Shown: one piece after another, positions 1-64,000 of the stretch
Layout: every line of letters starts with the position of its first letter
How positions within the stretch are numbered: the first letter of the stretch is position 1
Origin: a virus
Lineage: Duplodnaviria > Caudoviricetes
IMG/VR virus record: IMGVR_UViG_3300042521_003909
Location: 19,923-83,922 of that record
Direction: 5' to 3' (one strand)
Length of the DNA: 64,000 nucleotides
Position numbers and translations under genes: made by a program
Notes under the pieces: generated by a model
Databases searched by the model: none
What the model was told of the DNA's origin: nothing
Seen by the model: the letters and a program-made list of their open reading frames with translations, nothing else

Positions 1-205
1 TTTCTATGCTCTACTGCGTTGTATATATCTGGTTCTATTGCTCGTGGCTCTAAAAGCCATAGTGCTTTTTTGCATGGCTTATTAAAACTGTTTATTCTAT
101 TAACAGAAACTATCAGGTCCGCATTATCAATATCAGAGCTAATCCAATTATGGTGCGAAAGAGCTTCAAGCTTGTAATCCCAGTCTATAAATACTTTGTA
201 TTTTT

Positions 206-820
206 TCATTTTAAAAAGTCATATTTTCTATGACCGCCCTCTATGTCTGAGTAGCCTTCTCTTTGCCAAGCAAGATGGTGACAAAATCCATAGCATGATA
301 TTCTTTTTTGTATTTTGTGCAAATGTACATCCGCTGGTAGGTTAAAGATATTGCTATCAGAAAATTGTTCCATTAAAACATTAACTGCATTTTGATTTAT
401 TGCATAGCAATGAGTGGTGAATGTCTTCCTAAGTTTGTGTACGTACTCATTTATCTTTTTAGGCGGCTCATTGTGAGACCCCCCAAAGAAAAGTAAATTC
501 CAATCTTCTGGCACATGTTTGTAGTATTGTGAAAAAAGATTTTTAAAGTTTGGATGAAATTCAATATCATCTTCAAGAACTAGTACTTTTTGCAAACTTT
601 TATCATCAAACATTTTTTGATATATTTTTTTATGAGAAAGGCAGCAGCCTGCAGCTCCTTTCTTGAGCCCCTTAGTATCGGATATGGTATCGCCATCAAT
701 AGCTTCTATAAATTCAACGTTCAGTCCGTGTGTGCGGAATATTCTTTCGCATTCTGAACGACGATCTTTTCTTCTTTGCAAATTAATGCAGTATATTTTA
801 TTAAAATCTGATATGTGCAT
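206..820 (-). CDS. Glycosyltransferase family 25-like
   Basis: N-terminal CINLQRRKDRR, GCCLSH and VLEDD motifs typical of GT25. Confidence 0.8.
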   Translation of the reverse strand: MHISDFNKIYCINLQRRKDRRSECERIFRTHGLNVEFIEAIDGDTISDTKGLKKGAAGCCLSHKKIYQKMFDDKSLQKVLVLEDDIEFHPNFKNLFSQYYKHVPEDWNLLFFGGSHNEPPKKINEYVHKLRKTFTTHCYAINQNAVNVLMEQFSDSNIFNLPADVHLHKIQKRISCYGFCHHLAWQREGYSDIEGGHRKYDFLK

Positions 821-823
821 ATT

Positions 824-1744
824 TTATATTTTATGAGATTCTGCTGCTATCCTATTGAGTACGGATTGTTTTTGTAACTGTAAAAAGTCTTCAAACATTC
901 TTACCAGCTTTAACTTTTCCTCATTATTTAAATGAATAAAATATTTTTGTATTTTTAAACCTTTATTCCTTACTGGTAGCGGAGTCACTTTTTCATTACT
1001 TGGATGCCATAAATGGAACATTTCTATACGTGGATTGTCACATCCTACAAACTTTTTAAATAATTCAATTTTATCCACAAAGAACTGATCTTCTATTGAG
1101 TATGCCCAGAAGTAATATGGATCAAATCCACCAACTTTATTAAATAGCTCTCTTTTAATAACTATAGATCCTCCTGGAGCTCCTGGCCTTCCAGTATGAA
1201 AAGAGTTAGGTCTTACAATTGCTTGTTCTACACTTATATGATTAGAAAATATCTCATTTGAGATCTGTTCATTTAAATAATTTACTCTTCTACCAGCAAA
1301 TGACTGGACTATATCTTTTCCATTTAAGTTATCTCTTAACTGCTTCCAGAAATGCTTTGGCATCCATAGGTCAACGTCATGAAAATGTATGTATTTTGAA
1401 TCATGTAAAAAACTTCCAATATTCATTGATAAGCATTTATTGAACAAGTCTTTGTTTTTGTTCATGAAAATATAGTCTATGTCATGTTGTATGCACATGT
1501 CTATTGCTTCTGGATTATTTGAGTGTTCAACAACAACCATTCTATGAGAATTTTCACTCTCTTGTCTACATTCATTAAAGCATTTTATAAATTGAGCAAG
1601 ATGCTTGTTTCTTCCACATACGGGAACAACTGTAAGAAAATCGTAGTAAGATCTTGGAACAGACCTATATCTTGCGTTTTCTAAACGTTCAATAATATTG
1701 CTTTTATTGCCAATAAAATTGTCTAATAAAAACTGCATGTTCAT
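824..1744 (-). CDS. GT-A glycosyltransferase (GT2/GT7-like)
   Basis: FHDVD DxD motif; VGGFDPYYFWAYSIED resembles the GT7 C-terminal GGFD..WG.ED motif; HLWH. Confidence 0.7.
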   Translation of the reverse strand: MNMQFLLDNFIGNKSNIIERLENARYRSVPRSYYDFLTVVPVCGRNKHLAQFIKCFNECRQESENSHRMVVVEHSNNPEAIDMCIQHDIDYIFMNKNKDLFNKCLSMNIGSFLHDSKYIHFHDVDLWMPKHFWKQLRDNLNGKDIVQSFAGRRVNYLNEQISNEIFSNHISVEQAIVRPNSFHTGRPGAPGGSIVIKRELFNKVGGFDPYYFWAYSIEDQFFVDKIELFKKFVGCDNPRIEMFHLWHPSNEKVTPLPVRNKGLKIQKYFIHLNNEEKLKLVRMFEDFLQLQKQSVLNRIAAESHKI

Positions 1745-1772
1745 GTTTTATTTATCGTCATTATAAAAATAA

Positions 1773-1792
1773 CCGCTGTCTTGCGACAGCGG
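1773..1792 (-). terminator. Intrinsic terminator
   Basis: CCGCTGTC/GACAGCGG 8-bp stem with a GCAA loop on the minus strand, followed by TTATTTTT. Confidence 0.6.
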
Positions 1793-1867
1793 ATAAAAAG
1801 GGGTAATGGGGCGAAAATTGGCAAGGTGTTACGCCCATAGCACCTTGATTAGTGGAGTAGGGAAGAA

Positions 1868-2680
1868 TTAGACGTATCGTCTGTCTGGATTCTTCTTCAT
1901 GATCTCTTTGCCCATTTTGACGAGAGCGTTTTTGCTTCTCATCGCATGCACGATAGCTGGATCAACAACCGACTCCTTATGAGTCATGTATTCAACAAAT
2001 TTCCAAGGCATACCTTCAGGTATGTTGTCTTTTAATGCTCCAGTCCATTCACTTGCCCATATGTCCATGTAGTTTTTATGCATTCTTTTTTCGTAATCAA
2101 GACTGAACATATGAGACAATACCCCTATAGGGACCTCCTCTGGTAAATTAAGTCCTAATTTTGCTTGATATTGTCTGAAATTATTCACTACATATTTTGC
2201 GTGTTTGGCGAACTCTTTTTTACAAATCCAGAAACCACCATTTGTGTTGTACACCACTTTTTGAGACACTCCAAACTGTCTCCAAAGGTTGACCATATTT
2301 TCATTCTTCACGCTCCACCAGTCAGACCTTAGTGTTGTTGGGTCATTGAGCGGACTTTCCAGAAAGCTGTGCCAAACATCATTACCTATAATTTCTGAAA
2401 AATCTAGGATTGGTTTTCTGACAAAATAATGATCACTATCTATAAATACTAGCAGATCGTAATCCATTTCTGCGACCTTGACAAGATACTCAAATTTCCA
2501 ATATTGAGTTTGATCCATTTGTATCTCTTTTATCATAGCTCTTGTTTTGCAGCCATGAAGAGGCTCATCGCAGTAAACCACAATGTCATGTTCAATGCCG
2601 CAGTTCCTCATGCTTTGCACAAGAGATTGTAGCATATACCTATATTCACCCCAAGCAACAGACCAAATCAATGTTTTCAT
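1868..2680 (-). CDS. Putative nucleotide-diphospho-sugar transferase (GT-A)
   Basis: FIDSD DxD motif, NGGF motif, C-terminal IVH; lies in the GT cluster. Confidence 0.55.
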   Translation of the reverse strand: MKTLIWSVAWGEYRYMLQSLVQSMRNCGIEHDIVVYCDEPLHGCKTRAMIKEIQMDQTQYWKFEYLVKVAEMDYDLLVFIDSDHYFVRKPILDFSEIIGNDVWHSFLESPLNDPTTLRSDWWSVKNENMVNLWRQFGVSQKVVYNTNGGFWICKKEFAKHAKYVVNNFRQYQAKLGLNLPEEVPIGVLSHMFSLDYEKRMHKNYMDIWASEWTGALKDNIPEGMPWKFVEYMTHKESVVDPAIVHAMRSKNALVKMGKEIMKKNPDRRYV

Positions 2681-3732
2681 GATTTTACCTCTATGTTTTG
2701 ACCAGCAAGGTTTAAAAGATTATCCCATTTAGCAATATATTTATTCTTGTCACACCATATATCTTTGGCGTACTCACTAGCCTTTTTGCCCATAGTCTTT
2801 CTAGTATGCGTGTCACACATATGCCTTGCTGCGTCCTTAGCCTGATCAAGATTGTCCCATAAGAATCCGCATTCATTTTCTATGATCATGTTTGGAAAGT
2901 TCCATTTGCGTGGAGCTATTACTGGTGCTCCAGTAAGCTGGCTTTCCATAATTGCCCTACTTTGATTTTCTACAAATTTAAAATTGCAGTTGTACAGAAA
3001 TACGTCAAGGTCTACGAACCACTCATGAGTTGGCATAGCGTTAGTTGCGTACAGTCTCCATTTATCATTGAATTCATACCAGCTGTAAATGGAAGATAAT
3101 GAGTCAGACCATCCTAGTATTGAATACTCACAGTTTAGCCCTTCGCAAACTTGGTCATAAAAAATAGGAAAGTTATCGCCAAATTTCATTACGTCATCTC
3201 TGGAAACTTTTCCAAACACTGTTTTATTTCTTAAGGGTCTGTCTATATACTTCCACATATCAGCTTCAAAGTAATTTTCTAATACAAATGTTTTTTGAAG
3301 ACGATTTTGATTTGCTACTTCTTTATGCATCACAGACCTATGAAAGGGTGATGTGTATAGTACAACGTCTACTTGATTTTTCTTTATGGCGCTCAATTCC
3401 TCTGGAGTATGCCACATCATATCATTAGACCACATGAATTTTAGACCAGATTCTTTTATGAAATTTATTCTTTGAAAATCAGCAAAAACACGGAAATTGC
3501 AATTGGAGTAGGCAAAACCTGTTAATTTTTTTGGCAAGCTTGACATCATGCAATATTTTATGCCAAGTTTATCTAAAAAGTCTGTATTATGCTTTTCTCT
3601 CAGTCTAAATTCATCATTGGGAATACATGTAATATTATGAGTATCTTTTAATAAAACGAGCAATTCTTTCAGTCTTGTGTCTGCTCCACCAAGATCTGAT
3701 ATCCATTGAAATACATATAGGTTTTCTTTCAT
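2677..3732 (-). CDS. GT-B glycosyltransferase (GT4-like)
   Basis: LGGAD N-terminus; ENQSRAIMESQLTGAPVI resembles the GT4 E-x7-E motif. Confidence 0.65.
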   Translation of the reverse strand: MKENLYVFQWISDLGGADTRLKELLVLLKDTHNITCIPNDEFRLREKHNTDFLDKLGIKYCMMSSLPKKLTGFAYSNCNFRVFADFQRINFIKESGLKFMWSNDMMWHTPEELSAIKKNQVDVVLYTSPFHRSVMHKEVANQNRLQKTFVLENYFEADMWKYIDRPLRNKTVFGKVSRDDVMKFGDNFPIFYDQVCEGLNCEYSILGWSDSLSSIYSWYEFNDKWRLYATNAMPTHEWFVDLDVFLYNCNFKFVENQSRAIMESQLTGAPVIAPRKWNFPNMIIENECGFLWDNLDQAKDAARHMCDTHTRKTMGKKASEYAKDIWCDKNKYIAKWDNLLNLAGQNIEVKS

Positions 3733-3785
3733 GTATCATTTATCGGTTAAAAAGTAAATCTGCTGATTAGACGAAGAACTATTAT

Positions 3786-4448
3786 ATGGAAAATACAGTA
3801 ACATTTACAACTACAGCGATGGCTAGACCGGAGATACTTGAACAAACATATTATAATTTTCAAATATGCTTGAATATAAACATGAAAGATTTTGATTTAC
3901 GAATAAATGTTGACCCATTGCCAAAAATAAATAAAGTTGATGAAGTAGTAAATGTAGCAAAGAAATTCTTTAAAAATGTTGACTATAACATATCAAAAGA
4001 TGCCAATTTTCCTAGCGCAATCAAGTGGTGTTGGATGGACTTGCACACTAAATACACTTTTCACTTGGAAGACGATTGGGAGTTAACAAGGGGTATACCG
4101 CTCTATGAATTAGTAAAAATGCTTGAGAGCAATAAAGATATTAATCAAGTTTTACTAAGACCGTATCTTGAAACACATAAAGTAAGTTTAGTTCCTGGAT
4201 TAATAAGAAGTGATGTCGCAATGTATTTAAGTAGGCATATGTTGCTTAATAAAAATCCAGAAAAACAAATTCATTCAAATGAGCATACAGGAAAAGACGG
4301 AGATCCTGGCTTTGACGCCAATAAAGTCATAGTATATCCAGAAGATGTGTGCCTAAGGGACATCGGAAGAGTTTGGATGAAATCTCAATCTGTAATCAGG
4401 CCTGGCCCAGACTTCGTAAAATGGGAAAAGAAAAAAGATATTTACTGA
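3786..4448 (+). CDS. Putative GT-A glycosyltransferase
   Basis: TTTAMARPEILEQT start and FHLEDDW motif. Confidence 0.55.
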   Translation: MENTVTFTTTAMARPEILEQTYYNFQICLNINMKDFDLRINVDPLPKINKVDEVVNVAKKFFKNVDYNISKDANFPSAIKWCWMDLHTKYTFHLEDDWELTRGIPLYELVKMLESNKDINQVLLRPYLETHKVSLVPGLIRSDVAMYLSRHMLLNKNPEKQIHSNEHTGKDGDPGFDANKVIVYPEDVCLRDIGRVWMKSQSVIRPGPDFVKWEKKKDIY

Positions 4449-5452
4449 GCCATTTCGGGTGTAGCTACATTTTCCTTATGACCAGAAAACTGAATATTGA
4501 CAATATCAGTATTGTCTCTAATAACGTCATCTAAAAATCTCTGCATCTCATAAAGACTTGAGAATTCAACAAGTTTATTTTCAAACTTTAGTTTAAAAGT
4601 TCCAACAGCTTGCAGTATATCGCATTTATTAATGACTAGATCTGTGCATCCAGATATCTTAATTGACTCCATAAGCTTGTCAACGTTTAGCCAATTCACC
4701 ATTCTTTTTCTTCCGGTAGTAGATCCAAATTCTTCTCCTATTGTGATTATCTTATTTAAAGTTTCATCATCCCAAAGAGATTCTGGGAATAGGGGGTCAA
4801 CTCCGCTTTTAGTGTCATAAATTTTAGCAACACCAATCAGTCTGCGTATTTTTTGAGGAGAGAAGCCAAGCGAGCAAGCACCATATGGCATAGTGGTACT
4901 ACTTGTGACAAACGGATAGCAGCCATGGTCTATGTCGAGCCAAACACTCTGTGCCCCTTCGCAAAGTACCTTTCCCTCTAATTTTCCATCCCATAAGTAC
5001 TCGCTCGGAAATAAGTCTTTTGCCCTGATCCCCTTGCGAAGCATTTTATCTGCATAGCATGGAGCAATTCCCTGTCCAGTTGTTCCCAATCCTTTTTTTA
5101 AGTTATTTACATCAAACTGAATGTGTTCTTCAGTTATAATATGCGCATTAGGAGATACTTTTACTAAAGAAGTGTCAAAACCAGATGCCTTTAAGTATTC
5201 AATTTCTTCAAAAAACTTTTTCACATTTACTACACAACCTGGGCCTATAATGCACTTTTTACCTTTAAAAATACCAGAAGGTATCATGTGTGTTTTGTAT
5301 TTTTTGTCATTTAAATATACTGTATGTCCAGCATTTGGCCCACCATTCCATCTGCAAACATAGTCATACTTTTCAGCAAGTGCGTTTGCAATTTTTCCCT
5401 TACCTTCATCGCCCCAAGAAAGTCCGTAAATAACATCAACAAATTTGATCAT
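4442..5452 (-). CDS. purA: Adenylosuccinate synthetase (short form)
   Basis: WGDEGKGK P-loop, GGPNAGHT, GTTGQGI, EGAQ, TTGRKR and NKCD motifs; catalytic Asp retained. Confidence 0.93.
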   Translation of the reverse strand: MIKFVDVIYGLSWGDEGKGKIANALAEKYDYVCRWNGGPNAGHTVYLNDKKYKTHMIPSGIFKGKKCIIGPGCVVNVKKFFEEIEYLKASGFDTSLVKVSPNAHIITEEHIQFDVNNLKKGLGTTGQGIAPCYADKMLRKGIRAKDLFPSEYLWDGKLEGKVLCEGAQSVWLDIDHGCYPFVTSSTTMPYGACSLGFSPQKIRRLIGVAKIYDTKSGVDPLFPESLWDDETLNKIITIGEEFGSTTGRKRMVNWLNVDKLMESIKISGCTDLVINKCDILQAVGTFKLKFENKLVEFSSLYEMQRFLDDVIRDNTDIVNIQFSGHKENVATPEMAQ

Positions 5453-5593
5453 CTGATACCTTTCTTAAAAAGTTTATAAATAAATTTAAAAGACATGTGT
5501 CCAATTGCGAAAGCAACCGCAAGAACTGTTAGCATTGTCCAAGTATTTTCACTCATATATTTTCTACTTTTACTTTCTTTATTATCGACTTAA

Positions 5594-5676
5594 TGCGAGC
5601 GGAGGGATTCGAACCTTCGTAGACAAATGTCAGCAGATTTACAGTCTGCCCTCGTTGACCGCTTGAGTACACTCGC
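5594..5676 (-). tRNA. tRNA-Tyr(GTA)
   Basis: Cloverleaf GCGAGTG..CGCTCGC; GCAGA-CTGTAAA-TCTGC; long variable arm; no encoded CCA. Confidence 0.92.
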
Positions 5677-5679
5677 AAA

Positions 5680-5751
5680 AGCCACCTGTGGGATTTGAAC
5701 CCACAACCTCTGCTTTACAAAAGCAAGGCTCTACCGTTGAGCTAAAGTGGC
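5680..5751 (-). tRNA. tRNA-Thr(TGT)
   Basis: GCCACTT..AGGTGGC; TTGCT-TTTGTAA-AGCAG; GTTCAAAT T-loop. Confidence 0.9.
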
Positions 5752-5758
5752 ATTCAAA

Positions 5759-5831
5759 CTCCTCCGACTGGACTCGAACCAGTGACCCGGGAGTTAACAG
5801 CTCCCTGCTCTACCAACTGAGCTACAGAGGA
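5759..5831 (-). tRNA. tRNA-Asn(GTT)
   Basis: TCCTCTG..CGGAGGA; GGGAG-CTGTTAA-CTCCC. Confidence 0.93.
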
Positions 5832-5835
5832 ATAA

Positions 5836-5925
5836 CGGATAGAGAGGGATTCGAACCCCCGGATGACTTCTTGAGCCATCGGCGGTTTAGTAAACCGCAG
5901 CCTTAAACCACTCGGCCATCTATCC
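5836..5925 (-). tRNA. tRNA-Ser with unusual ACT anticodon
   Basis: GGATAGA..TCTATCC-G; GCGGT-TTACTAA-ACCGC; long variable arm; G discriminator. Confidence 0.88.
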
Positions 5926-5951
5926 ATGAATTTTATATCGGCACTGGATCT

Positions 5952-6479
5952 TCACATGCCTGGTGGATTATAGGTTTGTTCGTATTCTTTTTTTGCAATC
6001 CTGTAATAAGCGCCTTCGCCCTCTTTTACAAGATAGTCTCCTGGCTTAAGAACCATGTCTTCTCCCCAAGAAGCTTTAAAGGTAATTGGTTCTGTTCCTA
6101 AATATTCAGCTACCATTCTAGGAGATTGTTCTGGAGTTACATCTTCCCCCATATTACCTTCATACATCTTTGAAAACTTTGAGGACTTTATAACATATTT
6201 TTCCGAACTTGGGCCACTCATTATGACATCGCCATCTTTAGCGGTGTTTTCTGTTTCTTTTCCGTCAGAAGTCATTGTCACTACTCTTAAATCTTCCTTA
6301 TCATTTACTCCATAACTCATTGGAGGCATGCTTTCTATATTGCCGCCAATGATTTTAAAGAAAGAGTATCTTCTTGCTTGTTTGTGAGTAGGTAGAAATT
6401 TCAAGCTTGATGCTACGTCTTCAATCCCATGCGAATTTCTACCTTGATCTTCTGATTGCGATATTTTGTACCAGTTCAT
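5952..6479 (-). CDS. Hypothetical protein (PGDYG-like), MNWYK N-terminus
   Basis: Duplicated beta domain with KDGDVIM and KPGDYLV; AGGAG RBS. Confidence 0.55.
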   Translation of the reverse strand: MNWYKISQSEDQGRNSHGIEDVASSLKFLPTHKQARRYSFFKIIGGNIESMPPMSYGVNDKEDLRVVTMTSDGKETENTAKDGDVIMSGPSSEKYVIKSSKFSKMYEGNMGEDVTPEQSPRMVAEYLGTEPITFKASWGEDMVLKPGDYLVKEGEGAYYRIAKKEYEQTYNPPGM

Positions 6480-6580
6480 TTTTTCTCCTATTGTGTAAAA
6501 TTATTTACAAAAATAACTACTCCTGTACCTTGCTTGTATTTTATACGTTATATATTTCCGAAATAATGCTTGGAGGATTC

Positions 6581-6784
6581 ATGAAGAATTTTAAAATCTA
6601 CTATACAGTTGCCACTATCACCAGTTTAATATTGCTTACTTTAAAAGTATTTAACTTTTGCGAAATAGGATGGTCTTGGATTTTGTTGCCAGTTGCCGCA
6701 CCGCTATTACTTCTTATTGCAGCAGCTGCCTTTGCGATTTGCATAGCAATTTGCATGGCTTGTTTGTTTTTGCTTTTGAAATAG
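6581..6784 (+). CDS. Small membrane protein
   Basis: GGAGG RBS; two hydrophobic segments; WSWILLP. Confidence 0.55.
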   Translation: MKNFKIYYTVATITSLILLTLKVFNFCEIGWSWILLPVAAPLLLLIAAAAFAICIAICMACLFLLLK

Positions 6785-6826
6785 TATATCGGCAGGATAT
6801 GTTTGATATTTATAGAATTTAAAATT

Positions 6827-7318
6827 ATGAAATTTAAATTTAACAAGATAGATTGGTTGCAAGTGGGGATTAACACTGGTTGGCTAAAAAAAGCTGACGT
6901 AAGTGCAGAAGATCAAGAGTTAATATCTCAAATATCGAATGCTCCACCTTACAGCGCAAAGCAGCCTTCTGATGCTCTCATAAGAGATGCATATCTTGTC
7001 CTTCAAGACGCAATAGATAGACTGTTGCATATATCCAATCAGTTTTACCAATTTTCAGATAGTGTCAGAGATTCAGAAGATGACGTGCTGGCGTTGACTA
7101 ATTTTTTAGAAGAAGACTATACGCATGTAATGCAAGAATATCCAAATAAGCCAGTTCGTTTTGCCCAAGAGATGATTAATGTTGCGAATCAGGCACTCAG
7201 TCACCTTGATATGCTTACGGATGCCATGAAGCGCCAAAACTTAAAAACAAGTTCTTTGATTAATGATATTCGTAAAGATCTCATATTTGGTCGTAGAATT
7301 TTAGAAAGCATTACTTAA
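6827..7318 (+). CDS. Hypothetical helical protein with N-terminal WxxVGxxxGW motif
   Basis: Open frame, phage-like composition. Confidence 0.6.
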   Translation: MKFKFNKIDWLQVGINTGWLKKADVSAEDQELISQISNAPPYSAKQPSDALIRDAYLVLQDAIDRLLHISNQFYQFSDSVRDSEDDVLALTNFLEEDYTHVMQEYPNKPVRFAQEMINVANQALSHLDMLTDAMKRQNLKTSSLINDIRKDLIFGRRILESIT

Positions 7319-7945
7319 TTATTTAAGATATCCAGCAAGTGCTTTATGGATCTTGTCTGGAATTCTCTTATGAGTGTGAACTCTAAAATTATCAGGCATC
7401 AATGACAGTATATATTTGCTTGCCATTGGGTCTCTTCTAAAAGCCCAAAACTTTTGTTCTTCTTCCATTATCCAATGCGAATATATGTATACATTTGCTC
7501 TTCTAGCATAACCATGAAGGTTTATTGGTAGCTTAAACTTTTTAGCTATTCTGCAGGCCTTTATCTCGCAGTCTCTTTCCATTTCTCTCACGATATTAAA
7601 TGCGTTTTCAAGTCTTTTCTTTTGTATCTTTTCTCTAGAAAACCACTTGTCTACATATATTAATGCAGAGTCTGATTTCTTATATATTTTAGACTTTTCA
7701 AGCCATTGTAAAAAATGGCCGTATTCATGAACTAAAGCCTCAAGCCACAGATTGTTCTTTTTTGCTACTCTAATTACTCTTTCTTGTTCAGAGAAGTAAG
7801 CACTGCTTGTATAGCCTCCGCAGTGCACCGTATATCCCTGACCCCATATTAGAGTCATTTTGTATTCTTGCAAATGTTTTTTAACGTGCTTAATAAATCT
7901 TTTTACGGACTTATATCTTGCTAAGTGCTCACTTGTTTTTAGCAT
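7319..7945 (-). CDS. Putative zinc metallopeptidase-like protein
   Basis: LVHEYGH (HExxH) plus downstream E; AGGAG RBS. Confidence 0.55.
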   Translation of the reverse strand: MLKTSEHLARYKSVKRFIKHVKKHLQEYKMTLIWGQGYTVHCGGYTSSAYFSEQERVIRVAKKNNLWLEALVHEYGHFLQWLEKSKIYKKSDSALIYVDKWFSREKIQKKRLENAFNIVREMERDCEIKACRIAKKFKLPINLHGYARRANVYIYSHWIMEEEQKFWAFRRDPMASKYILSLMPDNFRVHTHKRIPDKIHKALAGYLK

Positions 7946-8075
7946 ACAAACTCCTCCCTGCTTATATGTCGATTAAAGCGTGCCCGAAGCAGCTGTTATT
8001 ATTTCTCTTTTAAGCAATCTTTCACCTTGAGGAGGAATATGTAAAAACATCGATAAATTAAAAAATAGAGTTTTT

Positions 8076-8471
8076 ATGGAAAAAGAATCTTTAGAAAAAT
8101 CGGCAGACCTAAGACAATGGCTCAAAGAAAAATGGGTGGATATATCTCGTACAGATAAAAGCGGCAAACACCCACCATGCGGTAGGTCGGATTCATCTAA
8201 GGGGGCCTACCCAAAATGTCGGCCCTCCAAGAAAGTATCCAAGAAGACCCCCACAACATCCCGTGGAATGTCAAAAAAGACTAAAAGCAAGGCTGTCAGA
8301 CAAAAAAGAGATGCTGAAAAGTCTCCAAGAGTGGACAAAAAGCCTCATATGACATCTCATCATGATTTAAAAAATAAAAAATCTTCCTCTGAAATCCGTA
8401 TGACCAAAGAGGCTTGGTTTGAGATAGGCTTAAAAGCGGGGTGGATCAATGTCAAAGACAGCTCAAATTAG
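8076..8471 (+). CDS. Basic conserved phage protein
   Basis: LRQWLKEKWVDI..PCGRS..YPKCRPSKKV pattern familiar from large phages; C-terminal WFEIGLKAGW. Confidence 0.6.
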   Translation: MEKESLEKSADLRQWLKEKWVDISRTDKSGKHPPCGRSDSSKGAYPKCRPSKKVSKKTPTTSRGMSKKTKSKAVRQKRDAEKSPRVDKKPHMTSHHDLKNKKSSSEIRMTKEAWFEIGLKAGWINVKDSSN

Positions 8472-8536
8472 CGAAGGCACTTGCAACTTAAAAGAAAAAC
8501 TTAAATTTTTCTTTTGGTTTTGGACTGGCTGGATGC

Positions 8537-8564
8537 TTGCACTTATATCATGCACTAGTATAAT
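8537..8564 (+). promoter_or_regulatory. sigma70-type promoter, probably leaderless transcript
   Basis: TTGCAC-16-TATAAT, ATG 6 nt downstream (8571). Confidence 0.55.
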
Positions 8565-8570
8565 GCGTTA

Positions 8571-8801
8571 ATGTTCGCCATAAAAGTTGTCGGATATGAC
8601 ATTGACGGGGAGCCTCTTTTGCTTGCCGATGGCATTGGCGGTGAAGGGCGTAAAATTCTTGTTTTTTCATCTAAAGAATCTGCAGACAAAACATGCAAAG
8701 AGATGAATGTCATCAGTGGTCGCATGAAGACTACTGGTGGTTACGAAGTCATTAAGATTAAAAAAGAGTGGATTGAAGGCATGTCAGTCGAGCATCTGTA
8801 A
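8571..8801 (+). CDS. Hypothetical protein
   Basis: ORF directly behind the promoter. Confidence 0.6.
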   Translation: MFAIKVVGYDIDGEPLLLADGIGGEGRKILVFSSKESADKTCKEMNVISGRMKTTGGYEVIKIKKEWIEGMSVEHL

Positions 8802-8837
8802 TCTTCGTATAAAAGTAAAAAAAGTTTCCGACAGCAC

Positions 8838-8865
8838 TTGACAAGGCTGTGCGCGCATGTATAGT
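8838..8865 (+). promoter_or_regulatory. sigma70-type promoter
   Basis: TTGACA-16-TATAGT. Confidence 0.55.
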
Positions 8866-9002
8866 ACATGCACAAGGCGATTGCTTCCGTATACGCAAAC
8901 GCTTTGTCTGCAGGCACTTACAAAAACTCTTTCATCAACTGAATCTGTTGTTTCAGTGATGCGAAGGAACAGTACTTGCTGAATTCTAGGAGAGTAAGCC
9001 AG

Positions 9003-9629
9003 ATGATCAACTTTATCGCCACTCAAGAGCACAAGACTACTACCGCAAGCAAGTCTATGACCCTCTACGAGATGTACGAGTACATCAGAGCGCACAGAGT
9101 AGAGCTTGCCTCAATGAAAAAGCAGGCCGCAAATACTCGAATTGAGCTTGAGCACATCGTTGCAGACATGACTTACAAGATTGCTTCTGTTGAAAGTGCT
9201 AAGAAGGCAAATAGACTGAGATCTGCTCTTGATGAGATGATCAAGAACATTAGGGCAATTGAGGCATGCTCAAAAGAGATCGTAAGTCTTGAAGATCAGG
9301 CAAAATCTAAAAATTCTCAAAAGGACATCAGAAAGCCTTTCAGGGAATGTGTTGAGAACTTTGTTAAGCTTAAGGGTTCAGAGCCTTTTGAGCCCACCGA
9401 AGTAGCAAGGTTTGTTGCAGAGTCAAGAAATCAGCCTTTGACTAATTCTTTGCGAGTGTTTACTCACCGCATCATCAAAGACTTTGTGCTTGAAAAAAAG
9501 ATCGTGCAGCTTGCTCATGGGCTTTATGAAAGCTCAAATGCTCCCACTCTCTTTTGTGAAGGATCTGTGATTATCGACAGTGCACAGATTACAGAGTCTT
9601 CTGTAGACCCAAAAGCAAATTGCGCATAA
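9003..9629 (+). CDS. Coiled-coil protein with possible C-terminal winged helix
   Basis: AGGAG RBS; heptad-rich N-terminal half; ..LAHGLY.. wing-like end. Confidence 0.55.
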   Translation: MINFIATQEHKTTTASKSMTLYEMYEYIRAHRVELASMKKQAANTRIELEHIVADMTYKIASVESAKKANRLRSALDEMIKNIRAIEACSKEIVSLEDQAKSKNSQKDIRKPFRECVENFVKLKGSEPFEPTEVARFVAESRNQPLTNSLRVFTHRIIKDFVLEKKIVQLAHGLYESSNAPTLFCEGSVIIDSAQITESSVDPKANCA

Positions 9630-9678
9630 AATAGCAATATCGCCTTCTGTCTTTTTCTTATGTTGCCGATATAGGGGG

Positions 9679-9975
9679 ATGGACAACATAGAAAAAACAG
9701 AAGGCGATATTATTTCTATCTTCAATCAGATAGATTACATTTTGCAAAACTTAGATGTAGAGCCACTACCTGGGCATGTGATTGCTACTTTATGTCAATC
9801 TAGGCGCTATATCAATTCACTTGAGCATGACTTGCAGTTTCTTGCCAGTGAAGAAAAATGGGTTTTGCAAAACGAATTCATAAATCAATTAAAAAATGAG
9901 AATTTAGATCTTAGACGACAAATGGACAATAACAATGAACCAGAAGTGTCCGACAATTTGAATAGTGAAATTTAA
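9679..9975 (+). CDS. Hypothetical protein
   Basis: ORF behind a CGATAT element. Confidence 0.55.
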   Translation: MDNIEKTEGDIISIFNQIDYILQNLDVEPLPGHVIATLCQSRRYINSLEHDLQFLASEEKWVLQNEFINQLKNENLDLRRQMDNNNEPEVSDNLNSEI

Positions 9976-9998
9976 CATCCAAGATGGAGAAAAAAATA

Positions 9999-10331
9999 AT
10001 GTCAGAAAATATTGTAAAACTTGATACTGATAATTTTGACAAAGAAATTTATCAGAGTGATACTCCTTGTTTTGTTCAGTTCAGCACGCCGTGGTGTGCT
10101 CCGTGCAGAACCTTTGCGCCTATCATGGCTTCTTTATCTGAGCAGTTTAATGGCAAGTGCAAATTTGGAAAAATCGATGCAGAAGAAAATATGGAACTAG
10201 CATATAAGTTTAATATTTCTTCTGTTCCAACTATGCTAATATTTAAAAAAGATCAAGTGGTTGAGCGAATAAATGGACTGGTTCCTAGAGATAATCTAGT
10301 ATCAAAAATAGAAAACGTTTTACAATCATAA
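9999..10331 (+). CDS. trxA: Thioredoxin
   Basis: WCAPC active site and SSVPT cis-Pro motif. Confidence 0.92.
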   Translation: MSENIVKLDTDNFDKEIYQSDTPCFVQFSTPWCAPCRTFAPIMASLSEQFNGKCKFGKIDAEENMELAYKFNISSVPTMLIFKKDQVVERINGLVPRDNLVSKIENVLQS

Positions 10332-10347
10332 GTAAGATTGGATAAAA

Positions 10348-11343
10348 ATGCAAAAAACAGCGATTATCACAGGCGTCAATGGTCAGGATGGATCTTACCT
10401 TTCAGAGCTACTGCTATCGAAAGGTTACAGAGTAATAGGGCTGAAGAGAAGAACTTCAACTATTAATACATCTAGAGTAGATCATTTGATGTCTCACCCA
10501 GATTTTATATTGCGTTATTATGACTTGCAAGATGGACCATGCATAACTCACCTTCTTGGCTCATGTCATGTTGATGAACTTTACAATCTGGCTGCACAGT
10601 CTCATGTGGGGGTGTCTTTTGAAATTCCAGAATACACATCATACGGGATATGCCAAGGAACCTTAAAGATACTTGAGGCAATACGCGCATCAAGTCCTCA
10701 TACAAAGTTCTACCAAGCATCTTCTTCTGAAATGTTTGGAGACAGTACTGATTATGATGACAATCAGGCTTTTAATGAGAATAGTAAAATGTTACCTGTA
10801 TCCCCATATGCATGCTCAAAGCTGCATGCGCATCACATGACTCGTGTTTACAGAAATGCATACGGTATGCATGCGTCTTCCGGCATACTGTTTAATCATG
10901 AAAGCCCTCGTCGTGGTGAAACTTTTGTAACACGCAAAATCACAATTGCTGCTGCAAAGATTAAGCTTGGCATGCAAAGAAAGTTGAGTCTAGGCAATCT
11001 TGATGCTAAAAGAGATTGGGGTCATGCAGCAGATTATGTTGAAGCCATGTGGCTTATGCTTCAGCACGATTTTGGCGATGACTACGTGATCGCTACGAAT
11101 GAAACTTACACTGTACGTGACTTCTTGAAGGTAGTTTTTGATCACGCTGGACTAGGAAGCTATGAGCAATATGTAGTAATAGACCAAAGACTTTTCCGTC
11201 CAAATGAAGTTCCTTTCTTAAAAGGAAATCCCGCAAAGGCAAAGTCAGTTTTGGGATGGAAGCCGAAGTACAACATGGAATCGCTAGCAATCAGCATGTT
11301 TGATGAAGACATGAAAAATTTAACAGAAAAGGTTTTAAGATGA
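10348..11343 (+). CDS. gmd: GDP-mannose 4,6-dehydratase
   Basis: ITGVNGQDGSYL, NLAAQSHV, YQASSSE, SPYACSK, FNHESPRRGETFVTRKI, RDWGHA. Confidence 0.96.
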   Translation: MQKTAIITGVNGQDGSYLSELLLSKGYRVIGLKRRTSTINTSRVDHLMSHPDFILRYYDLQDGPCITHLLGSCHVDELYNLAAQSHVGVSFEIPEYTSYGICQGTLKILEAIRASSPHTKFYQASSSEMFGDSTDYDDNQAFNENSKMLPVSPYACSKLHAHHMTRVYRNAYGMHASSGILFNHESPRRGETFVTRKITIAAAKIKLGMQRKLSLGNLDAKRDWGHAADYVEAMWLMLQHDFGDDYVIATNETYTVRDFLKVVFDHAGLGSYEQYVVIDQRLFRPNEVPFLKGNPAKAKSVLGWKPKYNMESLAISMFDEDMKNLTEKVLR

Positions 11344-11747
11344 GTAAGAAAAAAGATAATTCGAAAAAAGTTAATGGGAAGAAGCATGCAAAGAAAGAGG
11401 TTAAGAAGAAGGAAAAGAAGACTTCAAAGACAGCACAATCTAAGCCTATGAAACCTCAGTTTGTATGGCCAAAAGAACATGAAGTAAAAGACAATAAGCC
11501 ATGCAATGTCTCTGAGGAAAAGAAGGAAGAAACTTTGATGCCCGAAGAAGCTGGTTTTGCTTCATTTGAGGAACCCAAGCTGAATGGTGATGAAACTCCA
11601 TTTATATTTACAAGTCACGTTTCGGTTGGAACATCTGCAAACTTTGATGAAATTAAAAGCAAGACATCTGAAATTGTTGAAAAAACAAAGAAAGACATCA
11701 AGGGCATGTGGAAAACTTTCATACGAAGGATGAAAGGGCTGGCTTGA
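11340..11747 (+). CDS. Lys-rich hypothetical protein
   Basis: ATGA overlap with gmd; basic N-terminus. Confidence 0.55.
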   Translation: MSKKKDNSKKVNGKKHAKKEVKKKEKKTSKTAQSKPMKPQFVWPKEHEVKDNKPCNVSEEKKEETLMPEEAGFASFEEPKLNGDETPFIFTSHVSVGTSANFDEIKSKTSEIVEKTKKDIKGMWKTFIRRMKGLA

Positions 11748-11779
11748 TTAAAGTTTTTGCAGGTGTATAATAGCCTGTT

Positions 11780-11974
11780 ATGATTCTTAAAGCATACTTT
11801 CTTCCAGTTGCAGCAGCTTTCTGCGTTTTTGCAGTAACTGCTGCAATTTTTATTCACAGCAAATTAAAAAATAAAAAAGTAACTAGAAAAAGTTATTCTG
11901 GAAATTCTTTGTCTTCTCAAATGCTTGACGACATTAAAAAAATAGAGAAGATTCTCTATGATAGTCAGGGATGA
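11780..11974 (+). CDS. Small membrane protein
   Basis: Single N-terminal hydrophobic helix. Confidence 0.45.
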   Translation: MILKAYFLPVAAAFCVFAVTAAIFIHSKLKNKKVTRKSYSGNSLSSQMLDDIKKIEKILYDSQG

Positions 11975-11998
11975 TTTGAGAAATCTTTTGATTACCTG

Positions 11999-12027
11999 TT
12001 GACAAGTATAGACAACATCTCTATACT
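11999..12027 (+). promoter_or_regulatory. sigma70-type promoter of csrA
   Basis: TTGACA-17-TATACT. Confidence 0.6.
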
Positions 12028-12070
12028 ACAAGAGAAGTCACGTGACTCAAACATCAAGCCAAGGAAGGTT

Positions 12071-12262
12071 ATGCAAAAAGAAAAAAACGAAAAGAAGGTT
12101 TTAGTTGTTTCTCGAAAAGTAGGAGAGATTGTGGTGATTGGCGACAGCGCCAGCCCTCTTGGAGAGATTGAAGTTGTTCGAATTGACGGGGGTAAGGTAA
12201 GAATTGCATTGAGGTTTCCTGAAGACATCAGGATCAACCGTAAAGAGATTGCGTTAGCGTAA
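12071..12262 (+). CDS. csrA: Carbon storage regulator CsrA/RsmA homolog
   Basis: VLVVSRKVGEIVVIGD..IEVVRIDGGKVRIA..PEDIRINRKEI matches the CsrA pattern. Confidence 0.85.
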   Translation: MQKEKNEKKVLVVSRKVGEIVVIGDSASPLGEIEVVRIDGGKVRIALRFPEDIRINRKEIALA

Positions 12263-12287
12263 TAAGTTTTTTCATTTAGATTTTTGA

Positions 12288-12318
12288 AGGCTGCACATGA
12301 ATATGTGCGGCCTTTTTA
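12288..12318 (+). terminator. Intrinsic terminator
   Basis: AGGCTGCACAT/ATGTGCGGCCT stem followed by a T-tract. Confidence 0.65.
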
Positions 12319-12362
12319 TCTTTTTAGAACAGTGTTGGATATAGGTGTATAGGAGATACTTC

Positions 12363-12992
12363 ATGGGAGCAAATGATCCTGTAGCCACATACCTTATCAT
12401 TGAGCATTCTGGTGAAAAATACTATTCATACCGTGAAAGTAAGGAACACTTTGCTGTTGCGGAAGAATCGAGAAGAGCCTCTGGGCTTAAAAGGCTTTCA
12501 GAAACTCTTTTAGATGAAGACTGTGATCTTTCACATCTTCCCGCCAATACGTACATTGTGATTAATCTTGATTCTCAAAATGCTTGCATTGCTTCAAGAG
12601 AAGAAGTACTTATGAAAGATTTTTGGGGTGAAAAGTGTGAAGATTTTGAGGGCAAGTGTGCTGGATGTATCGCATGGCAGATTTTTGAGTCTACGGGCAC
12701 TGTCCCCTTGTCAGATGAAGTTTCTGACAAAGTGAAAATGAATAAGAATAATGGAAAGCTTGCCACATGGGACTACAGAGTTGTTAGATCAGTTTGTCCT
12801 ACGAGTGGCGAAGAAAGCTTTGCAATTTATGAAGTCTACTATGACAAATGCGGCAGACCAGAGAGTCGCACCGCAGATCCTGTCGCTGCATTTGGCAATA
12901 ATTTGAAAGAATTGAAGAAAGACATGAAATACATGAAAAAGGCACTGAAAGAGCCTGTATTGGACGATTCAATCTTTAACGAGGAAAAATAA
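12363..12992 (+). CDS. Hypothetical protein
   Basis: AGGAG RBS; C-terminal WDYRV..AIYEVYYD domain. Confidence 0.6.
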   Translation: MGANDPVATYLIIEHSGEKYYSYRESKEHFAVAEESRRASGLKRLSETLLDEDCDLSHLPANTYIVINLDSQNACIASREEVLMKDFWGEKCEDFEGKCAGCIAWQIFESTGTVPLSDEVSDKVKMNKNNGKLATWDYRVVRSVCPTSGEESFAIYEVYYDKCGRPESRTADPVAAFGNNLKELKKDMKYMKKALKEPVLDDSIFNEEK

Positions 12993-12993
12993 A

Positions 12994-13458
12994 ATGGCTT
13001 TAAACTTTGGAACATTCGGAACTTCTAGACTTTACGGAACTGGTAATTTTTTACATCAGTCAAACGCAGAAGGCTCTACCTATCTAGACTTTGCGTATAC
13101 ACTTCCGCTTTCTTTTACTCCATCTTTTGAGCACCCAGTTCCAACTGATGAAGGAATCTATCAGCCCACTGTAGGACATTCATATCCTAATGTGCTTTTT
13201 ACTGGATTCGCTGACGGTTTTTGGGTGCACAGAGTTTTTCTTGAAGGACGATTGGTAAAAACATTTACACTTGTTGATCAGCAGTTTGCAATACCAATAC
13301 AGTTTGATTTTGTTGAAAGCGTGTGCTTGCAGACATCTACAGAATTAGATGGAGGTGATATAGACGGAAAATGTCCCGATGTTCCAGGCCCTGCCAGTAT
13401 TGTTACCTTGTGCGCAGGTCTAGCACTAATTATGGGTAAGCGCAGTAGACGTTTTTAA
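12994..13458 (+). CDS. Protein with PEP-CTERM-like sorting signal
   Basis: C-terminus VPGPASIVTLCAGLALIMGKRSRRF: VPxP, hydrophobic helix, Arg cluster. Confidence 0.7.
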   Translation: MALNFGTFGTSRLYGTGNFLHQSNAEGSTYLDFAYTLPLSFTPSFEHPVPTDEGIYQPTVGHSYPNVLFTGFADGFWVHRVFLEGRLVKTFTLVDQQFAIPIQFDFVESVCLQTSTELDGGDIDGKCPDVPGPASIVTLCAGLALIMGKRSRRF

Positions 13459-13634
13459 TTAAACGCACCTTTCTGCTGTCACACACTGTGCGTAAAAAGT
13501 CGATAATTGAATATGGACCCGATACTGCAATTAGCAATTATTCTTGTTTGTGGCGCACTCGGAACTGTAATTATAATTAATGAAGTGCCAAGAAACGTAA
13601 TAAAAGCAAAAAGAAAAAGTAAGGTAAAAAGCAA

Positions 13635-13982
13635 ATGAAAGTAGTTATAGCTGGGTCGAGAGGTATTAACGACAAAAATGTCGTTAATCAGGCTATTAAA
13701 GACTCTGGTTTTAAAATCACAGAAATACTTTGTGGCTGTGCAAAGGGAGTGGACAGTCTAGGTAGAGATTACGGTCTGCAAAATAATATTCCAGTTGCTG
13801 AATTTCCAGCAAACTGGACTAAGTACGGAAATGCAGCTGGCATTATGAGAAATATCGTTATGTCTAAAAAGTGCGATGCTCTCATTGCTATTTGGGACGG
13901 CCACTCAAGAGGCACGAAGCACATGATTGAGTGTGTTGAAAAACTAAAACTTCCTAGTTATGTAAAAATAATCGAAACATAA
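13635..13982 (+). CDS. SLOG-family (YspA/DUF2493-like) protein
   Basis: VVIAGSR, GCAKGVD, AGIMRN and WDGHSRGTKHMI motifs. Confidence 0.8.
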   Translation: MKVVIAGSRGINDKNVVNQAIKDSGFKITEILCGCAKGVDSLGRDYGLQNNIPVAEFPANWTKYGNAAGIMRNIVMSKKCDALIAIWDGHSRGTKHMIECVEKLKLPSYVKIIET

Positions 13983-14643
13983 TTTTTCATATTGTGGCAC
14001 TGAAACAGTGATGCATGGATACTTAAATATGCACAATCAAATTGCGAAAGAAAGGAAGTGCATCATGGAAAAAGTTTCAACACATTTCGTTGCCAATTTT
14101 TCGACTGAAGAAATTCCTCAAAGTGTAATCGGTCTTTGGAGAAACTGGATTTTTTGTGGTTCTATAAGCCCGATTTTAGATTATGGTCACGAAAAAGATA
14201 TAGCAAAGGCACTGGAAAAAAGTGCGAATGACGAAAACAAAATTTCAAGGAGAAAATAATGAACACAACTAAAAATGAAAACTCATCAGAAACTGAAGTA
14301 GCTCGCCTCAATTCCATCATATCTGAGGCACTGAATAAGCTTGAAAAAGCACCAAGCAACCTTTTTACAACTTCAAGGCACGCAATATTTATTTATGAAT
14401 TAGAAGAGATTTTGAGAAAAGCGTAATGAAATGAAGTACATCAAAAGTCTGTTGGAAGCTAAAAAGGTAAGACCAATAGAAGTTGTTATGTCTGTCACGG
14501 ACATAGCAATTGACGGATTTTTAACTATGTGTATTTTAGCTATCATATTGGCACTTATTAGTTGGACTTTCAAATAATAACGTATTTTATGAAATGAAGA
14601 TTGCATTGATCACGAATGTATTGTTTAATAACTGGTCAAAAAC

Positions 14644-15207
14644 ATGATAAATGCAAAAGAGACACGTAATATCATAGATCATTATGCATACTGGAAAGAC
14701 GACGCTATTAGAGCTGATCTTAATGACAAGCGTTTTGATTATTCAGTTGTCTGCTGCAACATTGGGAATGATTTTAATATTGCAACCGTTATTCGTAACG
14801 CTAATGCGTTTTTGGCGAAAGAAGTAGTCATTTATGGAAACAAAAAGTACGACAGGCGTGGGACCGTTGGAACTCATAACTACACTAATTTTCGTCATGT
14901 TAAGTCTGTTGACGATCTATCTGCTTACTTTTGCTCATTGGGCGGATTACATGGTTGCAAAAAGATCAAAATAGTCGGTATAGACAATGTTGAGAATTCA
15001 GAAAACATAAACGATTTTTTATTTGAACCCTCAGTTTACTATGTTCTGATTTTTGGCCAAGAGCAGATAGGTATACCTCAAGAGGTGCTTGAAGTGTGCG
15101 ATAATGTCCTATACATTCCTCAGTATGGATCAGTTCGGAGCATCAATGTTGGCTCCGCAAGCGCAATCGCCATGAACGCATACTGCGCCGCCTGCGCCAT
15201 CGTGTAA
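14644..15207 (+). CDS. SpoU/TrmH-family RNA methyltransferase
   Basis: NIATVIRNANAF, FGQEQIG and IPQYGSVRSINVGSA SPOUT motifs. Confidence 0.88.
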   Translation: MINAKETRNIIDHYAYWKDDAIRADLNDKRFDYSVVCCNIGNDFNIATVIRNANAFLAKEVVIYGNKKYDRRGTVGTHNYTNFRHVKSVDDLSAYFCSLGGLHGCKKIKIVGIDNVENSENINDFLFEPSVYYVLIFGQEQIGIPQEVLEVCDNVLYIPQYGSVRSINVGSASAIAMNAYCAACAIV

Positions 15208-15231
15208 TCTACAAAAAGTACAGTACGGGGC

Positions 15232-15260
15232 TTGACAAAGCCCGCCTCCTGCACTACCTT
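15232..15260 (+). promoter_or_regulatory. sigma70-type promoter, leaderless
   Basis: TTGACA-17-TACCTT, ATG 6 nt downstream (15267). Confidence 0.5.
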
Positions 15261-15266
15261 GTAGTC

Positions 15267-15527
15267 ATGTCAATGGCACAAGTAATGGAGCGCATGTCCT
15301 CCAAAGGCTACAGGTTTGCGGTTGGGATGATGACGCCAACTGCTATTCAATTACTTTTCCCTAATTTTAATCCTTGCACTGGGCCGACGATGGTTCCCAT
15401 GTGGGTGCGAGAAGAAAAAGACGGGTATGTGTTCTGCGTGCTTGGCTCTGAGCCCACAGAGAATCATCCTGAAAAGAAATTGCCACGTAGTTACTTTCTT
15501 AATCTCAACATTTTGCCCAAGCAATGA
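15267..15527 (+). CDS. Hypothetical protein
   Basis: ORF behind promoter; ATGA-coupled to the next gene. Confidence 0.55.
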   Translation: MSMAQVMERMSSKGYRFAVGMMTPTAIQLLFPNFNPCTGPTMVPMWVREEKDGYVFCVLGSEPTENHPEKKLPRSYFLNLNILPKQ

Positions 15528-16006
15528 GAAAACCATATACTGAGCAAGAATGGATTGTAAGAGGCAGAGAGCTTCTTTCAAGCAAATCCATTCAAAGTGC
15601 TGACGGCTGTATCTTATGGAATGGCTATGTCCACAAGACTTGTGGATATGGCGTTCAAAAATTCATGGGAATGCCACGAGATGTTCGTCGTGTTGCTCTT
15701 ATCTGCGCTGGTATGCAGCACAAAAAAGGAGTAGTAATTCCGTCATGCGGCAATAGACTGTGCATTAATCCTGAACATTTGTCACTTGTGAATCGACAGG
15801 TGTGGCGCGAAAAAAGATTTCCAACTGTTTTCCCTATTGGGGCAGGAGAGAAAAATGGTCGTGCAAGGCTTAATGAAAGTCTTGTTCGCAAGATGAGAAA
15901 AGACCGTGATGTCGGCAAGAAAGTCTCTGAACTTTCTGAAGAGTACGGGGTTTCAGAAAGCACTGTGCGAGAAATCCTAAGTAAAAATCTTTGGAAGCAT
16001 TGCTAG
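15524..16006 (+). CDS. HNH homing-endonuclease-like protein with C-terminal HTH (possibly degenerate)
   Basis: CILWNG..CGNRLCINPEHL Zn loop; GEKNGRARL; LSEEYGVSESTVREI HTH. Confidence 0.7.
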   Translation: MRKPYTEQEWIVRGRELLSSKSIQSADGCILWNGYVHKTCGYGVQKFMGMPRDVRRVALICAGMQHKKGVVIPSCGNRLCINPEHLSLVNRQVWREKRFPTVFPIGAGEKNGRARLNESLVRKMRKDRDVGKKVSELSEEYGVSESTVREILSKNLWKHC

Positions 16007-16018
16007 CAGGAGTAGATC

Positions 16019-16777
16019 ATGGAAGAACCTGATTTTGGCATCGAAGTCACCACTTCTCCCTTTGATGGAATGCACGATGGTGATAAGATTTCCGATTGGA
16101 TGGATCGTCGCGAGGACGGAGCCAGCATCAAGGAACTGTTGGAGGTGATCTCTGACAGAACCTTTACGGCAATGGATTCTTATAGGAAAGAAAATAACCA
16201 AGATATGCCTCCACACGCGACTGCTTTCTACAGTGGTGGAGTTGCTTTTATTTCTCCCAATAAGCTTGGTTGCATTGAAGAAAAAGACTTATTTTTTGAA
16301 GCCACTTCTCAGATCATCTATAAGGTCGCAGAAGACTTTGAAGATCAGCCGATTGTTGTTACTTTTGCATCAACAGCATGGTCTTGCTTTATGCGCAAGG
16401 AGCATGCGGAAGACTTGGATAAAATGTGTGCAGAAAAGAAAATTCCTATCAGTTCTCAAGAATTGAAGAGCGCGCTTGTGGAGCAAGTTGTTAGAGATCA
16501 TGGCTCCATGGAACAGGTCCCAGCAGATCATCCGTTCGTTTTGAAAATGGAAGTCATGGTTTTTACTTTTCATTTTCTTTCAATGGACGGGCCTATCTGT
16601 ATCAGTCAATTTCGTCCCGTTAATCAGGGTGACGCAAGAATGATTGAAGATTGTCATTTGCCGTTTTTCAACATCTTTCGTGTCGATAAGCACTTTGGGC
16701 ACAATCGCGTAAACTTTGATGTGAGCAATTACGAGCCTGTCAACTTCAAGGATTCGGAGTTTTCAAATCAGGATTAA
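16019..16777 (+). CDS. Hypothetical protein
   Basis: AGGAG RBS; 252-aa ORF. Confidence 0.65.
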   Translation: MEEPDFGIEVTTSPFDGMHDGDKISDWMDRREDGASIKELLEVISDRTFTAMDSYRKENNQDMPPHATAFYSGGVAFISPNKLGCIEEKDLFFEATSQIIYKVAEDFEDQPIVVTFASTAWSCFMRKEHAEDLDKMCAEKKIPISSQELKSALVEQVVRDHGSMEQVPADHPFVLKMEVMVFTFHFLSMDGPICISQFRPVNQGDARMIEDCHLPFFNIFRVDKHFGHNRVNFDVSNYEPVNFKDSEFSNQD

Positions 16778-16779
16778 AA

Positions 16780-17106
16780 ATGCAGACGGAAAACAAAACT
16801 GTCAAGAAGAAGTCTCTTCCTCACTACGGCAAGAAGCTACCATTTGGTATTTTTTCATTTAGAGTTTGCGTTTCCAAGGACAGGAAAGATGATCTAACCT
16901 CAGCAATCGGCGTGATGCATCATCACATTCGTGATGCATTTAGGTCTATGACAGAAGAAGACGGTAATGTTTGTGCCGAGTTCCGATGTCAGGGAGCCTA
17001 TCGAAGAAAAGCCATCATTAATCATTTTGCTGAAACGCTTCTTGATTTTGTTGTTCAACACTCCACGGACGGCATCCACTTTGGTGCTGCTGAAAGAAAT
17101 GTCTAG
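16780..17106 (+). CDS. Hypothetical protein
   Basis: Operonic spacing. Confidence 0.55.
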   Translation: MQTENKTVKKKSLPHYGKKLPFGIFSFRVCVSKDRKDDLTSAIGVMHHHIRDAFRSMTEEDGNVCAEFRCQGAYRRKAIINHFAETLLDFVVQHSTDGIHFGAAERNV

Positions 17107-17692
17107 TCAAACATGGCTGATTGGTTGCACTCACTTTGGACATGAAGCCATGTACGGCTTCAGGCGATTCAATGGAGAGAAAGTGCGCCCTTTTTCAAGC
17201 GCAGCAGAAGGCGATGCAAAGATGGTGGAGAACTGGAACTCTGCCGTTAAGCCAGGAGACAAGGTGTATGTGCTTGGCGATGTTGCGTTCAAGCCAAAAG
17301 ACATGGAGATTCTTTCAACTCTTCATGGCTCTAAGGTTCTCATCAAGGGTAACCACGACACCATGGACCTGTCCGTCTACAGGAAGTATTTTTACGACAT
17401 TCGTGCCACTCATCAACTTGCTGATGAAGTGCTGTCGCACATCCCACTGCACCCAGGGTCTCTTTACAGGCACCGGAGCAAGACAAACTGGGTTAACATC
17501 CACGCACATCTTCACGCAGAAGCGGTACTGGAGAACTATGATGGCTCCCCAGACGACATTATGAGACCACATGTTTCAGAGGACTTAAGATATTTCTCTG
17601 TATGTGTAGAGAGAATTGGCTATACTCCGATATCTCTTGAAGAAGTGCGAGACAGGATTAAAAAGAGAGGCATAGTTGAAAAGAAGAACTGA
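17099..17692 (+). CDS. Calcineurin-like metallophosphoesterase
   Basis: GCTHFGH, LGDV, GNHD, SHIP and HAHLH motifs; start re-assigned to MSSQTW. Confidence 0.85.
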   Translation: MSSQTWLIGCTHFGHEAMYGFRRFNGEKVRPFSSAAEGDAKMVENWNSAVKPGDKVYVLGDVAFKPKDMEILSTLHGSKVLIKGNHDTMDLSVYRKYFYDIRATHQLADEVLSHIPLHPGSLYRHRSKTNWVNIHAHLHAEAVLENYDGSPDDIMRPHVSEDLRYFSVCVERIGYTPISLEEVRDRIKKRGIVEKKN

Positions 17693-17981
17693 TAGTTCCG
17701 AGCGCATGCACCTCATGGAAACTGGTATCCGTGAGAGAATGGAACTTGATCAAGGTTATTCATTTAACCAGTTGATGTTTGCTGCTTCGGAGCACATTCC
17801 AGAAGGCATCAATTCAACAGAACTGAGCAAAGTAATTGACGACATGATGGCTCGCAGCATCATTATTGCAACGAGCAAAGGTGGTAAGAGTCGTTTCTTA
17901 CCGTTTTTTCACGAAGAAGCAACTTACTTCATCAATCCTTTTGGAGAACTGATGAACAAAGCAAAGGAAGCAAATGGGTAA
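17676..17981 (+). CDS. Small winged-helix-like protein with C-terminal NPFGELMNKAK motif
   Basis: Helix-helix-wing pattern; tail motif shared with neighbours. Confidence 0.6.
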   Translation: MKRRTDSSERMHLMETGIRERMELDQGYSFNQLMFAASEHIPEGINSTELSKVIDDMMARSIIIATSKGGKSRFLPFFHEEATYFINPFGELMNKAKEANG

Positions 17982-18237
17982 TTCTTTGAGTCGTTTGGAA
18001 GAAGACATCATTTGTGCTATCTCTCAGACAAGTAAGATTGATTACGATACGCTGCAGAGATGTTTAATGAAAAAGCACAAAAGTTTGCTCAAGAGAGAGT
18101 TTGAGTACTCTGTCAACAACCTTGTCAGAGAAAATTACGTTGAAAAAACATGTGTAAGAGATGCTCTGGGCAAGGTGTCATGCATTGATTTTTCTCTCAC
18201 GCCTTTTTACGATCTGCTGAGAGCGGCAAAAAACTGA
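17974..18237 (+). CDS. Small winged-helix-like protein with C-terminal TPFYDLLRAAK motif
   Basis: NNLVRENYVEK..FSLTP wing pattern. Confidence 0.6.
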   Translation: MGNSLSRLEEDIICAISQTSKIDYDTLQRCLMKKHKSLLKREFEYSVNNLVRENYVEKTCVRDALGKVSCIDFSLTPFYDLLRAAKN

Positions 18238-18587
18238 AGTTTGCGGTCACTCTGCCACTGGTCGGGATACTGATAGATAAGTATGCACCACGACCTGTTC
18301 ATTTGGTTTTTTGTTATCGGACTCCCATCTGCAATTGCATTCTTGGGATACGCATACGCCAATGAAGTCTGGCCGTTTGATCCCAAAGTTCACTACAGCA
18401 ACGATTGCTTGAGAAAGAGCAGCAATGTCTACTCCAAAAGAAAAATCTGAGTACATCACTCTGTCGATTCCAGTTTCTGCCATCAAGTGCATTGTTCTTG
18501 CTGGCTTCACGGCATGGGGAGTTTGGATTCTCTTCCAGATGGTGAAAATCATCCCCACGATCCCTTCGAAATAAAGGGGATTTTTCC

Positions 18588-18887
18588 GTGAATAAATCCA
18601 GTCCTTCAAGACTAGAGATTCAGGAAATGGCGATTGTTTTTTTGCGCAAAGGCAAATTGACCCTTGGCGAGATGTACGGTCTTTTTGAGGCTTATTACCG
18701 CACAAGTCACACCTCAAGAAGCAGTGAGTATTTTGCGGGAAGAATTATCAATGGTCTTAGTGCACTAGAAAAAAAGGGTGTTATTTTAGAAAGTCGCGCA
18801 GACAACCCGCATAATCCAACCTATGTCATCAACCCGATGTGGGAGATTTTAGACAAGGCTCGCACCGAAGCAGGCATCAAATCATGA
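18588..18887 (+). CDS. Small winged-helix-like protein with C-terminal NPMWEILDKAR motif
   Basis: LSALEKKGVI..YVINP wing pattern. Confidence 0.6.
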   Translation: MNKSSPSRLEIQEMAIVFLRKGKLTLGEMYGLFEAYYRTSHTSRSSEYFAGRIINGLSALEKKGVILESRADNPHNPTYVINPMWEILDKARTEAGIKS

Positions 18888-19291
18888 ATAGTGCCTCTTA
18901 TACAGTTTTAGATGAATTGTACAGAATTTCTAAACTGCTTGATACAGATGCGGGGGCTGTGGAGTTTGCCGTCTTACGTGAAGGCATCTCCAATCAGATT
19001 GAAGACATTGAAAGCGATGTTCTTGACTTTAAGAGAAAAGTCTTGAGCGACTGCGATGATGTCTACGGCATCGTTGCCGGAATAGAGAAGATCAGGATGT
19101 GCTCATCTGCTCGTGACAGCATTATGTCTGTTGTTGAAAAAGCGCAGAAAGACCTTTATTCATGCATCTCTATACTTGATGATGCTGTCAGGAGCATAAA
19201 CCGAGCAAGAAGTGCTGACTCTGCAAAGAGAGCTTCTTCTTATCTCTACGACGCACACCAGTGTCTTTCAGAGGCACTTAGGCTCCTTTAA
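18884..19291 (+). CDS. Hypothetical helical protein
   Basis: ATGA overlap with the previous gene. Confidence 0.55.
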   Translation: MNSASYTVLDELYRISKLLDTDAGAVEFAVLREGISNQIEDIESDVLDFKRKVLSDCDDVYGIVAGIEKIRMCSSARDSIMSVVEKAQKDLYSCISILDDAVRSINRARSADSAKRASSYLYDAHQCLSEALRLL

Positions 19292-19313
19292 TGAATGAGG
19301 CGGGAGTATAAAA

Positions 19314-19823
19314 ATGGATAGCGATTCACGATCAGAAAAAGAGCAAATTGATTCTTTGGTCAAAGCGCTTTCCGAAAATGGAAAAGACGGCAAATCTATT
19401 GATGATTGTTTGCAAGAAGAAAAAGAAAACTTCAAGCAGAGTGCGGAAGACTTTTGGAACAGACTTTCTAACGATGATCGTTTAAGGGCGTTCTATGAAG
19501 TCTGCAAGAGAATCCATGAAGGAGACCTTGTGCACCGTGGCTCTTACAGATACGTTCTGTATCAGATATTTGGATTTGGTCCAGATGCGTACTTTGCAGG
19601 ATTAGAGTGTGGATACATCGACATCCACAACTCCATCATGCCACCTGAAGACATAAAAAAAACAGAGAGCATTATTTCTGCCATGATGGAGGCAAGAGAT
19701 GAGGCAAGACGCGAAGTGTGTGAGTTGAAGTCTCACAACTTTGAGGGAAAGATCTCTCCTCAAAGTTATGCAGCAATGAGGAAGTGGGACTGCTTCCCTG
19801 ACGAATCACAGGGCCAGAAATAG
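19314..19823 (+). CDS. Hypothetical protein
   Basis: GSYRYVLYQIFGF core; C-terminal RDEARRE..WDCF shared with 21619..21996. Confidence 0.65.
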   Translation: MDSDSRSEKEQIDSLVKALSENGKDGKSIDDCLQEEKENFKQSAEDFWNRLSNDDRLRAFYEVCKRIHEGDLVHRGSYRYVLYQIFGFGPDAYFAGLECGYIDIHNSIMPPEDIKKTESIISAMMEARDEARREVCELKSHNFEGKISPQSYAAMRKWDCFPDESQGQK

Positions 19824-19919
19824 CGTCCTGTAATCGGTTCAGTACTTTTTTGAAATCTTGCCGTTTTCTGTGCTCTGAATCTTCAGATGTTGGACCTGTA
19901 TCTATACGAGGCCACAACC

Positions 19920-20132
19920 ATGAATACTTGCAAAGCAATCGAACAGTTCATGAAAGAAAACGGCTTTTTCATTTCAAGAAAAGGCAAACACTTAGTTTGG
20001 AAGAATCGTGATGGAGCAACTGTGGTGACAAGCAAAACTCCATCAGACCACAGAACATTGAAAAACATAGAGTCATTAGTCAGAAAAATTAGACGGACAA
20101 ACAGTTTGGCTAGTTTAAAAAATGCGGCATAA
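19920..20132 (+). CDS. HicA-like small protein
   Basis: FMKENGF..RKGKHLVWKN..VVTSKTPSD resembles the HicA/dsRBD-like fold. Confidence 0.55.
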   Translation: MNTCKAIEQFMKENGFFISRKGKHLVWKNRDGATVVTSKTPSDHRTLKNIESLVRKIRRTNSLASLKNAA

Positions 20133-20173
20133 ATTTTCATTTTAAAAAGTGTCGGAAAAGTAGCATACACCTC

Positions 20174-20201
20174 TTGACAGCCCCCAACGGTTGCGTAAAC
20201 T
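20174..20201 (+). promoter_or_regulatory. sigma70-type promoter, leaderless
   Basis: TTGACA-16-TAAACT, ATG 6 nt downstream (20208). Confidence 0.55.
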
Positions 20202-20207
20202 ACCTCT

Positions 20208-20498
20208 ATGACACTTGCCACTTCTACGAAAAAGCCATCGAAGCACCACTACTTCATCCATTACAAGAAGGGTGACTACATCTCCACCAGAGATCTGCTG
20301 GAGGAGCGTTACGAAAGCGCCGTGTACGGATCAGGCATGTTCATCCAGACGGGAGCATTCGACATCCACCTGTACTGCACTTCACAGAAGTTCAGAAACA
20401 TCAAGCGGCTTCTCCATCGGAATGTCGTGAACAAGCTTGGGTCGCCCATTAGTTTCAACTACACCCGCCAGACTGCTGCCGAATACAACAAGAGATAA
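20208..20498 (+). CDS. Hypothetical protein, paralog of 22914..23183
   Basis: KKPxKxHY..GDY..LE..Y..GSG..FDxHxYCT shared. Confidence 0.65.
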   Translation: MTLATSTKKPSKHHYFIHYKKGDYISTRDLLEERYESAVYGSGMFIQTGAFDIHLYCTSQKFRNIKRLLHRNVVNKLGSPISFNYTRQTAAEYNKR

Positions 20499-20519
20499 TT
20501 CTGAAACAAGGAAACCACC

Positions 20520-21350
20520 ATGCCTGCCAAAAAGAAAAACAAGATCAATCCCATTCTTGCAAAGTTCTTTAAAGATGCTGTTCACAGCGACAACTTCTTA
20601 AAATTGATAGCCAAAAATTTTGCAGAGATTGATTTCTCCTATTACTCCAACAAGCTGGATGAGCCTTTTGTGTTTTGCCTTCTGGACCTTGTGAACTGCA
20701 AGGACAAGAAGATGAAGGAGATCGCATACAATGTTGCTCAGCAATCGCTGTCGAAGCGGTGCATCGACAAGGCTCTTGCGTCCAAAGATTGCCGTCTCAT
20801 GTGTATGGCTATCGAAAATGCTCGTCTGACAAAGGAGCAGGAACTCATTTGCATGACCTGCGAGTATGAGGATGTGCGGGGAACTGCTGCAGACAGTTGT
20901 CACGCGAGCAAGACGGTTTTGGGGCTTGCGCTTCAGGACGCTTCCCGGAGGGTCCGCATGGAGGCAGTAAGTAACTCCGAGATGCTCAATTACAGTGATT
21001 TGGCTGTTCAGGCTCTTAGCAGTCGTTCTCCAGATATTCGCACATCCATCACAAAATACGCCTGTTGGAGCAAGACGGTGTGCGGTGCTGATGTTCACAA
21101 GGCTGCATTGGTCAGCAAATGGACCGATGTCCGCATTGAGATCGCTGAAAGTTCCGTGTACCTCACGGAGGGTCAGTGGCATACTCTTCTGGAAGACCCC
21201 AACAAAAATGTTCGCAAGGCAGCGCGTAAGCACCCGAACGCAAAGAAGTGGAAAGATCCTCTTCGCGCTCTTCTCCGCAAGGCTCGTGCTGCGCGCAAGG
21301 CGGGCAAAGTGGTCATCGAATCCCCCGCAGCAGAACCCATTGCCGACTGA
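20520..21350 (+). CDS. HEAT-like repeat protein with DPLRALLRKAR tail
   Basis: Repeated D..VR..A units. Confidence 0.7.
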   Translation: MPAKKKNKINPILAKFFKDAVHSDNFLKLIAKNFAEIDFSYYSNKLDEPFVFCLLDLVNCKDKKMKEIAYNVAQQSLSKRCIDKALASKDCRLMCMAIENARLTKEQELICMTCEYEDVRGTAADSCHASKTVLGLALQDASRRVRMEAVSNSEMLNYSDLAVQALSSRSPDIRTSITKYACWSKTVCGADVHKAALVSKWTDVRIEIAESSVYLTEGQWHTLLEDPNKNVRKAARKHPNAKKWKDPLRALLRKARAARKAGKVVIESPAAEPIAD

Positions 21351-21358
21351 GGAGTCCC

Positions 21359-21580
21359 ATGGATTTCGACATGAACAGACCGACATCTTCCACCCGTGCA
21401 GATTTCATTCGTGATCTGCGAGAAATTGCTGCCGAAGCAAAAAATGGCGCAGATTTGGAAGACTGCCGTAAGCGAGCAGAAGAAGTTCTATGGAAATTGG
21501 CGAGGCTTGGCATCTACCCACATCCAACACACACCGAGTGGTTTCAGCCAATCTCCAAAGCATTGGGCTGGGATGATTAA
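21359..21580 (+). CDS. Hypothetical protein
   Basis: GAGGAG RBS overlapping the previous stop. Confidence 0.5.
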   Translation: MDFDMNRPTSSTRADFIRDLREIAAEAKNGADLEDCRKRAEEVLWKLARLGIYPHPTHTEWFQPISKALGWDD

Positions 21581-21618
21581 ACATAAATATTCTTTTGAAG
21601 TGAAAGGAATCACGCAAG

Positions 21619-21996
21619 ATGGCACTTGAACCAAAGCCACAGGAAATAAGGCTGAGACACATCAACGAGTCACTTTCTGAGGCAATCAGATATTTTGATC
21701 CAGACAGATGGTATGAACATCGTCTTCTGATGCTTCAAATGAAGGACATGATTGACGAACTCGTGTCTCAACGCGACGATGCGAGGGAGCAGGAAGAGCG
21801 CTTTTCCGATGATGCCCTGCGCCTGATGGAGGAGCGCAATCAGGCGCTGAAGGAGCGTGACGAGGCAAGACGAGAAGTTGCCCAGTCGCAAGCGCAGTAC
21901 AACTCCCTCATGTTTGACAATTCTCGTTTACACGATCCTCATGCCATTGCTGAGTCAAGGGGCTGGGACTGCTTCAAGAAAGATGACGGTAAGTGA
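21619..21996 (+). CDS. Coiled-coil hypothetical protein
   Basis: ERDEARRE..RGWDCF. Confidence 0.6.
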   Translation: MALEPKPQEIRLRHINESLSEAIRYFDPDRWYEHRLLMLQMKDMIDELVSQRDDAREQEERFSDDALRLMEERNQALKERDEARREVAQSQAQYNSLMFDNSRLHDPHAIAESRGWDCFKKDDGK

Positions 21997-22132
21997 AGAT
22001 AAGTCCCCAAACTCTTGATCTATTGGATTTGTTGTGGCTCAACTTCATGATTCTGACCTTTATTGCTTTTCTGTGTGTCGGCATTGCCATCGGCATGACA
22101 GAGATTGAGATACACGAAATGAGGAATTTCAA

Positions 22133-22507
22133 GTGAGCAAGAAGTATCGCAAGGCGACAAATGACATTGTGGAAGGCGCGTTTACTGCTTCTCACTCCCG
22201 TAGCGAACGAATGCTGTCAAAGTGCATGAGAGATCCGCATCCCTTGATCCGTTTTGCGGCGGCAGGAAATCCAAACGCCACGGCAAAAATACTCCGATTG
22301 GCAATGGCAGATCCGTGTCCAGAAGTTCGTGGAGCAGCCGCTTCCAATGGAAGGATCAGCCGTTCTCTGTGGAATGAAGCTGCCATTGACTCCAGCAAGC
22401 TTGTTCGCTCCGAAGCAGCAGCAAACGCCAAGGCAATCAGGAGTGGATGGAATGATCCACTTCACTCCTTGCTCTACAGTGCTAAAAAGAAAAAATTGAA
22501 GAAGTAA
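22133..22507 (+). CDS. LRV/HEAT-repeat protein with DPLHSLLYSAK tail
   Basis: IRFAAAGNPNAT, VRGAAASN and VRSEAAAN repeats. Confidence 0.7.
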   Translation: MSKKYRKATNDIVEGAFTASHSRSERMLSKCMRDPHPLIRFAAAGNPNATAKILRLAMADPCPEVRGAAASNGRISRSLWNEAAIDSSKLVRSEAAANAKAIRSGWNDPLHSLLYSAKKKKLKK

Positions 22508-22550
22508 TCTTTATCTTTTATGTAATCTATGTCAAAGTAGCGTACTATAC

Positions 22551-22579
22551 TTGACGGCGCTAGCCTCTTGTGCTACCAT
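22551..22579 (+). promoter_or_regulatory. sigma70-type promoter
   Basis: TTGACG-17-TACCAT just before ATG. Confidence 0.45.
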
Positions 22580-22582
22580 ACG

Positions 22583-22894
22583 ATGAGCATGGCTAAGAAC
22601 AGTACTCCTGAAGAACTCCTGAAAGACTTAGGCAGTAAGAATGGTTATGTCCGCTGTGCTGCTGCGGAGCATCCCAATGCTACTCCCGAAGTCCTGCTGA
22701 AGGCAATCGAAGACAGGTCTGTTCGTGTGCGCCGCCATGCTGCCCGGAATCCCAATGCCACTCCCGAAGTACTCCTGAAGGCAATTGGAGACAAGGATTG
22801 GTCCGTTTGCAGCGCTGCTCAAGAGAGTTTACAAAACGATCCCCTTCTTCAACTCCAAGTCTCTGCTCTGAAGGCACAGAAAGCCGCCTCTTAA
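22583..22894 (+). CDS. LRV/HEAT-repeat protein
   Basis: 24-aa VRxxAAxNPNATPEVLLKAIxD repeats; DPLLQLQVSALK tail. Confidence 0.8.
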   Translation: MSMAKNSTPEELLKDLGSKNGYVRCAAAEHPNATPEVLLKAIEDRSVRVRRHAARNPNATPEVLLKAIGDKDWSVCSAAQESLQNDPLLQLQVSALKAQKAAS

Positions 22895-22913
22895 GAAAAT
22901 TAAGGAAAACAAA

Positions 22914-23183
22914 ATGACTAATAAAATCAAGACCAAGAAGCCGATCAAGTACCACTACATTTTCTTTTACAGCCGTGGAGATTATTTTGATATTTCTCAT
23001 GCACTTGAAGATTTTTACCAGCCATATTTTTGCGGGAGTGGCTGTGGAGGGAGTGGATTTGATGTCCACTTTTACTGCACCGCCAAGGAATACAAGCGCA
23101 TTGTAGCGTTTGCCCGTCGCAATTATGGCAAGATCAAGAGCGTCATTCGTTATACCGATGAAGCCTTTAATGGAGATAGCTGA
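22914..23183 (+). CDS. Hypothetical protein, paralog of 20208..20498
   Basis: Same motifs as 20208..20498. Confidence 0.65.
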   Translation: MTNKIKTKKPIKYHYIFFYSRGDYFDISHALEDFYQPYFCGSGCGGSGFDVHFYCTAKEYKRIVAFARRNYGKIKSVIRYTDEAFNGDS

Positions 23184-23184
23184 C

Positions 23185-23721
23185 ATGGCTACTTATACTC
23201 CTGAAGAACTCCTGAAAGACCTAGACAGCAATGATCGCGTTGTCCGCTATTGTGCTGCCGGGAATCCCAATGCCTCTCCCGAAGTCCTGTTGAAGGCAAT
23301 GGAAGACGATTATAAGGAAGTTCGCTGGAAGGCTGCCGATAATCCTAATGCCACTCCCGAAGTCCTGATGAAGGCAATGAAAGACAAGGAATACAGTGTC
23401 CGCTATGCTGCTGCCGGGAATCCCAATGCCACTCCCGAAATTTTGCTTAAGGCAATTGGAGACAAGAATTCGGATGTCCGCTATAATGCTGCGGAGAATC
23501 CCAACGCCTCCCCTGAAGTCCTGCTGAAGGCAATTGGAGACAGGTTTGTTAAGATCCGTGAGGCTGCTGCGTATCATCCCAATGCCACTCCCGAAATTTT
23601 GCTTAAGGCAATTGGAGACAAGAATTCGGATGTTCGCAGCGCTGCTCAAGAGAGTTTACAAAACGATCCCATTCTTCAACTCCAAGTCGCTTCTCTCAAG
23701 ACACAGAAAGTCGCCTCTTAA
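23185..23721 (+). CDS. LRV/HEAT-repeat protein
   Basis: About seven 24-aa repeats, with a near-exact internal DNA duplication; DPILQLQVASLK tail. Confidence 0.85.
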   Translation: MATYTPEELLKDLDSNDRVVRYCAAGNPNASPEVLLKAMEDDYKEVRWKAADNPNATPEVLMKAMKDKEYSVRYAAAGNPNATPEILLKAIGDKNSDVRYNAAENPNASPEVLLKAIGDRFVKIREAAAYHPNATPEILLKAIGDKNSDVRSAAQESLQNDPILQLQVASLKTQKVAS

Positions 23722-23835
23722 GAAAATTCGGGCAAACAAGTAATTGTACCTCAATTACGCACACATCACAATATGTAGATAATCGTACCTTAAAAAACTT
23801 AAAAATTACTCTTAAACCTTAAAAACCTTTCACCC

Positions 23836-24276
23836 ATGCCCACATCACAAAAAGAACAGCCTCCGTATCTGCGTTACCCAGAGGGAGTAGACGTTTCTGT
23901 GACGGTGTACAGGAATCTCCACAAGGCGTGTTGGTCGGTGAAAGACAGGTACACAGGAAAGGTGATTGCCCTTCTGGAGGAAGTTCTTCTGTCTGGTGGA
24001 GTAACTTTTCATGTTTCTTCAGCAGGGCGCGAACGTGTTCTCGCCCAAAGGGTGAAGAATGTTCACGCAGGAGTGCGTGGGCGGTGGAAAACTGCCAAGA
24101 TTCCTCCGCTCTTTACCCTTGACAGTCCACGAAGAGTACGCTACAATCCGTATACTCATCCGTACTTCACCGATGAGGATACGTCACCTGTCTCTTCTGC
24201 TCACTCCGTTCACTTTCGTCGTGATGGCTCCGTATGGGCAACGGGAATCCCCCACACCTCCAATGACGCATCTTAA
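23836..24276 (+). CDS. Conserved phage hypothetical protein
   Basis: VYRNLHK..WSV..GRERV..KNVHAGV..YNPY pattern. Confidence 0.7.
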   Translation: MPTSQKEQPPYLRYPEGVDVSVTVYRNLHKACWSVKDRYTGKVIALLEEVLLSGGVTFHVSSAGRERVLAQRVKNVHAGVRGRWKTAKIPPLFTLDSPRRVRYNPYTHPYFTDEDTSPVSSAHSVHFRRDGSVWATGIPHTSNDAS

Positions 24277-24299
24277 GAAAATTCGGGCAGGAAAACAAG

Positions 24300-24680
24300 A
24301 TGACTACCAAGACTACCAATAAACTCCTGAAAGACCTAGACAACAAGGATGAAGATGTCCGCAGTTTTGCTGCCAAGCATCCCAATGCCACTCCTGAAGT
24401 CCTCCTGAAGGCAATGGGTGACGAGTATTGCTGGGTCCGCTATTATGCTGCCAAGAATCCCAATGCCACTCCTGAAATTCTGCGGAAGGCAATGGAGGAT
24501 GAAGATGAAGGTATCCGCAGTGGTGCTGCCCTGAATCCTAATGTCACTCCCGAAATCATGCTGAAGGCTCTGGAAGATAAGATTGAGCAAGTCCGCAGTG
24601 CTGCTCAAGAGAGGTTACAAAAGGATCCCATTCTTAAACTCCAGGTCGCTGCTCTGAAGGCACAGAAAGCCGCCTCTTAA
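24300..24680 (+). CDS. LRV/HEAT-repeat protein
   Basis: 24-aa repeats; DPILKLQVAALK tail. Confidence 0.85.
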   Translation: MTTKTTNKLLKDLDNKDEDVRSFAAKHPNATPEVLLKAMGDEYCWVRYYAAKNPNATPEILRKAMEDEDEGIRSGAALNPNVTPEIMLKALEDKIEQVRSAAQERLQKDPILKLQVAALKAQKAAS

Positions 24681-24699
24681 GAAAATTCGGGCAAACAAA

Positions 24700-25800
24700 A
24701 TGACTACCACAAACGACACCACCCAAGAGAAAACTCCCACCACAAAGGAGTTTCTCAATATCTTAAAGGGAATGAATGAAGATCACCACATGTGGGTTGC
24801 ACAACATCCCCGTGTGCCCCCAGAAGTCCTTAGGAAAATCCTCAAGTACTCCACCTTTTCATTGAAGGTTCGTGCTGCTGCTGCCAAGAATCCCAATGCA
24901 ACTCCTGAAGTTCTCATGGAAGGCGTCAAGAGGTACGATACGACCCTTCCGTGTCTGGAGAATCCCAATGCGAATGGGGATGTGTTCTCCAAGGCAATGG
25001 AATCACGGAGAATTTGCTCATACGACATGTGCGCCATCCTGAAGCACCCCAATGTCACCTTCGACTTTCTCCTCCGTTCTCTGAAGCATCCGAATCCCGA
25101 AGTGGGCTTGTCGTTAGTCTATGCTATTTCAGGTATCCGTAATCCATTCCGCAAGGAGAAGTTCAAGCCCATTGTTGAAAAAGCTCTCAAGAGCAGACTT
25201 AAGCAAACGCGCTACATTGCGAATAGTGTTCTCCAAGACTGGGAGAAACAAGGGTATCTTCACAAACTGGATCGTAGTGAATTCGACAACGATACCCAAA
25301 TGCTCCAATACGATCTCCGGCGTTTCCAGAGGAATGAGTACAACCGCAGTGGATGGAACATTCCAAAAGAACTTCTCAGCGCAATCGCTTCAGAAGCAGC
25401 CACAGAAAGCGTTCTTCTCAGCATCGTGAGTGGGCCGCAATACCATGTGTGGATCAGAAGGGCAGCACTGGAGGGTCCAAATGTCACGGAGAGGGTGCTG
25501 ATGGAGGCAGCGTCACACTTTCCCAGCCTTAGCGTAGACGATTGGAAAACCCCCTATGACATCCTGAATCATCCCAAATGCACCGCAGAGGTTGCTCGCA
25601 AGGTGGGGGATGGATGCGATCATCACATTCTCAATTACATCATCCAGCACGTAAAGCGCATGGGAATCATGGCTCCCACCCATCCCAATTTAGTCCTGTT
25701 GGAGGAGGTTTTGAGGACCAAAACTCCAGACCCCTTCGGACCATCGCTCACTTTCTGCATCCGTAACGACTATGAGCACCCATACCCCCCTCCCTCTTAA
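24700..25800 (+). CDS. Degenerate LRV/HEAT-repeat protein
   Basis: NPNATPEVL, HPNVT and GPNVTERVL remnants. Confidence 0.7.
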   Translation: MTTTNDTTQEKTPTTKEFLNILKGMNEDHHMWVAQHPRVPPEVLRKILKYSTFSLKVRAAAAKNPNATPEVLMEGVKRYDTTLPCLENPNANGDVFSKAMESRRICSYDMCAILKHPNVTFDFLLRSLKHPNPEVGLSLVYAISGIRNPFRKEKFKPIVEKALKSRLKQTRYIANSVLQDWEKQGYLHKLDRSEFDNDTQMLQYDLRRFQRNEYNRSGWNIPKELLSAIASEAATESVLLSIVSGPQYHVWIRRAALEGPNVTERVLMEAASHFPSLSVDDWKTPYDILNHPKCTAEVARKVGDGCDHHILNYIIQHVKRMGIMAPTHPNLVLLEEVLRTKTPDPFGPSLTFCIRNDYEHPYPPPS

Positions 25801-25806
25801 CTTCAT

Positions 25807-25866
25807 ACCCCCCGTATTTTAGAGTCTAGACCCCCCGTATTTTAGAGTCTAGACCCCCCGTATTTT
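25807..25866. repeat. 23-bp tandem repeat, about 2.6 copies
   Basis: ACCCCCCGTATTTTAGAGTCTAG at 25807 and 25830, partial at 25853. Confidence 0.9.
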
Positions 25867-26047
25867 TAACCTTATTTGCCACCCATCTGCGTTATAAGAA
25901 AATTCGTTTTAAGAAAATTCGGTTCCCCACTTCTCTCCACAATGCCCCACACTGCTACACACTTCATCACACTTATAACAAAATTACTACCCACTGTAGC
26001 CACTTTTTGCAGAGGAGAAGGCACCTGACGATGGGAAACATAACTAC

Positions 26048-26710
26048 ATGAACTGGTACTCCATTACAAAATTAGCTGACTCCCTTTCCTCTATGGACAA
26101 CGACGAACTCTGGGCATGGATTCGTGAGCACGGTCCTCGTGATCGTGTTGGGCCAATGGAAGGCGGTGAGGAATACGGCAGACGCCGTTTCTTTACGAGT
26201 CGTTACGGCTGGGCTGTTCCCAGTCGTGGGGCACTGGAGGAGTTGAAGGCGTGGCTGGGCGGCAACAAGGTGATTGAAGTAGGTGCTGGCCGTGGTCTAT
26301 GGGCTCGTTTGCTTCGGGACATGGAGGTAACGGTGGAGGCTTCTGACGTTCATGCTGCGGAGAAGAATTCGTTCCTAAAGGAGCGTTTTGACACGGAGGG
26401 GGAAGGCTCCTCCCATACGTGGACGGATGTGGTGCAGCGTTCTGGGGAGGATCACGCTGGGGAAGGGGCTGGAGGAGACGCACTGATGATGGTGTGGCCG
26501 TACATGGATACAGAGGTGGACTGGCAAGCGGAGGCACTGAAGCGCTTTGGTGGGGACAAGCTGATTCTTGTGGGAGAGGGGAGTGGTGGAGCCACTGGTT
26601 CCACTGGGTTATGGAGTGCTGTGGAGAGGGAGTGGGTTTACGATGGCGAGATTGACATTCCCAGGTGGCAGGGAATGCACGACTGGGTACAACTTTATCG
26701 CAGAAAGTAG
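26048..26710 (+). CDS. Class I SAM-dependent methyltransferase-like protein, MNWY N-terminus
   Basis: VIEVGAGRGLWA motif I; ASD; LMMVWP; ILVGE. Confidence 0.7.
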   Translation: MNWYSITKLADSLSSMDNDELWAWIREHGPRDRVGPMEGGEEYGRRRFFTSRYGWAVPSRGALEELKAWLGGNKVIEVGAGRGLWARLLRDMEVTVEASDVHAAEKNSFLKERFDTEGEGSSHTWTDVVQRSGEDHAGEGAGGDALMMVWPYMDTEVDWQAEALKRFGGDKLILVGEGSGGATGSTGLWSAVEREWVYDGEIDIPRWQGMHDWVQLYRRK

Positions 26711-26805
26711 AAAGTTTTTTGGGCACTGGGTATGCCCAGACGGATATTAAAGTGAGTTCCCTCGGGGGAACTCATGTTTGGCGAGTAGGCTTCTCGTTTA
26801 AAAAA

Positions 26806-26880
26806 GGCCCTGTCGTCTAGCCTGGTCTAGGACACCTCCCTTTCACGGAGGTAACAGGGGTTCGAATCCCCTCAGGGTCA
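26806..26880 (+). tRNA. tRNA-Glu(TTC)
   Basis: GGCCCTG..CAGGGTC; CCTCC-CTTTCAC-GGAGG. Confidence 0.93.
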
Positions 26881-26901
26881 CTTCTTAAGAAAATAGAGAT
26901 C

Positions 26902-27615
26902 ATGACGACACGTCTTGTTCACGCATCGGACATTCTGGTGTGTTCTTGGAGTCGTCCTTTTGACGGTTCGTACTGGGAAGACATTCATCCTCTTCATCGT
27001 GACCGTTGGGGGATGCCTACGGAGACTCGTGGGCGTCATCTTCGTTGGCAGGGAGAGGCTGTCTGGGGCTGGATGTTGTCTCCGCAGCACATGGGCGTGA
27101 TTGATCTTTTTGACAGGTTGGGGGCCCGCAAGCACCGTGAGTGGCTTGAGGGTGGTCCTGTTTTAAGCAAACGGGCTGAAACGTGGTTGTGTGCGTGGGG
27201 TGCTGAGGCGTTTGGGTCGTGGGACTGGGGGTCTTTGTGGACACGTGGTCAGCGGCAGAACGAGACGAAGATTCGTCGTTTTCCTCCTCCTGGGATTCGT
27301 TGGGCACTGGGGGTGATGGGATCAAAGTGGTGGAGTGACAGGATGGGTTTGGAGGATCGCTTTCTGCGTCCTGCCCAATTTTTTATTCACGAGAGGGCGA
27401 AGCGGGTGCGGCACTGCGGCCCAGATCGTGACTTTCGTCTTCGCAGGGTGGGACTTCACGGGGGTAACCAGGTTGGGTTTGCGCTGGAGTTGCTGCGTGA
27501 AAAAGAAGATTCCCCCATTACTGTCAAGCGCTTTGAGACGTTTGCTGCGAGGTTCTGGGGGGAAGAGCACCGCAAGGAAGCAATGGGGGGAATCCGGGAA
27601 AGAAAATGTGAGTGA
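26902..27615 (+). CDS. Trp/Arg-rich hypothetical protein
   Basis: 237-aa ORF in a G-rich stretch. Confidence 0.45.
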   Translation: MTTRLVHASDILVCSWSRPFDGSYWEDIHPLHRDRWGMPTETRGRHLRWQGEAVWGWMLSPQHMGVIDLFDRLGARKHREWLEGGPVLSKRAETWLCAWGAEAFGSWDWGSLWTRGQRQNETKIRRFPPPGIRWALGVMGSKWWSDRMGLEDRFLRPAQFFIHERAKRVRHCGPDRDFRLRRVGLHGGNQVGFALELLREKEDSPITVKRFETFAARFWGEEHRKEAMGGIRERKCE

Positions 27616-27717
27616 AAGGGATCTCTCGTAATCCCCTAGCGAGAAGGGGAAGCACCCGAAGGTGGTGTCCGAGAGAATCCTATTCGCTCGTTGGTCAGTA
27701 TTAACTGGCCGAAGTAT

Positions 27718-28749
27718 TTATCGGCAAGGATGAAGAAGGGCGAGGAAGTCTTGGGCAGTTTTTTCCCAAGTATTTCCTTCAGCATGGGAAATTGCGTCTT
27801 TGGGTGCGCAATGGATGCTTGCCATCTGCACTGCAAACTTCAGTGATTCAAAGGAAGTGTCGTGTGCGATGTACCCATTCTTCCCGTTTTTAATCCAGTC
27901 TTTTGGTCCTGTGACTGGGTATCCCACGACGGGAAGACCACATGCATTGGCTTCCAGCATGACTAAACCAAAAGTGTCAGCCTTGGAAGGGAACACGAAT
28001 ATGTCTGCTTCACGTAGAGCTCTACCAACGTCTGCTGGAGGCATAGAGCCAGTGAAATTAACTTTTGGATAATTTCTTTTAAGAGTATCCAGATACGACC
28101 CACCGCCAACGAGTGTGCACGAGTAGCCGTGTCCTGAAAGGGCGCAAAAGTCTTCTAGGTTCTTTTCACAATGGGCTCTCGACACACAAATAAGGCGCCT
28201 GGTGCCCATCTTGAGAGCATTGCGCTTCCATGCAGGGGGTGAAAAGTGGGCACTGTCTACCCCACGGCCCCACACGTGGATCTTGCCTGCAGGAGACAGC
28301 AGATAGTCAAGGGAGATGAGTTCTCCCTTCATGGAGCGGGTGGGTACGAAAATTCCTTTGGAGAGGCTGTGGAAGTAGCGCAGGTATGATCTGGTCAGAC
28401 CTATGGGGATTCCGTACCACTGGTTTAAAATCTCTGGAAACTTTGTGTGATATCCTGTTGTGAACGGTAGCTCGAGCTTTGCGCATGCTCGTCTGGCACT
28501 GAAACCCAAAGTACCTTCAGTGAAAATGTGAACCCTGTCAGGTTTGAACCTGGCGATCTTCTTCTTAAGAAACGGGTAACACAGCTTTACCCCTCCAGAT
28601 CCTGGGATGGTGACTCCCCAAAAGAGTCCTGGATGAAAAAGTAGGACTTCATGACCAAGCTGGTTTAGCTCTTTGTGTACATTTTTAACGGTAGTGCAAA
28701 CCCCGTTGATCTGGGGTTCCCAGGCGTCGGTGACCAGTAGTATTCGCAT
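27718..28749 (-). CDS. GT4 glycosyltransferase, Agt-like (putative diacylglycerol glycosyltransferase)
   Basis: MRILLVTDAWEPQINGV, YHTKFPE, WGRGVD, FPSKADTFGLVMLEANACGLPV; adjacent to a PlcP-like gene. Confidence 0.85.
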   Translation of the reverse strand: MRILLVTDAWEPQINGVCTTVKNVHKELNQLGHEVLLFHPGLFWGVTIPGSGGVKLCYPFLKKKIARFKPDRVHIFTEGTLGFSARRACAKLELPFTTGYHTKFPEILNQWYGIPIGLTRSYLRYFHSLSKGIFVPTRSMKGELISLDYLLSPAGKIHVWGRGVDSAHFSPPAWKRNALKMGTRRLICVSRAHCEKNLEDFCALSGHGYSCTLVGGGSYLDTLKRNYPKVNFTGSMPPADVGRALREADIFVFPSKADTFGLVMLEANACGLPVVGYPVTGPKDWIKNGKNGYIAHDTSFESLKFAVQMASIHCAPKDAISHAEGNTWEKTAQDFLALLHPCR

Positions 28750-28767
28750 AGGTAAACCCCTTTTTAA

Positions 28768-28796
28768 AATGAATTTCTATTGTATAGAAATTCATT
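28768..28796. promoter_or_regulatory. Palindromic operator-like site, copy 1
   Basis: AATGAATTTCTAT-TGT-ATAGAAATTCATT, upstream of the GT4 start. Confidence 0.65.
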
Positions 28797-28835
28797 CAAA
28801 GAACGGGTACATCCTTCTTTTTTCTTCCCCGAATT

Positions 28836-29588
28836 TTAAATATCTGCCCAATACACGAGCTTTATTTCACCGTCTTCTGTTTCAACCAAGGCACTGAACG
28901 ACTCCACCCAGTCGCCACAGTTGTAGTACGACACGCCGTTGAGATCACGGATCTCTGGCTTATGGATGTGACCGCAGACAACACCGTCGTATCCACGTCT
29001 CTTCGTGTATTCAGAGATGTGGTGCTCAAAATGAAAAATGAAGTTTGTTGCTTGCTTAAAATTCTGCTTTATGAATTTAGAGAACGACCAATTCTTCTTT
29101 CCGAATATCCTTAAAGTCTTGCCAACAAAACGGTTAGATACAACAAGGAAGTCGTATGCGGTGGAACCGAGGGCACTGATCAGCGGGTTGAGGCGGACAG
29201 CAGAGTCAAACAGATCGCCGTGAAGAACAAGAATCTTCTTGCCGTCAAGAGTTGTGTGACACGCTTCACTTTTGAACTGGATGTCGCCCAAAGTAATTTT
29301 GGTAGGAAGCCAAAGACGTAAGAACTCATCATGATTGCCTGGTAGGTACGTGACACGAGAACCCTGCTTAACCTTCTTCAGAATCTTACGCACCGTGGCG
29401 GAATTTGCGTTTGGCCAGTGCCACCTGCTTTTGAGACGCCATCCATCGATGATATCTCCTACAAGATACATGTAGTCGCAGGTAAACGAATCAAGAAATT
29501 CATTTACTTTATGAGGGGAGGCGCAGTCAGCTCCAAGATGTAAGTCGGAGATCCAGACGGCTCTAAAGTGCTTTTTTGATTTTTTCAT
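28836..29588 (-). CDS. plcP: PlcP/LpxH2-like metallophosphoesterase (putative phospholipase C)
   Basis: WISDLHLG, LVGDIIDGWRL..WHWP, PGNHDEFLR, HGDLFD, CGHIH, NCGDWVES. Confidence 0.8.
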   Translation of the reverse strand: MKKSKKHFRAVWISDLHLGADCASPHKVNEFLDSFTCDYMYLVGDIIDGWRLKSRWHWPNANSATVRKILKKVKQGSRVTYLPGNHDEFLRLWLPTKITLGDIQFKSEACHTTLDGKKILVLHGDLFDSAVRLNPLISALGSTAYDFLVVSNRFVGKTLRIFGKKNWSFSKFIKQNFKQATNFIFHFEHHISEYTKRRGYDGVVCGHIHKPEIRDLNGVSYYNCGDWVESFSALVETEDGEIKLVYWADI

Positions 29589-30204
29589 TTGAAATTAGCT
29601 CCTCTGTACGTAGACCAGATCTTCTGGCACCGTTCCACAAGAGGTCTGCCCACAGTGCGCCTGCTTGTATATCGGATGGGAAATGAAGACCACCGTCGAT
29701 CCTGCTTCTACCGACAATGTCCGCCATCTTCATGAAAGTGCTTTCTTTATGCGGAAAGCTCTCACTCAAGGCGTGAGCCAGGATCCTGGCGCATGCCATG
29801 TGACCAGACGGGTATGAAGGCGAGTGGTCGGTCTCGGAAGGAGAAGACTGGAAGTCCATGCCCATGCGCTTCGCTACTTCTTTAGGGCGGGGGCGGTTGT
29901 GGTAGATTTTTTCTTTTAGAACAAGAGTCTCTACGTCTTCAGCGAGTAGCTCCAGAAGCGGCCTGAAGACTGGACCAGAGCCTTCTGGCAATAGACGTAA
30001 GAAGTCATCCACAAAAGAAGTATCAAAAAGTTCAACCATCAGCACCCTTTGGGGGTCTGACTGGGATTCTTTCATCTGACGTATGACCTGAATGAGTTCT
30101 TCAGCACTGTCTGGCGGAGACTGTACGTGAGGTGCTTTTGCCCTTAGGATGATAGTTGGTCGGTTAAGGGCAGCCTGATGTTCTGGAGAGAGTGGATGTG
30201 GCAT
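29563..30204 (-). CDS. PAP2-superfamily acid phosphatase
   Basis: K-x6-RP (KIYHNRPRP), PSYPSGH and SRIDGGLHFPSD motifs; start at MPHPLS. Confidence 0.85.
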   Translation of the reverse strand: MPHPLSPEHQAALNRPTIILRAKAPHVQSPPDSAEELIQVIRQMKESQSDPQRVLMVELFDTSFVDDFLRLLPEGSGPVFRPLLELLAEDVETLVLKEKIYHNRPRPKEVAKRMGMDFQSSPSETDHSPSYPSGHMACARILAHALSESFPHKESTFMKMADIVGRSRIDGGLHFPSDIQAGALWADLLWNGARRSGLRTEELISNEKIKKAL

Positions 30205-30209
30205 AGTAA

Positions 30210-30238
30210 AATGAATTTCTATACGATAGAAATTCATT
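30210..30238. promoter_or_regulatory. Palindromic operator-like site, copy 2
   Basis: AATGAATTTCTAT-ACG-ATAGAAATTCATT, 5 nt upstream of the PAP2 start. Confidence 0.65.
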
Positions 30239-30297
30239 CAAAAGCGATAGAGTTCCTTTAAGAAAGGAACGGATTTTTATTATTTTTCAACTAAAGC

Positions 30298-30693
30298 TCA
30301 GCGCAGTTTCACTGAGGTCGTCTTGCCGGTCAGACGTTCGTAAGCGCTAACATAGGCAATGTTTTCTGTGCCCAAATTAATCCTAAGCTTCTCGTACCAA
30401 ACCTCTACGTCGGGATTAGACATCAAGCCTTCGTACTGATACTGGGAAAGATCCCGAACAATACCCTGACGAGCAGCAATCGCTTCTTCAGCCTTGCTCT
30501 TCAGGCCATCCATAGTGCTGGAGCACCGAATCTCTTCCACAAGATCGGTGTGGTACCGAAACCACGTAATCATGATTTTCTCTTCACGAGATACTTCTGG
30601 CTGCGCACCAGCTCTTACTCCATCTGTCGCACTGCAGCCAAAAAAAGCGGGCAGAAGAAGCAAGCTGGTAAGCACTGAGACGTACTTTTTCAT
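30298..30693 (-). CDS. Putative lipoprotein
   Basis: MKK, hydrophobic stretch, FFGC lipobox-like. Confidence 0.55.
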   Translation of the reverse strand: MKKYVSVLTSLLLLPAFFGCSATDGVRAGAQPEVSREEKIMITWFRYHTDLVEEIRCSSTMDGLKSKAEEAIAARQGIVRDLSQYQYEGLMSNPDVEVWYEKLRINLGTENIAYVSAYERLTGKTTSVKLR

Positions 30694-31080
30694 TTAGGCT
30701 ACCTCAGCCAATTGAGTTTCATCGATCTCGAGCTTAAGCTCTACAAGTAAAGCGCTCGCGTGAAGATTCAGGTAAAGTTCGCTTGCGGTGCGAAAGTCAT
30801 CATCTGACGCTGTCCCTTCCTGAACAAGCATTGCCATGCGGTCCATCGCAACGGCTCCGAGCTTGAGAATTCCCTCAAGTTCGGCAGATGATGTCAGCTC
30901 ATGCACCACGAATGTTGCATAGCTGAAAAAGCCGAGAAGTTTATCACCGTCAATGGTTTCGTCTTCTTCAAGCACTGTCTGGTCTCCATGGCAACTATGG
31001 AGGGACCAAACACCGCACTGCGGCCCCACTTTGCGCACCGACTTACCTCTTAGTAACCCGTTAATCTTCGGACTGACCAA
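30694..31080 (-). CDS. Hypothetical protein
   Basis: Operonic ORF; start uncertain. Confidence 0.45.
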   Translation of the reverse strand: MVSPKINGLLRGKSVRKVGPQCGVWSLHSCHGDQTVLEEDETIDGDKLLGFFSYATFVVHELTSSAELEGILKLGAVAMDRMAMLVQEGTASDDDFRTASELYLNLHASALLVELKLEIDETQLAEVA

Positions 31081-31780
31081 CCAAATCCAGCTTTTTCACA
31101 TTTGGTAGCACTGCGAGGGGAATGGGGTGGAAGGGCCCTTTTTTCATCCAGATGCGCGAATACATATCGAAGTTTTGGCGCCACGCACCACGCGTCGTGT
31201 CACATCTCCATAGTGGCATGGACCATCTCAGACGCACCGCATTCGTCATGAAGCGACCTGTCATCCCATTCAAATTTAAAAAAGGACAAAAGTAAGCTAG
31301 CCAATACTGGGTGTGCCACGCCCAGAGAGCTATCTCCTTTTGGAAGGGGAGGGGGGAGAAGCCTCTATCGAGATAGTCCATGGCCTTGGAATCAAGGGCT
31401 TCAAACTGTGATTTCCATTCCTCAATTGGATCTTCACCTGGTTGAGGTTGGAAGTATACTTTTTTATCTACAATGTGACGACATGCGTGATCTTCAGGAA
31501 GACCTGCTTCTGTCATGCCTAGTTCTTCTGCTGCTCCCTGCTGCAGGATCTCGTGAACTCTGCATGTCGTTGCCCAGAGTGAGACTTTCTCGTCAGATGT
31601 CACAAAGGTCCAGATCTCGTTGCATGCGTTGGTAAGAGCAAGGGCAAGTCTCCGTGGAGCAGGGGTAGTCCTTACCCTCATGAGTTCATTCTCGCTTACG
31701 AGATAGTTGTCTATCTCGGCTGAATTTGCTAGAAAAGATGTCCAATCCGCCATCTGCGGGATATGTATATGACGGGGCAT
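31061..31780 (-). CDS. Degenerate Fic/Doc-like protein
   Basis: VHEIL helix and CPFLNLNGMTGR, compared with canonical HPFxxGNGRxxR. Confidence 0.5.
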   Translation of the reverse strand: MPRHIHIPQMADWTSFLANSAEIDNYLVSENELMRVRTTPAPRRLALALTNACNEIWTFVTSDEKVSLWATTCRVHEILQQGAAEELGMTEAGLPEDHACRHIVDKKVYFQPQPGEDPIEEWKSQFEALDSKAMDYLDRGFSPLPFQKEIALWAWHTQYWLAYFCPFLNLNGMTGRFMTNAVRLRWSMPLWRCDTTRGAWRQNFDMYSRIWMKKGPFHPIPLAVLPNVKKLDLVGQSED

Positions 31781-31919
31781 TCCCCTTTATCGGATTGCTG
31801 TAGTTCTAAAAGTCGGTTTGTGAAGCCTGCTCTTTTTCCCCCTCGGGGGGAGGACTTGGAGAAAAGCGTCAACAGTCGCTTCCACTACCCAAACTTTCGT
31901 GTAATCTACGAGCATCCCC

Positions 31920-32918
31920 ATGAACGAGCACTTCACACTAAGCGACATCCCCTTTGAGACTTTGCCGCCTGAGAGCATTCGTATGCTCTGTGAGGTGGCG
32001 GTTCGCCACATGGGTAGCGCTGCCTCCGCTAAGGACATGAGCAACCTGCCCCTTACCCCTGTTAGGGGCATGGACTACCGTATTCCTGCAACCATGCGGG
32101 CGTGTCAGAGTTACGGGTACGGACACGGAAACGGGGCTTGGCGTGGGCTAGAGGACAACAAAGAGGCTGTCCTTACTCTGCTTAAGGCAGTTATGCAGGA
32201 GAAGCAGAGTCAGCCTCGCACCCATGTCTCGCTGTCCACCAAAGACATCAGCCCGTCTGTTTTTACAAACCCGGATGTTCTGTCTTTTGTCTTGGACAAT
32301 GCTTCTAGTCTTGGCTGTGATCGTGGGGGTCAAAACGGAGTCATCGAATCATCGGTGTGGTCAGCGGTCAAGGTAGAGCAATGGTTGAGCCTCTTTGAGA
32401 CTCATCCTGCCCTTGTGGGCAAGGCTTTTGCAAGCCGTCCTGAACTGATCGGTCGCCTTTTTTCTCATGTTTTTCGTGGCTCCACTTCTGCACCCATAGC
32501 CATGAATATTGCCAAGACAGTCATTGGCTTCATGCACATCTACGACAACGATAGTCCTGCGATGCTCCATCGTTTTTGGGTGGAGAAAGACACTTCCAAT
32601 CACTACAAGGACGAGGATACTTACAGCGAACTTTTCATGCACCTGTGCGTGGTGTGTCGCAAAGATTCGGTCAACATGAAGCGCATTGCCGATGATTTGG
32701 AAAGTCAGAGCGTTGGCGGCAAAAAGACCCGCCGCCGTGATGCAGGGTGGATGACTATCTACCTGAACACCAAGTGGGATCAAGGTGACAAGGAGTTTGT
32801 CATTCGCTGCTGCCGCCTTGTTCCGCCTTTGTTCAACCTGCTTTACAGCACCGCAAAGGTGTCAGGAGAGATGCGTACCCTCAAGCGCATGTATCAGTTG
32901 AGTGGAGACACGGTGTGA
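31920..32918 (+). CDS. Hypothetical helical protein
   Basis: 332-aa ORF behind the 31833 element; PPLFNLLYSTAK near the C-terminus. Confidence 0.65.
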   Translation: MNEHFTLSDIPFETLPPESIRMLCEVAVRHMGSAASAKDMSNLPLTPVRGMDYRIPATMRACQSYGYGHGNGAWRGLEDNKEAVLTLLKAVMQEKQSQPRTHVSLSTKDISPSVFTNPDVLSFVLDNASSLGCDRGGQNGVIESSVWSAVKVEQWLSLFETHPALVGKAFASRPELIGRLFSHVFRGSTSAPIAMNIAKTVIGFMHIYDNDSPAMLHRFWVEKDTSNHYKDEDTYSELFMHLCVVCRKDSVNMKRIADDLESQSVGGKKTRRRDAGWMTIYLNTKWDQGDKEFVIRCCRLVPPLFNLLYSTAKVSGEMRTLKRMYQLSGDTV

Positions 32919-32955
32919 CAAAAGTGTAATCTATCGGAAAACCGCAAGAATAGTC

Positions 32956-32983
32956 TTGCACGATAGCATACATCGGCTATAAT
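32956..32983 (+). promoter_or_regulatory. sigma70-type promoter
   Basis: TTGCAC-16-TATAAT. Confidence 0.5.
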
Positions 32984-33002
32984 CAACAGTTGGGAACTTT
33001 TT

Positions 33003-33947
33003 ATGCCACGAACTTCTATTTCAGTTGAAGGAGTGCTTGGACACCTGAGCCTCAACCGTGAGGTTGAGTTCATGGTCCAAATGCTCGGCTGGAGTGAATC
33101 TCAGATTTTGGGTGCGATCACGACTGCTCACCCGGAACTTTCCAAAGATCAGCAGTCTCTTATTAATCACATTCGTGTCTGCCGTTCACGATACCGTGCA
33201 GATCAGAAAGAGAATGTCGAAGTGGGCGCACTTATTGGTGGCGGAACCGTTACATCCCTTGACAAGATTGCGGACAAGAAGTTGGTCCGCTTTGCATGTG
33301 GCATCGACCACATTGACATGCTTTGGGGATTCTCTGAAGATGGGAAGTCAAAAGGCTTTCCCCGTGGTCAGATCAGTCTGATTGCAGGAAGTCCCGGTGT
33401 GGGCAAGACTCGCGCAATGATTGCAGTTTGCGGAAAGATTACCGCACCGGATTACCGTCCCGCACTCAAGGCACTTTATTGGCAGAACGAGTTTGCACTT
33501 GAACAGTTCAAGACTGTTTCAAAGACGCAAATCAAGTCGGGCGCACGGTTTAGGTGTGGCGACATTCGCTCTCTCAAAGAGCAGTTGAAGGTGGTTGAAA
33601 AAGAAGTTCCTGACCTTGTGGTGGTTGATTCCATCCAAATGCTTGAAGAAGCAAAGAACAAAACAGGAATGGAAAGATGCATCGCTGCGTATAAATCTGC
33701 TGCGGTTGAAAGCAACATTCATGTCGTACTAGTTGGTCAGTTGAATAAAAAGGAACAGGTCGCAGGAAGCAGGGTGTTGGAACATCTTGTTGACTCGGTA
33801 TTTACGGCAGTTCGTGACCGTGAAACAGGAGGATTCGCCATCCGTTGTACGAAAAACAGATGGGGAATGTCAGGCATCCAAGGTTCTTTCAAGCACACAG
33901 AAAAAGGCATTGAGCCTGTCGGTGACATTACTCAAACGGAGGATTAA
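33003..33947 (+). CDS. radA: RadA/Sms-like ATPase lacking the Zn finger and Lon-like domain
   Basis: GSPGVGKT Walker A, VVVDSIQ Walker B, AGSRVLEHLVD, KNRWG (cf. KNRFG). Confidence 0.8.
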   Translation: MPRTSISVEGVLGHLSLNREVEFMVQMLGWSESQILGAITTAHPELSKDQQSLINHIRVCRSRYRADQKENVEVGALIGGGTVTSLDKIADKKLVRFACGIDHIDMLWGFSEDGKSKGFPRGQISLIAGSPGVGKTRAMIAVCGKITAPDYRPALKALYWQNEFALEQFKTVSKTQIKSGARFRCGDIRSLKEQLKVVEKEVPDLVVVDSIQMLEEAKNKTGMERCIAAYKSAAVESNIHVVLVGQLNKKEQVAGSRVLEHLVDSVFTAVRDRETGGFAIRCTKNRWGMSGIQGSFKHTEKGIEPVGDITQTED

Positions 33948-33949
33948 GC

Positions 33950-34228
33950 ATGAACAACGAAACAAGTTTGGTAAACAACAAGCCCACATTTAAGCCCCTT
34001 CCGATGTGGAAGGTGATTGTTCATAACGATGACATCAATACCTATAACCATGTCATTGGGACTTTCATGGAAATCGTGAAAATGGACAAGCAGACTGCCT
34101 ATGTCAAGACTGTTGAGGTCGATAAAGAAGGCTTGTCTATCGTTTCTGTCACTCACAAGGAGCACGCTGAACTTCTGAGAGATCAGTTGCAGTCAAAGGC
34201 TCTGACTGTCACGATTGAGCCTGATTGA
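33950..34228 (+). CDS. clpS: ClpS adaptor
   Basis: WKVIVHNDDINTYNHV..VDKEG..AE..LTVTIEP. Confidence 0.88.
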   Translation: MNNETSLVNNKPTFKPLPMWKVIVHNDDINTYNHVIGTFMEIVKMDKQTAYVKTVEVDKEGLSIVSVTHKEHAELLRDQLQSKALTVTIEPD

Positions 34229-34405
34229 TTACAAAACAAAGCGGTTGTCGTATAATGGCTATTACGCAGGTTTTCCAAACCTGACATGGGAGTTCGATCC
34301 TCCCCTACCGCATTCCTCTTTTTCCCCCTCGCCGGGGAAGTTTGGGGCGTTGGAACTCCAGCGGGGAGAACCATCATCGTTTACTACAGTTCGGAGAAAT
34401 AACAA

Positions 34406-35428
34406 ATGAATCTCGTTGAAAAGATCAAGCGCAACCGTAAGACGGGTGTTCCCACCTTCATCTTTGGTGCGCCCGGTGTTGGTAAGTCGCAGATGGTTCA
34501 TCAGGCTGCTGACGGCGATACGGTCATTGATGTTCGCCTGTCGATGCTTGATCCCGTTGACCTGCGTGGTCTGCCTACGGTTGACAAGAACGCCGATGGC
34601 GAGGCTGTCGTTGAGTGGGCGCGTCCTGAGTTCATCCCGGCTGAAGGCAAGGGCATCATCTTCTTTGATGAGTTGAACACCGCCCCTGCTGCCGTGCAGA
34701 ACGCTGCGCTTCAGATCATCCTTGACCGCAAGTGTGGTCCGCATAAGTTGGGTGACGGTTGGTACATCGTGGCTGCGGGAAACAAGGCTTCCCACAAGGC
34801 GCATGTCAACCCGCTGTCGGCTCCGCTGCGTAACCGCTTTGCCGTGGTTGAGTACGAACCCTCCGTTGAGGCGTGGTCTGCTTGGGCGATGAGCACGGGA
34901 GTTCACGATCATGTCATCGGCTTCCTGAACTTCCGTCCCGGTCTGCTCACGACCGATCCGAAGGACGAGTACGCGAACTTTGCGTCCCCTCGTTCGTGGG
35001 AGCGTGTGTCGAAGTTCCTGCAAGCGGGTCTTGACGAGCAGGAGGACATGGAGCCTCTTGTCGGCAAGGGTGCTGCTGCGGAGTTCAATGCGTACCGTAC
35101 TGAGATTCGGGACATGCCCGACATCGACGCTCTCATTGCGAAGAAGGCTGAGTTCAAGGAGAACCCGAAGAAGATCAGCATTTCCTACGCCGTGTCGATG
35201 GCTCTTGCCTCGCGCCTTTCGCGTGGTGACAAGAAGTTTGTTGGCACGAATGCGGATCGCTGCTGCGAGATTGTGTCGGCTCTGTCCCCGGAGATCGCGT
35301 GTCTTTTCTTTGTCCGTACTCTCACCTCCGATCCTCATGTCAAGACGGCTGTGTGTGAGAGCAAGGCGGCTCACAAGTGGGTGCTCACCCATGAGAAGTT
35401 GCTGACGAAGTACGGGATCAAGAAGTAA
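34406..35428 (+). CDS. MoxR-like AAA+ ATPase
   Basis: GAPGVGKS, DLRGLP, FFDELN, AAGN, LRNRF, SPRSWE. Confidence 0.88.
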   Translation: MNLVEKIKRNRKTGVPTFIFGAPGVGKSQMVHQAADGDTVIDVRLSMLDPVDLRGLPTVDKNADGEAVVEWARPEFIPAEGKGIIFFDELNTAPAAVQNAALQIILDRKCGPHKLGDGWYIVAAGNKASHKAHVNPLSAPLRNRFAVVEYEPSVEAWSAWAMSTGVHDHVIGFLNFRPGLLTTDPKDEYANFASPRSWERVSKFLQAGLDEQEDMEPLVGKGAAAEFNAYRTEIRDMPDIDALIAKKAEFKENPKKISISYAVSMALASRLSRGDKKFVGTNADRCCEIVSALSPEIACLFFVRTLTSDPHVKTAVCESKAAHKWVLTHEKLLTKYGIKK

Positions 35429-35509
35429 TCCCCCCGCAGGAGTCGGGGAGGGCGGTTCGCCGCTCTCCCCTTCTCCAACTTTTTCCCCCTCCCCCGGTGG
35501 AGTTGGAAC

Positions 35510-36766
35510 ATGGCAAAGAAGAAGAACACAACCTCTACGACCGCAACCGTCCCTGCTCCCGCTACGGACAACGCTCAGGATGTCGGACTTACTCCGTCTG
35601 AACTGAACGAACTCCGTGAGCGCATGAAGGGAATCGTGTTTCGCATGTACCGCTTCTTTCCCTTTTGGGGACTGCTTGCGGAGAACTGCAAGGTTTCCAT
35701 CGTGTCCGATAGCGCAGTCTCAACGGCTTGCGTTGACCGATACGGCAACATCCGTTTCGGAGCAAAGTTCTTCAAGGACTTGAGCGAGGATCAGGCGTTG
35801 TTCGTCCTTGCCCATGAGATCGGTCACGCTGCGTTCAGTCACATTGATCGCCGTCAGAGCCGTGATCCGTTCCTGTGGAATGTTGCGATTGACTACGCCA
35901 TCAATCTGCTCCTGAACGACAACTTTGGCGACTCCAAGTATCTCCCGAAGGGTGTGCTCCTTGACAAGAAGTACGCCGGAATGTCTGCGGAGGAGATTTA
36001 CGAGGATGTCATCAAGAACGCCAAAGTCGTGAAGGTCTACACGATGTCGGGCGACTTGGACTACAACGGTCAGGGCGACGAGGAAGGCGATGGCAATGGC
36101 ATCGTGGTTCGTGATCGCCGTGCAGAGAAGAAGCAGAGTGAGCAGGGATGGGATCAGGCAATCGCCTTGTCTCATGCCCGTGCCAAGATGCAGGGCGAGA
36201 TGCCTGAGTCTCTTGACCGTGAAGTGTCTCGCAAGTTGGAGAGCCGTGTTGATTGGCGTGAAGCCCTGAAGCAGTACCTCCGCTTTGGCGTGACTCGCAT
36301 CATGCGCGACCACTACACCTTCATGCCTCCCAATCGGCGGTTTGTCCATCAGGGGCTTTACCTTCCGTCCATGTACGGACATGACGCTCCGAAGATCGGC
36401 TTTGCCGTGGACACCTCCGGTTCGATGGGTGAAGATGAGATGTCTGCCGCAATCGCTGAGATTGACGAGATTCGCAGACAGTTCAACTGCCCTCTTTACC
36501 TTGTGGAATGCGATGCAGATGTTCACGCAGGGCGTTGGCTCACCCCGGAGGAGTCTTGCCCGACTGCCTTCAAGGGCGGCGGCGGTACGGACTTTCGCCC
36601 TGTCTTTGAGCACATCAAGGACGAGAAGGTTCCCGTGGACATCATGGTGTACCTCACCGATGGCTACGGAGAGTTCGGAGATCAGCCTGAAGTGGATGTT
36701 CTGTGGCTGACCACTACGAACCAAAAGCCTCCGTATGGTGAGCACATTCAGGTCAATGTCGGGTAA
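35510..36766 (+). CDS. Metallopeptidase-like + VWA domain protein (DUF2201-like), MoxR partner
   Basis: AHEIGH, WNVAIDYAIN, VDTSGSM (MIDAS), GGGGTDF, TDGYG. Confidence 0.85.
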   Translation: MAKKKNTTSTTATVPAPATDNAQDVGLTPSELNELRERMKGIVFRMYRFFPFWGLLAENCKVSIVSDSAVSTACVDRYGNIRFGAKFFKDLSEDQALFVLAHEIGHAAFSHIDRRQSRDPFLWNVAIDYAINLLLNDNFGDSKYLPKGVLLDKKYAGMSAEEIYEDVIKNAKVVKVYTMSGDLDYNGQGDEEGDGNGIVVRDRRAEKKQSEQGWDQAIALSHARAKMQGEMPESLDREVSRKLESRVDWREALKQYLRFGVTRIMRDHYTFMPPNRRFVHQGLYLPSMYGHDAPKIGFAVDTSGSMGEDEMSAAIAEIDEIRRQFNCPLYLVECDADVHAGRWLTPEESCPTAFKGGGGTDFRPVFEHIKDEKVPVDIMVYLTDGYGEFGDQPEVDVLWLTTTNQKPPYGEHIQVNVG

Positions 36767-36912
36767 CATGGGGGTGAGTGGTGAAAGCCTCTCACCCTCT
36801 TTTTCCCCCTCCACGGGGGAGTTTGGAGAGTCAGCCGGATGTTCCGGTTGACAGTAGCACTTGAGAGCCGCAAACCAAGTCACATGACTTGTATAGGCGG
36901 CAAGGAGAAACG

Positions 36913-37569
36913 ATGGCTAACGCCATTACTAGCAACGCTTCGGTCGCAATCACCAACACGCAGAGCCATGCCCTGATTCGCACCTCGCTCTCTAAGAGCG
37001 GTTCGTGCAAGACGATGAAGGGCAACGCCACGGCTGACACGATCCTTGTGGACAAGTCGCGTGGCAACAACTACACCGTTGATGCTTGCGTTCGTGTTCA
37101 CGGCACGATCAAGGTGGATCATAACGGGACGATGAAGAAGCGTCTTGATCGCTTCAAGTTGTTCGCTCAGGCAATCGTCAATCTCACTCGCAAGGGCGTT
37201 GAGATCAACAAGGCGCTCGTCATGGGCGAGATGGATCGCCTGTGGATGGTTCACAAGGAGAACCGTGACCTGAAGCAGATCGACAGCGAGACTTTCGATT
37301 CCGTTCTCGCTGAACTGTTCGGTCAGGGCTTTTACGACCGCATGTACGCCGCCGTTGACGAGAACGCTGTCAAGGCGGGAGACTTCAGCGTGAGCGACCT
37401 CACCATTGACATCCTCACTTCTCGCGTTGGGGCTGTGGGTGCGGACAACATGGCTGTGTGGGAGGCTCCTGCCTCTGCCTCCCCGGTGTCTGCTATGCAG
37501 CATGTTGCGGGTGGTTCTCCCAACGAGGCTGATACCGTGAAGCGCAAGCCCGTTCGCCGGAAGAAGTGA
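36913..37569 (+). CDS. Hypothetical protein
   Basis: AAGGAG RBS; strong codon bias. Confidence 0.7.
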   Translation: MANAITSNASVAITNTQSHALIRTSLSKSGSCKTMKGNATADTILVDKSRGNNYTVDACVRVHGTIKVDHNGTMKKRLDRFKLFAQAIVNLTRKGVEINKALVMGEMDRLWMVHKENRDLKQIDSETFDSVLAELFGQGFYDRMYAAVDENAVKAGDFSVSDLTIDILTSRVGAVGADNMAVWEAPASASPVSAMQHVAGGSPNEADTVKRKPVRRKK

Positions 37570-37709
37570 CCAATAAAAGGATTGGGGGTTGGGGCTGAAA
37601 AGCCCCTCCCCCGTCCTACGGCTCTTTTTCCCCCTCTGTCTTTAGATTTAGGGGGTCAGGGCAACATAAGAAAAATCAAGAATCTTCTTACATTTGTTAC
37701 TAACATCAC

Positions 37710-37737
37710 TTGACACAAATAAGAAGCGTTCTATGAT
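37710..37737 (+). promoter_or_regulatory. sigma70-type promoter
   Basis: TTGACA-16-TATGAT. Confidence 0.5.
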
Positions 37738-37817
37738 TTGGTCATATTGATCCCAATACTGCCGAGGATCAATCTGATTCTATTCAGTCGGCAGGTTTTC
37801 AAAGGAGCATCTTCAAA

Positions 37818-38540
37818 ATGAAGAGCAACAAGAATGCCGTCATTCCTTTCAACTCGGCAGACATCATCAGCCGTCAGTTGAAGGTGAGTCGCAACGATTT
37901 GGTCGCTGCGGTTCAGTCGGCGCATGTGGAGTTGGTGGCGCAGTTGAACAGCCTCACGCAGTTTGAGCAGCAGTTGGGCATCGCGCCCAACGAGGGCGAG
38001 AACGGTGGCGGCGGTGAAACGAAGCGTGGTCCCGGTCGCCCGAAGGGGTCGAAGAACAAGGGTCCCGGTCGTCCCAAGACGAAGCGTGGTCCCGGTCGCC
38101 CGAAGAAGGCAAAGGGTCCCGGTCGTCCCAAGACGAAGCGTGGTCCCGGTCGCCCGAAGAAGGCAAAGGGTCCCGGTCGCCCGAAGGCGAAGCGTGGTCC
38201 CGGTCGCCCGAAGGGGTCGGGAGTCAAGCGCAAGTCGGTGAAGGGTGGCGCAACCGCCTCTCGCCGTGGTCGTAAGGCGAAGAACCCCAATGGGATGACC
38301 ATGCGTGATGCGGTGAGCAACACTCTCCGCAACTCCACGGGTCCGGTGAAGGCTGCTGCCATTGCCGAAATCCTGAAGGGTCAGGGCTTTACGAGCAAGT
38401 CCCTCAGCACTCAGGTGGCTCAGGAGTTGAGCCGCATGGTGAACGATGGACTCGCTAGCCGCCCGGAGCGTGGCTCGTATGCTTGGTCGGGCGGCAATGC
38501 CGCTCAGGAGCAGACGGCTGAAGTCGCTCAGACCGCCTGA
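37818..38540 (+). CDS. AT-hook-repeat histone-like DNA-binding protein with C-terminal winged helix
   Basis: Seven GPGRPK repeats encoded by 54-bp tandem DNA units; TMRDAV..ELSRMVNDG..RGSY. Confidence 0.8.
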   Translation: MKSNKNAVIPFNSADIISRQLKVSRNDLVAAVQSAHVELVAQLNSLTQFEQQLGIAPNEGENGGGGETKRGPGRPKGSKNKGPGRPKTKRGPGRPKKAKGPGRPKTKRGPGRPKKAKGPGRPKAKRGPGRPKGSGVKRKSVKGGATASRRGRKAKNPNGMTMRDAVSNTLRNSTGPVKAAAIAEILKGQGFTSKSLSTQVAQELSRMVNDGLASRPERGSYAWSGGNAAQEQTAEVAQTA

Positions 38541-38560
38541 GTCTGATTGAAAAAAGTTCC

Positions 38561-38602
38561 AACGGTGAGTCGCCCTAAAAAAGCGGCTCACCGTTGTGTT
38601 TT
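38561..38602 (+). terminator. Intrinsic terminator
   Basis: AACGGTGAGTCGC/GCGGCTCACCGTT stem followed by a T-rich tail. Confidence 0.65.
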
Positions 38603-38641
38603 CGTATCACGATTGCTAATAGCCGGATATTAGCCAATGGG

Positions 38642-38890
38642 ATGCCTGAACCAAGAATCAATCAAGCCACTCAAACCATTGGCAACGGACTCGCTTGGGA
38701 CACCAAGAATGGGCTGCTTGCACATTTTCTTTCTAGTCCTTCCACGACTGTGTGTGGACGAGATGTGACCGGTGGCGCTTCTTACGGTTGGTATCCGGGC
38801 AAGCAGGATGAAAAAACTAGGATTTGTCCTGACTGCGCAAAACGCAAAACTGTTCCCGTAGCTCAGTTGGATAGAGCAGCCGCCTTCTAA
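38642..38890 (+). CDS. Possible small Zn-finger protein overlapping tRNA-Arg
   Basis: H..CG..CPDC; stop codon lies in the tRNA anticodon loop. Confidence 0.4.
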   Translation: MPEPRINQATQTIGNGLAWDTKNGLLAHFLSSPSTTVCGRDVTGGASYGWYPGKQDEKTRICPDCAKRKTVPVAQLDRAAAF

Positions 38891-38925
38891 GCGGCAGGTC
38901 GTTGGTTCGAACCCAACCGGGAATG
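38852..38925 (+). tRNA. tRNA-Arg(TCT)
   Basis: GTTCCCG..CGGGAAT; GCCGC-CTTCTAA-GCGGC. Confidence 0.92.
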
Positions 38926-38926
38926 C

Positions 38927-38954
38927 TTGACAACGCAGAGAGCGATGCTATAAT
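38927..38954 (+). promoter_or_regulatory. sigma70-type promoter upstream of the tmRNA unit
   Basis: TTGACA-16-TATAAT. Confidence 0.6.
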
Positions 38955-39005
38955 ATACATGTCACTTTTCTATTCTTCAGTTACCTTTTACAAAAGGAGT
39001 TCAAC

Positions 39006-39296
39006 ATGAGTCATATCTCTGTTCGTAGTTCTTCTATTCGCCTGACTGACGAAAGCGCATCTCCTCGTCAGCGCCTTCATGGTTGGGTCTTTCCTCCTAG
39101 TCCTGTTACGCAGGGAGTGCTTGTGGGCATGAATGATGCTCTTGCAGAAGAGATCATCGGCATGATCCGTGATTGCTGCTCTGATGACAACGGCAACATG
39201 ATTCTTGAAGGACAAAATGGCGATCTGCTTACTTTTGCTAGCCGTCTTGAGCAGAACATTGCTCAGAAGGCAATGCGGAAAACAGATCGTGACTAA
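39006..39296 (+). CDS. Hypothetical protein
   Basis: AAGGAG RBS. Confidence 0.6.
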   Translation: MSHISVRSSSIRLTDESASPRQRLHGWVFPPSPVTQGVLVGMNDALAEEIIGMIRDCCSDDNGNMILEGQNGDLLTFASRLEQNIAQKAMRKTDRD

Positions 39297-39337
39297 AGGA
39301 CTTTTTACAAGCCCATTGAAATATGGGTCTGTATGAA

Positions 39338-39694
39338 GGGGCTGAAATGGTTTCGATTGCGAAAGGGTTATTCGATACTGCACGACGAGGCTGATGGGCA
39401 ACTCGTAAAAAGCCGATCAAAACAACAACCGCCAACGAATCGTTGATGGCTGTCGCTGCTTAAGCAGCAAAGACTTTAGACGGTGTGGCGCTTGCCCCTA
39501 AAGTCTCGTTAAGAGTGCCAATCAGCGTACTGCGAAGCCTTAGCGTACAAGGCGCTGAAAACTATATTATGAACTCTAAGGCTATCAGAGGACTCATGGT
39601 ACGAGGACTCTTCTGATGGACGGACTCGTACCTAGCGTGGAGAAGGTTCGATAGCAGTTTCGTCAACACAGGGGTTCGACTCCCCTCGGCTCCA
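39338..39694 (+). ncRNA. ssrA: tmRNA; tag ORF 39431..39463 encodes (A)ANESLMAVAA
   Basis: 5' GGGGCTGAAATGGTTTCGA; 3' AGGGGTTCGACTCCCCTCGGCTCCA with a G3-U70 Ala determinant; resume codon GCC; tag ends in AA-stop. Confidence 0.92.
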
Positions 39695-39703
39695 TTCAGC
39701 AAC

Positions 39704-39738
39704 GCCCTCGCTCAGTTAATCCTGAGCGGGGGCTTTTC
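39704..39738 (+). terminator. Intrinsic terminator after tmRNA
   Basis: GCCCTCGCTCAG/CTGAGCGGGGGC followed by TTTT. Confidence 0.7.
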
Positions 39739-39764
39739 TAACAGTATCAGCAGAAAGGATAAAA

Positions 39765-40007
39765 ATGGATTTGCTCTACGGGATGGGAATGGTGGCGTGT
39801 TCAGTTGCTTCAGTTTACTTTGGCTGGAAGTTCGGCTACGCACAGGGGTCAAAAGATGGGCACAAGACTGGATACGATCACGGGGTATCCGCAACTATTC
39901 ATGCAAACAAAAACGCGATCTTTCGTCAGAACAAAAGTCGTGTCATGTACGGACCAAAGAAAATCGTGAGTGAAAAAACCAAGCCAGAAGAAGTATGGAT
40001 TGGTTGA
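39765..40007 (+). CDS. Small membrane protein
   Basis: N-terminal TM segment; GYAQGSKDGHKTGYDHG repeats. Confidence 0.55.
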   Translation: MDLLYGMGMVACSVASVYFGWKFGYAQGSKDGHKTGYDHGVSATIHANKNAIFRQNKSRVMYGPKKIVSEKTKPEEVWIG

Positions 40008-40166
40008 GATTTCGTATCACTTTCTTTCTGAGTGGATATTAGTAGGTGGGAGATTAGCTCAGCGGTCAAGAGCAGGCGACTCTCTCATTCTTTGACAATC
40101 GAATAGGTAAACATTTCCCATTTTTAACTGGGACTTTAGCTCAGCGGCCTAGAGCTGACGACTCAT

Positions 40167-40939
40167 CTGAACCCTCAATGAAGGTTCAAATGATAAAGTA
40201 CGATAATAACTACCGTGCTTTATCATGGAGGTTCATTATGGGTAACAGAAAGTCAGTAAGAGATTTGAATGGGTACAGGATTATCTACTTGCCAGATCAT
40301 CCAAAGGCAATGAAAACAGAAAACTGGGACGGGTATGTATATGAACACATAGCCGTAGCAGAAACTTGCCTAGGAAGACCGTTACAGGTAGATGAGGTTG
40401 TTCATCACTTAGACGGTGATCGGACAAATAATAGATCCTGCAATCTTCTTGTTATCACAAGAGGAGAACATTCAAAGTTAGAGAACTGGCTTTCATGTGG
40501 TGCGCCGTCATCGAAAGTTGACGGATTGAATCGGATGAAATCAGGGAAACCTAAGTGGAAAAAAGCGGAGTATTGCAATATCTGCAACAAGACTCTTCAA
40601 GGTAAGCAAAAGAACTGCTGCTCAAAAGAGTGTAGTGATTTGTTTTGCCGAAAAGTGACGCGTCCATCGAAAGATGAGTTGCTTGAAGATTTAAGTTCAA
40701 AGTCGATATTGTCCATAGGCAAAAAGTACGGTGTTAGCGATAATGCTGTTCGCAAATGGATGAAGCGATACGAAATCCATAAGGCAATCCTGAGCCAAGT
40801 CACCGATACATCGGTGAAAGGTGCAGAGACTACTGGAGAGGTTCAGTCCTCTTAATCACCAGATTAGCGTCCGACACCTAAGGTGACAAAACTAAGGTGA
40901 TGATATAGTCCAAGGAGTAGCGAAAGTTACACAAACTTG
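40167..40939 (+). mobile_element. Group I intron (IC3, Azoarcus tRNA-Ile type)
   Basis: 5' splice after U, terminal G; IGS GTG ~40497; CAGGGAAACCTAAG, GGCAATCCTGAGCCAAG, GGTGCAGAGACTA, GATATAGTCC; P3 TCGGATG/CGTCCGA; P9 GTAGC-GAAA-GTTAC. Confidence 0.9.
40238..40855 (+). CDS. Intron-encoded HNH endonuclease with Zn finger and HTH
   Basis: GGAGG RBS; YVYEH..VHHLDGDRTNN..NL..EH; CNIC..CCSKEC; IGKKYGVSDNAVRKW. Confidence 0.85.
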   Translation: MGNRKSVRDLNGYRIIYLPDHPKAMKTENWDGYVYEHIAVAETCLGRPLQVDEVVHHLDGDRTNNRSCNLLVITRGEHSKLENWLSCGAPSSKVDGLNRMKSGKPKWKKAEYCNICNKTLQGKQKNCCSKECSDLFCRKVTRPSKDELLEDLSSKSILSIGKKYGVSDNAVRKWMKRYEIHKAILSQVTDTSVKGAETTGEVQSS

Positions 40940-41128
40940 AATCGTCTGGTCACAGGTTCGAATCCTGTAAGTCCCATTAGGAAAATGTTTACTTGTTTGA
41001 TTTTAAAGATGAGATTGCGCTTGGTCGTGGGTTCGAACCCCACATCTCCCATTATGCGTAAAAGCATCAAACTACTACCTTGGAAAATGTCTCTGAGGCT
41101 GCATGAGGAAACCTACGAAGGAAAGAAA

Positions 41129-41461
41129 ATGTGCGAAAATAACAAGACTTCTTTGATTCTGTTTAGCATTGGCGCAGGAATGCTTTTTGGCGCTGCCGCA
41201 ACGATGAGCGGCAATGTCTATTCAATGTACTTTTTGCTTGGCTCCCAGTTCTTTATCATCGCTGGCGCTATCTCTAGTTCCGCACACTTTACTCGTCGCT
41301 TTGACGAAGTGAGAGTGGACATGGAGCGTGAGCGCCGTGATATGTACAGCAGCATTCACGCAGGAGAAGACAACACGCAGACTGAGATGGATGCACTGCG
41401 CCGTGAACTGGCTGAGGTTGAGCGCCGCATTTGCACTCCTAAACAGAAAGGCACGAACTGA
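41129..41461 (+). CDS. Membrane protein with coiled coil
   Basis: Two TM segments followed by a coiled coil. Confidence 0.55.
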   Translation: MCENNKTSLILFSIGAGMLFGAAATMSGNVYSMYFLLGSQFFIIAGAISSSAHFTRRFDEVRVDMERERRDMYSSIHAGEDNTQTEMDALRRELAEVERRICTPKQKGTN

Positions 41462-41778
41462 TGTCTCGTCGCCCAAGCAACTCCAAGTGTGGTCTTGACA
41501 GACTCGCTGTGTTGAATGGCGAAAGTGCAGGACAGTATGTTCGTGTTTGTGAGGACTCTGTGGGTGCTGTTGAGTTCAAGCCAGGTGTATACTCTCGTTC
41601 TGTGAACGACCACGGTTGGGCGTGTCCTCGTGGCTTGGAAGAAGTCAAAACTCAAGGGCTTATCAAGAGTGCTACTTGGGCGATTCGTGCCATCAAGAAA
41701 CGCGCTGAGTCTGGCGATGTTGAGGCTCAGATCATCATTCAGAACTTGACTGACATTATCGGACAAGTTTCTGCTTGA
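41461..41778 (+). CDS. Hypothetical protein
   Basis: TGATG coupling to the previous gene. Confidence 0.55.
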   Translation: MSRRPSNSKCGLDRLAVLNGESAGQYVRVCEDSVGAVEFKPGVYSRSVNDHGWACPRGLEEVKTQGLIKSATWAIRAIKKRAESGDVEAQIIIQNLTDIIGQVSA

Positions 41779-41919
41779 AAAAAGACCAAGTGGGAGGGAT
41801 GGGGTAGCCCCGATTGTCGGAGATCGGGGCTATCTTTTTTAATCTACGATGGCAAACTTTCTGCGGAAAAATGAGAACTTTTCGTACTAGAGCATGATGG
41901 CTGCTGTATACTAGTAGAT

Positions 41920-42183
41920 ATGGAGCGCAATCCGCTATACAGCAAATCAAGACAGACCAGAAGGATCATCAATCAGCCCGATAATAGTCCTTCTTTGCCG
42001 CAGCCAATCCTGAATCCGATGGTGCGAGTCGGACTCTATAACTTGGTGACTGGCAAGAATGCGACTCCTGCTTTTGGCGGTGGTGCTTCATTAAACCAGT
42101 ACTACGACTCATTTGATGCTCAGGGCATGCCGTATCCTGAGTTTGGATTAGACCTCAAAATCAATAAGCCCCCGGAAGGGTGA
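41920..42183 (+). CDS. Hypothetical protein
   Basis: ORF between two terminators. Confidence 0.45.
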   Translation: MERNPLYSKSRQTRRIINQPDNSPSLPQPILNPMVRVGLYNLVTGKNATPAFGGGASLNQYYDSFDAQGMPYPEFGLDLKINKPPEG

Positions 42184-42262
42184 GGGGTTGAGGGTTCGCC
42201 CTCCCCCTCACCCTTTTACTTTTTCCCCTTAGGGGGAACAGGTTGTGGCAGCAAGGACGACC

Positions 42263-43180
42263 ATGCCCATCCGACACCTCGGTTATGCCTGTCAGAACAT
42301 GACTCTTGGGGCTACGAAGCCCGCCTCCAAGCGTGTCTTTACGGACAGAACGCTGCGGATGGATGGTTTCAGCATCCGCAGGGTCAATGAACTCGCACTT
42401 TCCAACTCACGCGATCTTCTGAAGATCATGTGGTGGAATGTCGAGAACGGCATTCACTTCTTCCGCATTGGTTCGGGAATGTTTCCTTTCATGGATCACC
42501 CGGAACTGAAGTACGGGATTGACGATCTTGCCACCGCACACACCATCAAGGGTGTGTTGGCAGGAGTTGGGGAACTTGCTCGTAAGAACAGCATTCGACT
42601 GTCGATGCACCCGGGACCTTACACATGTCTTGCATCTCCTGACGAGTCTGTTGTTGACAAGTCATTGCTGTGCATGGAGATGCACTCGCTTGTGGGCGAT
42701 CTGCTTGGGATGGATGACTTCCCAATCAACATCCATATGGGTGGCGTCTATGACGGCAAGGAAGCATGTGCGGAGCGTTTTGTCCACAACTTCTCACGAC
42801 TTTCTGAAGGAGTCAGGCGCAGAATGACCCTTGAGAACGATGACAAAGAGGGCATGTGGACAATGCGCGATCTGCTTCCTGTTCACGAAAAGACAGGCAT
42901 TCCACTTGTTCTTGACATTCATCATCACTCTCTCAACTCAGGTGGTGATGATCTGAAAGTTGCTGCTGACATTGCTCTTTCAACTTGGGGTGAAAAAACT
43001 CCAAAAGTTCACTATAGTGAACCAAGAGAGGGCAGCCGTCCACAAGCACATGCTGACTTCATTGTGAATGAGATTCCTGAACTTTGTTCAGTCAGACAAT
43101 ATGATGTGATGATTGAGGCAAAGCAGAAGGAACTTGCCCTTCTCAAATATCGAAACCTCTTTTTCCCCCCAACCGCCTGA
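42263..43180 (+). CDS. uvsE: UV damage endonuclease
   Basis: LGYAC, FFRIGS, RLSMHPG, NIHMGG, LENDD, LDIHHH, KVHYS, HAD, MIEAKQKE. Confidence 0.93.
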   Translation: MPIRHLGYACQNMTLGATKPASKRVFTDRTLRMDGFSIRRVNELALSNSRDLLKIMWWNVENGIHFFRIGSGMFPFMDHPELKYGIDDLATAHTIKGVLAGVGELARKNSIRLSMHPGPYTCLASPDESVVDKSLLCMEMHSLVGDLLGMDDFPINIHMGGVYDGKEACAERFVHNFSRLSEGVRRRMTLENDDKEGMWTMRDLLPVHEKTGIPLVLDIHHHSLNSGGDDLKVAADIALSTWGEKTPKVHYSEPREGSRPQAHADFIVNEIPELCSVRQYDVMIEAKQKELALLKYRNLFFPPTA

Positions 43181-43189
43181 GTTTAGACC

Positions 43190-44311
43190 ATGCCAGCACG
43201 CATCTACGACAATCTTTCCGTTCGCATCGCAAGCGTCAGCAACTCTCACTCCGCTGCTCTTATTGGTAGTTCCATTCTTGGTTGGGGTAGTTCTGCCAAG
43301 AACAAGTTGGACTTCCCGAAGGGCGAGTATCAGAGCGTTGCCTGTGGCTTCTCTCACTCCGCTGCCGTTGATACGAGTGGTCGCATTGTGACCATCGGAA
43401 ACGCGCTTGGCGGCAAGTTGAACAGCGGAACGCTGAACAGTCGTGGACAGTTCAAGACTGTGCGCTGCTCTCGCAACTACACCGCCGCTACGCTTGACTG
43501 CTCCGATGGCAAGTATCGCATCGCCGTCTTTGGCGATCAGCGTCAGTACAGCGTTCTTCCCTCTACGGTGTATTCAAAGACCTCAAAGGACGAAGGTGTG
43601 TTCACCTTTGATTCTGCGATTGGAGACTTTGACATCTCTGATGATGGAACCATTGTGATTGACATGGGCAACGGCAGCGTGACCGTGGTCGGAGCAAGCA
43701 TGTACACGGTCAATGGTCTGACTGCACAAGCGGTCAAGGTGCGTTGCGGCGATACGATGAACACCACGACCGTTGCCATCATTCACACGACCGATCAGAA
43801 GGCTTTTGTTCTCACGCGCAATCACCACGGCATGAAGGTGATGACCGAGATTGCGGGTGATGTGACCGATGTTTTCTGCGGGAATAAGTATTACGGCTAT
43901 GTTGTTGCTTGCCGTGAGATCAATCTCGTTGGAGATCATTTCGGAAACATTCGTATTCCCGATGGTTGGCGCATTGAAGGTGTTGATGGTGGGAACAACG
44001 GGTACGCCATCCGTGTGATCGACAACGATTCGGATAAGCACCTTGTTCTTGTTGGCGACAATACGAAGAACAAGGAACTCGTCATCAATGGCTACGATCA
44101 TCGTGAATGCCCCCGTAAGGACGGCATGATCTACGAGATTCGTGAGGCAAAGGTTGCGAAGGCAAAGCCCACGGTGACTGCCGCAGTCAGTACGATTGCT
44201 GAAGATGGCGGCGAGGATTCCGATTACGAGTGTGAGCCTTGCAAGTTCCGCTTTGCAGCATCATCTCCTGTTTGTCCACTCTGCAAGAACGAGGTGACTG
44301 CCAATGTTTGA
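43190..44311 (+). CDS. RCC1/BLIP-II-like beta-propeller protein with C-terminal Zn ribbon
   Basis: SVACGFSHSAAVDTSG repeat; CEPC..CPLC. Confidence 0.6.
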   Translation: MPARIYDNLSVRIASVSNSHSAALIGSSILGWGSSAKNKLDFPKGEYQSVACGFSHSAAVDTSGRIVTIGNALGGKLNSGTLNSRGQFKTVRCSRNYTAATLDCSDGKYRIAVFGDQRQYSVLPSTVYSKTSKDEGVFTFDSAIGDFDISDDGTIVIDMGNGSVTVVGASMYTVNGLTAQAVKVRCGDTMNTTTVAIIHTTDQKAFVLTRNHHGMKVMTEIAGDVTDVFCGNKYYGYVVACREINLVGDHFGNIRIPDGWRIEGVDGGNNGYAIRVIDNDSDKHLVLVGDNTKNKELVINGYDHRECPRKDGMIYEIREAKVAKAKPTVTAAVSTIAEDGGEDSDYECEPCKFRFAASSPVCPLCKNEVTANV

Positions 44312-44445
44312 TCGTGGTTGGTACAACCGGGTTGAGCCAATCATGGATTGGTGGATCAGCAATACTCCACTTTGGATGCAGCCAAAATGGGTGTGGTCGG
44401 TTTATTTCTACGCCCTAGATCGGTTCTGAACCGATAAAGTGATAC

Positions 44446-44530
44446 GGCTTTGTGGCGGAACTGGCAGACGCAGCGGATTCAAAATCCGCCGCCCTCAAAA
44501 GGCGTGAGGGTTCAACTCCCTCCGAAGCCA
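44446..44530 (+). tRNA. tRNA-Leu(CAA)
   Basis: GGCTTTG..CGAAGCC; GCGGA-TTCAAAA-TCCGC; long variable arm. Confidence 0.92.
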
Positions 44531-44532
44531 TC

Positions 44533-44617
44533 GGGACTGTGGCGGAATCGGCATACGCAGCAGACTTAAAATCTGCCGACCTCAAAAGTCTTGTGGGTTC
44601 AAGTCCCACCAGTCCCA
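44533..44617 (+). tRNA. tRNA-Leu(TAA)
   Basis: GGGACTG..CAGTCCC; GCAGA-CTTAAAA-TCTGC. Confidence 0.93.
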
Positions 44618-44648
44618 CTTTTTCCCCCTTTAGGCATGGGTTTCCGGC

Positions 44649-45347
44649 ATGGCTCAGAGGAAGTTTTCCAATCAGGACATCATCAAGGAACTGCGCTCTT
44701 TTATGAAGGAGCGTGATGAATGGAAGGCTGATTTCAACAAGCCAGAGATTCGCAATGTTATTAGCAAACTGTTTGGCTTGAAGAAGTCTCATGTCACTTC
44801 TTCTCCTACCGATTTTGCTCTTGCTCTTGTTAGGAGTGATCTGAATGCGATTTGTTGCATTCCTTCTCTCTATTGGGAGTGGATCAAGGACGAGGCTGAC
44901 AGGCTGATGACGCTACAGCGTGTTGCGGGTACTTACCCGCACAATACTGACGGCGTTCATTTCTGCCTTGTCGCCCTAGAAGGGTGTGAACTTGTTGGAT
45001 GGCAACCTCTTGCCATTCTACTTGCTGCTGGAGTTCGCGTGATTCACGGTCATACCGGAGACTACGACGGGGATTGTCTTTATCTGACATTTCTAGACGA
45101 GAAAGGCAAGGAACTTGACATTGATGACAACTGGGATATTCCAGATTGGCTCATCAGTTCTTCTTCTATTGAAGGGACCAAGGCTCTCCATATCACTTGC
45201 GACATTCTCAAGATGAAGATTGTTTGCGGAGGAGACATGGTTGTGACTCGCGCCTTTGAAGGATGTATCAACATCGCACAAACTGGCAAGATGGCTTATT
45301 CGCTTGATAGCCTGATTACACAAAAGCACAAAGTCTTCCATAAGTGA
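44649..45347 (+). CDS. Hypothetical protein (leaderless)
   Basis: ATG 30 nt after the start of the 44619 element. Confidence 0.7.
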   Translation: MAQRKFSNQDIIKELRSFMKERDEWKADFNKPEIRNVISKLFGLKKSHVTSSPTDFALALVRSDLNAICCIPSLYWEWIKDEADRLMTLQRVAGTYPHNTDGVHFCLVALEGCELVGWQPLAILLAAGVRVIHGHTGDYDGDCLYLTFLDEKGKELDIDDNWDIPDWLISSSSIEGTKALHITCDILKMKIVCGGDMVVTRAFEGCINIAQTGKMAYSLDSLITQKHKVFHK

Positions 45348-45383
45348 CTCGTCTTTTTCCCCCTTTAGCGGTAGGTTTGTTGC

Positions 45384-46601
45384 ATGAGCATCACGGTCAC
45401 ATCTTTCTTTAGCGGTTATAACTGCGCTGCTTTCACCTTGAGTGATGGCTCTGTCCGCATGATTGGCGAGGCGGGTCGTGATGGTGCTTTCGGTTTCTAC
45501 TCTAGGGGCACTCATTCGTGCTGCAAGATCACTCCGAATGGAGTAAATGTCAGCAGCGTGGGGAACAAGAACTTTCACGGACCACCGGAAAACTTTGGTC
45601 ACATTGTTCGATGCATCACCATTTGGGGGATGACTTTCGCCATTGACACTACTGGTCGCCTGTACGCTTGGGGTACTTTCGGCAAGAAGGTGTGGGAGTC
45701 TCTGCCGTTTGATCGCACCTTCAAGGACATCATTTGCGCGAAGTGGGGGACTGTCGTATTTGTGCAGACGAACGGAGAAAATCTGATCTTCAACTTCCGC
45801 AAGGACCCAAGCGCTGAGTTCATGGTGCTTGAAGAAAACGCCAAGAAGTTTGCTCCCATCGCCTCTGCTTCATACGACTCAAGTGGTGGCTACATGATGG
45901 ATGCATCAGGGAATATGCTGTGGTTCCATGACAAGAACCATGAGTTTCGTGGCGATAACAAGAAAGCACCGAAGTGGGTCACTAGCACCGTGAACGGTTG
46001 CATGTGGGCTTCTTTCAGCGAAGGCAATCTGATCTACCGTGATGTGAAGGGTGTTCATGTCGCCTTTTACGACAAGGGCAACCAATACAGGGGAATCAGC
46101 CGAATCGTAGAGGCTGTTCATAATGAGCCAAATAGTCCTGTGCATAACGCGATTGCGGCAGAGGACAACTTCAATACAGGTCATCAGTCCTTTCTCCTGA
46201 GTGACTATTCGATCTTCTCGTATGCCCCTCAGCGATACAACTGGGATAAAGACAGTCAGGGACAATCTCCTGTGTTCTCTGATGGAGTGAAGCAGTTTGA
46301 CAGTAACTTTGTTCTGACGAACAAGGGGGTTGTTATTCCCATATCTAACGAGGCGTGGAGTAGGACCGACATGGTTCTGTCTGCATTCCCTGAATGGGCA
46401 GACAACGAGGACATTGTGTTTGAGATGTGCAAGATTTCTCCCCGCAATCTTGCCTGTGCATCTACGCGACTGCGTAAGGATGTAGAGTTCTCAAAGCGCA
46501 TTGCTGCACTTGGCGCTCATGCTTTCCTTCATATTGACGGCATGGTTCGTCGCAATCGTGAACTGCGCTCGTACAAGCATCTCTATCGTTTGTCGGGCTG
46601 A
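45384..46601 (+). CDS. RCC1-like beta-propeller protein with DUF4116-like C-terminus (leaderless)
   Basis: TFAIDTTGRLYAWG; DNEDIVFEMCK..LACASTRLRKDVEF. Confidence 0.6.
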   Translation: MSITVTSFFSGYNCAAFTLSDGSVRMIGEAGRDGAFGFYSRGTHSCCKITPNGVNVSSVGNKNFHGPPENFGHIVRCITIWGMTFAIDTTGRLYAWGTFGKKVWESLPFDRTFKDIICAKWGTVVFVQTNGENLIFNFRKDPSAEFMVLEENAKKFAPIASASYDSSGGYMMDASGNMLWFHDKNHEFRGDNKKAPKWVTSTVNGCMWASFSEGNLIYRDVKGVHVAFYDKGNQYRGISRIVEAVHNEPNSPVHNAIAAEDNFNTGHQSFLLSDYSIFSYAPQRYNWDKDSQGQSPVFSDGVKQFDSNFVLTNKGVVIPISNEAWSRTDMVLSAFPEWADNEDIVFEMCKISPRNLACASTRLRKDVEFSKRIAALGAHAFLHIDGMVRRNRELRSYKHLYRLSG

Positions 46602-46646
46602 AACGAACTTCCTCACTTTTTCCCCCTCCCACCGAGGCTTTGAGGC

Positions 46647-47063
46647 ATGAGCCACCCCTTCTATCACGCCAAGAGTTCTGCTCGCAAGTTCGGAGGTCAG
46701 CCCGAGGACTACATCGCCCTCCATGAGTGGTTCGATCAGACGAAGGCTCATCTTCCCGATGCTCGTCACCGTGCAGTTCTCCACTCGTCTTTCGGCATCT
46801 ATCTCGCGCAGCAAGTGTTTGGCGAGGTGATCCTCCGCAAGTCCGATGGAAAGCCTGTGCCGACCCGTATGCTTGGTGAGCAGCACATTCTTGAGGACAT
46901 GGGTATGATCCCCACGCTTCAGGATTGGCTGAAGGAACTTCCCCTCCGGTCTTGGATGGTCAAGGGGGCAAAGGCTTTGAGCAAGGAGTTAGAGTCAGAT
47001 CAGACCCCTTGCGAACCCGCTAACAGTTCAGTTATTGGACAAGAAGTTTCTGCGGAAACTTGA
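46647..47063 (+). CDS. Conserved hypothetical protein (DUF6915-like; leaderless)
   Basis: HPFYHAKSSARKFGG.PEDY..HEWFD..RHRAVLHSSFGI..EQHILED. Confidence 0.75.
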   Translation: MSHPFYHAKSSARKFGGQPEDYIALHEWFDQTKAHLPDARHRAVLHSSFGIYLAQQVFGEVILRKSDGKPVPTRMLGEQHILEDMGMIPTLQDWLKELPLRSWMVKGAKALSKELESDQTPCEPANSSVIGQEVSAET

Positions 47064-47120
47064 CTGAAAAGTTGATATCCCGTATCGAATGAGTTTCGCA
47101 AGGGATATCAATAAGATAAC

Positions 47121-47193
47121 GAGACTGTAGCTCAGTTGGTAGAGCAATCGGCTTTTAACCGATTGGTCATGGGTTCAAGTCCCATCAGTCTCA
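47121..47193 (+). tRNA. tRNA-Lys(TTT)
   Basis: GAGACTG..CAGTCTC; ATCGG-CTTTTAA-CCGAT. Confidence 0.93.
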
Positions 47194-47198
47194 TTCAA

Positions 47199-47447
47199 AT
47201 GAAAAAGTATTATACCAAATCGTTCATAGTAGCGGATGGTATGCTCTTTCTAGGTAAAAAAGACAAGATTGTTCAGATAAACCAAAAGGGGGAGAACGAA
47301 AGACATGTTCCCCTCAATGAGCAAGACAAGTTGGCTGAACTAGTTGCACAATACCCAAGCGTCTACTTTCTGCTTACAAAGACTCTGCAAGATAACAAGC
47401 AGATAAAGTCATCTTACCTGATGGGAAAGTTGAGTCGCAGCGAGTAG
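47199..47447 (+). CDS. Hypothetical protein
   Basis: AT-rich ORF after the tRNA; start uncertain. Confidence 0.35.
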   Translation: MKKYYTKSFIVADGMLFLGKKDKIVQINQKGENERHVPLNEQDKLAELVAQYPSVYFLLTKTLQDNKQIKSSYLMGKLSRSE

Positions 47448-47481
47448 TCTCTTTTTCCCCCACCGAGAGCGAGTTTCCGTC

Positions 47482-48189
47482 ATGGCAAAGAAGAACAACA
47501 AGACCAAGACCAATACCGCACCCGTCACGAACTTTGATTGGGCGGCTCACTTCAAGAAGGCACAGACTCGCAAGACGATTGCCAATCTTGTTCAGTCTTG
47601 CATTGAAGATGTGACCATTGATCCGAAGGTTGGTGACGAAGTGTTTGTCACGCAAATCCTCTCGTCTTGCCCGGATGCTTACAAGTTCCTGCCCGAAGGA
47701 CTTGTCCCTGATGCGGAGCGCCGCAAGGTGATCTCTACGCTGAACAAGTTGGCGAAGCCGGAAACCGAAGGCAGTTGGTATCGTCGTGACAATCGCACAG
47801 TCCCGGTTGCTGTTCTTGCCCTGATGTCTATTGGAGTTGAGTCCATCGACTTCCAATACAGCGGCGGTTGGGACGAGACTTCCTATGACGAGCGGGCTCC
47901 CCGTATTGAGTTCCACGATGGCGCTCTCTCCAAGTCGGATCAGAAGCGACTTGACAACAAGAAGTGGACAGAATCAGAAGCATTCTGCGTTGAAATCTTT
48001 GATTGGGTAAAGGAAGAAACGGGAGTCGAACCCCAAGACATCCTGTACGCATTCCTTGATGATTCCGGCGCAGGAGATGGGAATACTTATTCCCAAAACA
48101 TGAAACTTGACCTTGCAAAGTGGTCGATCAATCTTCACGATTACGAGGAAAATGAGAACGATTACGATGATGATGAGGAGGAGGCTTGA
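47482..48189 (+). CDS. Acidic hypothetical protein (leaderless)
   Basis: ATG 30 nt after 47452; YSGGWDE motif; acidic tail. Confidence 0.7.
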   Translation: MAKKNNKTKTNTAPVTNFDWAAHFKKAQTRKTIANLVQSCIEDVTIDPKVGDEVFVTQILSSCPDAYKFLPEGLVPDAERRKVISTLNKLAKPETEGSWYRRDNRTVPVAVLALMSIGVESIDFQYSGGWDETSYDERAPRIEFHDGALSKSDQKRLDNKKWTESEAFCVEIFDWVKEETGVEPQDILYAFLDDSGAGDGNTYSQNMKLDLAKWSINLHDYEENENDYDDDEEEA

Positions 48190-48226
48190 TCTTCTCTTTT
48201 TCCCCCGCCTCTCTTGAGGTTGTAGC

Positions 48227-48556
48227 ATGAAAGAACCAGCGACCATCCAAAAGTCTCTTGATTTCGCAAAGGAATCTTTCATGGAGTGGCATTCACTTGC
48301 CACCGGAGAGTTCCCCGATCAGAGAGAGCGTGAAGCAAAGGCTGTTGCTGCAATCATGGCTCTTTCTGATGTCATCAGCAGGGCTTCCATGAAGTCTTTT
48401 GGCGACCTCCTGACTGCTCAAGAACTCAAGGCTGTGCATCATTCAATGATGATGATTCGCACCAAAGAGTCAGACGATGTGTTCAAGAAGTCGCTTCATC
48501 ATGCAGTTCAGCGCTTGCTTGACAACTTCACCCAATCTTTGACAGACGAGAAATAA
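48227..48556 (+). CDS. Hypothetical protein (leaderless)
   Basis: ATG 30 nt after 48197. Confidence 0.65.
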   Translation: MKEPATIQKSLDFAKESFMEWHSLATGEFPDQREREAKAVAAIMALSDVISRASMKSFGDLLTAQELKAVHHSMMMIRTKESDDVFKKSLHHAVQRLLDNFTQSLTDEK

Positions 48557-48557
48557 C

Positions 48558-48845
48558 ATGCCACGATTTGAAAAGGTCGGATACATCGGTGTTGATAGCG
48601 GTCAGATCATGCTGATTGACCCGTGCTATATCAGGAAGGACTTTGAGAGCGAGTTCAAGGACAAGCCTGATCTCAACTACGCAGGTGCTTGCGAAGTTAC
48701 CCTGTCGAAGGATGGCTGTGGCAACTTTGGTGGGATTGAGATGGCTTTTGCAACGCGCACCGCTTACGGAGATGGGCGATATCCCGTGTATGTGAAGCGT
48801 TGCCCTGAAGGTCGCATTCTTGAAGTGAAGGTCAAGTTCGCGTGA
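48558..48845 (+). CDS. DUF4241-like protein
   Basis: IGVDSGQIMLIDPCY..TAYGDGRYPVY. Confidence 0.7.
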   Translation: MPRFEKVGYIGVDSGQIMLIDPCYIRKDFESEFKDKPDLNYAGACEVTLSKDGCGNFGGIEMAFATRTAYGDGRYPVYVKRCPEGRILEVKVKFA

Positions 48846-49147
48846 CTCCTGAGATTGATCGGATTGCTGTAATCAGCACAGGTCATATGACCATTGAGGA
48901 TAATGCGTTGTTTACGCAGCGCAATATCACCTATCCGATTACCGCTTTCAACTACGAGGGAGGAGTCATTCTCCCCCTTCTGCAAAGCGAAGTCTTGACT
49001 GCAAGGCAGCGTACTGAAGTGCTTGATTGGGGATTCAGTATGAGCGTCATTGAGATCATTATGTGGGCGCATCAAAACCGCTTTGCGGGAGTTCGCCTTG
49101 ATCGTGATGGTCCGCTTGTTTCTGAACTTCACATTCACGATTGGTAA
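48842..49147 (+). CDS. Hypothetical protein
   Basis: GTGA overlap; ISTGHMT..LDRDGP..L..HDW. Confidence 0.6.
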   Translation: MTPEIDRIAVISTGHMTIEDNALFTQRNITYPITAFNYEGGVILPLLQSEVLTARQRTEVLDWGFSMSVIEIIMWAHQNRFAGVRLDRDGPLVSELHIHDW

Positions 49148-49179
49148 TCTTTTTCCCCCGCACCGCAGAGGCTTTGAGC

Positions 49180-49449
49180 ATGTCGAAGCGTCAGGACGCA
49201 AAGAAGCGGGCTTGGAATGAACTGTACGGTCAGTTAGCGGAGTCTGAAGCCACATTGGAATGTGAAGAATGTGGAACTATGCTGATCGGAGATGGTCCGA
49301 CTTATCAGATCAAGTGCCTTGACTGCTTTCTAAAGCAAGACCCTCTTGAAGAACTTATAGAGATTGCGGAGGAGCAAGATGGACAGCGAAAAGATTCTCA
49401 ACAAGATCGCAAGTGCTCATCTCAAGGAACCAATCGAAAGGCATCTTGA
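49180..49449 (+). CDS. Zn-ribbon protein with DPLEELIEIA motif (leaderless)
   Basis: ATG 30 nt after 49150; CEEC..CLDC. Confidence 0.65.
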   Translation: MSKRQDAKKRAWNELYGQLAESEATLECEECGTMLIGDGPTYQIKCLDCFLKQDPLEELIEIAEEQDGQRKDSQQDRKCSSQGTNRKAS

Positions 49450-49672
49450 TTGGCTCATTGGTGGAGGAAAGTATGAACTCACCGTCACTTGGATTGAGGC
49501 AGTCGAAGTAGTGCGCGATGCTTCTGTGCAGTTGGCTACAGAGCATGGAGTGCCGCTTGGTGATGAAAATGGAATGAGCAGCATCATTGAGTCTGCGATT
49601 GAAACTGTGATTAACGATATCGCAAGTATGCGTCACGATTCGATGGACAGTAGGTACTACAGCGATGAATAA
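49379..49672 (+). CDS. Hypothetical protein
   Basis: GGAGG RBS. Confidence 0.55.
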   Translation: MDSEKILNKIASAHLKEPIERHLDWLIGGGKYELTVTWIEAVEVVRDASVQLATEHGVPLGDENGMSSIIESAIETVINDIASMRHDSMDSRYYSDE

Positions 49673-49862
49673 CGAAGTTCGCAATAGACTGAAGCACCTG
49701 ATCGAATCCGAAAAAAACGAGGAGATCAAGGAACTTGCTGCAATGCTGTTCTTTTCTCTTACATACACCGATTATGTCCATTCGGTTGATCCCGAAATGC
49801 ACAAGCGTGCAACTACATTCGCAGCAGAGACTCACGGGCTGACCGGCGTAGACTTCACCTGA
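49665..49862 (+). CDS. Hypothetical protein
   Basis: Overlap-coupled ORF. Confidence 0.5.
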   Translation: MNNEVRNRLKHLIESEKNEEIKELAAMLFFSLTYTDYVHSVDPEMHKRATTFAAETHGLTGVDFT

Positions 49863-49895
49863 TGCTTTTTCCCCCTTGCAGGGGGAGGTTGTGGC

Positions 49896-50423
49896 ATGGG
49901 ATACGGATACCACAACACAGAGCACAAGAAGGCTCGTGCCAAGGCGAGTCGTATCTTGAGGAAGAAGTTGCCCGCAGGCTGGCGACTCAGGCTATCTATC
50001 AAGCGTACTCGTCATCCAAAGCACATTTTCCGCAAAGGCTTCAAGCCATATACGGAAATGAGATACGACTACCATTGGGCAACTGCAACAAAGTACCTTG
50101 GTCCAACAAAAGACCACAAGGGATACCCCTACCTCAAGTTGTTTCTTCATCCTGATGGCAGTCGTGTATGGAGTCTTTCCAACTGGGCTGACCCAAACAC
50201 CGCACCGTATGTCAGCACTCAACTAGCACTGCTTTCAGCCACCGAAATGGAGAGAGCGTTTGAATGCCTTGAAGCACTCTACGACATGTGCGACATTCGT
50301 GATGACATGAAGTTGCTCATCGGAATCAGCAAGGCAAAGAGTCTGCCTGACTGGGTAGGTTCTTTTTCCCCCGCCAAGGAAACTCTTGAGGCATGGACGA
50401 CACCCTCATCATCTCCGTGCTGA
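49896..50423 (+). CDS. Hypothetical protein (leaderless); distantly similar to 54440..54919
   Basis: ATG 30 nt after 49866; A.R.....LP.GW shared. Confidence 0.65.
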   Translation: MGYGYHNTEHKKARAKASRILRKKLPAGWRLRLSIKRTRHPKHIFRKGFKPYTEMRYDYHWATATKYLGPTKDHKGYPYLKLFLHPDGSRVWSLSNWADPNTAPYVSTQLALLSATEMERAFECLEALYDMCDIRDDMKLLIGISKAKSLPDWVGSFSPAKETLEAWTTPSSSPC

Positions 50424-51076
50424 CCGCCAACGGAAGCAACTTTGCACAGTCGCTTCTGTCCTCCTACAACAAGTGGGGCAAGTGGACCCCGAAGCAGCGT
50501 GCTTGTGCTGAGCAGATGGTTCGTGACTCTCAGGCACCGAAGCAGGCACCGCAGGTCGGTCCATTCAAGGGGATTGTTGACCTGTTTACTCGCCCCCTGT
50601 CTCTTGGCTTGAAGCGACCGGGACTTCACTTCATTCTTGATGGCAATAAGTTGACCATCACCTGCGCTCCTGCAAAGCGTGGTGCTGATCCTCACCCGAA
50701 CGCAGGATGCCTGTATGTGAAGCATGGTGGTGCGTACAGCGGTAAGATCACTCCGGGTGGAGTGTTTGCGGGTCGCCATCTCGCGCCTTCCGTGTCTGAG
50801 TTCCTTGAGGTGTTCGCAAAGGACCCTCTGAAGGTCGGCTCTGAGTATGGACGCAAGAGCGGTTGCTGCTGCTTCTGCGGTCTGACTCTGACCGATGGTC
50901 GCTCCATCTCTAAGGGCTACGGTCCAATCTGCGCCCGTCATTGGGAACTGCCGTGGGGCGATGTCTCTGAGGACAACCTCAAGAAGTCTGAGCAGTCGGA
51001 TGTTCACCCGGACATCCCGATCATTCAACTGACTCAGGCTGCTAAGGCTTCATCCGCAGATCAGCAGCCAAGTTAA
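50393..51076 (+). CDS. DUF6011-like Zn-finger protein (leaderless)
   Basis: CCFCGLTLTD..SISKGYGPICA; IPIIQLTQAAK tail. Confidence 0.75.
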   Translation: MDDTLIISVLTANGSNFAQSLLSSYNKWGKWTPKQRACAEQMVRDSQAPKQAPQVGPFKGIVDLFTRPLSLGLKRPGLHFILDGNKLTITCAPAKRGADPHPNAGCLYVKHGGAYSGKITPGGVFAGRHLAPSVSEFLEVFAKDPLKVGSEYGRKSGCCCFCGLTLTDGRSISKGYGPICARHWELPWGDVSEDNLKKSEQSDVHPDIPIIQLTQAAKASSADQQPS

Positions 51077-51223
51077 AGAAATCGAAACAATCCATCTTGA
51101 CAGTTTGACGAGAGGGGCTAGACTAGCCAGTTGCCCTTTTTCCCCCTCCCCCGGCGGGTTTAGGGCAGACGGCTTGAACGGCAAGCCTGATTCCAAAGTC
51201 CACTACTAGAAAGCAGGACTGAT

Positions 51224-52243
51224 ATGGCACACAACATTGTGACGCATGGTGCGCTGAAGGATCGTGTCCTCATCGAGGGCGACAAGGGTTGGCACGGGCT
51301 GGGCGAGGATCGCAAGACGATCAGCGCGACCGATGTGCGCGAGGCGTTCCCGTGGGATTGGCAGATGGAGGACATTCTCCTCGCCAATGGCAACGCTGTC
51401 AGCGGCTTCAAGGCTGTGACGAGCGAGGGCAACGCTGTCGGCGTGGTTGGCGACAACTACACGATGATCGGCATTGATGATGTTCTCTCGCTTGCGGAGG
51501 AGATCGTCCTTCAGCACGGCACGGGTCGCATCGTGTCGGCGGGTACGCTTCACGGGCGGCAGGACTTCTTCATCGACCTTGAGTTGGGCAAGGAGTTCCG
51601 TCATGGCGATGATGTGAACAAGCCCTTCATCGGACTGTCCAACAACGCTGTCGGCGGTCGCCACTTCATCGGTGGAGCGCATATGCACCGCATCGTGTGT
51701 GCAAACACGCTCAACCTGATGATCGGTGAGGCAAAGACTTCTCCCCGTTGCCTCAAGGTGCGGCACACGAAGTCGGCGTTCAGCCGCCTGTCGGAAGCGA
51801 AGCGCATTCTTGGCGTTGCTTGTGCGGCGTTCGACAAGGCGGACGAGGAGATGCAGGCGATGATCGCCAAGTCTCTGACCGATGCCGAGGTTGAGGCGTA
51901 CTACAACACCGTCATGCCTCTCGCTCCCGTGCCGGGACTCTCTCCCGGTGAGAATGCGGAGCAGTACGATGCGAAGGTTGAGAAGATCGAACGCGCCAAT
52001 CGCAAGACGGAGCGCATCCGTGACATTTGGCGCGACACGCTCAACATGGAGCGTCAGATCCTCAAGTCGCAGTCGCCCAATCTGTGGCTCGCTCTCAACA
52101 GCGTGACCAAGTGGGCGCAGCACGAGCGTACCGTTCGTGGCGAATCGGATGATCCGATGATGCGCCTGTGGTCTAATCGCTTCTCTGACGGTTTCGACCG
52201 GACGAACGAGGCGCATGACCTTGCGATGGCGATGCTCAAGTAA
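51224..52243 (+). CDS. DUF932-family phage/plasmid protein
   Basis: MAHN..WHGLG..VVGDNY..SAGTLHG..RIVCANTL..RHT..LWLALNSVT. Confidence 0.85.
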   Translation: MAHNIVTHGALKDRVLIEGDKGWHGLGEDRKTISATDVREAFPWDWQMEDILLANGNAVSGFKAVTSEGNAVGVVGDNYTMIGIDDVLSLAEEIVLQHGTGRIVSAGTLHGRQDFFIDLELGKEFRHGDDVNKPFIGLSNNAVGGRHFIGGAHMHRIVCANTLNLMIGEAKTSPRCLKVRHTKSAFSRLSEAKRILGVACAAFDKADEEMQAMIAKSLTDAEVEAYYNTVMPLAPVPGLSPGENAEQYDAKVEKIERANRKTERIRDIWRDTLNMERQILKSQSPNLWLALNSVTKWAQHERTVRGESDDPMMRLWSNRFSDGFDRTNEAHDLAMAMLK

Positions 52244-52308
52244 GGGAATCGGGGAGGGGCGCAAGCCCCTCCCTGCCCTTTTTCCCCCTGCCACCGGAGA
52301 CTTGAATC

Positions 52309-52491
52309 ATGGACAAACTTCTCAAGGAAATCAACCTGAACGAATCGGAACTGATTGCTGCTCTTGAGGCGGCTCGTATCGCTCTCTCCGATGAAGATGT
52401 GTTCACGAAGTTGTCGGAAAACTTGGATATGTCGGGAGAAGCCTTGAGCGATTTGCTCAAGAAGATTGAGCGTTTCATGGGGATGGAATGA
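52309..52491 (+). CDS. Hypothetical protein (leaderless)
   Basis: ATG 30 nt after 52279. Confidence 0.65.
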   Translation: MDKLLKEINLNESELIAALEAARIALSDEDVFTKLSENLDMSGEALSDLLKKIERFMGME

Positions 52492-52611
52492 GAAGCCTTT
52501 ACTCCAAGTCCACCAAGACGAGGCGGGTAAGCGACCTTTTTCCCCCGTCAAAGACGGCTTTTCTGACGACGACGAGTCCTGCTTTTTCAATCACAACCGG
52601 AGGCAAGAAGA

Positions 52612-53004
52612 ATGAAGTACGAATGCGTCGCTCATCTGGGAAGCGGAGAGGGTGAGGGAAACCACTCTTTTTCGTTTGAGTTCGACACCGCTGAGGAGTG
52701 TCTGGACGAAGTGTTCTTCTTGATGAACAGCCAAGACACCACTCCGCTCCAAGCCCGCTCTATGTCGGTGGGCGATGCGGTAAGTGTTTGCCCAAAGCGT
52801 AATGGCGGACTTCCTCCAGTTACTCGCTACTTCATCTGCCTTTCAGTTGGCTGGTGCGAGGTAAGTGAGGACGCATTCAATGATTGGATGCGATACGAAT
52901 GGACGCAACGCCTGACGCATCCGCTTTCGGGCGCACAAGATCCGCTTCTTGCACTGCTCCATGTGCAGAAGATGAAGGAAGGGTTCCTGCGGGAACGGGT
53001 TTAG
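52612..53004 (+). CDS. Hypothetical protein with RSMSVGD motif and DPLLALL tail
   Basis: GGAGG RBS; RSMSVGD..Y.C..VGW (YodL-like pattern). Confidence 0.65.
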   Translation: MKYECVAHLGSGEGEGNHSFSFEFDTAEECLDEVFFLMNSQDTTPLQARSMSVGDAVSVCPKRNGGLPPVTRYFICLSVGWCEVSEDAFNDWMRYEWTQRLTHPLSGAQDPLLALLHVQKMKEGFLRERV

Positions 53005-53044
53005 GCAGTTCCTCTTTTTCCCCCTTGCGGGACAAGGTTGAGGC

Positions 53045-53542
53045 ATGGCTACACGCAGCACAATCGGAATGGTTCGTCTTACAGACGGCAAGATCAACGC
53101 GATCTATTGCCATTGGGACGGATATCCCTCCAACAACGGTCTTTGCCTGTACCGGAACTACAATAGCCACGATGGGGCTTGGTCGCTCATGTTGCTTGGC
53201 GACCTATCATCTCTCCGCAGCAAGATCGGAGAGAAGCATGATCTGTTTGATCTTGGCGGTGTTGAGAATCGTGGCGTAACGAATGATTGGTGCGATGCTT
53301 ACGGGCGTGATCGTGGCGATGATGGTTGCGAGATGAAAACCTTTGACAACATTCGGGAGTTCAAGAAGTGGTCGAAGGGTGTTGGTGCTGACTATCTGTA
53401 CCTGTTCAAGAATGACGATCAATGGTGGGTGAATAGCCCTTACGAGTCCACCGGATTCAAGAAACTTGAGAAGGTTCTTGTTGCAGAGGGGGTCATTGAT
53501 CCGATTGAGGAACTGATCGAAGTGGCGAAGAAGTCGCAGTAG
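53045..53542 (+). CDS. Conserved phage protein (leaderless) with DPIEELIEVAK tail
   Basis: MATRSTIG..IYCHWDGYP..GDLSSL..AYGRDRG..YLYLF. Confidence 0.8.
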   Translation: MATRSTIGMVRLTDGKINAIYCHWDGYPSNNGLCLYRNYNSHDGAWSLMLLGDLSSLRSKIGEKHDLFDLGGVENRGVTNDWCDAYGRDRGDDGCEMKTFDNIREFKKWSKGVGADYLYLFKNDDQWWVNSPYESTGFKKLEKVLVAEGVIDPIEELIEVAKKSQ

Positions 53543-53675
53543 GCAACTGCCTCTTTTTCCCCTCACCGGAATGGCTTGGAACACATGGGTGCGGCAGGAG
53601 TTCTCTGACGAGGCGAGTTGGCGTGTTGCTGACTTGTGCACACCTGACCGCACCCTCCAAACAAAGGAAACAACA

Positions 53676-54053
53676 ATGGGCGCATGGGGTTACGATGCTT
53701 TCGACAACGATCATGCTCTTGATTGGTCTAGCACGATCATCAATGAAGAAACTTGGGTGAAGATAAAGACCGCACTTGAGGGCAGCAATCACGACGAGAT
53801 TCGCGCTGCCGCAGGACTGACCATCGCACTCCTGTCGGGTTGCAAGGCGATCAGTCCCGTCTACTGCGACATCCGTCAGATTGCATACGATGCGCTAAAG
53901 CGCGTGATGTGGGATGGAAAGTGGCTTGACTCTTGGGATGATCCCGCTCTAGTCCTCACCTCCATTCAGAAGCAGTTGCGTGACCTTGAGGATCTTGACC
54001 CTTCGACTCCGCTGACGGTATCTCTTGACACTTTTGCAAAGGACGCAGAATGA
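53676..54053 (+). CDS. DUF4259-like protein
   Basis: MGAWGYDAFDNDHALDW; AAGGA RBS. Confidence 0.75.
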   Translation: MGAWGYDAFDNDHALDWSSTIINEETWVKIKTALEGSNHDEIRAAAGLTIALLSGCKAISPVYCDIRQIAYDALKRVMWDGKWLDSWDDPALVLTSIQKQLRDLEDLDPSTPLTVSLDTFAKDAE

Positions 54054-54400
54054 ACCTCACTACGAATCAGCGTGCAATGTGCGCCACCATCCTTGTCGGT
54101 TGCGCCAATCTTCGACTCGCTCTTGCCATGACGAACACGCAGAACCCCCGTTGGGTGAAGTCGATTCGTCACCAGTTTGACCTCATCATGGAGTCCCTGA
54201 CCGGATCGACTCCATCCGTTCGTGATGCCGTCAACGCATGGGACGGCGTGAAGGAGAACATCGACAGGGGGCTGCCCAATGATCTTGAAATGGGCGAGGA
54301 TGTGATGTACCTGTTCAGCGCAGTTGACGAGTCTTTCTACGCGCTGCTTGCGATGCTTGATGTCAACATTGAGCCTGACATGACATTCGCCAACGATTGA
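54050..54400 (+). CDS. Hypothetical protein
   Basis: ATGA overlap. Confidence 0.6.
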   Translation: MNLTTNQRAMCATILVGCANLRLALAMTNTQNPRWVKSIRHQFDLIMESLTGSTPSVRDAVNAWDGVKENIDRGLPNDLEMGEDVMYLFSAVDESFYALLAMLDVNIEPDMTFAND

Positions 54401-54439
54401 CCAGCCGCCTTTTTCCCCCTCGCAGGGGGAGGTTGTGGC

Positions 54440-54919
54440 ATGAAGCAACAGACTACCGCCTACCATTGGACTGCCGAGCAGGGTAAGAATGGCCGCTTTG
54501 AGTACGCAAAGCGCAAGACTGCAAGGGCTGTCAAAGGACAACTCCCACCCGGATGGTCTTACAAGATCATGGCTCCGTATATCGGTGGAGGAGCGCATTG
54601 GTCGATCAAGGTCGATTACTTCAATCCAGTCGGGTCTGGAACGCGACAATGGGTGACGCTGCGTTGGTTCCCGTGTGACGAGAATTGGGATACCGTTTCA
54701 ATGTTCACGGTTCATGCCGTGATTCGACCTGACAGGCACACGAATGAAATGTATGTCAATCAGTCGTTTCAAGAATGGACGAAGGACATCGACAAGGTAA
54801 AGAGTGTCGTGCAGCAGATTTTCGATGGATTGATTCCTGATCCCCTGATGCAACTTCATGCACGGGCAAAGAAGGCAGCCAAGCAGTTTTCCCCCACCGA
54901 TCCCGAGGTTGAGCCATGA
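54440..54919 (+). CDS. Hypothetical protein (leaderless) with DPLMQLHARAK tail
   Basis: ATG 30 nt after 54410. Confidence 0.7.
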   Translation: MKQQTTAYHWTAEQGKNGRFEYAKRKTARAVKGQLPPGWSYKIMAPYIGGGAHWSIKVDYFNPVGSGTRQWVTLRWFPCDENWDTVSMFTVHAVIRPDRHTNEMYVNQSFQEWTKDIDKVKSVVQQIFDGLIPDPLMQLHARAKKAAKQFSPTDPEVEP

Positions 54920-55503
54920 CCCACCGCACCCGCCGATTCATCATTGATTGCGAAACGAACAACATCAACTTCGACGCATGGCACAAGGGAGACTTCAGTT
55001 CTCTCCATGTCGTACATTGCCTGTGTGTCATTGATGTTGATACAAACAAGGTGTATCGTTTCAACAACGAGCAAGTGCATGATGGTATCCTTTGGATTTT
55101 CGGGCAGGCAAAGGAAGTGATTGCCCATTATGCCAAGTTTGATGTGCAGGTAATGGAGGCTTACATCGGGGCGAAGTTTCCTGATGGCATCACGATTACC
55201 TGTACGCAGAAGATGGCGAAGGGAATGTTCCCTAACGGATATCGTGAGGACTCTGTTCCTGACAATCTCCGTAAGACGAACAAGTTGGAGGCTTGGGGAC
55301 ACCGCATTGGAGTTCACAAGGGCTTGTTCAACAAGCGTAGCAACGCATTTGATGGGTATTCCAATGACTTGATGGAATACTGCGTTCGTGATTGCACCGT
55401 GACTCTTGCTCTGTATCGCTTTTTGATGCGGCGCAAGCGTTTGGGAGTGTTTGCCCCAATCTTCGACTACTTTGCCCCGATTCGGGAACCGAAACTGGCG
55501 TAA
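54916..55503 (+). CDS. Stand-alone DnaQ-like 3'-5' exonuclease (T7 Pol exonuclease-like; leaderless)
   Basis: IIDCETN (ExoI), HYAKFDV (ExoII), LEAWGHRIG, MEYCVRD (ExoIII). Confidence 0.75.
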   Translation: MTHRTRRFIIDCETNNINFDAWHKGDFSSLHVVHCLCVIDVDTNKVYRFNNEQVHDGILWIFGQAKEVIAHYAKFDVQVMEAYIGAKFPDGITITCTQKMAKGMFPNGYREDSVPDNLRKTNKLEAWGHRIGVHKGLFNKRSNAFDGYSNDLMEYCVRDCTVTLALYRFLMRRKRLGVFAPIFDYFAPIREPKLA

Positions 55504-55561
55504 ACTAGCCAGTCGCCCGTTTTCCCCCACCGCCCACCGCTTTGGAGCAGAAAGGACAACT

Positions 55562-56101
55562 ATGCCAAACTGGTGCATGAATCGTGTTCGTATTCGCGCA
55601 AAGAAGGAAACGCTTGAGGCGATCAAGGCGACCTTGAAGGGCGTTGAGTATTCGCGTCCGTTCAACTTTGAATCAAAGTCGGAGGGTGAACTTGTCGGCA
55701 GCGAGACTTTGTTCTCGTTCCACAACATCGTCCCGCAGCCTGACGAGATTCTTGACCGTGACGATCCTCGTCGCGTGAACAAGTCCATGACGAGCGATCA
55801 ACTCCTTGATGCGCTTGCCAAGAAGGAAGGCGTGATGCCTGACTGGTGGCATTGGCGTGTGAACAACTGGGGTACGAAGTGGAGCGTGGCTGATGTAGAC
55901 TTCGTTGAGAAGAAGGGTTACATCGTCTACGGGTTCGACACGGCATGGTCGCCGCCGGAACCTGTCCTGTGTCGGCTGTCGGAGATGTTCCCCGATGCAA
56001 ACATTCTCCTGTCGTTCTACGAGCCGGGTTGCATTGGTCGTGGATCAGTCACCTACAAGGGTGGTGAGATCGTGAACCAAACAGGGGTTGGTATTGAATA
56101 A
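55562..56101 (+). CDS. DUF1281-like conserved protein
   Basis: MPNWCMN..WRVNNWGTKW..FDTAWSPP..YEPG. Confidence 0.8.
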   Translation: MPNWCMNRVRIRAKKETLEAIKATLKGVEYSRPFNFESKSEGELVGSETLFSFHNIVPQPDEILDRDDPRRVNKSMTSDQLLDALAKKEGVMPDWWHWRVNNWGTKWSVADVDFVEKKGYIVYGFDTAWSPPEPVLCRLSEMFPDANILLSFYEPGCIGRGSVTYKGGEIVNQTGVGIE

Positions 56102-56172
56102 AGACGACGGAAGGGTGGCGGGATGAAACACTCCCGCCGCCCGTTTTCCCCCTTCACCGGAGGCTTTGGAGC

Positions 56173-56604
56173 ATGAACGACACGAACCGAACTGTCAAGG
56201 TCACGATCACGGACATGAAGATCAAGTCTGCTCCTGAGTGGACGCTTGATGTCACCGTTGATGCTGAGGTTGAATGGGTCAAGGGTGGCATCGGCTCCTA
56301 CGAGTTCTGGGGAGCGCAATGCTGCGACAACAGCGCAGGATGGGAGTGGCAGTCTTGGGGCTTTGATCTCATCGTTGCCAAGCGCATCGACGGATCGCAC
56401 ATCCTGATGGTTTCGCAGCCCATTTACTCTGTTGACAATGCTCGTCGTCTGCTTGAGGATTACGGCATCGACCTGTTCTCTTGGCTGAATGAACTGAACA
56501 ATGAGGCAAACAACACCATTGAGGATGCCATCACCAACGAGGTCGCCAAGTTGGATGACAACCCGTGTGCAATGCCTGAACCGCTATTTCCCGAGGAGGA
56601 CTGA
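56173..56604 (+). CDS. Acidic hypothetical protein (leaderless)
   Basis: ATG 30 nt after 56143; GIGSYEFWG. Confidence 0.7.
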   Translation: MNDTNRTVKVTITDMKIKSAPEWTLDVTVDAEVEWVKGGIGSYEFWGAQCCDNSAGWEWQSWGFDLIVAKRIDGSHILMVSQPIYSVDNARRLLEDYGIDLFSWLNELNNEANNTIEDAITNEVAKLDDNPCAMPEPLFPEED

Positions 56605-56607
56605 AAC

Positions 56608-56808
56608 ATGAACCCGAAGTATCCCGACATCACCGTTGAACTGGTTGGACAGGACGGCAACGCATTCGCCATCTTGGGTCGTGTGCAGCGTGAAATGCGC
56701 CGTGGAGGTGTTCCCCGCACCGACATTGACGCTTTCTTTGCGGAAGCAACGAAGGGCAACTACGACGAACTTCTTGCCACCGTCATTCGATGGGTGAATG
56801 TTGAATAA
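56608..56808 (+). CDS. Conserved small phage protein
   Basis: LVGQDGNAFAILGRV..GNYDELL. Confidence 0.75.
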   Translation: MNPKYPDITVELVGQDGNAFAILGRVQREMRRGGVPRTDIDAFFAEATKGNYDELLATVIRWVNVE

Positions 56809-56849
56809 GGCAGCCGCACTTTTTCCCCCTCACCGGGGAAGGTTGGGTC

Positions 56850-57254
56850 ATGGAGATCAAGAAGGACGCATTCCGGCACTTGATATACGAGCGTATGCAG
56901 CAACTTGTCTCATCTGTTAGCGCAAGCATTGACGCGCTCAACGAACTCCTCCCCATGCTTGAGGGAGATGAGATCGACAAGGATGCAATCTGCTATGAGA
57001 CAGACGAGTTTCGCGCTGTTATGAAGGACGCATCGGGAGGCAAACACATTGCCCTCCTCCTGCATCCAAACGGACAAACAATGCACCGCAGGTTCTACTG
57101 CTGGTATTTCGGGGTAGACAGAAATGTCCACGACAACGGATGGCTCATCCTGACCCACCGACATCCAAGCCTGTTCGCTAGGGGATGCATCATGCGCCCA
57201 AACGACTTCACCAAGAGCATGGCACTGCTCAAGACAATGGAGGACACCAAGTGA
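56850..57254 (+). CDS. Hypothetical protein (leaderless)
   Basis: ATG 30 nt after 56820. Confidence 0.65.
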   Translation: MEIKKDAFRHLIYERMQQLVSSVSASIDALNELLPMLEGDEIDKDAICYETDEFRAVMKDASGGKHIALLLHPNGQTMHRRFYCWYFGVDRNVHDNGWLILTHRHPSLFARGCIMRPNDFTKSMALLKTMEDTK

Positions 57255-57475
57255 AGATCTATGCAAAGTCTGAAGCATGGGTTGACTGTCTTTGTCCCAA
57301 GTGCGGCAAGCAGATCGCATGGATCAATGATGTTCCGCCACGCGCCTACTGTTGGGGAACTAGCACTAACGAGCATGAGGAAGTAAGTTTTCTCGTCAAG
57401 TTCAACGAAAGTACTGGATCATGGGTTCCAGTTGACGAGATGGTGCATCTCATCAACAAGGCGAAGCACCGTTAG
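57251..57475 (+). CDS. Small Zn-ribbon protein with DEMVHLINKAK tail
   Basis: GTG start with GGAGG RBS; CPKC. Confidence 0.55.
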   Translation: MKIYAKSEAWVDCLCPKCGKQIAWINDVPPRAYCWGTSTNEHEEVSFLVKFNESTGSWVPVDEMVHLINKAKHR

Positions 57476-57516
57476 TCCAGTCGCCCTTTTTCCCCTCGCA
57501 CCGGGAGGCTTGCACC

Positions 57517-57819
57517 GTGAAGATCAAACACGCACTGGCTGAACTCAAGCGGATGAAGAAGGATTACGGTGAAGATTGCGACATCTTCTACTTCGCCGTT
57601 GCTCCTGACTTGGTGATGGACGCAGGCGAGACATTCAACAAGCACATCTCCGTCTATTGGGCGCAAAGAATCCTCAAGGACATCAGCGTTGAGGAGGAAA
57701 CCGTTGGTCATGTATTTCAGGCGTTTGATCGCATGGTTGACGAGCGCGTGAGCCTGTTCAATCCTGATCCGTTGGAAGAACTACACGACACAGCAAAGGC
57801 AAAGAGGAAGAAGAAATAA
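57517..57819 (+). CDS. Hypothetical protein (leaderless GTG) with DPLEELHDTAK tail
   Basis: GTG 30 nt after 57487. Confidence 0.7.
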   Translation: MKIKHALAELKRMKKDYGEDCDIFYFAVAPDLVMDAGETFNKHISVYWAQRILKDISVEEETVGHVFQAFDRMVDERVSLFNPDPLEELHDTAKAKRKKK

Positions 57820-58127
57820 TGCCAACCGCAGCAGAACTCATCAAGACCATCGAAATGATGGCAAGTCGCTACCCAACCGGACTAGAGACTCATATGGCGA
57901 TGAGCCTGTGGGTTCCCGACGATGTTGCGTCCATGATTCAGGACAATCTCCTTGATGACAGGAAGTTCAGCGATAACGACATCGCTTGCATCCTTGACGA
58001 CATCTCGCAGCATCATGACGCATCGGTAGGCATCAACTGGAGCGTGATTGAGGCAGCGATCAGCAACTATCAGATTCCCGATCCGCTGGAGCAACTGATA
58101 GATGCCGCAAAGGGGCAGCAGGAATAG
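57819..58127 (+). CDS. Hypothetical protein with DPLEQLIDAAK tail
   Basis: TAATG coupling; W..DDV..HDASVGINW. Confidence 0.7.
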   Translation: MPTAAELIKTIEMMASRYPTGLETHMAMSLWVPDDVASMIQDNLLDDRKFSDNDIACILDDISQHHDASVGINWSVIEAAISNYQIPDPLEQLIDAAKGQQE

Positions 58128-58216
58128 TCCAGCCGCCCTTTTTCCCCCTCTCCCCTTCCCTTTGGGGCATCGCCTCCCGGTGTGGGAAGCGGACGCAAAC
58201 GCAAGAGGAGACAGGT

Positions 58217-58636
58217 ATGACGATCACCAAGATCAACCTCGACCCCAAGAGCAGCGGTGCTGCCGCCGTGGTCAAGGAACTGCTCAATCTGCCGCAGGGT
58301 TTCACCTCCGGTCGCATCGAAGTGGCGTTCGACTTCACGGCTGACAAGTCTGCCGATGAGACTTACACGGCTGTGCAGGAACTCTGCCCGTGGACGCTCG
58401 TTGCCGTGCTGATGTCGAAGGTCAACGGTGCAACGCAGCAGGTCGTTATCGACGCCATCCCCGATGTGATGTCGATGTCGGACGCGCAGCGCAAGGTGCT
58501 GCGTGAGTCGCTGAAGGACACCACCACCAAGCGTCTGGAGGAGATGGGCGCGATGGTTCAGAAGGTGCGCTCCGGCAAGACTCGCATCGAAGTGACGGGC
58601 GATGCGATCCTCACGGGGAACCTGCCAATCGCCTAA
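58217..58636 (+). CDS. Hypothetical protein
   Basis: GAGGAG RBS; strong codon bias. Confidence 0.7.
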   Translation: MTITKINLDPKSSGAAAVVKELLNLPQGFTSGRIEVAFDFTADKSADETYTAVQELCPWTLVAVLMSKVNGATQQVVIDAIPDVMSMSDAQRKVLRESLKDTTTKRLEEMGAMVQKVRSGKTRIEVTGDAILTGNLPIA

Positions 58637-58710
58637 CACCGCACCGCATGAGGGGAGGGGCGAAAGCCCCTCCCCTTCCCTTTTTCCCCCGCAGTCGGAG
58701 TATTTCAGGC

Positions 58711-58818
58711 ATGGACACCCTCATCATCATGCTCATCGGATCGAACATCGCGCTGCTTGGCTACCTGTGCCACAAGGACATGAAGCCCAAGCCCAAGCGG
58801 AAGAAGGCGACCGCATGA
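58711..58818 (+). CDS. 35-aa membrane peptide (leaderless; not in the ORF track)
   Basis: ATG 30 nt after 58681: MDTLIIMLIGSNIALLGYLCHKDMKPKPKRKKATA. Confidence 0.6.
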   Translation: MDTLIIMLIGSNIALLGYLCHKDMKPKPKRKKATA

Positions 58819-58997
58819 GGAAGAAGAAGATCGAAAAGTTTGTCAAGGCTCTCGACAAGTTCGTGGAGAAGTACGGATGCTCCGTTGAAAGGGACAACTA
58901 CGGGCAAATCGTGATCTACACGGGCATGATGACGGACGAGAACGGCAATGTGACCCCTTACGAGGACGCAAATGAACAAGAAGAATCCGTTTCTTGA
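58815..58997 (+). CDS. Hypothetical protein
   Basis: ATGA overlap; DNYGQIVIYTG. Confidence 0.6.
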   Translation: MRKKKIEKFVKALDKFVEKYGCSVERDNYGQIVIYTGMMTDENGNVTPYEDANEQEESVS

Positions 58998-59196
58998 GAT
59001 GCTTCACCCCTTGAAGGGCGGAGTGATCTCTGATATCATCGTGGACGACAAAGATCCGTTCGACCCGTACTGCGGGTTCATCGTGACCCGTCCCGAAGCG
59101 GTCTACCAAGTGATCGCACTCCGTGACCCGGAAGGCAACGGAGCAGGCTTCATGGAAGTCATCAAGATTGATGATTGGATGAAGCGGAACAAGTGA
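58972..59196 (+). CDS. Hypothetical protein
   Basis: GAGG RBS; RDPEGNGAGF. Confidence 0.6.
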   Translation: MNKKNPFLEMLHPLKGGVISDIIVDDKDPFDPYCGFIVTRPEAVYQVIALRDPEGNGAGFMEVIKIDDWMKRNK

Positions 59197-59290
59197 GTCC
59201 TTTCTGCGAAGGGAGCGTTATCCGAAGTGATGCGCTCCCTTCCTCTTTTTCCCCCTCGCGCCGTCCCTTTGGGATGACGAAAGGAGAATC

Positions 59291-59542
59291 ATGGCTTACA
59301 AGCAGATTGGTCGCCTGATCGTGGAGCAGGATGATTCGGGTTGGATCGACATTGTGAAGAACTGCCACATCACGAACGAATCGTATTCGGTCAGCGTTCG
59401 CCGCACCGATTACGAGGCGTGGAAGGGTGGCAAGTTGGCGCAACTCGCGTTCCCGTACCTCGCCCCGGAGGATCGTGAGTTCATCATCAGCGGAACTTCC
59501 CCGAAGGGTTGGGAGATCATTTTCGGAGGCGACAATGAGTGA
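59291..59542 (+). CDS. Hypothetical protein
   Basis: AAGGAG RBS; Q.AFPYL..EDREFIISG. Confidence 0.7.
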   Translation: MAYKQIGRLIVEQDDSGWIDIVKNCHITNESYSVSVRRTDYEAWKGGKLAQLAFPYLAPEDREFIISGTSPKGWEIIFGGDNE

Positions 59543-59687
59543 CCCATCGCTAGACCCCGCTGATCCCGACAACTACGAGAGCGATGACGGTGACGGCGAG
59601 TGGCTGTATGCCGAGCCGTCTGACGAACCAATGTGGGAACCTAACGAGTTCTACACCGACCCCATGTACGGGGAAGATTCTTTCTGA
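59535..59687 (+). CDS. Small acidic protein
   Basis: GGAGG RBS. Confidence 0.5.
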   Translation: MSDPSLDPADPDNYESDDGDGEWLYAEPSDEPMWEPNEFYTDPMYGEDSF

Positions 59688-59779
59688 CTCTTGCGTCCTG
59701 CGGGGCGGGGTGATCCTTTCCCCCGCCCCGCTGCCTTTTTCCCCCCACCGTGGTAGACTTTCAGCAGAAAGGAAACGCA

Positions 59780-59968
59780 ATGGCTGAACTCCGCATCACG
59801 ATCAATCTTGACAACGACGCTTTCCGCACCGACGAGTACGGCGAAGTCTCGCGCATTCTTGAGGGACTTTCCCGCAAAGTTCTGCATGGAGACATGGGAA
59901 ACGCCACGATCAAGGACGCCAACGGGAATACCGTTGGATCGTTCACCGTTCAGGATGACGAGGCGTAA
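59780..59968 (+). CDS. Conserved small phage protein
   Basis: DNDAF..EVSRIL..IKDANGNTVG. Confidence 0.7.
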   Translation: MAELRITINLDNDAFRTDEYGEVSRILEGLSRKVLHGDMGNATIKDANGNTVGSFTVQDDEA

Positions 59969-60065
59969 CGAACCATCTTGCAGGGGAGGGGTTGCATCAC
60001 GAGCGCGCCCCTCCCCACCTTTTTCCCCCGCCGCCTTATCCTTTGGGGCAACAGAAAGGATCAGA

Positions 60066-60383
60066 ATGCAGCCGAAGTTCGTCAACCTCACCGACAAGCC
60101 CACCGACTACGCCGATGACAACGGTCACGGTCAGCCCACCCACCTCCAGTCGCGTAGCACCGGGCGGTGGATCAAGACCCCCGATGGCTACACTCGCCGC
60201 ACCGATGGCATCATCTCCCACAAGTACCTCAAGAACGAGGACGGGGAGTACGAGTGGTGCGAAGTTCCCTCGTTCGAGGAACTCGACCACATGGTGCATG
60301 ATTGCGTCTGCGAAACGCCGTGGGGCGACATCGTGGAGCCGGATCATCCGAAGTCGTGGCTACGGATCTTGGGTCTGATCTGA
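60066..60383 (+). CDS. Hypothetical protein
   Basis: AAGGA RBS; D.VCE..G..VEPD..SWL..LGLI. Confidence 0.7.
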   Translation: MQPKFVNLTDKPTDYADDNGHGQPTHLQSRSTGRWIKTPDGYTRRTDGIISHKYLKNEDGEYEWCEVPSFEELDHMVHDCVCETPWGDIVEPDHPKSWLRILGLI

Positions 60384-60482
60384 AGCCGTACAGTCCCCCG
60401 GATAGGGCGGGAGGGTTGACGAAAGTCCCCTCCCGCCTTTTTCCCCTTCCATCGTCGTTTTTGGGGCAGAAAGGAACGCAAG

Positions 60483-60740
60483 ATGGCTACTCAGAAGATG
60501 GGCGTGGAACTTCAGAGCGCATACGAGCGTCTGCATGACTCGCTTGGTCTGCCGTATGGTTTCTTCCCGATGAAGTTGGAGGAGACTTGGAACGGGCCTC
60601 GTTGGGTGATGACTGACCCAACGGTGGACAATGATCTCTTTCGGGAGATCACGAGTGCCTCGTCTGAGGGGCAGATGTGGTCGAACATCATGTATATGCA
60701 GCGGGGCATCGCGCTGATGTATCGTCACGCTGTCTGCTGA
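60483..60740 (+). CDS. Hypothetical protein
   Basis: Cassette leader plus RBS. Confidence 0.65.
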   Translation: MATQKMGVELQSAYERLHDSLGLPYGFFPMKLEETWNGPRWVMTDPTVDNDLFREITSASSEGQMWSNIMYMQRGIALMYRHAVC

Positions 60741-60816
60741 AACAAGGCAGCCGCCCTTTTTCCCCCTCTCCCCGTCCCTTTAGGGTACAGCCCCAAAGGG
60801 CAGAAAGGATCGCAAG

Positions 60817-61182
60817 ATGAAGAAGATGCTCGTCGTGAAGATGAACGGTCAGATGGAGGAAGTGGAGAACACGGGTCTGGAGTCCCTTCAGTCCGCCGTG
60901 GGAGGATGGATCGAAGGCATCGACCTGGGCAAGGGTGCGATGATGTACTGCAACGAGGAAGGCAAGTGCAACGGTCTGCCGTGCAATCTTGTCGCCACGC
61001 GCCTCTACGAAGGCGTGTACGGGGCAGGCATCGACATCATCGTGGGCGATGTGTGCATCGTCGGCACGAAGAACCCCGAAACGGGTGAGATCGACGGCGA
61101 GGACTACAGCGTCCCCGCTTGGGTCGTGGAACGGGCAAAGACTGCGGCGGGAATGTTCGCACCACGCTGCGAAGTGCGCTAA
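60817..61182 (+). CDS. DUF3846-like protein
   Basis: LESLQSAVGGWIE..NEEGK..N..AT..IVGDV. Confidence 0.8.
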   Translation: MKKMLVVKMNGQMEEVENTGLESLQSAVGGWIEGIDLGKGAMMYCNEEGKCNGLPCNLVATRLYEGVYGAGIDIIVGDVCIVGTKNPETGEIDGEDYSVPAWVVERAKTAAGMFAPRCEVR

Positions 61183-61253
61183 CCCACCGCACCGAATGGG
61201 GGAAGGGGCGAAAGCCCCTCCCCTTTTTCCCCCGCACCGCATGGAGTTCAGGC

Positions 61254-61439
61254 ATGGACAGCAGGATGCGAAACGGAATCATCGGAGCAGTCGTCACGCT
61301 TTGCGTAGCGTTCGCCGTGTCAGCGGGAGCGATGTGGGTGTTTGGTGTTTGGATGGGATGTAGTCCCGTGATTGTTGCTGGCTTTCTTGGAGTCGGTTAC
61401 GCCTGTAACGGCTACTTCAAGCCACCGAACAAGCGGTAA
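61254..61439 (+). CDS. Small membrane protein (leaderless)
   Basis: ATG 30 nt after 61224; two TM segments. Confidence 0.6.
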   Translation: MDSRMRNGIIGAVVTLCVAFAVSAGAMWVFGVWMGCSPVIVAGFLGVGYACNGYFKPPNKR

Positions 61440-61560
61440 CGCACCGCACCGAAGCACCGCACCCACCGTAACGCATGGGGGAAGAAAGAAGGGGAGAGGA
61501 GTACATCCCTCTTTTTCCCCCACAAGGGGCATTTTTGGGGCAACAGAAAGGATCAGACGC

Positions 61561-61752
61561 ATGAACGAGGACTACTACAAGAACACCACCGAATCGTGGG
61601 AATGGCAGAAGGCAAAGGAAGCCGACTCCCTCACGCAGGAATGGGTCGCCCGCTGCCAACGGTTGGAAGCGGAGATGAAGCGCATGAAGGAAGACATGAA
61701 GCGGCTACAGATTGAGCGCGACTTGCTCCTCTCCATCGTGAAGGGCAAGTAA
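61561..61752 (+). CDS. Small coiled-coil protein
   Basis: Cassette leader plus RBS. Confidence 0.6.
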   Translation: MNEDYYKNTTESWEWQKAKEADSLTQEWVARCQRLEAEMKRMKEDMKRLQIERDLLLSIVKGK

Positions 61753-61838
61753 GCACCAATCACGCGCATACATGGCGGCTGGCATCCCTTTTTCCCCCGG
61801 AAAGCGTCCTCTTGGGGTGCAGAAAGGAGCCAGTCGCC

Positions 61839-61997
61839 ATGAAGTCACAGATTGACATCGCTCGTCGCCTTGCTTGGGAGGCAAGTCGGGACGAGATCGC
61901 AGCAGGTCGTCGCGTTCGCTCCAAGACTTGGGGCAAGAAGTCGCGTGACCCTCGCAAGTCTCGTCGTGAGGGTAAGCGCGAACTCTCGCGTATGTAG
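61839..61997 (+). CDS. Small basic protein
   Basis: AAGGAG RBS. Confidence 0.55.
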   Translation: MKSQIDIARRLAWEASRDEIAAGRRVRSKTWGKKSRDPRKSRREGKRELSRM

Positions 61998-62078
61998 CGC
62001 AAGATACTCCCGCCGCCCTTTTTCCCCCTCCCGTCGCCCCTTTGGGTCAGCCCAACAGGGCAGAAAGGACGCAGCAAG

Positions 62079-62282
62079 ATGAAGCAGAAGCAGCAGGACA
62101 AGCCGTTCGGGTGCGCCGGTGACGGGCGCGAGGTCGAAGCCCGCATCACGGGCAAGGGAGGCAAGTCGTGGACAAGCCTCGACCGCAAGGCAGCAGCGGA
62201 GGGAGATTCCCTCGCCTTCATCGGTCGCCTCTGGCATTGTGTGAAGCACAACTGCCCGACCCCCGAAACCGCCATCGCCTAA
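62079..62282 (+). CDS. Hypothetical protein
   Basis: Cassette leader plus RBS. Confidence 0.6.
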   Translation: MKQKQQDKPFGCAGDGREVEARITGKGGKSWTSLDRKAAAEGDSLAFIGRLWHCVKHNCPTPETAIA

Positions 62283-62419
62283 CGGTGGCAACCGCCCCGA
62301 AGGGGGAGCCGCAAGGCTCCCCCTTCACCGTTTACTCCCGCCGCCCTTTTTCCCCCGCTCATCGTCCCTTTAGGGCATCAACCCAAACGCCCCAAACGGG
62401 GCAGATAGGACGCAGCAAG

Positions 62420-62899
62420 ATGGACAAGTCGCAGAAGATCGCAGCCCTCGCCGCCCTCATCAGCAGCAGCCCCGACAAGGCGGAGTTCGCCGCCTCCCTC
62501 ATGGGTGCGCTCGTCAAGGGCAACCCGACCCCGAAGCAGTCGGAGTGGATCGACCGCCTCATCAACGAGGCGCAGAACCCCCTCCCCTCGCTCAACCTGC
62601 ACGGGCTGGTGGAGTCGTTCCGCCTCGCCGCCCTCACGGTGAAGTTCCCGAAGGTCGTGATGTCGGTGGACGGGCAGGATGTCACGCTCTCGTACACCCG
62701 CCCCGACTCCGAGAAGGCGAAGCCCGAGAACAAGGACACCGTGGGCGTGGCATCGGGCAAGTGGGGCGACCCCGCCGCCAAGTGGTACGGGCGCATCGGT
62801 GCGGATGGCGTGTTCAAGCCCGGAAAGGACGCGACCCCCGCCGTGGCGGAAGCCCTCGCCGCCCTTGACCCCAACGCCCTGCCGTGGAAGAAGCGGTAA
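62420..62899 (+). CDS. Hypothetical protein, paralog of the N-terminal part of 50393..51076
   Basis: FA.SL..TPKQ..G.V..F..Y.G.I...GVF shared. Confidence 0.7.
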   Translation: MDKSQKIAALAALISSSPDKAEFAASLMGALVKGNPTPKQSEWIDRLINEAQNPLPSLNLHGLVESFRLAALTVKFPKVVMSVDGQDVTLSYTRPDSEKAKPENKDTVGVASGKWGDPAAKWYGRIGADGVFKPGKDATPAVAEALAALDPNALPWKKR

Positions 62900-63027
62900 G
62901 GCAACCCAAACCCCGAAGGGGGAGCCGCAAGGCTCCCCCTTCCCCATTGCGTTCGATCCCGCTGCCCTTTTTCCCCCGCACTCACTCCCTTTGGAGTGTT
63001 CCAACGGAACAGAAAGGACGCAGCAAG

Positions 63028-63315
63028 ATGACCAAGTGGATCGTTAGCACCCAGTACATGGAGAACTACGCCGAGGACGGCGGGGACTACTGGAAGGCGA
63101 AGGGTGGCTCCGACTACGCCGTGACCGCCGCTACCGCCGAGGAAGCGGAGCGCATCGTGCAGGAGAAGAAGTGCCACAAGACCCGCTACTCCGAGGAGTA
63201 CATCTACGGAGCAACCATCCCCTACGACGAGTGGGTGGCTGAGTTGAAGAAGTCGTGCAAGTTCGAGGACTCGCTCAAGTTCTGGATGGAGTCCGTCGAA
63301 ACGGTGGAAGCGTGA
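63028..63315 (+). CDS. Hypothetical protein
   Basis: TQYMENY..YWKAKGGSDY; cassette leader plus RBS. Confidence 0.7.
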   Translation: MTKWIVSTQYMENYAEDGGDYWKAKGGSDYAVTAATAEEAERIVQEKKCHKTRYSEEYIYGATIPYDEWVAELKKSCKFEDSLKFWMESVETVEA

Positions 63316-64000
63316 GCGAGGGGAGCCGCAAGGCTCCCCCGCCTCTTTTTCCCCCTGCACAGCCGTACAAAGAAGCATCTGCGTCCGCCGCCCTGTTCCC
63401 CCACAAGGGGAACGGGGCGTGCTTCATTGCATAGAGGCAGCGCCGGTGTGGAAGGAAGCGGAGTACAGGGCGAGCCGGCATGGGAGAAGATTCCAAGATG
63501 GAGCAGCCGGTATGGAAGGAACTCCAGTCCGAATCCATCCAAACCACGGTCTGAATCCATCCAAACCAACTCCGCAGCGGCAGAGCAGCCACAAGTGCAT
63601 ACACTATACCCCCCACCCGGGGGTGTCTATATAGGGGTGATTTGGGTAAAGGGGGATACCTTAGCGGCTTCTTCGAATTTTGATGTAATCTATCCTAGTT
63701 TAAAAAATCGGGGGGAAGAATTTTAAGAAAATGGGATATCCTAAAAAAGGGATACCTTAGGGAGTTCGGGCAATAATACAATATTCAAAGAAGAGGTAAA
63801 ACATGCACAAGATCATAAGTCCATTAAGGGGTGAAGAAGTTCACGGCAAGGACGAGGCGGAGTATTTTAAGGAAATTGTATCACACATAGACACTGGAGT
63901 AGATCATACTTTCATATTTACTGTATGGGAATGGCCTATTGTGGACCCTCCAGAAGGAGCGATAGTGTTTTCCACTTCTGACGAGAGCCACAAGCAGCCA

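What the first reader, a model, noticed from the sequence alone, without database searches (positions are those of the whole stretch)
17676..58127. One C-terminal motif (DPLxxLxxxAK) appended to ~16-18 unrelated phage proteins: candidate targeting or docking system
Seen in the translations, at or near the C-terminus: 17676 NPFGELMNKAK; 17974 TPFYDLLRAAK; 18588 NPMWEILDKAR; 20520 DPLRALLRKAR; 22133 DPLHSLLYSAK; 22583 DPLLQLQVSALK; 23185 DPILQLQVASLK; 24300 DPILKLQVAALK; 49180 DPLEELIEIAE; 50393 IPIIQLTQAAK; 52612 DPLLALLHVQK; 53045 DPIEELIEVAK; 54440 DPLMQLHARAK; 57251 DEMVHLINKAK; 57517 DPLEELHDTAK; 57819 DPLEQLIDAAK. Weaker matches: 31920 PPLFNLLYSTAK and 49896 DDMKLLIGISK. The consensus [DN]-P-[LIFM]-x-x-L-x-x-x-A-[KR] is an N-capped amphipathic helix with a basic end. 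The carriers have unrelated folds (winged helix, HEAT/LRV, Zn ribbons, DUF6011, YodL-like) and span 40 kb and two promoter classes. The 62420 paralog of 50393 lacks the motif, so it looks like an added module. Inference: a short linear motif recruiting diverse effectors to one partner, such as a capsid-packaging receptor (functionally like the N-terminal T4 capsid-targeting sequence), a phage compartment or scaffold, RNA polymerase, or an AAA+ machine such as the MoxR/VWA pair here. I know of no description of this motif.
Basis: partly seen in the sequence, partly recalled or inferred. Interest (0 to 1): 0.92.

Follow-up and report, generated by a model that had tools for sequence, protein, structure and literature searches.

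The report
Shared C-terminal helix tag, huge phage
About seventeen small, mostly unrelated proteins of an uncultured huge phage end in the same short helix, which looks like a portable address label read by one partner that is still unknown.

Summary
The coordinates given are ORF starts. The motif [DN]-P-[LIFM]-x-x-L-x-x-x-A-[KR] lies 0-29 residues before the stop of those + strand ORFs. The strict pattern hits 7 times in all six frames of the 83.9-kb record, against 0.09 in shuffles. Fourteen instances are canonical and three are variants (50393, 49896, 57185). I do not count 31920. Codon third positions are scrambled, so selection acts on the protein. With tails removed, only the five LRV/HEAT proteins are clearly related. 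The tag is a lineage-specific add-on: of the 120 best homologs of 53045, only the 9 closest carry it. In 240 control phage loci (2.7 Mb), only this lineage shows it. Between two related phages the tag is 75% identical and the rest of the proteins 43%. AlphaFold2 models it as a separate terminal helix. The record is about 21% of a roughly 400-kb phage. My best reading is a docking or address tag. AI notes from this scan (unchecked) report similar tags with other sequences in other huge phages, and I found none in print.

The parts
17676..17981 (+). carrier ORF (101 aa, no family); tag NPFGELMNKAK at nt 17934-17966, 4 aa before stop
   Evidence: G001 ortholog keeps 9/11 tag residues vs 39% elsewhere
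17974..18237 (+). carrier ORF (87 aa); tag TPFYDLLRAAK at nt 18199-18231, 1 aa before stop
   Evidence: 9/11 vs 39%; weakest canonical instance, leave-one-out 5.4 bits
18588..18887 (+). carrier ORF (99 aa); tag NPMWEILDKAR at nt 18831-18863, 7 aa before stop
   Evidence: G001 ortholog keeps a tag (6/11) while the rest is 21% identical
20520..21350 (+). carrier ORF (276 aa, weak HEAT hit); tag DPLRALLRKAR at nt 21255-21287, 20 aa before stop
22133..22507 (+). carrier ORF (124 aa, HEAT); tag DPLHSLLYSAK at nt 22454-22486, 6 aa before stop
22568..22894 (+). carrier ORF (108 aa, LRV/HEAT paralog); tag DPLLQLQVSAL(K) at nt 22838-22870
23110..23721 (+). carrier ORF (203 aa, LRV/HEAT, Pfam HEAT 1.8e-18, LRV 7.7e-15); tag DPILQLQVASL(K) at nt 23665-23697
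24300..24680 (+). carrier ORF (126 aa, LRV/HEAT paralog); tag DPILKLQVAAL(K) at nt 24624-24656
49180..49449 (+). carrier ORF (89 aa, Cys4 zinc-ribbon-like); tag DPLEELIEIAE at nt 49339-49371, 25 aa before stop
   Evidence: 10/11 kept in G001; the G004 ortholog ends without a tag
49896..50423 (+). carrier ORF (175 aa); variant tag DDMKLLIGISK at nt 50301-50333, 29 aa before stop
   Evidence: background PSSM score (3.0), but the same D-x-M..[LM][VI]GI[AS]K piece is kept in G001, G004 and G005 orthologs; marginal paralog of 54440
50393..51076 (+). carrier ORF (227 aa, DUF6011); variant tag D-IPIIQLTQAAK at nt 51014-51046, 9 aa before stop
   Evidence: orthologs in G004/G005 keep D-x-P-I-L-x-[LM]-x-x-[AS]-A-K; outside homologs cover at most aa 204
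52612..53004 (+). carrier ORF (130 aa); tag DPLLALLHVQK at nt 52939-52971, 10 aa before stop
   Evidence: 11/11 kept in G001 vs 57% elsewhere
53045..53542 (+). carrier ORF (165 aa, phrog_1987 family); tag DPIEELIEVAK at nt 53498-53530, 3 aa before stop
54440..54919 (+). carrier ORF (159 aa, lineage-only family); tag DPLMQLHARAK at nt 54839-54871, 15 aa before stop
57185..57475 (+). possible carrier ORF (96 aa or shorter, zinc-ribbon-like); variant tag DEMVHLINKAK at nt 57434-57466, 2 aa before stop
   Evidence: PSSM 5.8 bits, at background; no ortholog in G001; the G007 homolog ends without a tag
57517..57819 (+). carrier ORF (100 aa); tag DPLEELHDTAK at nt 57766-57798, 6 aa before stop, followed by a Lys/Arg run
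57819..58127 (+). carrier ORF (102 aa, phrog_10258 over aa 8-82); tag DPLEQLIDAAK at nt 58080-58112, 4 aa before stop
   Evidence: 7/11 tag residues kept in G001 against 27% for the rest of the protein

Best explanation
The motif is a portable, lineage-specific C-terminal docking helix (a short linear motif). An Asp/Asn-Pro helix start is followed by one hydrophobic face (positions 3, 6, 7 and 10) and usually a Lys. It has been fused to the ends of at least 12 unrelated families of small, fast-evolving accessory proteins of a roughly 400-kb phage.

Inferred mechanism: one common receptor reads this helix, so that a changing set of proteins is brought to the same place or machine.

Shown: the tag is real, it is selected as protein, it is modular, and it is modelled as a separate helix.

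Inferred: that there is a single reader, and what it is.
- a phage-built assembly, such as the procapsid interior for co-injection, as with the T4 capsid targeting sequence: about 0.30
- an AAA+ unfoldase or protease, or its adaptor (timed removal or remodelling): about 0.25
- a host hub such as RNA polymerase, a clamp or the ribosome: about 0.20
- other: the rest
For: - Enrichment and position.
- Protein-level selection: third codon positions are 33% identical, second positions 62%.
- Tag against carrier: tag identity is 83 of 110 and the rest 416 of 965 over 10 ortholog pairs with G001. The tag ranks among the top 4 of all 11-residue windows in 6 of the 10 pairs.
- P0122 is 45% identical to 54440 overall but keeps 10 of 11 tag residues.
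- Modularity: 9 of the 120 best homologs of 53045 carry the tag, and these are the 9 closest. The tag lies outside phrog_1987 and phrog_10258. The G004 ortholog of 49141 lacks it.
- Lineage restriction: of 240 control loci, multiple near-stop hits occur only in L001-L003. L107, which is 98% identical, has one. Three other loci have a single chance-like hit each in ORFs of 54-65 codons.
- Carriers are unrelated once the tag is cut off.
- AlphaFold2: helix 153-164 after a break at 148-152 in 53045, and helix 135-149 after a break at 132-134 in 54440.
- The tag persists in more distant relatives G004 and G005, whose MoxR is 85% identical, on LRV, DUF6011 and 49896-type proteins.
Against: - No reader was identified.
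- Only about 21% of the genome is held (CheckV estimate), and it has no structural genes, so a virion destination cannot be examined.
- Tag-to-stop distance varies from 0 to 29 aa and the flanks are not conserved. That fits poorly with readers that need a free C-terminus.
- In 2 of 10 ortholog pairs (53045 and 24300) the tag is not more conserved than many other windows.
- In the 53045 model the tag helix has fairly high pLDDT (84-88). It could therefore pack on its own domain rather than be free. No coordinates were available to check this.
- Gene calls are plain ORF logic, not a trained gene finder.
Confidence: 0.62

Rival explanations
1. The tag is a degradation or remodelling signal. It would tether early proteins to a Clp/Lon-type or other AAA+ machine, host or phage, so that they are removed or unfolded on schedule.
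For: The same record carries a proteostasis cluster:
- ClpS (Pfam 1.1e-17)
- tmRNA
- a MoxR AAA+ ATPase and an HExxH+VWA protein
- a RadA-like ATPase

Several tags are followed by Lys/Arg runs. Unchecked AI notes of this scan link other huge-phage tags to phage ClpX modules.
Against: - No ClpP and no Clp-type AAA_2 ATPase in the five lineage fragments searched. These are fragments, so this is weak evidence.
- The tag is an N-capped helix at a variable distance from the end, unlike the terminal degrons I recall (ssrA LAA, MuA).
- ClpS reads N-termini (own knowledge).
- 80 other phage loci with a MoxR/VWA pair have no such tag.
Confidence: 0.2
2. The tag docks the carriers on a host hub protein such as RNA polymerase, a sliding clamp, the ribosome or a division protein, as part of host takeover.
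For: - Carriers look like early accessory proteins: small, orphan and fast-evolving.
- By eye, some have helix-turn-helix-like or zinc-ribbon-like bodies.
Against: - The motif has no resemblance to the clamp-binding motifs I recall (QL[SD]LF, PIP-box).
- The host is unknown, so nothing could be tested.
- It is unclear why about 12 different families would need the same host site.
Confidence: 0.15
3. The helix acts in cis, for example as a generic capping or stabilising helix that protects the C-terminus or packs on its own domain, and has no common partner.
For: - The Asp-Pro start is a generic helix N-cap (own knowledge).
- The tag helix in the 53045 model has pLDDT 84-88.
- In the LRV proteins it could serve as a repeat cap.
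Against: - The same residues (positions 3, 6, 10 and 11) are kept on bodies with unrelated sequences.
- Outside the lineage the same families do without it.
Confidence: 0.08
4. It is a membrane-targeting amphipathic helix of the MinD/FtsA type.
For: It is a terminal amphipathic helix, and some copies have Lys-rich flanks.
Against: - The core is net negative in 11 of 24 instances and positive in 5. Some cores reach -5.
- The hydrophobic face is small, with Ala at position 10.
- Strict sequence conservation is not expected for lipid binding.
Confidence: 0.03
5. It is a DNA-level feature (a cassette end, promoter or recombination site) that happens to be translated, or it is a chance pattern.
For: Genes of the second cluster are flanked by a repeated terminator/promoter-like element.
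Against: - Third codon positions are only 33% identical.
- The distance to the stop varies.
- First-cluster carriers have no such element.
- Shuffles give 0.09 against 7 observed.
Confidence: 0.02

Closest known systems
Capsid targeting sequence (CTS) of phage T4 internal proteins
   Same: A short peptide is the only thing shared by a diverse, fast-changing set of phage accessory proteins, and it addresses them to one destination (PMC3012670, section 6, passages read).
   Different: The CTS is N-terminal, is cut off by the prohead protease and binds the scaffolding core (recalled). The tag here is C-terminal, no cleavage site is evident, and packaging is untested.
Encapsulation peptides of bacterial microcompartments
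   Same: They are short helical pieces joined to unrelated cargo proteins through a linker, at either terminus (PMC12339742 and PMC4594438, abstracts in the search listing only).
   Different: No BMC shell gene in the five lineage fragments searched. The sequence pattern differs. The setting here is a virus.
C-terminal degrons and adaptor tethers of Clp AAA+ proteases (ssrA tag, MuA C-terminus, SspB XB tail)
   Same: A short C-terminal label, read by one machine, sits on many unrelated proteins. A ClpS gene and a tmRNA lie in the same record.
   Different: As I recall, those labels are extended and sit at the very end. This one is an N-capped helix 0-29 aa from the end. No Clp unfoldase or ClpP was seen in the fragments.
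Docking of the NorD (VWA) C-terminus on the NorQ (MoxR) hexamer
   Same: A MoxR-type AAA+ ring binds a C-terminal peptide (PMC13036017, abstract and passages of sections 8 and 10). A MoxR/VWA pair lies in this record.
   Different: There the very last two residues are essential and the peptide belongs to the VWA partner itself. Here the tag is not terminal, the phage VWA protein ends differently, and other phages with the pair lack the tag.
Protein import into the chimallivirus phage nucleus (PicA/Imp1)
   Same: A phage-encoded system that selects proteins for a phage-built compartment.
   Different: [quoted passage not shown] No chimallin search was made here.

Membership tests
T4-type capsid targeting sequence | Short peptide shared by otherwise unrelated, variable phage proteins | tested here: met
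T4-type capsid targeting sequence | N-terminal position, with removal by the prohead protease | tested here: not met
   All instances lie 0-29 aa from the C-terminus. Cleavage is not testable.
T4-type capsid targeting sequence | Carriers are found inside the virion | not testable with these tools
   Needs virion proteomics. There are no structural genes in the fragments held.
BMC encapsulation peptide | Terminal short helix separated from the cargo domain | tested here: met
   AlphaFold2 helices 153-164 and 135-149, each after a break. The tag lies outside the family profiles.
BMC encapsulation peptide | BMC shell proteins (PF00936) encoded alongside | tested here: not met
   0 of 5 lineage fragments match. 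These fragments cover only about 7-21% of a genome each.
Clp-type C-terminal degron / adaptor tether | Label at the extreme C-terminus with a free carboxylate | tested here: not met
   0-29 residues of unconserved sequence follow the tag.
Clp-type C-terminal degron / adaptor tether | A cognate unfoldase or protease is present | tested here: inconclusive
   ClpS is present. No ClpP or AAA_2 over cut-off in the fragments. The host is unknown.
Sliding-clamp binding peptide (PIP-box, beta-clamp motif, T4 gp45 clients) | Consensus with Gln and aromatic or Leu-Phe residues (recalled) | tested here: not met
   The column make-up of 24 tags shows no such residues.
Sliding-clamp binding peptide (PIP-box, beta-clamp motif, T4 gp45 clients) | A clamp is encoded by the phage | tested here: inconclusive
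   PF02916 was not found, but the control genomes did not ring either.
Membrane-targeting amphipathic helix (MinD/FtsA type) | Net basic, strongly hydrophobic face | tested here: not met
   The core is net negative in 11 of 24 instances, zero in 8 and positive in 5.
NorD-type C-terminus read by a MoxR ring | The last two residues are essential, and the peptide is part of the VWA partner | tested here: not met
   The tag is not terminal. The tag does not co-occur with the MoxR/VWA pair in 80 other loci.

The most novel reading that the evidence does not exclude
Huge phages run their own protein-addressing systems. In this lineage a portable C-terminal helix (DPLxxLxxxAK) would route a changing repertoire of at least 17 accessory proteins to one phage-specified destination, such as the procapsid for co-injection, a phage-built compartment, or a phage-controlled unfoldase. 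The carriers include an array of variable LRV/HEAT binder-like proteins. Other huge-phage clades would use different tags for the same purpose.
Probability: 0.4. Interest if true: 0.85.

Novelty: new variant of a known kind. Interest (0 to 1): 0.7.

Why it matters
If one reader exists, a single short peptide defines a functional class among the orphan genes of a huge phage. About one in seven ORFs in this stretch would belong to it.

That gives a direct experimental handle: use the peptide as bait, or fuse it to a reporter. It could therefore say something about dozens of proteins that have no homologs.

A portable tag of 11-15 residues would also be a ready tool for loading or recruiting foreign proteins in phage engineering.

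Unchecked notes of this scan report similar tags, with other sequences, in many huge-phage clades. This suggests a general feature of huge-phage biology. I could not find it in print.

Tried and rejected
- Close relatives in cultured phages: none (megablast, tblastn of 57819).
- Longer contigs of the lineage:
  - A scan for the promoter-like DNA pattern found only the same lineage plus chance singles.
  - MoxR and VWA queries gave only fragments of 75 kb or less.
  - GTDB genomes gave nothing close.
  - The one metagenome scan gave a single 1.1-kb piece.
  - No complete genome and no structural genes could be reached. The extra 30 kb of G004 holds metabolic and helicase-like genes.
- Fold search of the 53045 model against the PDB: nothing at E<=0.001.
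- Complex prediction: the 53045 tail (aa 125-165) against the VWA protein, the RadA-like ATPase and ClpS together. The verdict was 'no answer', score 0.00, and controls were not run. This is no evidence either way. MoxR itself was not in that job.
- 31920 rejected as a carrier. Its G004/G005 orthologs do not keep the pattern. The segment belongs to a 40-aa C-terminal piece shared with 45384.
- I did not pursue a profile search of the tag against all proteins, because about 20-25 bits cannot reach significance in 1.8 billion proteins.
- Supplementary files of papers were closed and were not consulted.
- No paper turned up for 'conserved C-terminal motif' with 'jumbo phage'. None of the 12 papers listed (of 71 found) for 'short linear motif' with 'bacteriophage' and 'C-terminal' was relevant. 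These two searches are the whole basis for 'not in print'.

Full report
WHAT THE RECORD IS. The window is the last 64 kb of a single 83,922-bp IMG/VR virus record. CheckV rates the record about 21% complete, and its relatives of 49.5 kb and 74.9 kb at 12% and 19%. That implies a genome near 400 kb. G+C rises from 0.34 to 0.59 along the window. There are ten tRNA genes and a tmRNA. Pfam finds the following, but no structural genes:
- sugar-nucleotide and glycosyltransferase genes
- a RadA-like ATPase (33003), also matched in the PDB
- ClpS (33950)
- a MoxR AAA+ ATPase (34406)
- an HExxH+VWA protein (35510)
- UvdE, DUF932, DUF6011 and DUF1281_C
- RCC1-like proteins
- an LRV/HEAT array

No cultured phage is close.

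THE OBSERVATION. The coordinates in the finding are ORF starts. The motif sits near the C-terminus of those ORFs, all on the + strand.
Within-ORF shuffles give 0.09.
- A looser pattern hits 15 times against 1.45. All hits are within 30 aa of a stop. One lies in an off-frame ORF and is probably chance.
- I ran a seed search that knows nothing of the motif or of gene calls, on the last 35 aa of all 241 ORFs of at least 80 aa. It returns this motif as the most widely shared 11-mer: 14 ORFs against at most 10 in shuffles at a loose cut-off, and 7 against 4 at a stricter one.
- In a leave-one-out PSSM test, 8 of 12 non-redundant instances beat every non-carrier position in the record, 3 are level with the best background hits, and 1 falls below.

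WHICH INSTANCES COUNT. Fourteen are canonical: 17676, 17974, 18588, 20520, 22133, 22568, 23110, 24300, 49180, 52612, 53045, 54440, 57517 and 57819.
- 50393 has one extra residue between Asp and Pro, and 49896 has Asp/Glu/Lys in place of Pro. I accept both because the same variant is kept in orthologs from the more distant relatives G004 and G005. 49896 scores at background (3.0 bits); the 50393 score was taken in the wrong register and was not redone.
- 57185 has the same variant form, but no tag-bearing ortholog supports it.
- 31920 is not supported. Its G004/G005 orthologs differ there, and the segment is part of a 40-aa C-terminal piece shared with 45384.

PROTEIN, NOT DNA. Across the 18 listed instances, identity is 0.47, 0.62 and 0.33 at codon positions 1, 2 and 3. 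The distance to the stop varies from 0 to 29 aa.
- A promoter-like element, [CG]TTTT[TC]CCCC, occurs 40 times on the + strand only, between 31.8 and 63.3 kb.
- It lies exactly 31 nt before the start of six second-cluster carriers.
- It is absent before all first-cluster carriers.
- The tag therefore crosses two transcription contexts.

UNRELATED CARRIERS. With the tag cut off, all-against-all BLASTP links only the five LRV/HEAT proteins (E<=3e-5) and, marginally, 49896 with 54440 (E=0.014). That leaves about 12 families. Most have no Pfam or PHROG family. 54440 has only two homologs among 5.8 billion proteins.

AN ADD-ON CONFINED TO ONE LINEAGE.
- 53045 belongs to a family of more than 7,900 proteins. 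Of the 120 best hits, only the 9 closest (43-99% identity) end in the tag, and the other 111 end differently.
- The PHROG profiles of 53045 and 57819 stop before the tag.
- In the 12 rows listed, outside homologs of 50393 reach residue 204 at most, and the tag starts at 208.
- The G004 ortholog of the 49141 zinc ribbon ends right after the ribbon.
- Controls:
  - 80 IMG/VR loci with a 53045 homolog (1.24 Mb): 77 have no near-stop hit, and the three that do (5-6 each) are this lineage.
  - 80 metagenome loci (0.58 Mb): one true hit in a 98%-identical fragment, and three single hits in ORFs of 54-65 codons.
  - 80 loci of other phages with a MoxR/VWA pair (0.90 Mb): none.

CONSERVATION. G001 is syntenic with window 22.6-63.9 kb at 68-83% nucleotide identity.
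- Over ten ortholog pairs the tag is 83/110 identical and the rest 416/965.
- The tag is among the top 4 of all 11-residue windows in six pairs.
- In two pairs (53045, 24300) it is not outstanding.
- 57819 and its ortholog are 27% identical outside the tag and share 7 of 11 tag residues.
- By contrast MoxR is 97% identical, the RadA-like ATPase 92% and ClpS 90%.
- G004 and G005 (MoxR 85%) keep tags on an LRV protein, on the DUF6011 and 49896-type orthologs, and on one further ORF. They lack orthologs of several carriers.
- G006 and G007 (MoxR 61%) show none in 52 kb.

SHAPE. In 24 instances from G000 and G001:
- position 1 is Asp/Asn/Thr, and position 2 is Pro in every one (the pattern used to pick the instances fixes both)
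- position 3 is Leu/Phe/Ile/Met
- position 6 is Leu (22) or Ile (2)
- position 10 is Ala (21)
- position 11 is Lys/Arg (18)

The core is net negative in 11, neutral in 8 and positive in 5. AlphaFold2 models the tag as a separate last helix after a short break, in 53045 (helix 153-164, model pLDDT 89.8) and in 54440 (helix 135-149, model pLDDT 71.8, tail end disordered).

READING. These facts fit a portable docking helix read by a common partner. They argue against chance, a DNA feature, an integral family helix and a membrane anchor.
Only a fifth of the genome is held, and no capsid, clamp, ClpX or ClpP gene is in it.
- The nearest analogies are the T4 capsid targeting sequence (PMC3012670, section 6), microcompartment encapsulation peptides (PMC12339742, abstract), and Clp degrons or adaptor tethers (recalled).
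- Chimallivirus nuclear import is stated not to use a terminal signal (PMC12908238, section 11).
- The NorD C-terminus/NorQ contact needs the very last residues (PMC13036017, section 8), and these tags are not terminal.

EARLIER NOTES OF THIS SCAN. Unchecked AI notes report shared C-terminal tags with other sequences in many other huge phages, with readers likewise unknown. None of the notes retrieved shows this motif on other DNA, except notes on the LRV array of a relative. I did not test those notes. They suggest that this is one case of a wider pattern.

Noticed in passing
window 33003-36766 and 39338-39694: A proteostasis/repair cluster: a RadA-like ATPase without Zn-finger or Lon domains, then ClpS 3 nt downstream, tRNA-Gly, a MoxR AAA+ ATPase, an HExxH+VWA protein, and a tmRNA with tag ANESLMAVAA. 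All are 85-97% identical in the relative G001, far more than the tagged genes.
   Followed up: partly
window 31832-63345, + strand: 40 copies of [CG]TTTT[TC]CCCC, none on the - strand, often just after a G+C-rich hairpin. In many cases it lies exactly 31 nt before an ATG, which would leave almost no leader. In IMG/VR the full pattern recurs only in this lineage.
   Followed up: partly
window 32790-32918 and 46480-46601: 31920 and 45384 share only their last ~40 residues (BLASTP E=0.005), ending in E-x-R-[ST]-x-K-x-x-Y-x-L-S-G. The piece is also kept in the G004/G005 orthologs. It may be a second shared C-terminal module.
   Followed up: partly
window 37818-38540: A 240-aa protein with about six tandem G-P-G-R-P-K (AT-hook-like) repeats, encoded by 27-nt DNA repeats (family D9). 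It may be a phage DNA-binding or nucleoid protein.
   Followed up: no
window 1-64000: G+C climbs steadily from 0.34 to 0.59 within one contig. The low-G+C part carries sugar and glycosyltransferase genes. I did not examine chimeric assembly against a real compositional gradient, although G001 and G004 confirm the order of genes from about 17 kb onward.
   Followed up: no
window 62168-62899: The ORF starting near 62420 is a paralog of only the N-terminal 141 aa of 50393 (28% identity, E=2e-8). It lacks the DUF6011 part as well as the tag.
   Followed up: yes
L206 17608-18933 (G004): A 442-aa protein with a weak, sub-threshold Cohesin-domain match (E=3e-4, 21.3 bits against a cut-off of 24.1), in the part of the relative that extends beyond this window.
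   Followed up: no

Follow-up and report, generated by a model that had tools for sequence, protein, structure and literature searches.

Forty copies of a bipartite element, all on the + strand, were found in the window (the whole 64,000-nt stretch analysed here, part of an 84-kb virus contig), and they probably constitute one phage-specific promoter class that is read via a phage-encoded, sequence-specific protein, as judged from sequence comparison. In each promoter, an upstream box at -31..-21, reading CTTTTTCCCCC in the window phage, would be followed by the core (T)TT-GGRG-C-A at -8..+1 after 12 nt of fixed length and free sequence. The A of the conserved CA is most likely the transcription start. 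In 19 units, the start codon would begin with this same A and the mRNA would be leaderless, and in most of the remaining units it would open a 13-57-nt leader carrying a AGAAAGGA-type Shine-Dalgarno (SD) sequence. The protein recognising the upstream box could be an RNA polymerase of the phage, an activator through which the host polymerase is recruited, or a sigma-like subunit. With its roughly 40 short, co-oriented units, the block may represent a single regulon, and its gene content and layout suggest that it is probably of the early or delayed-early class.

Copies, geometry and genomic setting

The pattern [GT]TTTTCCCC[CT] matched 40 times on the + strand and not once on the - strand of the contig, always within 31833-63355. 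The matches comprised 33 exact TTTTTCCCCC, three GTTTTCCCCC and four TTTTTCCCCT, with starts from 31833 to 63346. On the full 83,922-bp contig, the exact form occurred 33 times forward and 0 times in reverse, with 0 copies outside the block. When one mismatch was allowed, 45 matches were obtained against 5.8 expected (maximum of 15 in 100 shuffles), and a 35-nt PWM scan of both strands revealed no extra site, the remaining matches being +/-1 shifts of the same 40 and none lying on the reverse strand. These searches bear out the initial annotation, which had placed 40 copies at 31.8-63.3 kb on the coding strand only. The GC content was 45-59% in the copy block versus 34-40% in window positions 1-16000.

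31832..63376, +, block of 40 promoter-like copies, type A (motif and PWM searches)
31832..31863, +, copy 1: divergent junction with - strand gene 31061-31780; 57-nt leader to ATG 31920
34318..34349, +, copy 2: begins 7 nt past tRNA-Gly (34241-34312); 57-nt leader, MoxR-like ATPase gene 34406-35428
35479..35510, +, copy 3: ATG at +1, DUF2201 metallopeptidase/VWA gene 35510-36766; strong hairpin upstream
36799..36830, +, copy 4: ~59-nt leader to ORF 36889-37569; hairpin upstream
37624..37655, +, copy 5: 163 nt before AT-hook gene 37818-38540; sigma70-like site 37710-37737 between
42219..42250, +, copy 6, TTTTTCCCCT: 13-nt leader to UvdE gene, ATG 42263
43159..43190, +, copy 7: within UvdE ORF 3' end; ATG at +1 (43190-44311)
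44618..44649, +, copy 8: directly behind tRNA-Leu (44533-44618); ATG at +1
45353..45384, +, copy 9: ATG at +1 (45384-46601)
46616..46647, +, copy 10: ATG at +1, DUF6915 gene
47451..47482, +, copy 11: ATG at +1
48196..48227, +, copy 12: ATG at +1
49149..49180, +, copy 13: ATG at +1; in-frame TTG 39 nt upstream
49865..49896, +, copy 14: ATG at +1
50362..50393, +, copy 15: within 3' end of ORF 49896-50423; ATG at +1, DUF6011 gene
51136..51167, +, copy 16: 57-nt leader to DUF932 gene 51224-52243
52278..52309, +, copy 17: ATG at +1; strong hairpin upstream
52536..52567, +, copy 18: 45-nt leader; -1/+1 = AC
53014..53045, +, copy 19: ATG at +1; PHROG match from residue 1
53553..53584, +, copy 20, TTTTTCCCCT: core shifted 1 nt; start codon uncertain
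54409..54440, +, copy 21: ATG at +1
54885..54916, +, copy 22, GTTTTCCCCC: within 3' end of ORF 54440-54919; ATG at +1, exonuclease-like gene
55518..55549, +, copy 23, GTTTTCCCCC: 13-nt leader CAGAAAGGA... with SD
56142..56173, +, copy 24, GTTTTCCCCC: ATG at +1; hairpin upstream
56819..56850, +, copy 25: ATG at +1
57486..57517, +, copy 26, TTTTTCCCCT: GTG at +1
58138..58169, +, copy 27: 48-nt leader to ATG 58217
58680..58711, +, copy 28: ATG at +1, ORF only 35 aa; strong hairpin upstream
59245..59276, +, copy 29: 15-nt leader with SD; hairpin upstream
59735..59766, +, copy 30: 14-nt leader with SD; hairpin upstream
60019..60050, +, copy 31: 16-nt leader with SD; hairpin upstream
60437..60468, +, copy 32, TTTTTCCCCT: 15-nt leader with SD; hairpin upstream
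60756..60787, +, copy 33: 30-nt leader with SD, DUF3846 gene
61223..61254, +, copy 34: ATG at +1; hairpin upstream
61511..61542, +, copy 35: 19-nt leader with SD
61788..61819, +, copy 36: 20-nt leader with SD
62018..62049, +, copy 37: 30-nt leader with SD
62346..62377, +, copy 38: 43-nt leader; hairpin upstream
62967..62998, +, copy 39: 30-nt leader with SD
63345..63376, +, copy 40: upstream box only (without TT or YR), behind strong hairpin

The full signal reads C-TTTTT-CCCCC (-31..-21), a 12-nt spacer constant in length and variable in sequence, and (T)TT-GGRG-CA, of which the A is the presumed +1. TT occupies -7/-6 in 38/40 copies, a pyrimidine-purine (YR) step spans -1/+1 in 34/40, and +1 is A in 30/40, in agreement with the earlier description of TT nearly everywhere and the YR step in most copies. 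Positions -5..-1 are G+C-rich, which is unusual for a melting region and was counted against a promoter reading. Two of the 40 copies are weak, namely those at 53554 (core shifted by 1 nt) and 63346. Since the latter is an upstream box alone behind a strong hairpin, it may be non-functional or terminator-linked. Copy 18 has AC at -1/+1 and therefore a weaker core.

A start codon begins at motif start +30 in 19/40 copies (18 ATG and one GTG; binomial P = 7e-17), while adjacent offsets hold 0-3, and all 19 coordinates are identical to those annotated initially. Sixteen of these 19 codons are the first in-frame start after a stop, and the N-terminus of the copy 10 gene is fixed because its Pfam DUF6915 match begins at residue 2. 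Most of the other copies precede leaders of 13-57 nt with a AGAAAGGA-type SD; in these the CA is still conserved and the SD often begins 2-8 nt past it (CAGAAAGGA), so that the fixed point is the CA and not the ATG.

Where the ATG lies at +1, the sole room for a promoter is the motif itself. As had been noted, three copies lie within the 3' ends of upstream ORFs (43160 in 42245-43180, 50363 in 49896-50423 and 54886 in 54440-54919). Copy 1 is located at a divergent junction behind - strand genes, as it is in the relatives G001 and G006. Two copies directly follow tRNAs (tRNA-Gly and tRNA-Leu), and 14/40 directly follow hairpins of -20 kcal/mol or stronger, the remaining 26 having no such hairpin.

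Exchange of the upstream box among relatives

Relatives were found in IMG/VR and in metagenomes. They had the same block, geometry and downstream core, with different -30 boxes:

Type B -30 box: GAATCCCGAAAAC
Type C -30 box: AAAGTTCCCGTATCAGCGG
Type D -30 box: AAATCCCGCAAAC

Type B sites, reading GAATCCCGAAAAC...GTTAGGGCA, numbered 37 in G006 and 16 in G007; L119 had 11 sites reading AAAGTTCCCGTATCAGCGG...CTAGAGCA, and L121 (type D) had nine reading AAATCCCGCAAACG.CAG...GGTTAGGGCA. No reverse-strand sites were found in these four relatives. The ATG at +1 is kept by orthologous genes across box types.

G001, which is syntenic at 68-83% nucleotide identity, had an orthologous site for 34/40 copies. 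In these 34 pairs, identity was 0.99 at -29..-21, 0.97 at -31, 0.97/1.00 at -7/-6 and 0.85 at +1, versus 0.48 in the spacer and 0.39-0.40 further upstream (-70..-34). Between G000 and G001, position -30 changed from T to G in 17/34 pairs. The type B genome G007 and the type D genome L121 share about 91% DNA identity, and two of their proteins are 98% and 95% identical. Their orthologous promoters nevertheless carried the same substitutions in 4/4 aligned pairs (-30 G>A, -22 A>C and -16..-13), and the sequence flanking a switched box can be 100% identical. In close relatives, the box is exchanged in all copies at once, with core, spacing and genes staying in place.

The replacement of the box in every copy of an otherwise retained layout points to a phage-made polymerase or factor with ever-changing specificity. 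This concerted switching, together with the first copy at a divergent junction and the copies behind terminator-like hairpins and tRNAs, argues for a promoter class with a phage-encoded determinant. The observed footprint, the four boxes sharing one core and the concerted switch uphold two proposals of the initial annotation: a bipartite promoter-like element of fixed geometry, and a reader determinant encoded outside the window, which on this evidence also evolves with the phage.

Transcript starts, the reader and alternative explanations

Where the start codon lies at +1 (19 copies), GGAG/GAGG-like purines occupy -13..-9. The mean duplex energy of these copies with a generic anti-SD probe was -7.0 kcal/mol; the real SDs of leader-bearing genes gave -9.0, random positions -2.1 and the remaining 21 copies -1.7. 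The statement that these genes have no SD was thus not borne out. The leaderless reading keeps its start codon at the presumed +1 (19/40) but is weakened by this SD-like tract inside the spacer, since the tract lies at the canonical distance and would have no use if no transcript began upstream. All type B and type D copies contain the purine tract whether or not an ATG lies at +1, and it is therefore at least partly a promoter feature. Such purines may also make the same genes translatable from read-through transcripts.

An alternative is an upstream transcription start, with the conserved 30 nt forming part of the RNA as a translational-operator, processing or 5'-UTR element and with ordinary SD-led translation of the 19 genes. 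The SD-like tract is in its favour, as are contigs of the only RNA run, assembled from a 90-95% relative, several of which bridge motif copies (51137, 52279, 54410, 58139 and 59246); this bridging fits read-through or DNA carry-over and is uninformative about starts. However, upstream of -33 there is no conserved sequence able to serve as a promoter, copy 1 has no + strand gene upstream, and other copies come immediately after a tRNA or a strong hairpin. The distance from the box to TT and CA does not change even when the ATG is 13-57 nt downstream, and the type B/D tract is indifferent to an ATG at +1. We consider this alternative unlikely. It is very improbable that the motif marks transcript ends, its T-run serving chiefly as the U-tract of an intrinsic terminator: although the 14 hairpins lie within a few nt of their copies and a terminator scan listed hairpin-plus-TTTTT at 52250, 58650, 61204 and 63320, 26 copies are without such a hairpin, comparable hairpins precede boxes without a T-run in types B-D (G007 3714, L121 7734), and the downstream core and the ATG at +30 are left unexplained.

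As for the reader of the proposed promoters, no sigma70 r2/r4, T7-type RNAP or beta/beta' domains were found in five virus records, which cover about 10-21% of the estimated genomes (roughly 20% for the window phage); in the T7-type search, the control was likewise without a match, so that this negative is uninformative. The suggested search for relatives and reader genes thus recovered the motif class in relatives and no sigma or RNAP gene in records of that coverage. Sigma70-like sites in the block were at chance level (13 versus 13.9 expected; 9 versus 10.8 expected), and none was placed at a predicted +1; near-perfect consensus matches occur elsewhere in the block at 38927-38954 (12/12) and 37710-37737 (11/12). 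Comparative evidence likewise supports the earlier view that the element is unlike sigma70, sigma54 and T4 late promoters.

It appears improbable that the host supplies both the RNA polymerase and an alternative sigma factor (e.g. ECF-type) for these sites, with no phage specificity factor involved and with box differences reflecting different hosts. The type B box, (C)GAAT-N18-GTT, matches the SigR/SigH-type ECF consensus GGAAT-N18-GTT, two elements around a spacer of constant length and free sequence are a sigma-like arrangement, and YR at -1/+1 fits a multisubunit polymerase. Yet genomes of about 91% identity differ in the box at every aligned copy, which is too fast for host sigma specificities; the TTTTT of the window's type A box has no ECF resemblance, and GTT at -8..-6 leaves just 5 nt to +1, short for a -10 element. 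In the genome_contigs collection, the strict type A pattern gave 77 single matches, with no contig among those listed having more than one; several matches occurred in one MAG only, on separate large contigs.

Comparison with known systems

The Thermus phages phiYS40 and P23-45 produce many leaderless transcripts with the host polymerase from -10-type elements. The window phage is similar in that many genes would have the start codon at the transcript 5' end, as predicted from their position, but its promoter is of another kind. ECF-sigma promoters (GGAAC/GGAAT at -35, GTC/GTT at -10) share the two short elements and fixed-length spacer, and type B relatives read GAAT-N18-GTT. Unlike them, the type A box is TTTTT, both elements are about 4 nt nearer the presumed +1, and no sigma domain was found in records covering about 10-21% of the estimated genomes. 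T4 middle promoters combine a MotA box centred at -30 with a sigma70 -10 element, with AsiA. The likeness lies in a phage-specified box at about -30 in place of -35 with recognition by a phage protein, as proposed for the window phage, whereas the PWM here shows neither the MotA box sequence nor a TAnnnT -10 element.

Like phiKZ-like jumbo phages, the phage is huge and has many short units. The early promoters of phiKZ-like phages, read by a virion multisubunit RNAP, are AT-rich motifs of about 10 nt centred near -10; here, in contrast, the main block lies at -31..-21 and is half C-run, only the TT at -7/-6 is A/T, and the fragments examined (about 10-21% of the estimated genomes) had no beta/beta'-like domain. 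T7-group phages (T7, T3, SP6 and K11) have many near-identical one-strand promoters read by a single-subunit RNA polymerase; in each lineage, all copies have shifted to a lineage-specific variant in step with the polymerase specificity. The four box types and the concerted switch between about 91%-identical genomes resemble this. A T7-type promoter is one contiguous element (-17..+6) with G as the first transcribed base, whereas the present signals are split into blocks at -31..-21 and -8..+1 by a free 12-nt spacer, and 30/40 have A at +1. Phage-specific promoters that co-evolve with their reader are thus a kind already known, and the signals described here would be a variant of it.

The element, its block and its footprint in a close relative

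The initial annotation had described a recurrent element confined to one strand, and scanning confirmed 40 copies on the coding strand only, the pattern [GT]TTTTCCCC[CT] matching 40 times on the + strand (31833-63346) and never on the - strand. Thirty-three copies are exact, three begin with G and four end with T. Across the full contig, exact copies numbered 33 forward and 0 reverse, with 0 outside the ~32-kb + strand block that carries the element, and a 35-nt weight matrix revealed no extra sites on either strand. With the first base of the box numbered -30 and the presumed start +1, the element consists of C at -31 (39/40), TTTTT CCCCC at -30 to -21, 12 variable bases, and a core made up of T at -8 (23/40), TT at -7/-6, G G R G, C at -1 (30/40) and A at +1 (30/40). 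The TT pair, said to occur in nearly all copies, was present in 38 of 40. A start codon lies exactly 30 nt on from the first base, at +1, in 19 of the 40 copies (P = 7e-17), a claim that was borne out position by position, and three copies do lie inside the 3' ends of upstream ORFs as described. In 16 of these 19 ATG(+1) copies no other in-frame start codon lies between the preceding stop and +1, and the N-terminus is fixed for two of the genes, since family matches start at residue 1 or 2 (DUF6915; phrog_1987).

A related IMG/VR record, G001 (49.5 kb), and smaller fragments were recovered by a pattern scan of IMG/VR. G001 is syntenic with the source record G000 (68-83% nucleotide identity), carries 39 copies on one strand and 0 on the other, and has an orthologous site for 34 of the 40 copies. 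When these sites were anchored at +1, identity was 0.99 at -29 to -21, 0.97 at -31, 0.97 at -7, 1.00 at -6 and 0.85 at +1, as against 0.48 in the spacer and 0.39-0.40 upstream (-70 to -34). Aligned in this way, the two conserved segments at a fixed distance appear as a clean phylogenetic footprint. In 17 of the 34 orthologous pairs, T at -30 in G000 corresponds to G in G001, and the start codon at the predicted +1 is retained in 16 pairs.

The block encodes a KaiC/DnaB-like ATPase, ClpS, a MoxR-like ATPase with a VWA/metallopeptidase partner, UvdE, an exonuclease-like protein and DUF proteins (DUF932, DUF3846, DUF6011, DUF6915, DUF4259, DUF5983 and DUF1281_C), together with many small ORFs, several tRNAs and a tmRNA. 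We infer from this gene content, and from the layout of one promoter per small gene, that the block fits an early or delayed-early class.

Features of the block and of the region to its left (window positions)
22889, 23716, 24271, 24675 and 26883 (within 22889-26900): second recurrent upstream signal, TCTTAAGAAAATTCGGGCA, with (A)ATG ~10-20 nt on
31833-63355, + strand: the 40 copies of the element
31920-32918: gene 1 of the block
34349-34405: leader (57 nt) of the MoxR-like ATPase gene
35510-36766: DUF2201 protein gene
37625: copy of the element upstream of the AT-hook gene
37710-37737: 11/12 sigma70 consensus site, also upstream of the AT-hook gene
37818-38540: AT-hook gene, 240 aa, ~8 GPGRPK AT-hook repeats
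38927-38954: 12/12 sigma70 consensus site with extended TG (TTGACA-16-TATAAT), before the next two features
39006-39296: ORF
39338-39697: phage tmRNA, tag ANESLMAVAA
40178-40855: ORF with the look, by eye, of an HNH homing endonuclease
40483-40932: group I intron (Rfam 82.7 bits; region 40178-41461), overlapping the preceding ORF
58139-63376: distal 5 kb, 14 very short units with ORFs of 35-159 aa

Several of the distal units resemble one another in their leaders (CAG-CCCCAAAGGGCAGAAAGGA...) and in having a CCCTTTGGGG core, a similarity suggestive of tandem duplication of promoter-gene modules. In the MoxR-like ATPase leader, the stretch ACTCCAGCGGGGAG is kept in types A and B under different boxes (types A-D being lineage variants of the -30 box, type A that of the present phage) and may be a conserved 5'-UTR element. 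The C-terminal domain of the AT-hook protein weakly resembles the Bacillus Rok DNA-binding domain (PDB profile search: Rok E = 0.08, HMG-I/Y 0.14); hooks are less numerous in the type B-D relatives, and the 70 nt around the sigma70 site upstream of its gene are identical in G001. Since the 12/12 site matches the sigma70 consensus, the phage also uses host-type promoters within the block. The intron ORF has no match in G001, a 91% match in the IMG/VR record G006 and a 75% match in the metagenome locus L121, a presence/absence polymorphism typical of a mobile intron.

CheckV completeness of the 83,922-bp source record, of which bases 19923-83922 form the window, is 21%, which implies a phage genome of roughly 400 kb. 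The window encodes 10 tRNA genes, the tmRNA (99.5 bits, Rfam) and the group I intron. Since Shine-Dalgarno (SD) sequences in the window are of the AGAAAGGA type and two near-perfect sigma70 consensus sites occur in it, the host is a bacterium that uses sigma70 promoters and SD sequences in the ordinary way. Megablast of 20 kb against 50,697 phage records found no close cultured relative, and the MoxR-like ATPase was <42% identical to any protein of the phage records. Window 1-16000 has a GC content of 34-40%, the block one of 45-59%; G006 is likewise split (45-59% inside the block, 33-37% past its end), and such heterogeneity within one phage genome is unusual. The low-GC flank (contig 1-19922 and window 1-31800) encodes sugar-modifying enzymes, namely three epimerase/dehydratase-family proteins (one a GDP-mannose 4,6-dehydratase), a fucosyltransferase-like GT10 and a GT4 glycosyltransferase, as well as a short adenylosuccinate synthetase and a metallophosphatase. 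Past its block, G006 has glucose-6-phosphate dehydrogenase and 2-hydroxyacid dehydrogenase genes. The TCTTAAGAAAATTCGGGCA copies lie in front of successive paralogous genes for repeat proteins (LRV/HEAT matches, weak) and represent either another promoter class or a portion of a duplicated unit.

Probable promoter role and predicted start site

Comparative evidence gives good support to the reading of the element as a promoter, and the arrangement of the copies agrees with it. The first copy of the block adjoins - strand genes at a divergent junction in G000, G001 and G006, so that no + strand RNA reaches it for processing. Fourteen copies stand behind strong hairpins and two directly behind tRNAs, and where an ATG follows the T-run by 30 nt, the element itself is the only room for a promoter; conservation upstream of -33 is absent. 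In leader-bearing copies, CA holds a fixed place and the SD often starts a few bases on (CAGAAAGGA). The fixed point is thus CA, as expected for a start site with a pyrimidine at -1 and a purine at +1, and transcription is accordingly predicted to start at +1. Contigs from one metatranscriptome run (a 90-95% relative, 0.07 of sampled words), which are silent on starts, ends and strand and whose gaps in coverage carry no meaning, bridge five copies.

Termination could be a further role, since one unit in three has the T-run behind a hairpin, as a possible U-tract. Only 14 of the 40 copies follow a hairpin that reaches -20 kcal/mol, so the G+C-rich hairpin with an immediate U-run that marks intrinsic terminators is an add-on here and not general. 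Comparable hairpins also stand before the T-run-free boxes of types B and D, and termination is therefore not the main role of the element. The translation signals bear on where transcripts begin. The ATG(+1) copies had been described as having no SD, which proved wrong: -13 to -9 is GGAG/GAGG-like, and the duplex energy with a generic anti-SD probe was -7.0 kcal/mol in these copies, -1.7 in the other copies, -2.1 at random positions and -9.0 for true SDs. This tract speaks for the promoter being included in at least some of the transcripts, and transcription starting upstream of the element is a conceivable alternative to a start at +1. Since all type B and D copies have the tract, it belongs at least in part to the promoter. 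With a start at +1, the element could have a dual use, in which a leaderless mRNA would be made from the gene's own promoter and SD-led translation would occur on read-through. Promoter, optional terminator U-tract, SD-like tract and start codon fit within 33 nt, an economical design.

Box types and the search for the reader

More distant relatives, namely the IMG/VR records G006 and G007 and the metagenome loci L117-L127, were found by searching with the DUF2201 protein; among the loci, L125 covers 21 kb of a 162-kb type-B metagenome contig. These relatives are without the T5C5 run and have kept the one-strand block, the gene order and a core ending in CA (often CATG).

Box and core of the other types
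Type B, G006 (37 sites) and G007 (16 sites): CCCGAATCCCGAAAAC-GG...GTTAGGGCA
Type C, L119 (11 sites): CTAAAGTTCCCGTATCAGCGG...CCTAGAGCA
Type D, L121 (9 sites): CCCAAATCCCGCAAACG-CAG...GGTTAGGGCA

No opposite-strand copies occur in the type B, C and D records. T at -27 and CC at -25/-24 are common to all four types, and in the orthologues of DUF2201, the RCC1-like gene and DUF6915, the ATG stays at +1 beneath differing boxes. Type C is conserved across the whole of -34 to +1, nearer to the style of T7-like promoters. Across IMG/VR, type-A patterns matched nothing beyond parts of the block in the few records already known and single chance sites; eight single-match loci compared with the relatives by tblastx yielded nothing, a scan of the genome_contigs collection gave 77 single matches, and the type-B pattern was multi-copy only in G006, G007 and one fragment. 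None of the records that include flanking sequence has the element outside the block: G000 lacks it over the ~51 kb to the left, and in G006 (74.9-kb contig) the stricter type-B word TCCCGAAAA has no + strand site past 44,894. Owing to this confinement, the element defines one regulon and is not the general promoter of the phage.

G007 and L121 are ~91% identical in DNA over 5.9 kb (MoxR-like protein 98%, DUF2201 protein 95%), yet the same changes (-30 G>A, -22 A>C and -16 to -13) were found in four of four alignable promoter pairs, out of nine type-D sites, sometimes within 40 nt of otherwise identical flank. Moreover, G007 is nearer to L121 than to G006, although G006 has the box of G007. 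Box switching is thus concerted and rapid. Boxes that differ in every aligned copy between genomes so similar are not explicable by a host sigma factor, nor is T>G at -30 in half of the G000/G001 sites. In T7-group phages, promoter and polymerase specificity change jointly, the pattern seen here. It also resembles the early motifs of phiKZ-like phages, which differ from phage to phage (PMC7598289). A phage-encoded reader, that is, a specificity protein recognising the upstream box, is therefore probable.

Searches for Sigma70_r2, Sigma70_r4_2, Rpb2_6 and Rpb1_2 in G000, G001, G002, G006 and G007 gave nothing above the cut-off, and the one sub-threshold Sigma70_r2 match has two internal stops. 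T7-type RNA_pol had no match in the same five records, a blank that is uninformative because the control genomes likewise gave none. No sigma factor or polymerase was found when 56 ORFs of the window and a further 13 from L112 (contig 1-19922), L036 and L037 were compared with Pfam or PHROGs. Three candidates from the block, suggested by how they diverge, were rejected. Gene 1 is hypervariable (55% identity to G001; 50% between G007 and L121, with neighbours at 88-98%), but its divergence does not track the box type, being just as great (51%) between G006 and G007, both of type B. It looks like an arms-race gene, and leads in the protein Atlas, all helical-repeat and below 0.9, suggest a helical-repeat protein. 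The two genes after it are slightly nearer to G006 than to L121 in G007; since they encode the KaiC/DnaB-like ATPase and ClpS, this looks like a recombination boundary and not the reader. The AT-hook protein, 91-93% identical between G007 and L121, does not track the switch between types B and D.

It is possible, if rather doubtful, that this narrow clade of huge freshwater-type phages has an undescribed phage-encoded initiation system with at least four distinct specificities, based on its own polymerase or on a sigma-less box-binding factor. If so, the box types would be a natural set of orthogonal promoter/reader pairs. Huge phages are known almost solely from metagenomes, and little is understood of how they control gene expression. 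In the present case a complete regulon of ~40 units, the likely start of each unit and the specificity positions, which are those switching in concert between near-identical genomes, could be defined from sequence. Which protein reads the promoter and how its specificity changes thus becomes a directly testable question. Once the reader is identified, the four box types would make ready-made orthogonal expression parts.

Comparison with known promoter classes

No description of the element was found in the papers searched, supplements aside. Among the matches listed for the string TTTTTCCCCC, none concerned phage promoters by title or abstract; queries on leaderless promoters of huge phages found only unrelated literature, and no papers naming the DUFs of the block together were found.

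The element had been set apart from the sigma70, sigma54 and T4 late classes, and this distinction held. Sigma70 promoters have hexamers like TTGACA near -35 and TATAAT near -10, spaced by 16-18 nt. The weight matrix of the 40 copies has neither A at -11 nor TTGACA; sigma70 consensus sites in the block were at chance level (13 vs 13.9 and 9 vs 10.8 expected), and none on the + strand ended 5-9 nt before the predicted +1. Sigma54 promoters have GG at -24 and GC at -12, unlike the element, which has C at -24 in every one of the 40 copies and no conservation at -12. T4 late promoters carry TATAAATA at -10, where the spacer here (-20 to -9) is variable and G/C-rich. T4 middle (MotA-dependent) promoters combine a box centred at -30 with the sigma70 -10 element TAnnnT. 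The position of the box is alike (-31 to -21 here), but its sequence differs and TAnnnT is absent, so that the resemblance would be mechanistic only.

ECF-sigma promoters have a GGAAC/T-like -35 element, a spacer of 16-18 nt, a GTC/GTT -10 element and a start 6-8 nt on. The GAAT-N18-GTT of the type B relatives recalls this class, whereas type A has TTTTT-N18-KTT. GTT lies at -8 to -6, only 5 nt from +1, and both elements are ~4 nt too near the presumed start. Promoters of T7-like single-subunit RNA polymerases are contiguously conserved from -17 to +6 with a G start, which is not matched by type A, with its free spacer at -20 to -9 (0.48 identity) and A at +1 in 30 of 40 copies. The N4 virion-RNAP promoter contains a short DNA hairpin, a feature that sets it apart from the element. 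Here, -25 to -2 folds at a mean of -4.6 kcal/mol as against -3.9 for shuffles of the same composition, and many G006 copies, with CTGG, lack an intact CCCG-AAAA-CGGG repeat of type B. Early promoters of the phiKZ-like vRNAP are ~10 nt long, AT-rich, highly conserved and centred near -10 (PMC7598289). They are not matched by the present blocks at -31 to -21 and -8 to +1, with -13 to -9 being purine- or G/C-rich.

Under the tentative reading of a separate initiation system, the geometry is closer to TATA/initiator promoters than to bacterial -35/-10 promoters, with A/T bases in a box near -30, TT at -7/-6, a YR initiator and AUG at +1. By analogy, the element would function as phage-specific promoters do in the T7 group and in phiKZ-like phages, with its box at -30 placed as in the MotA-dependent promoters of T4.
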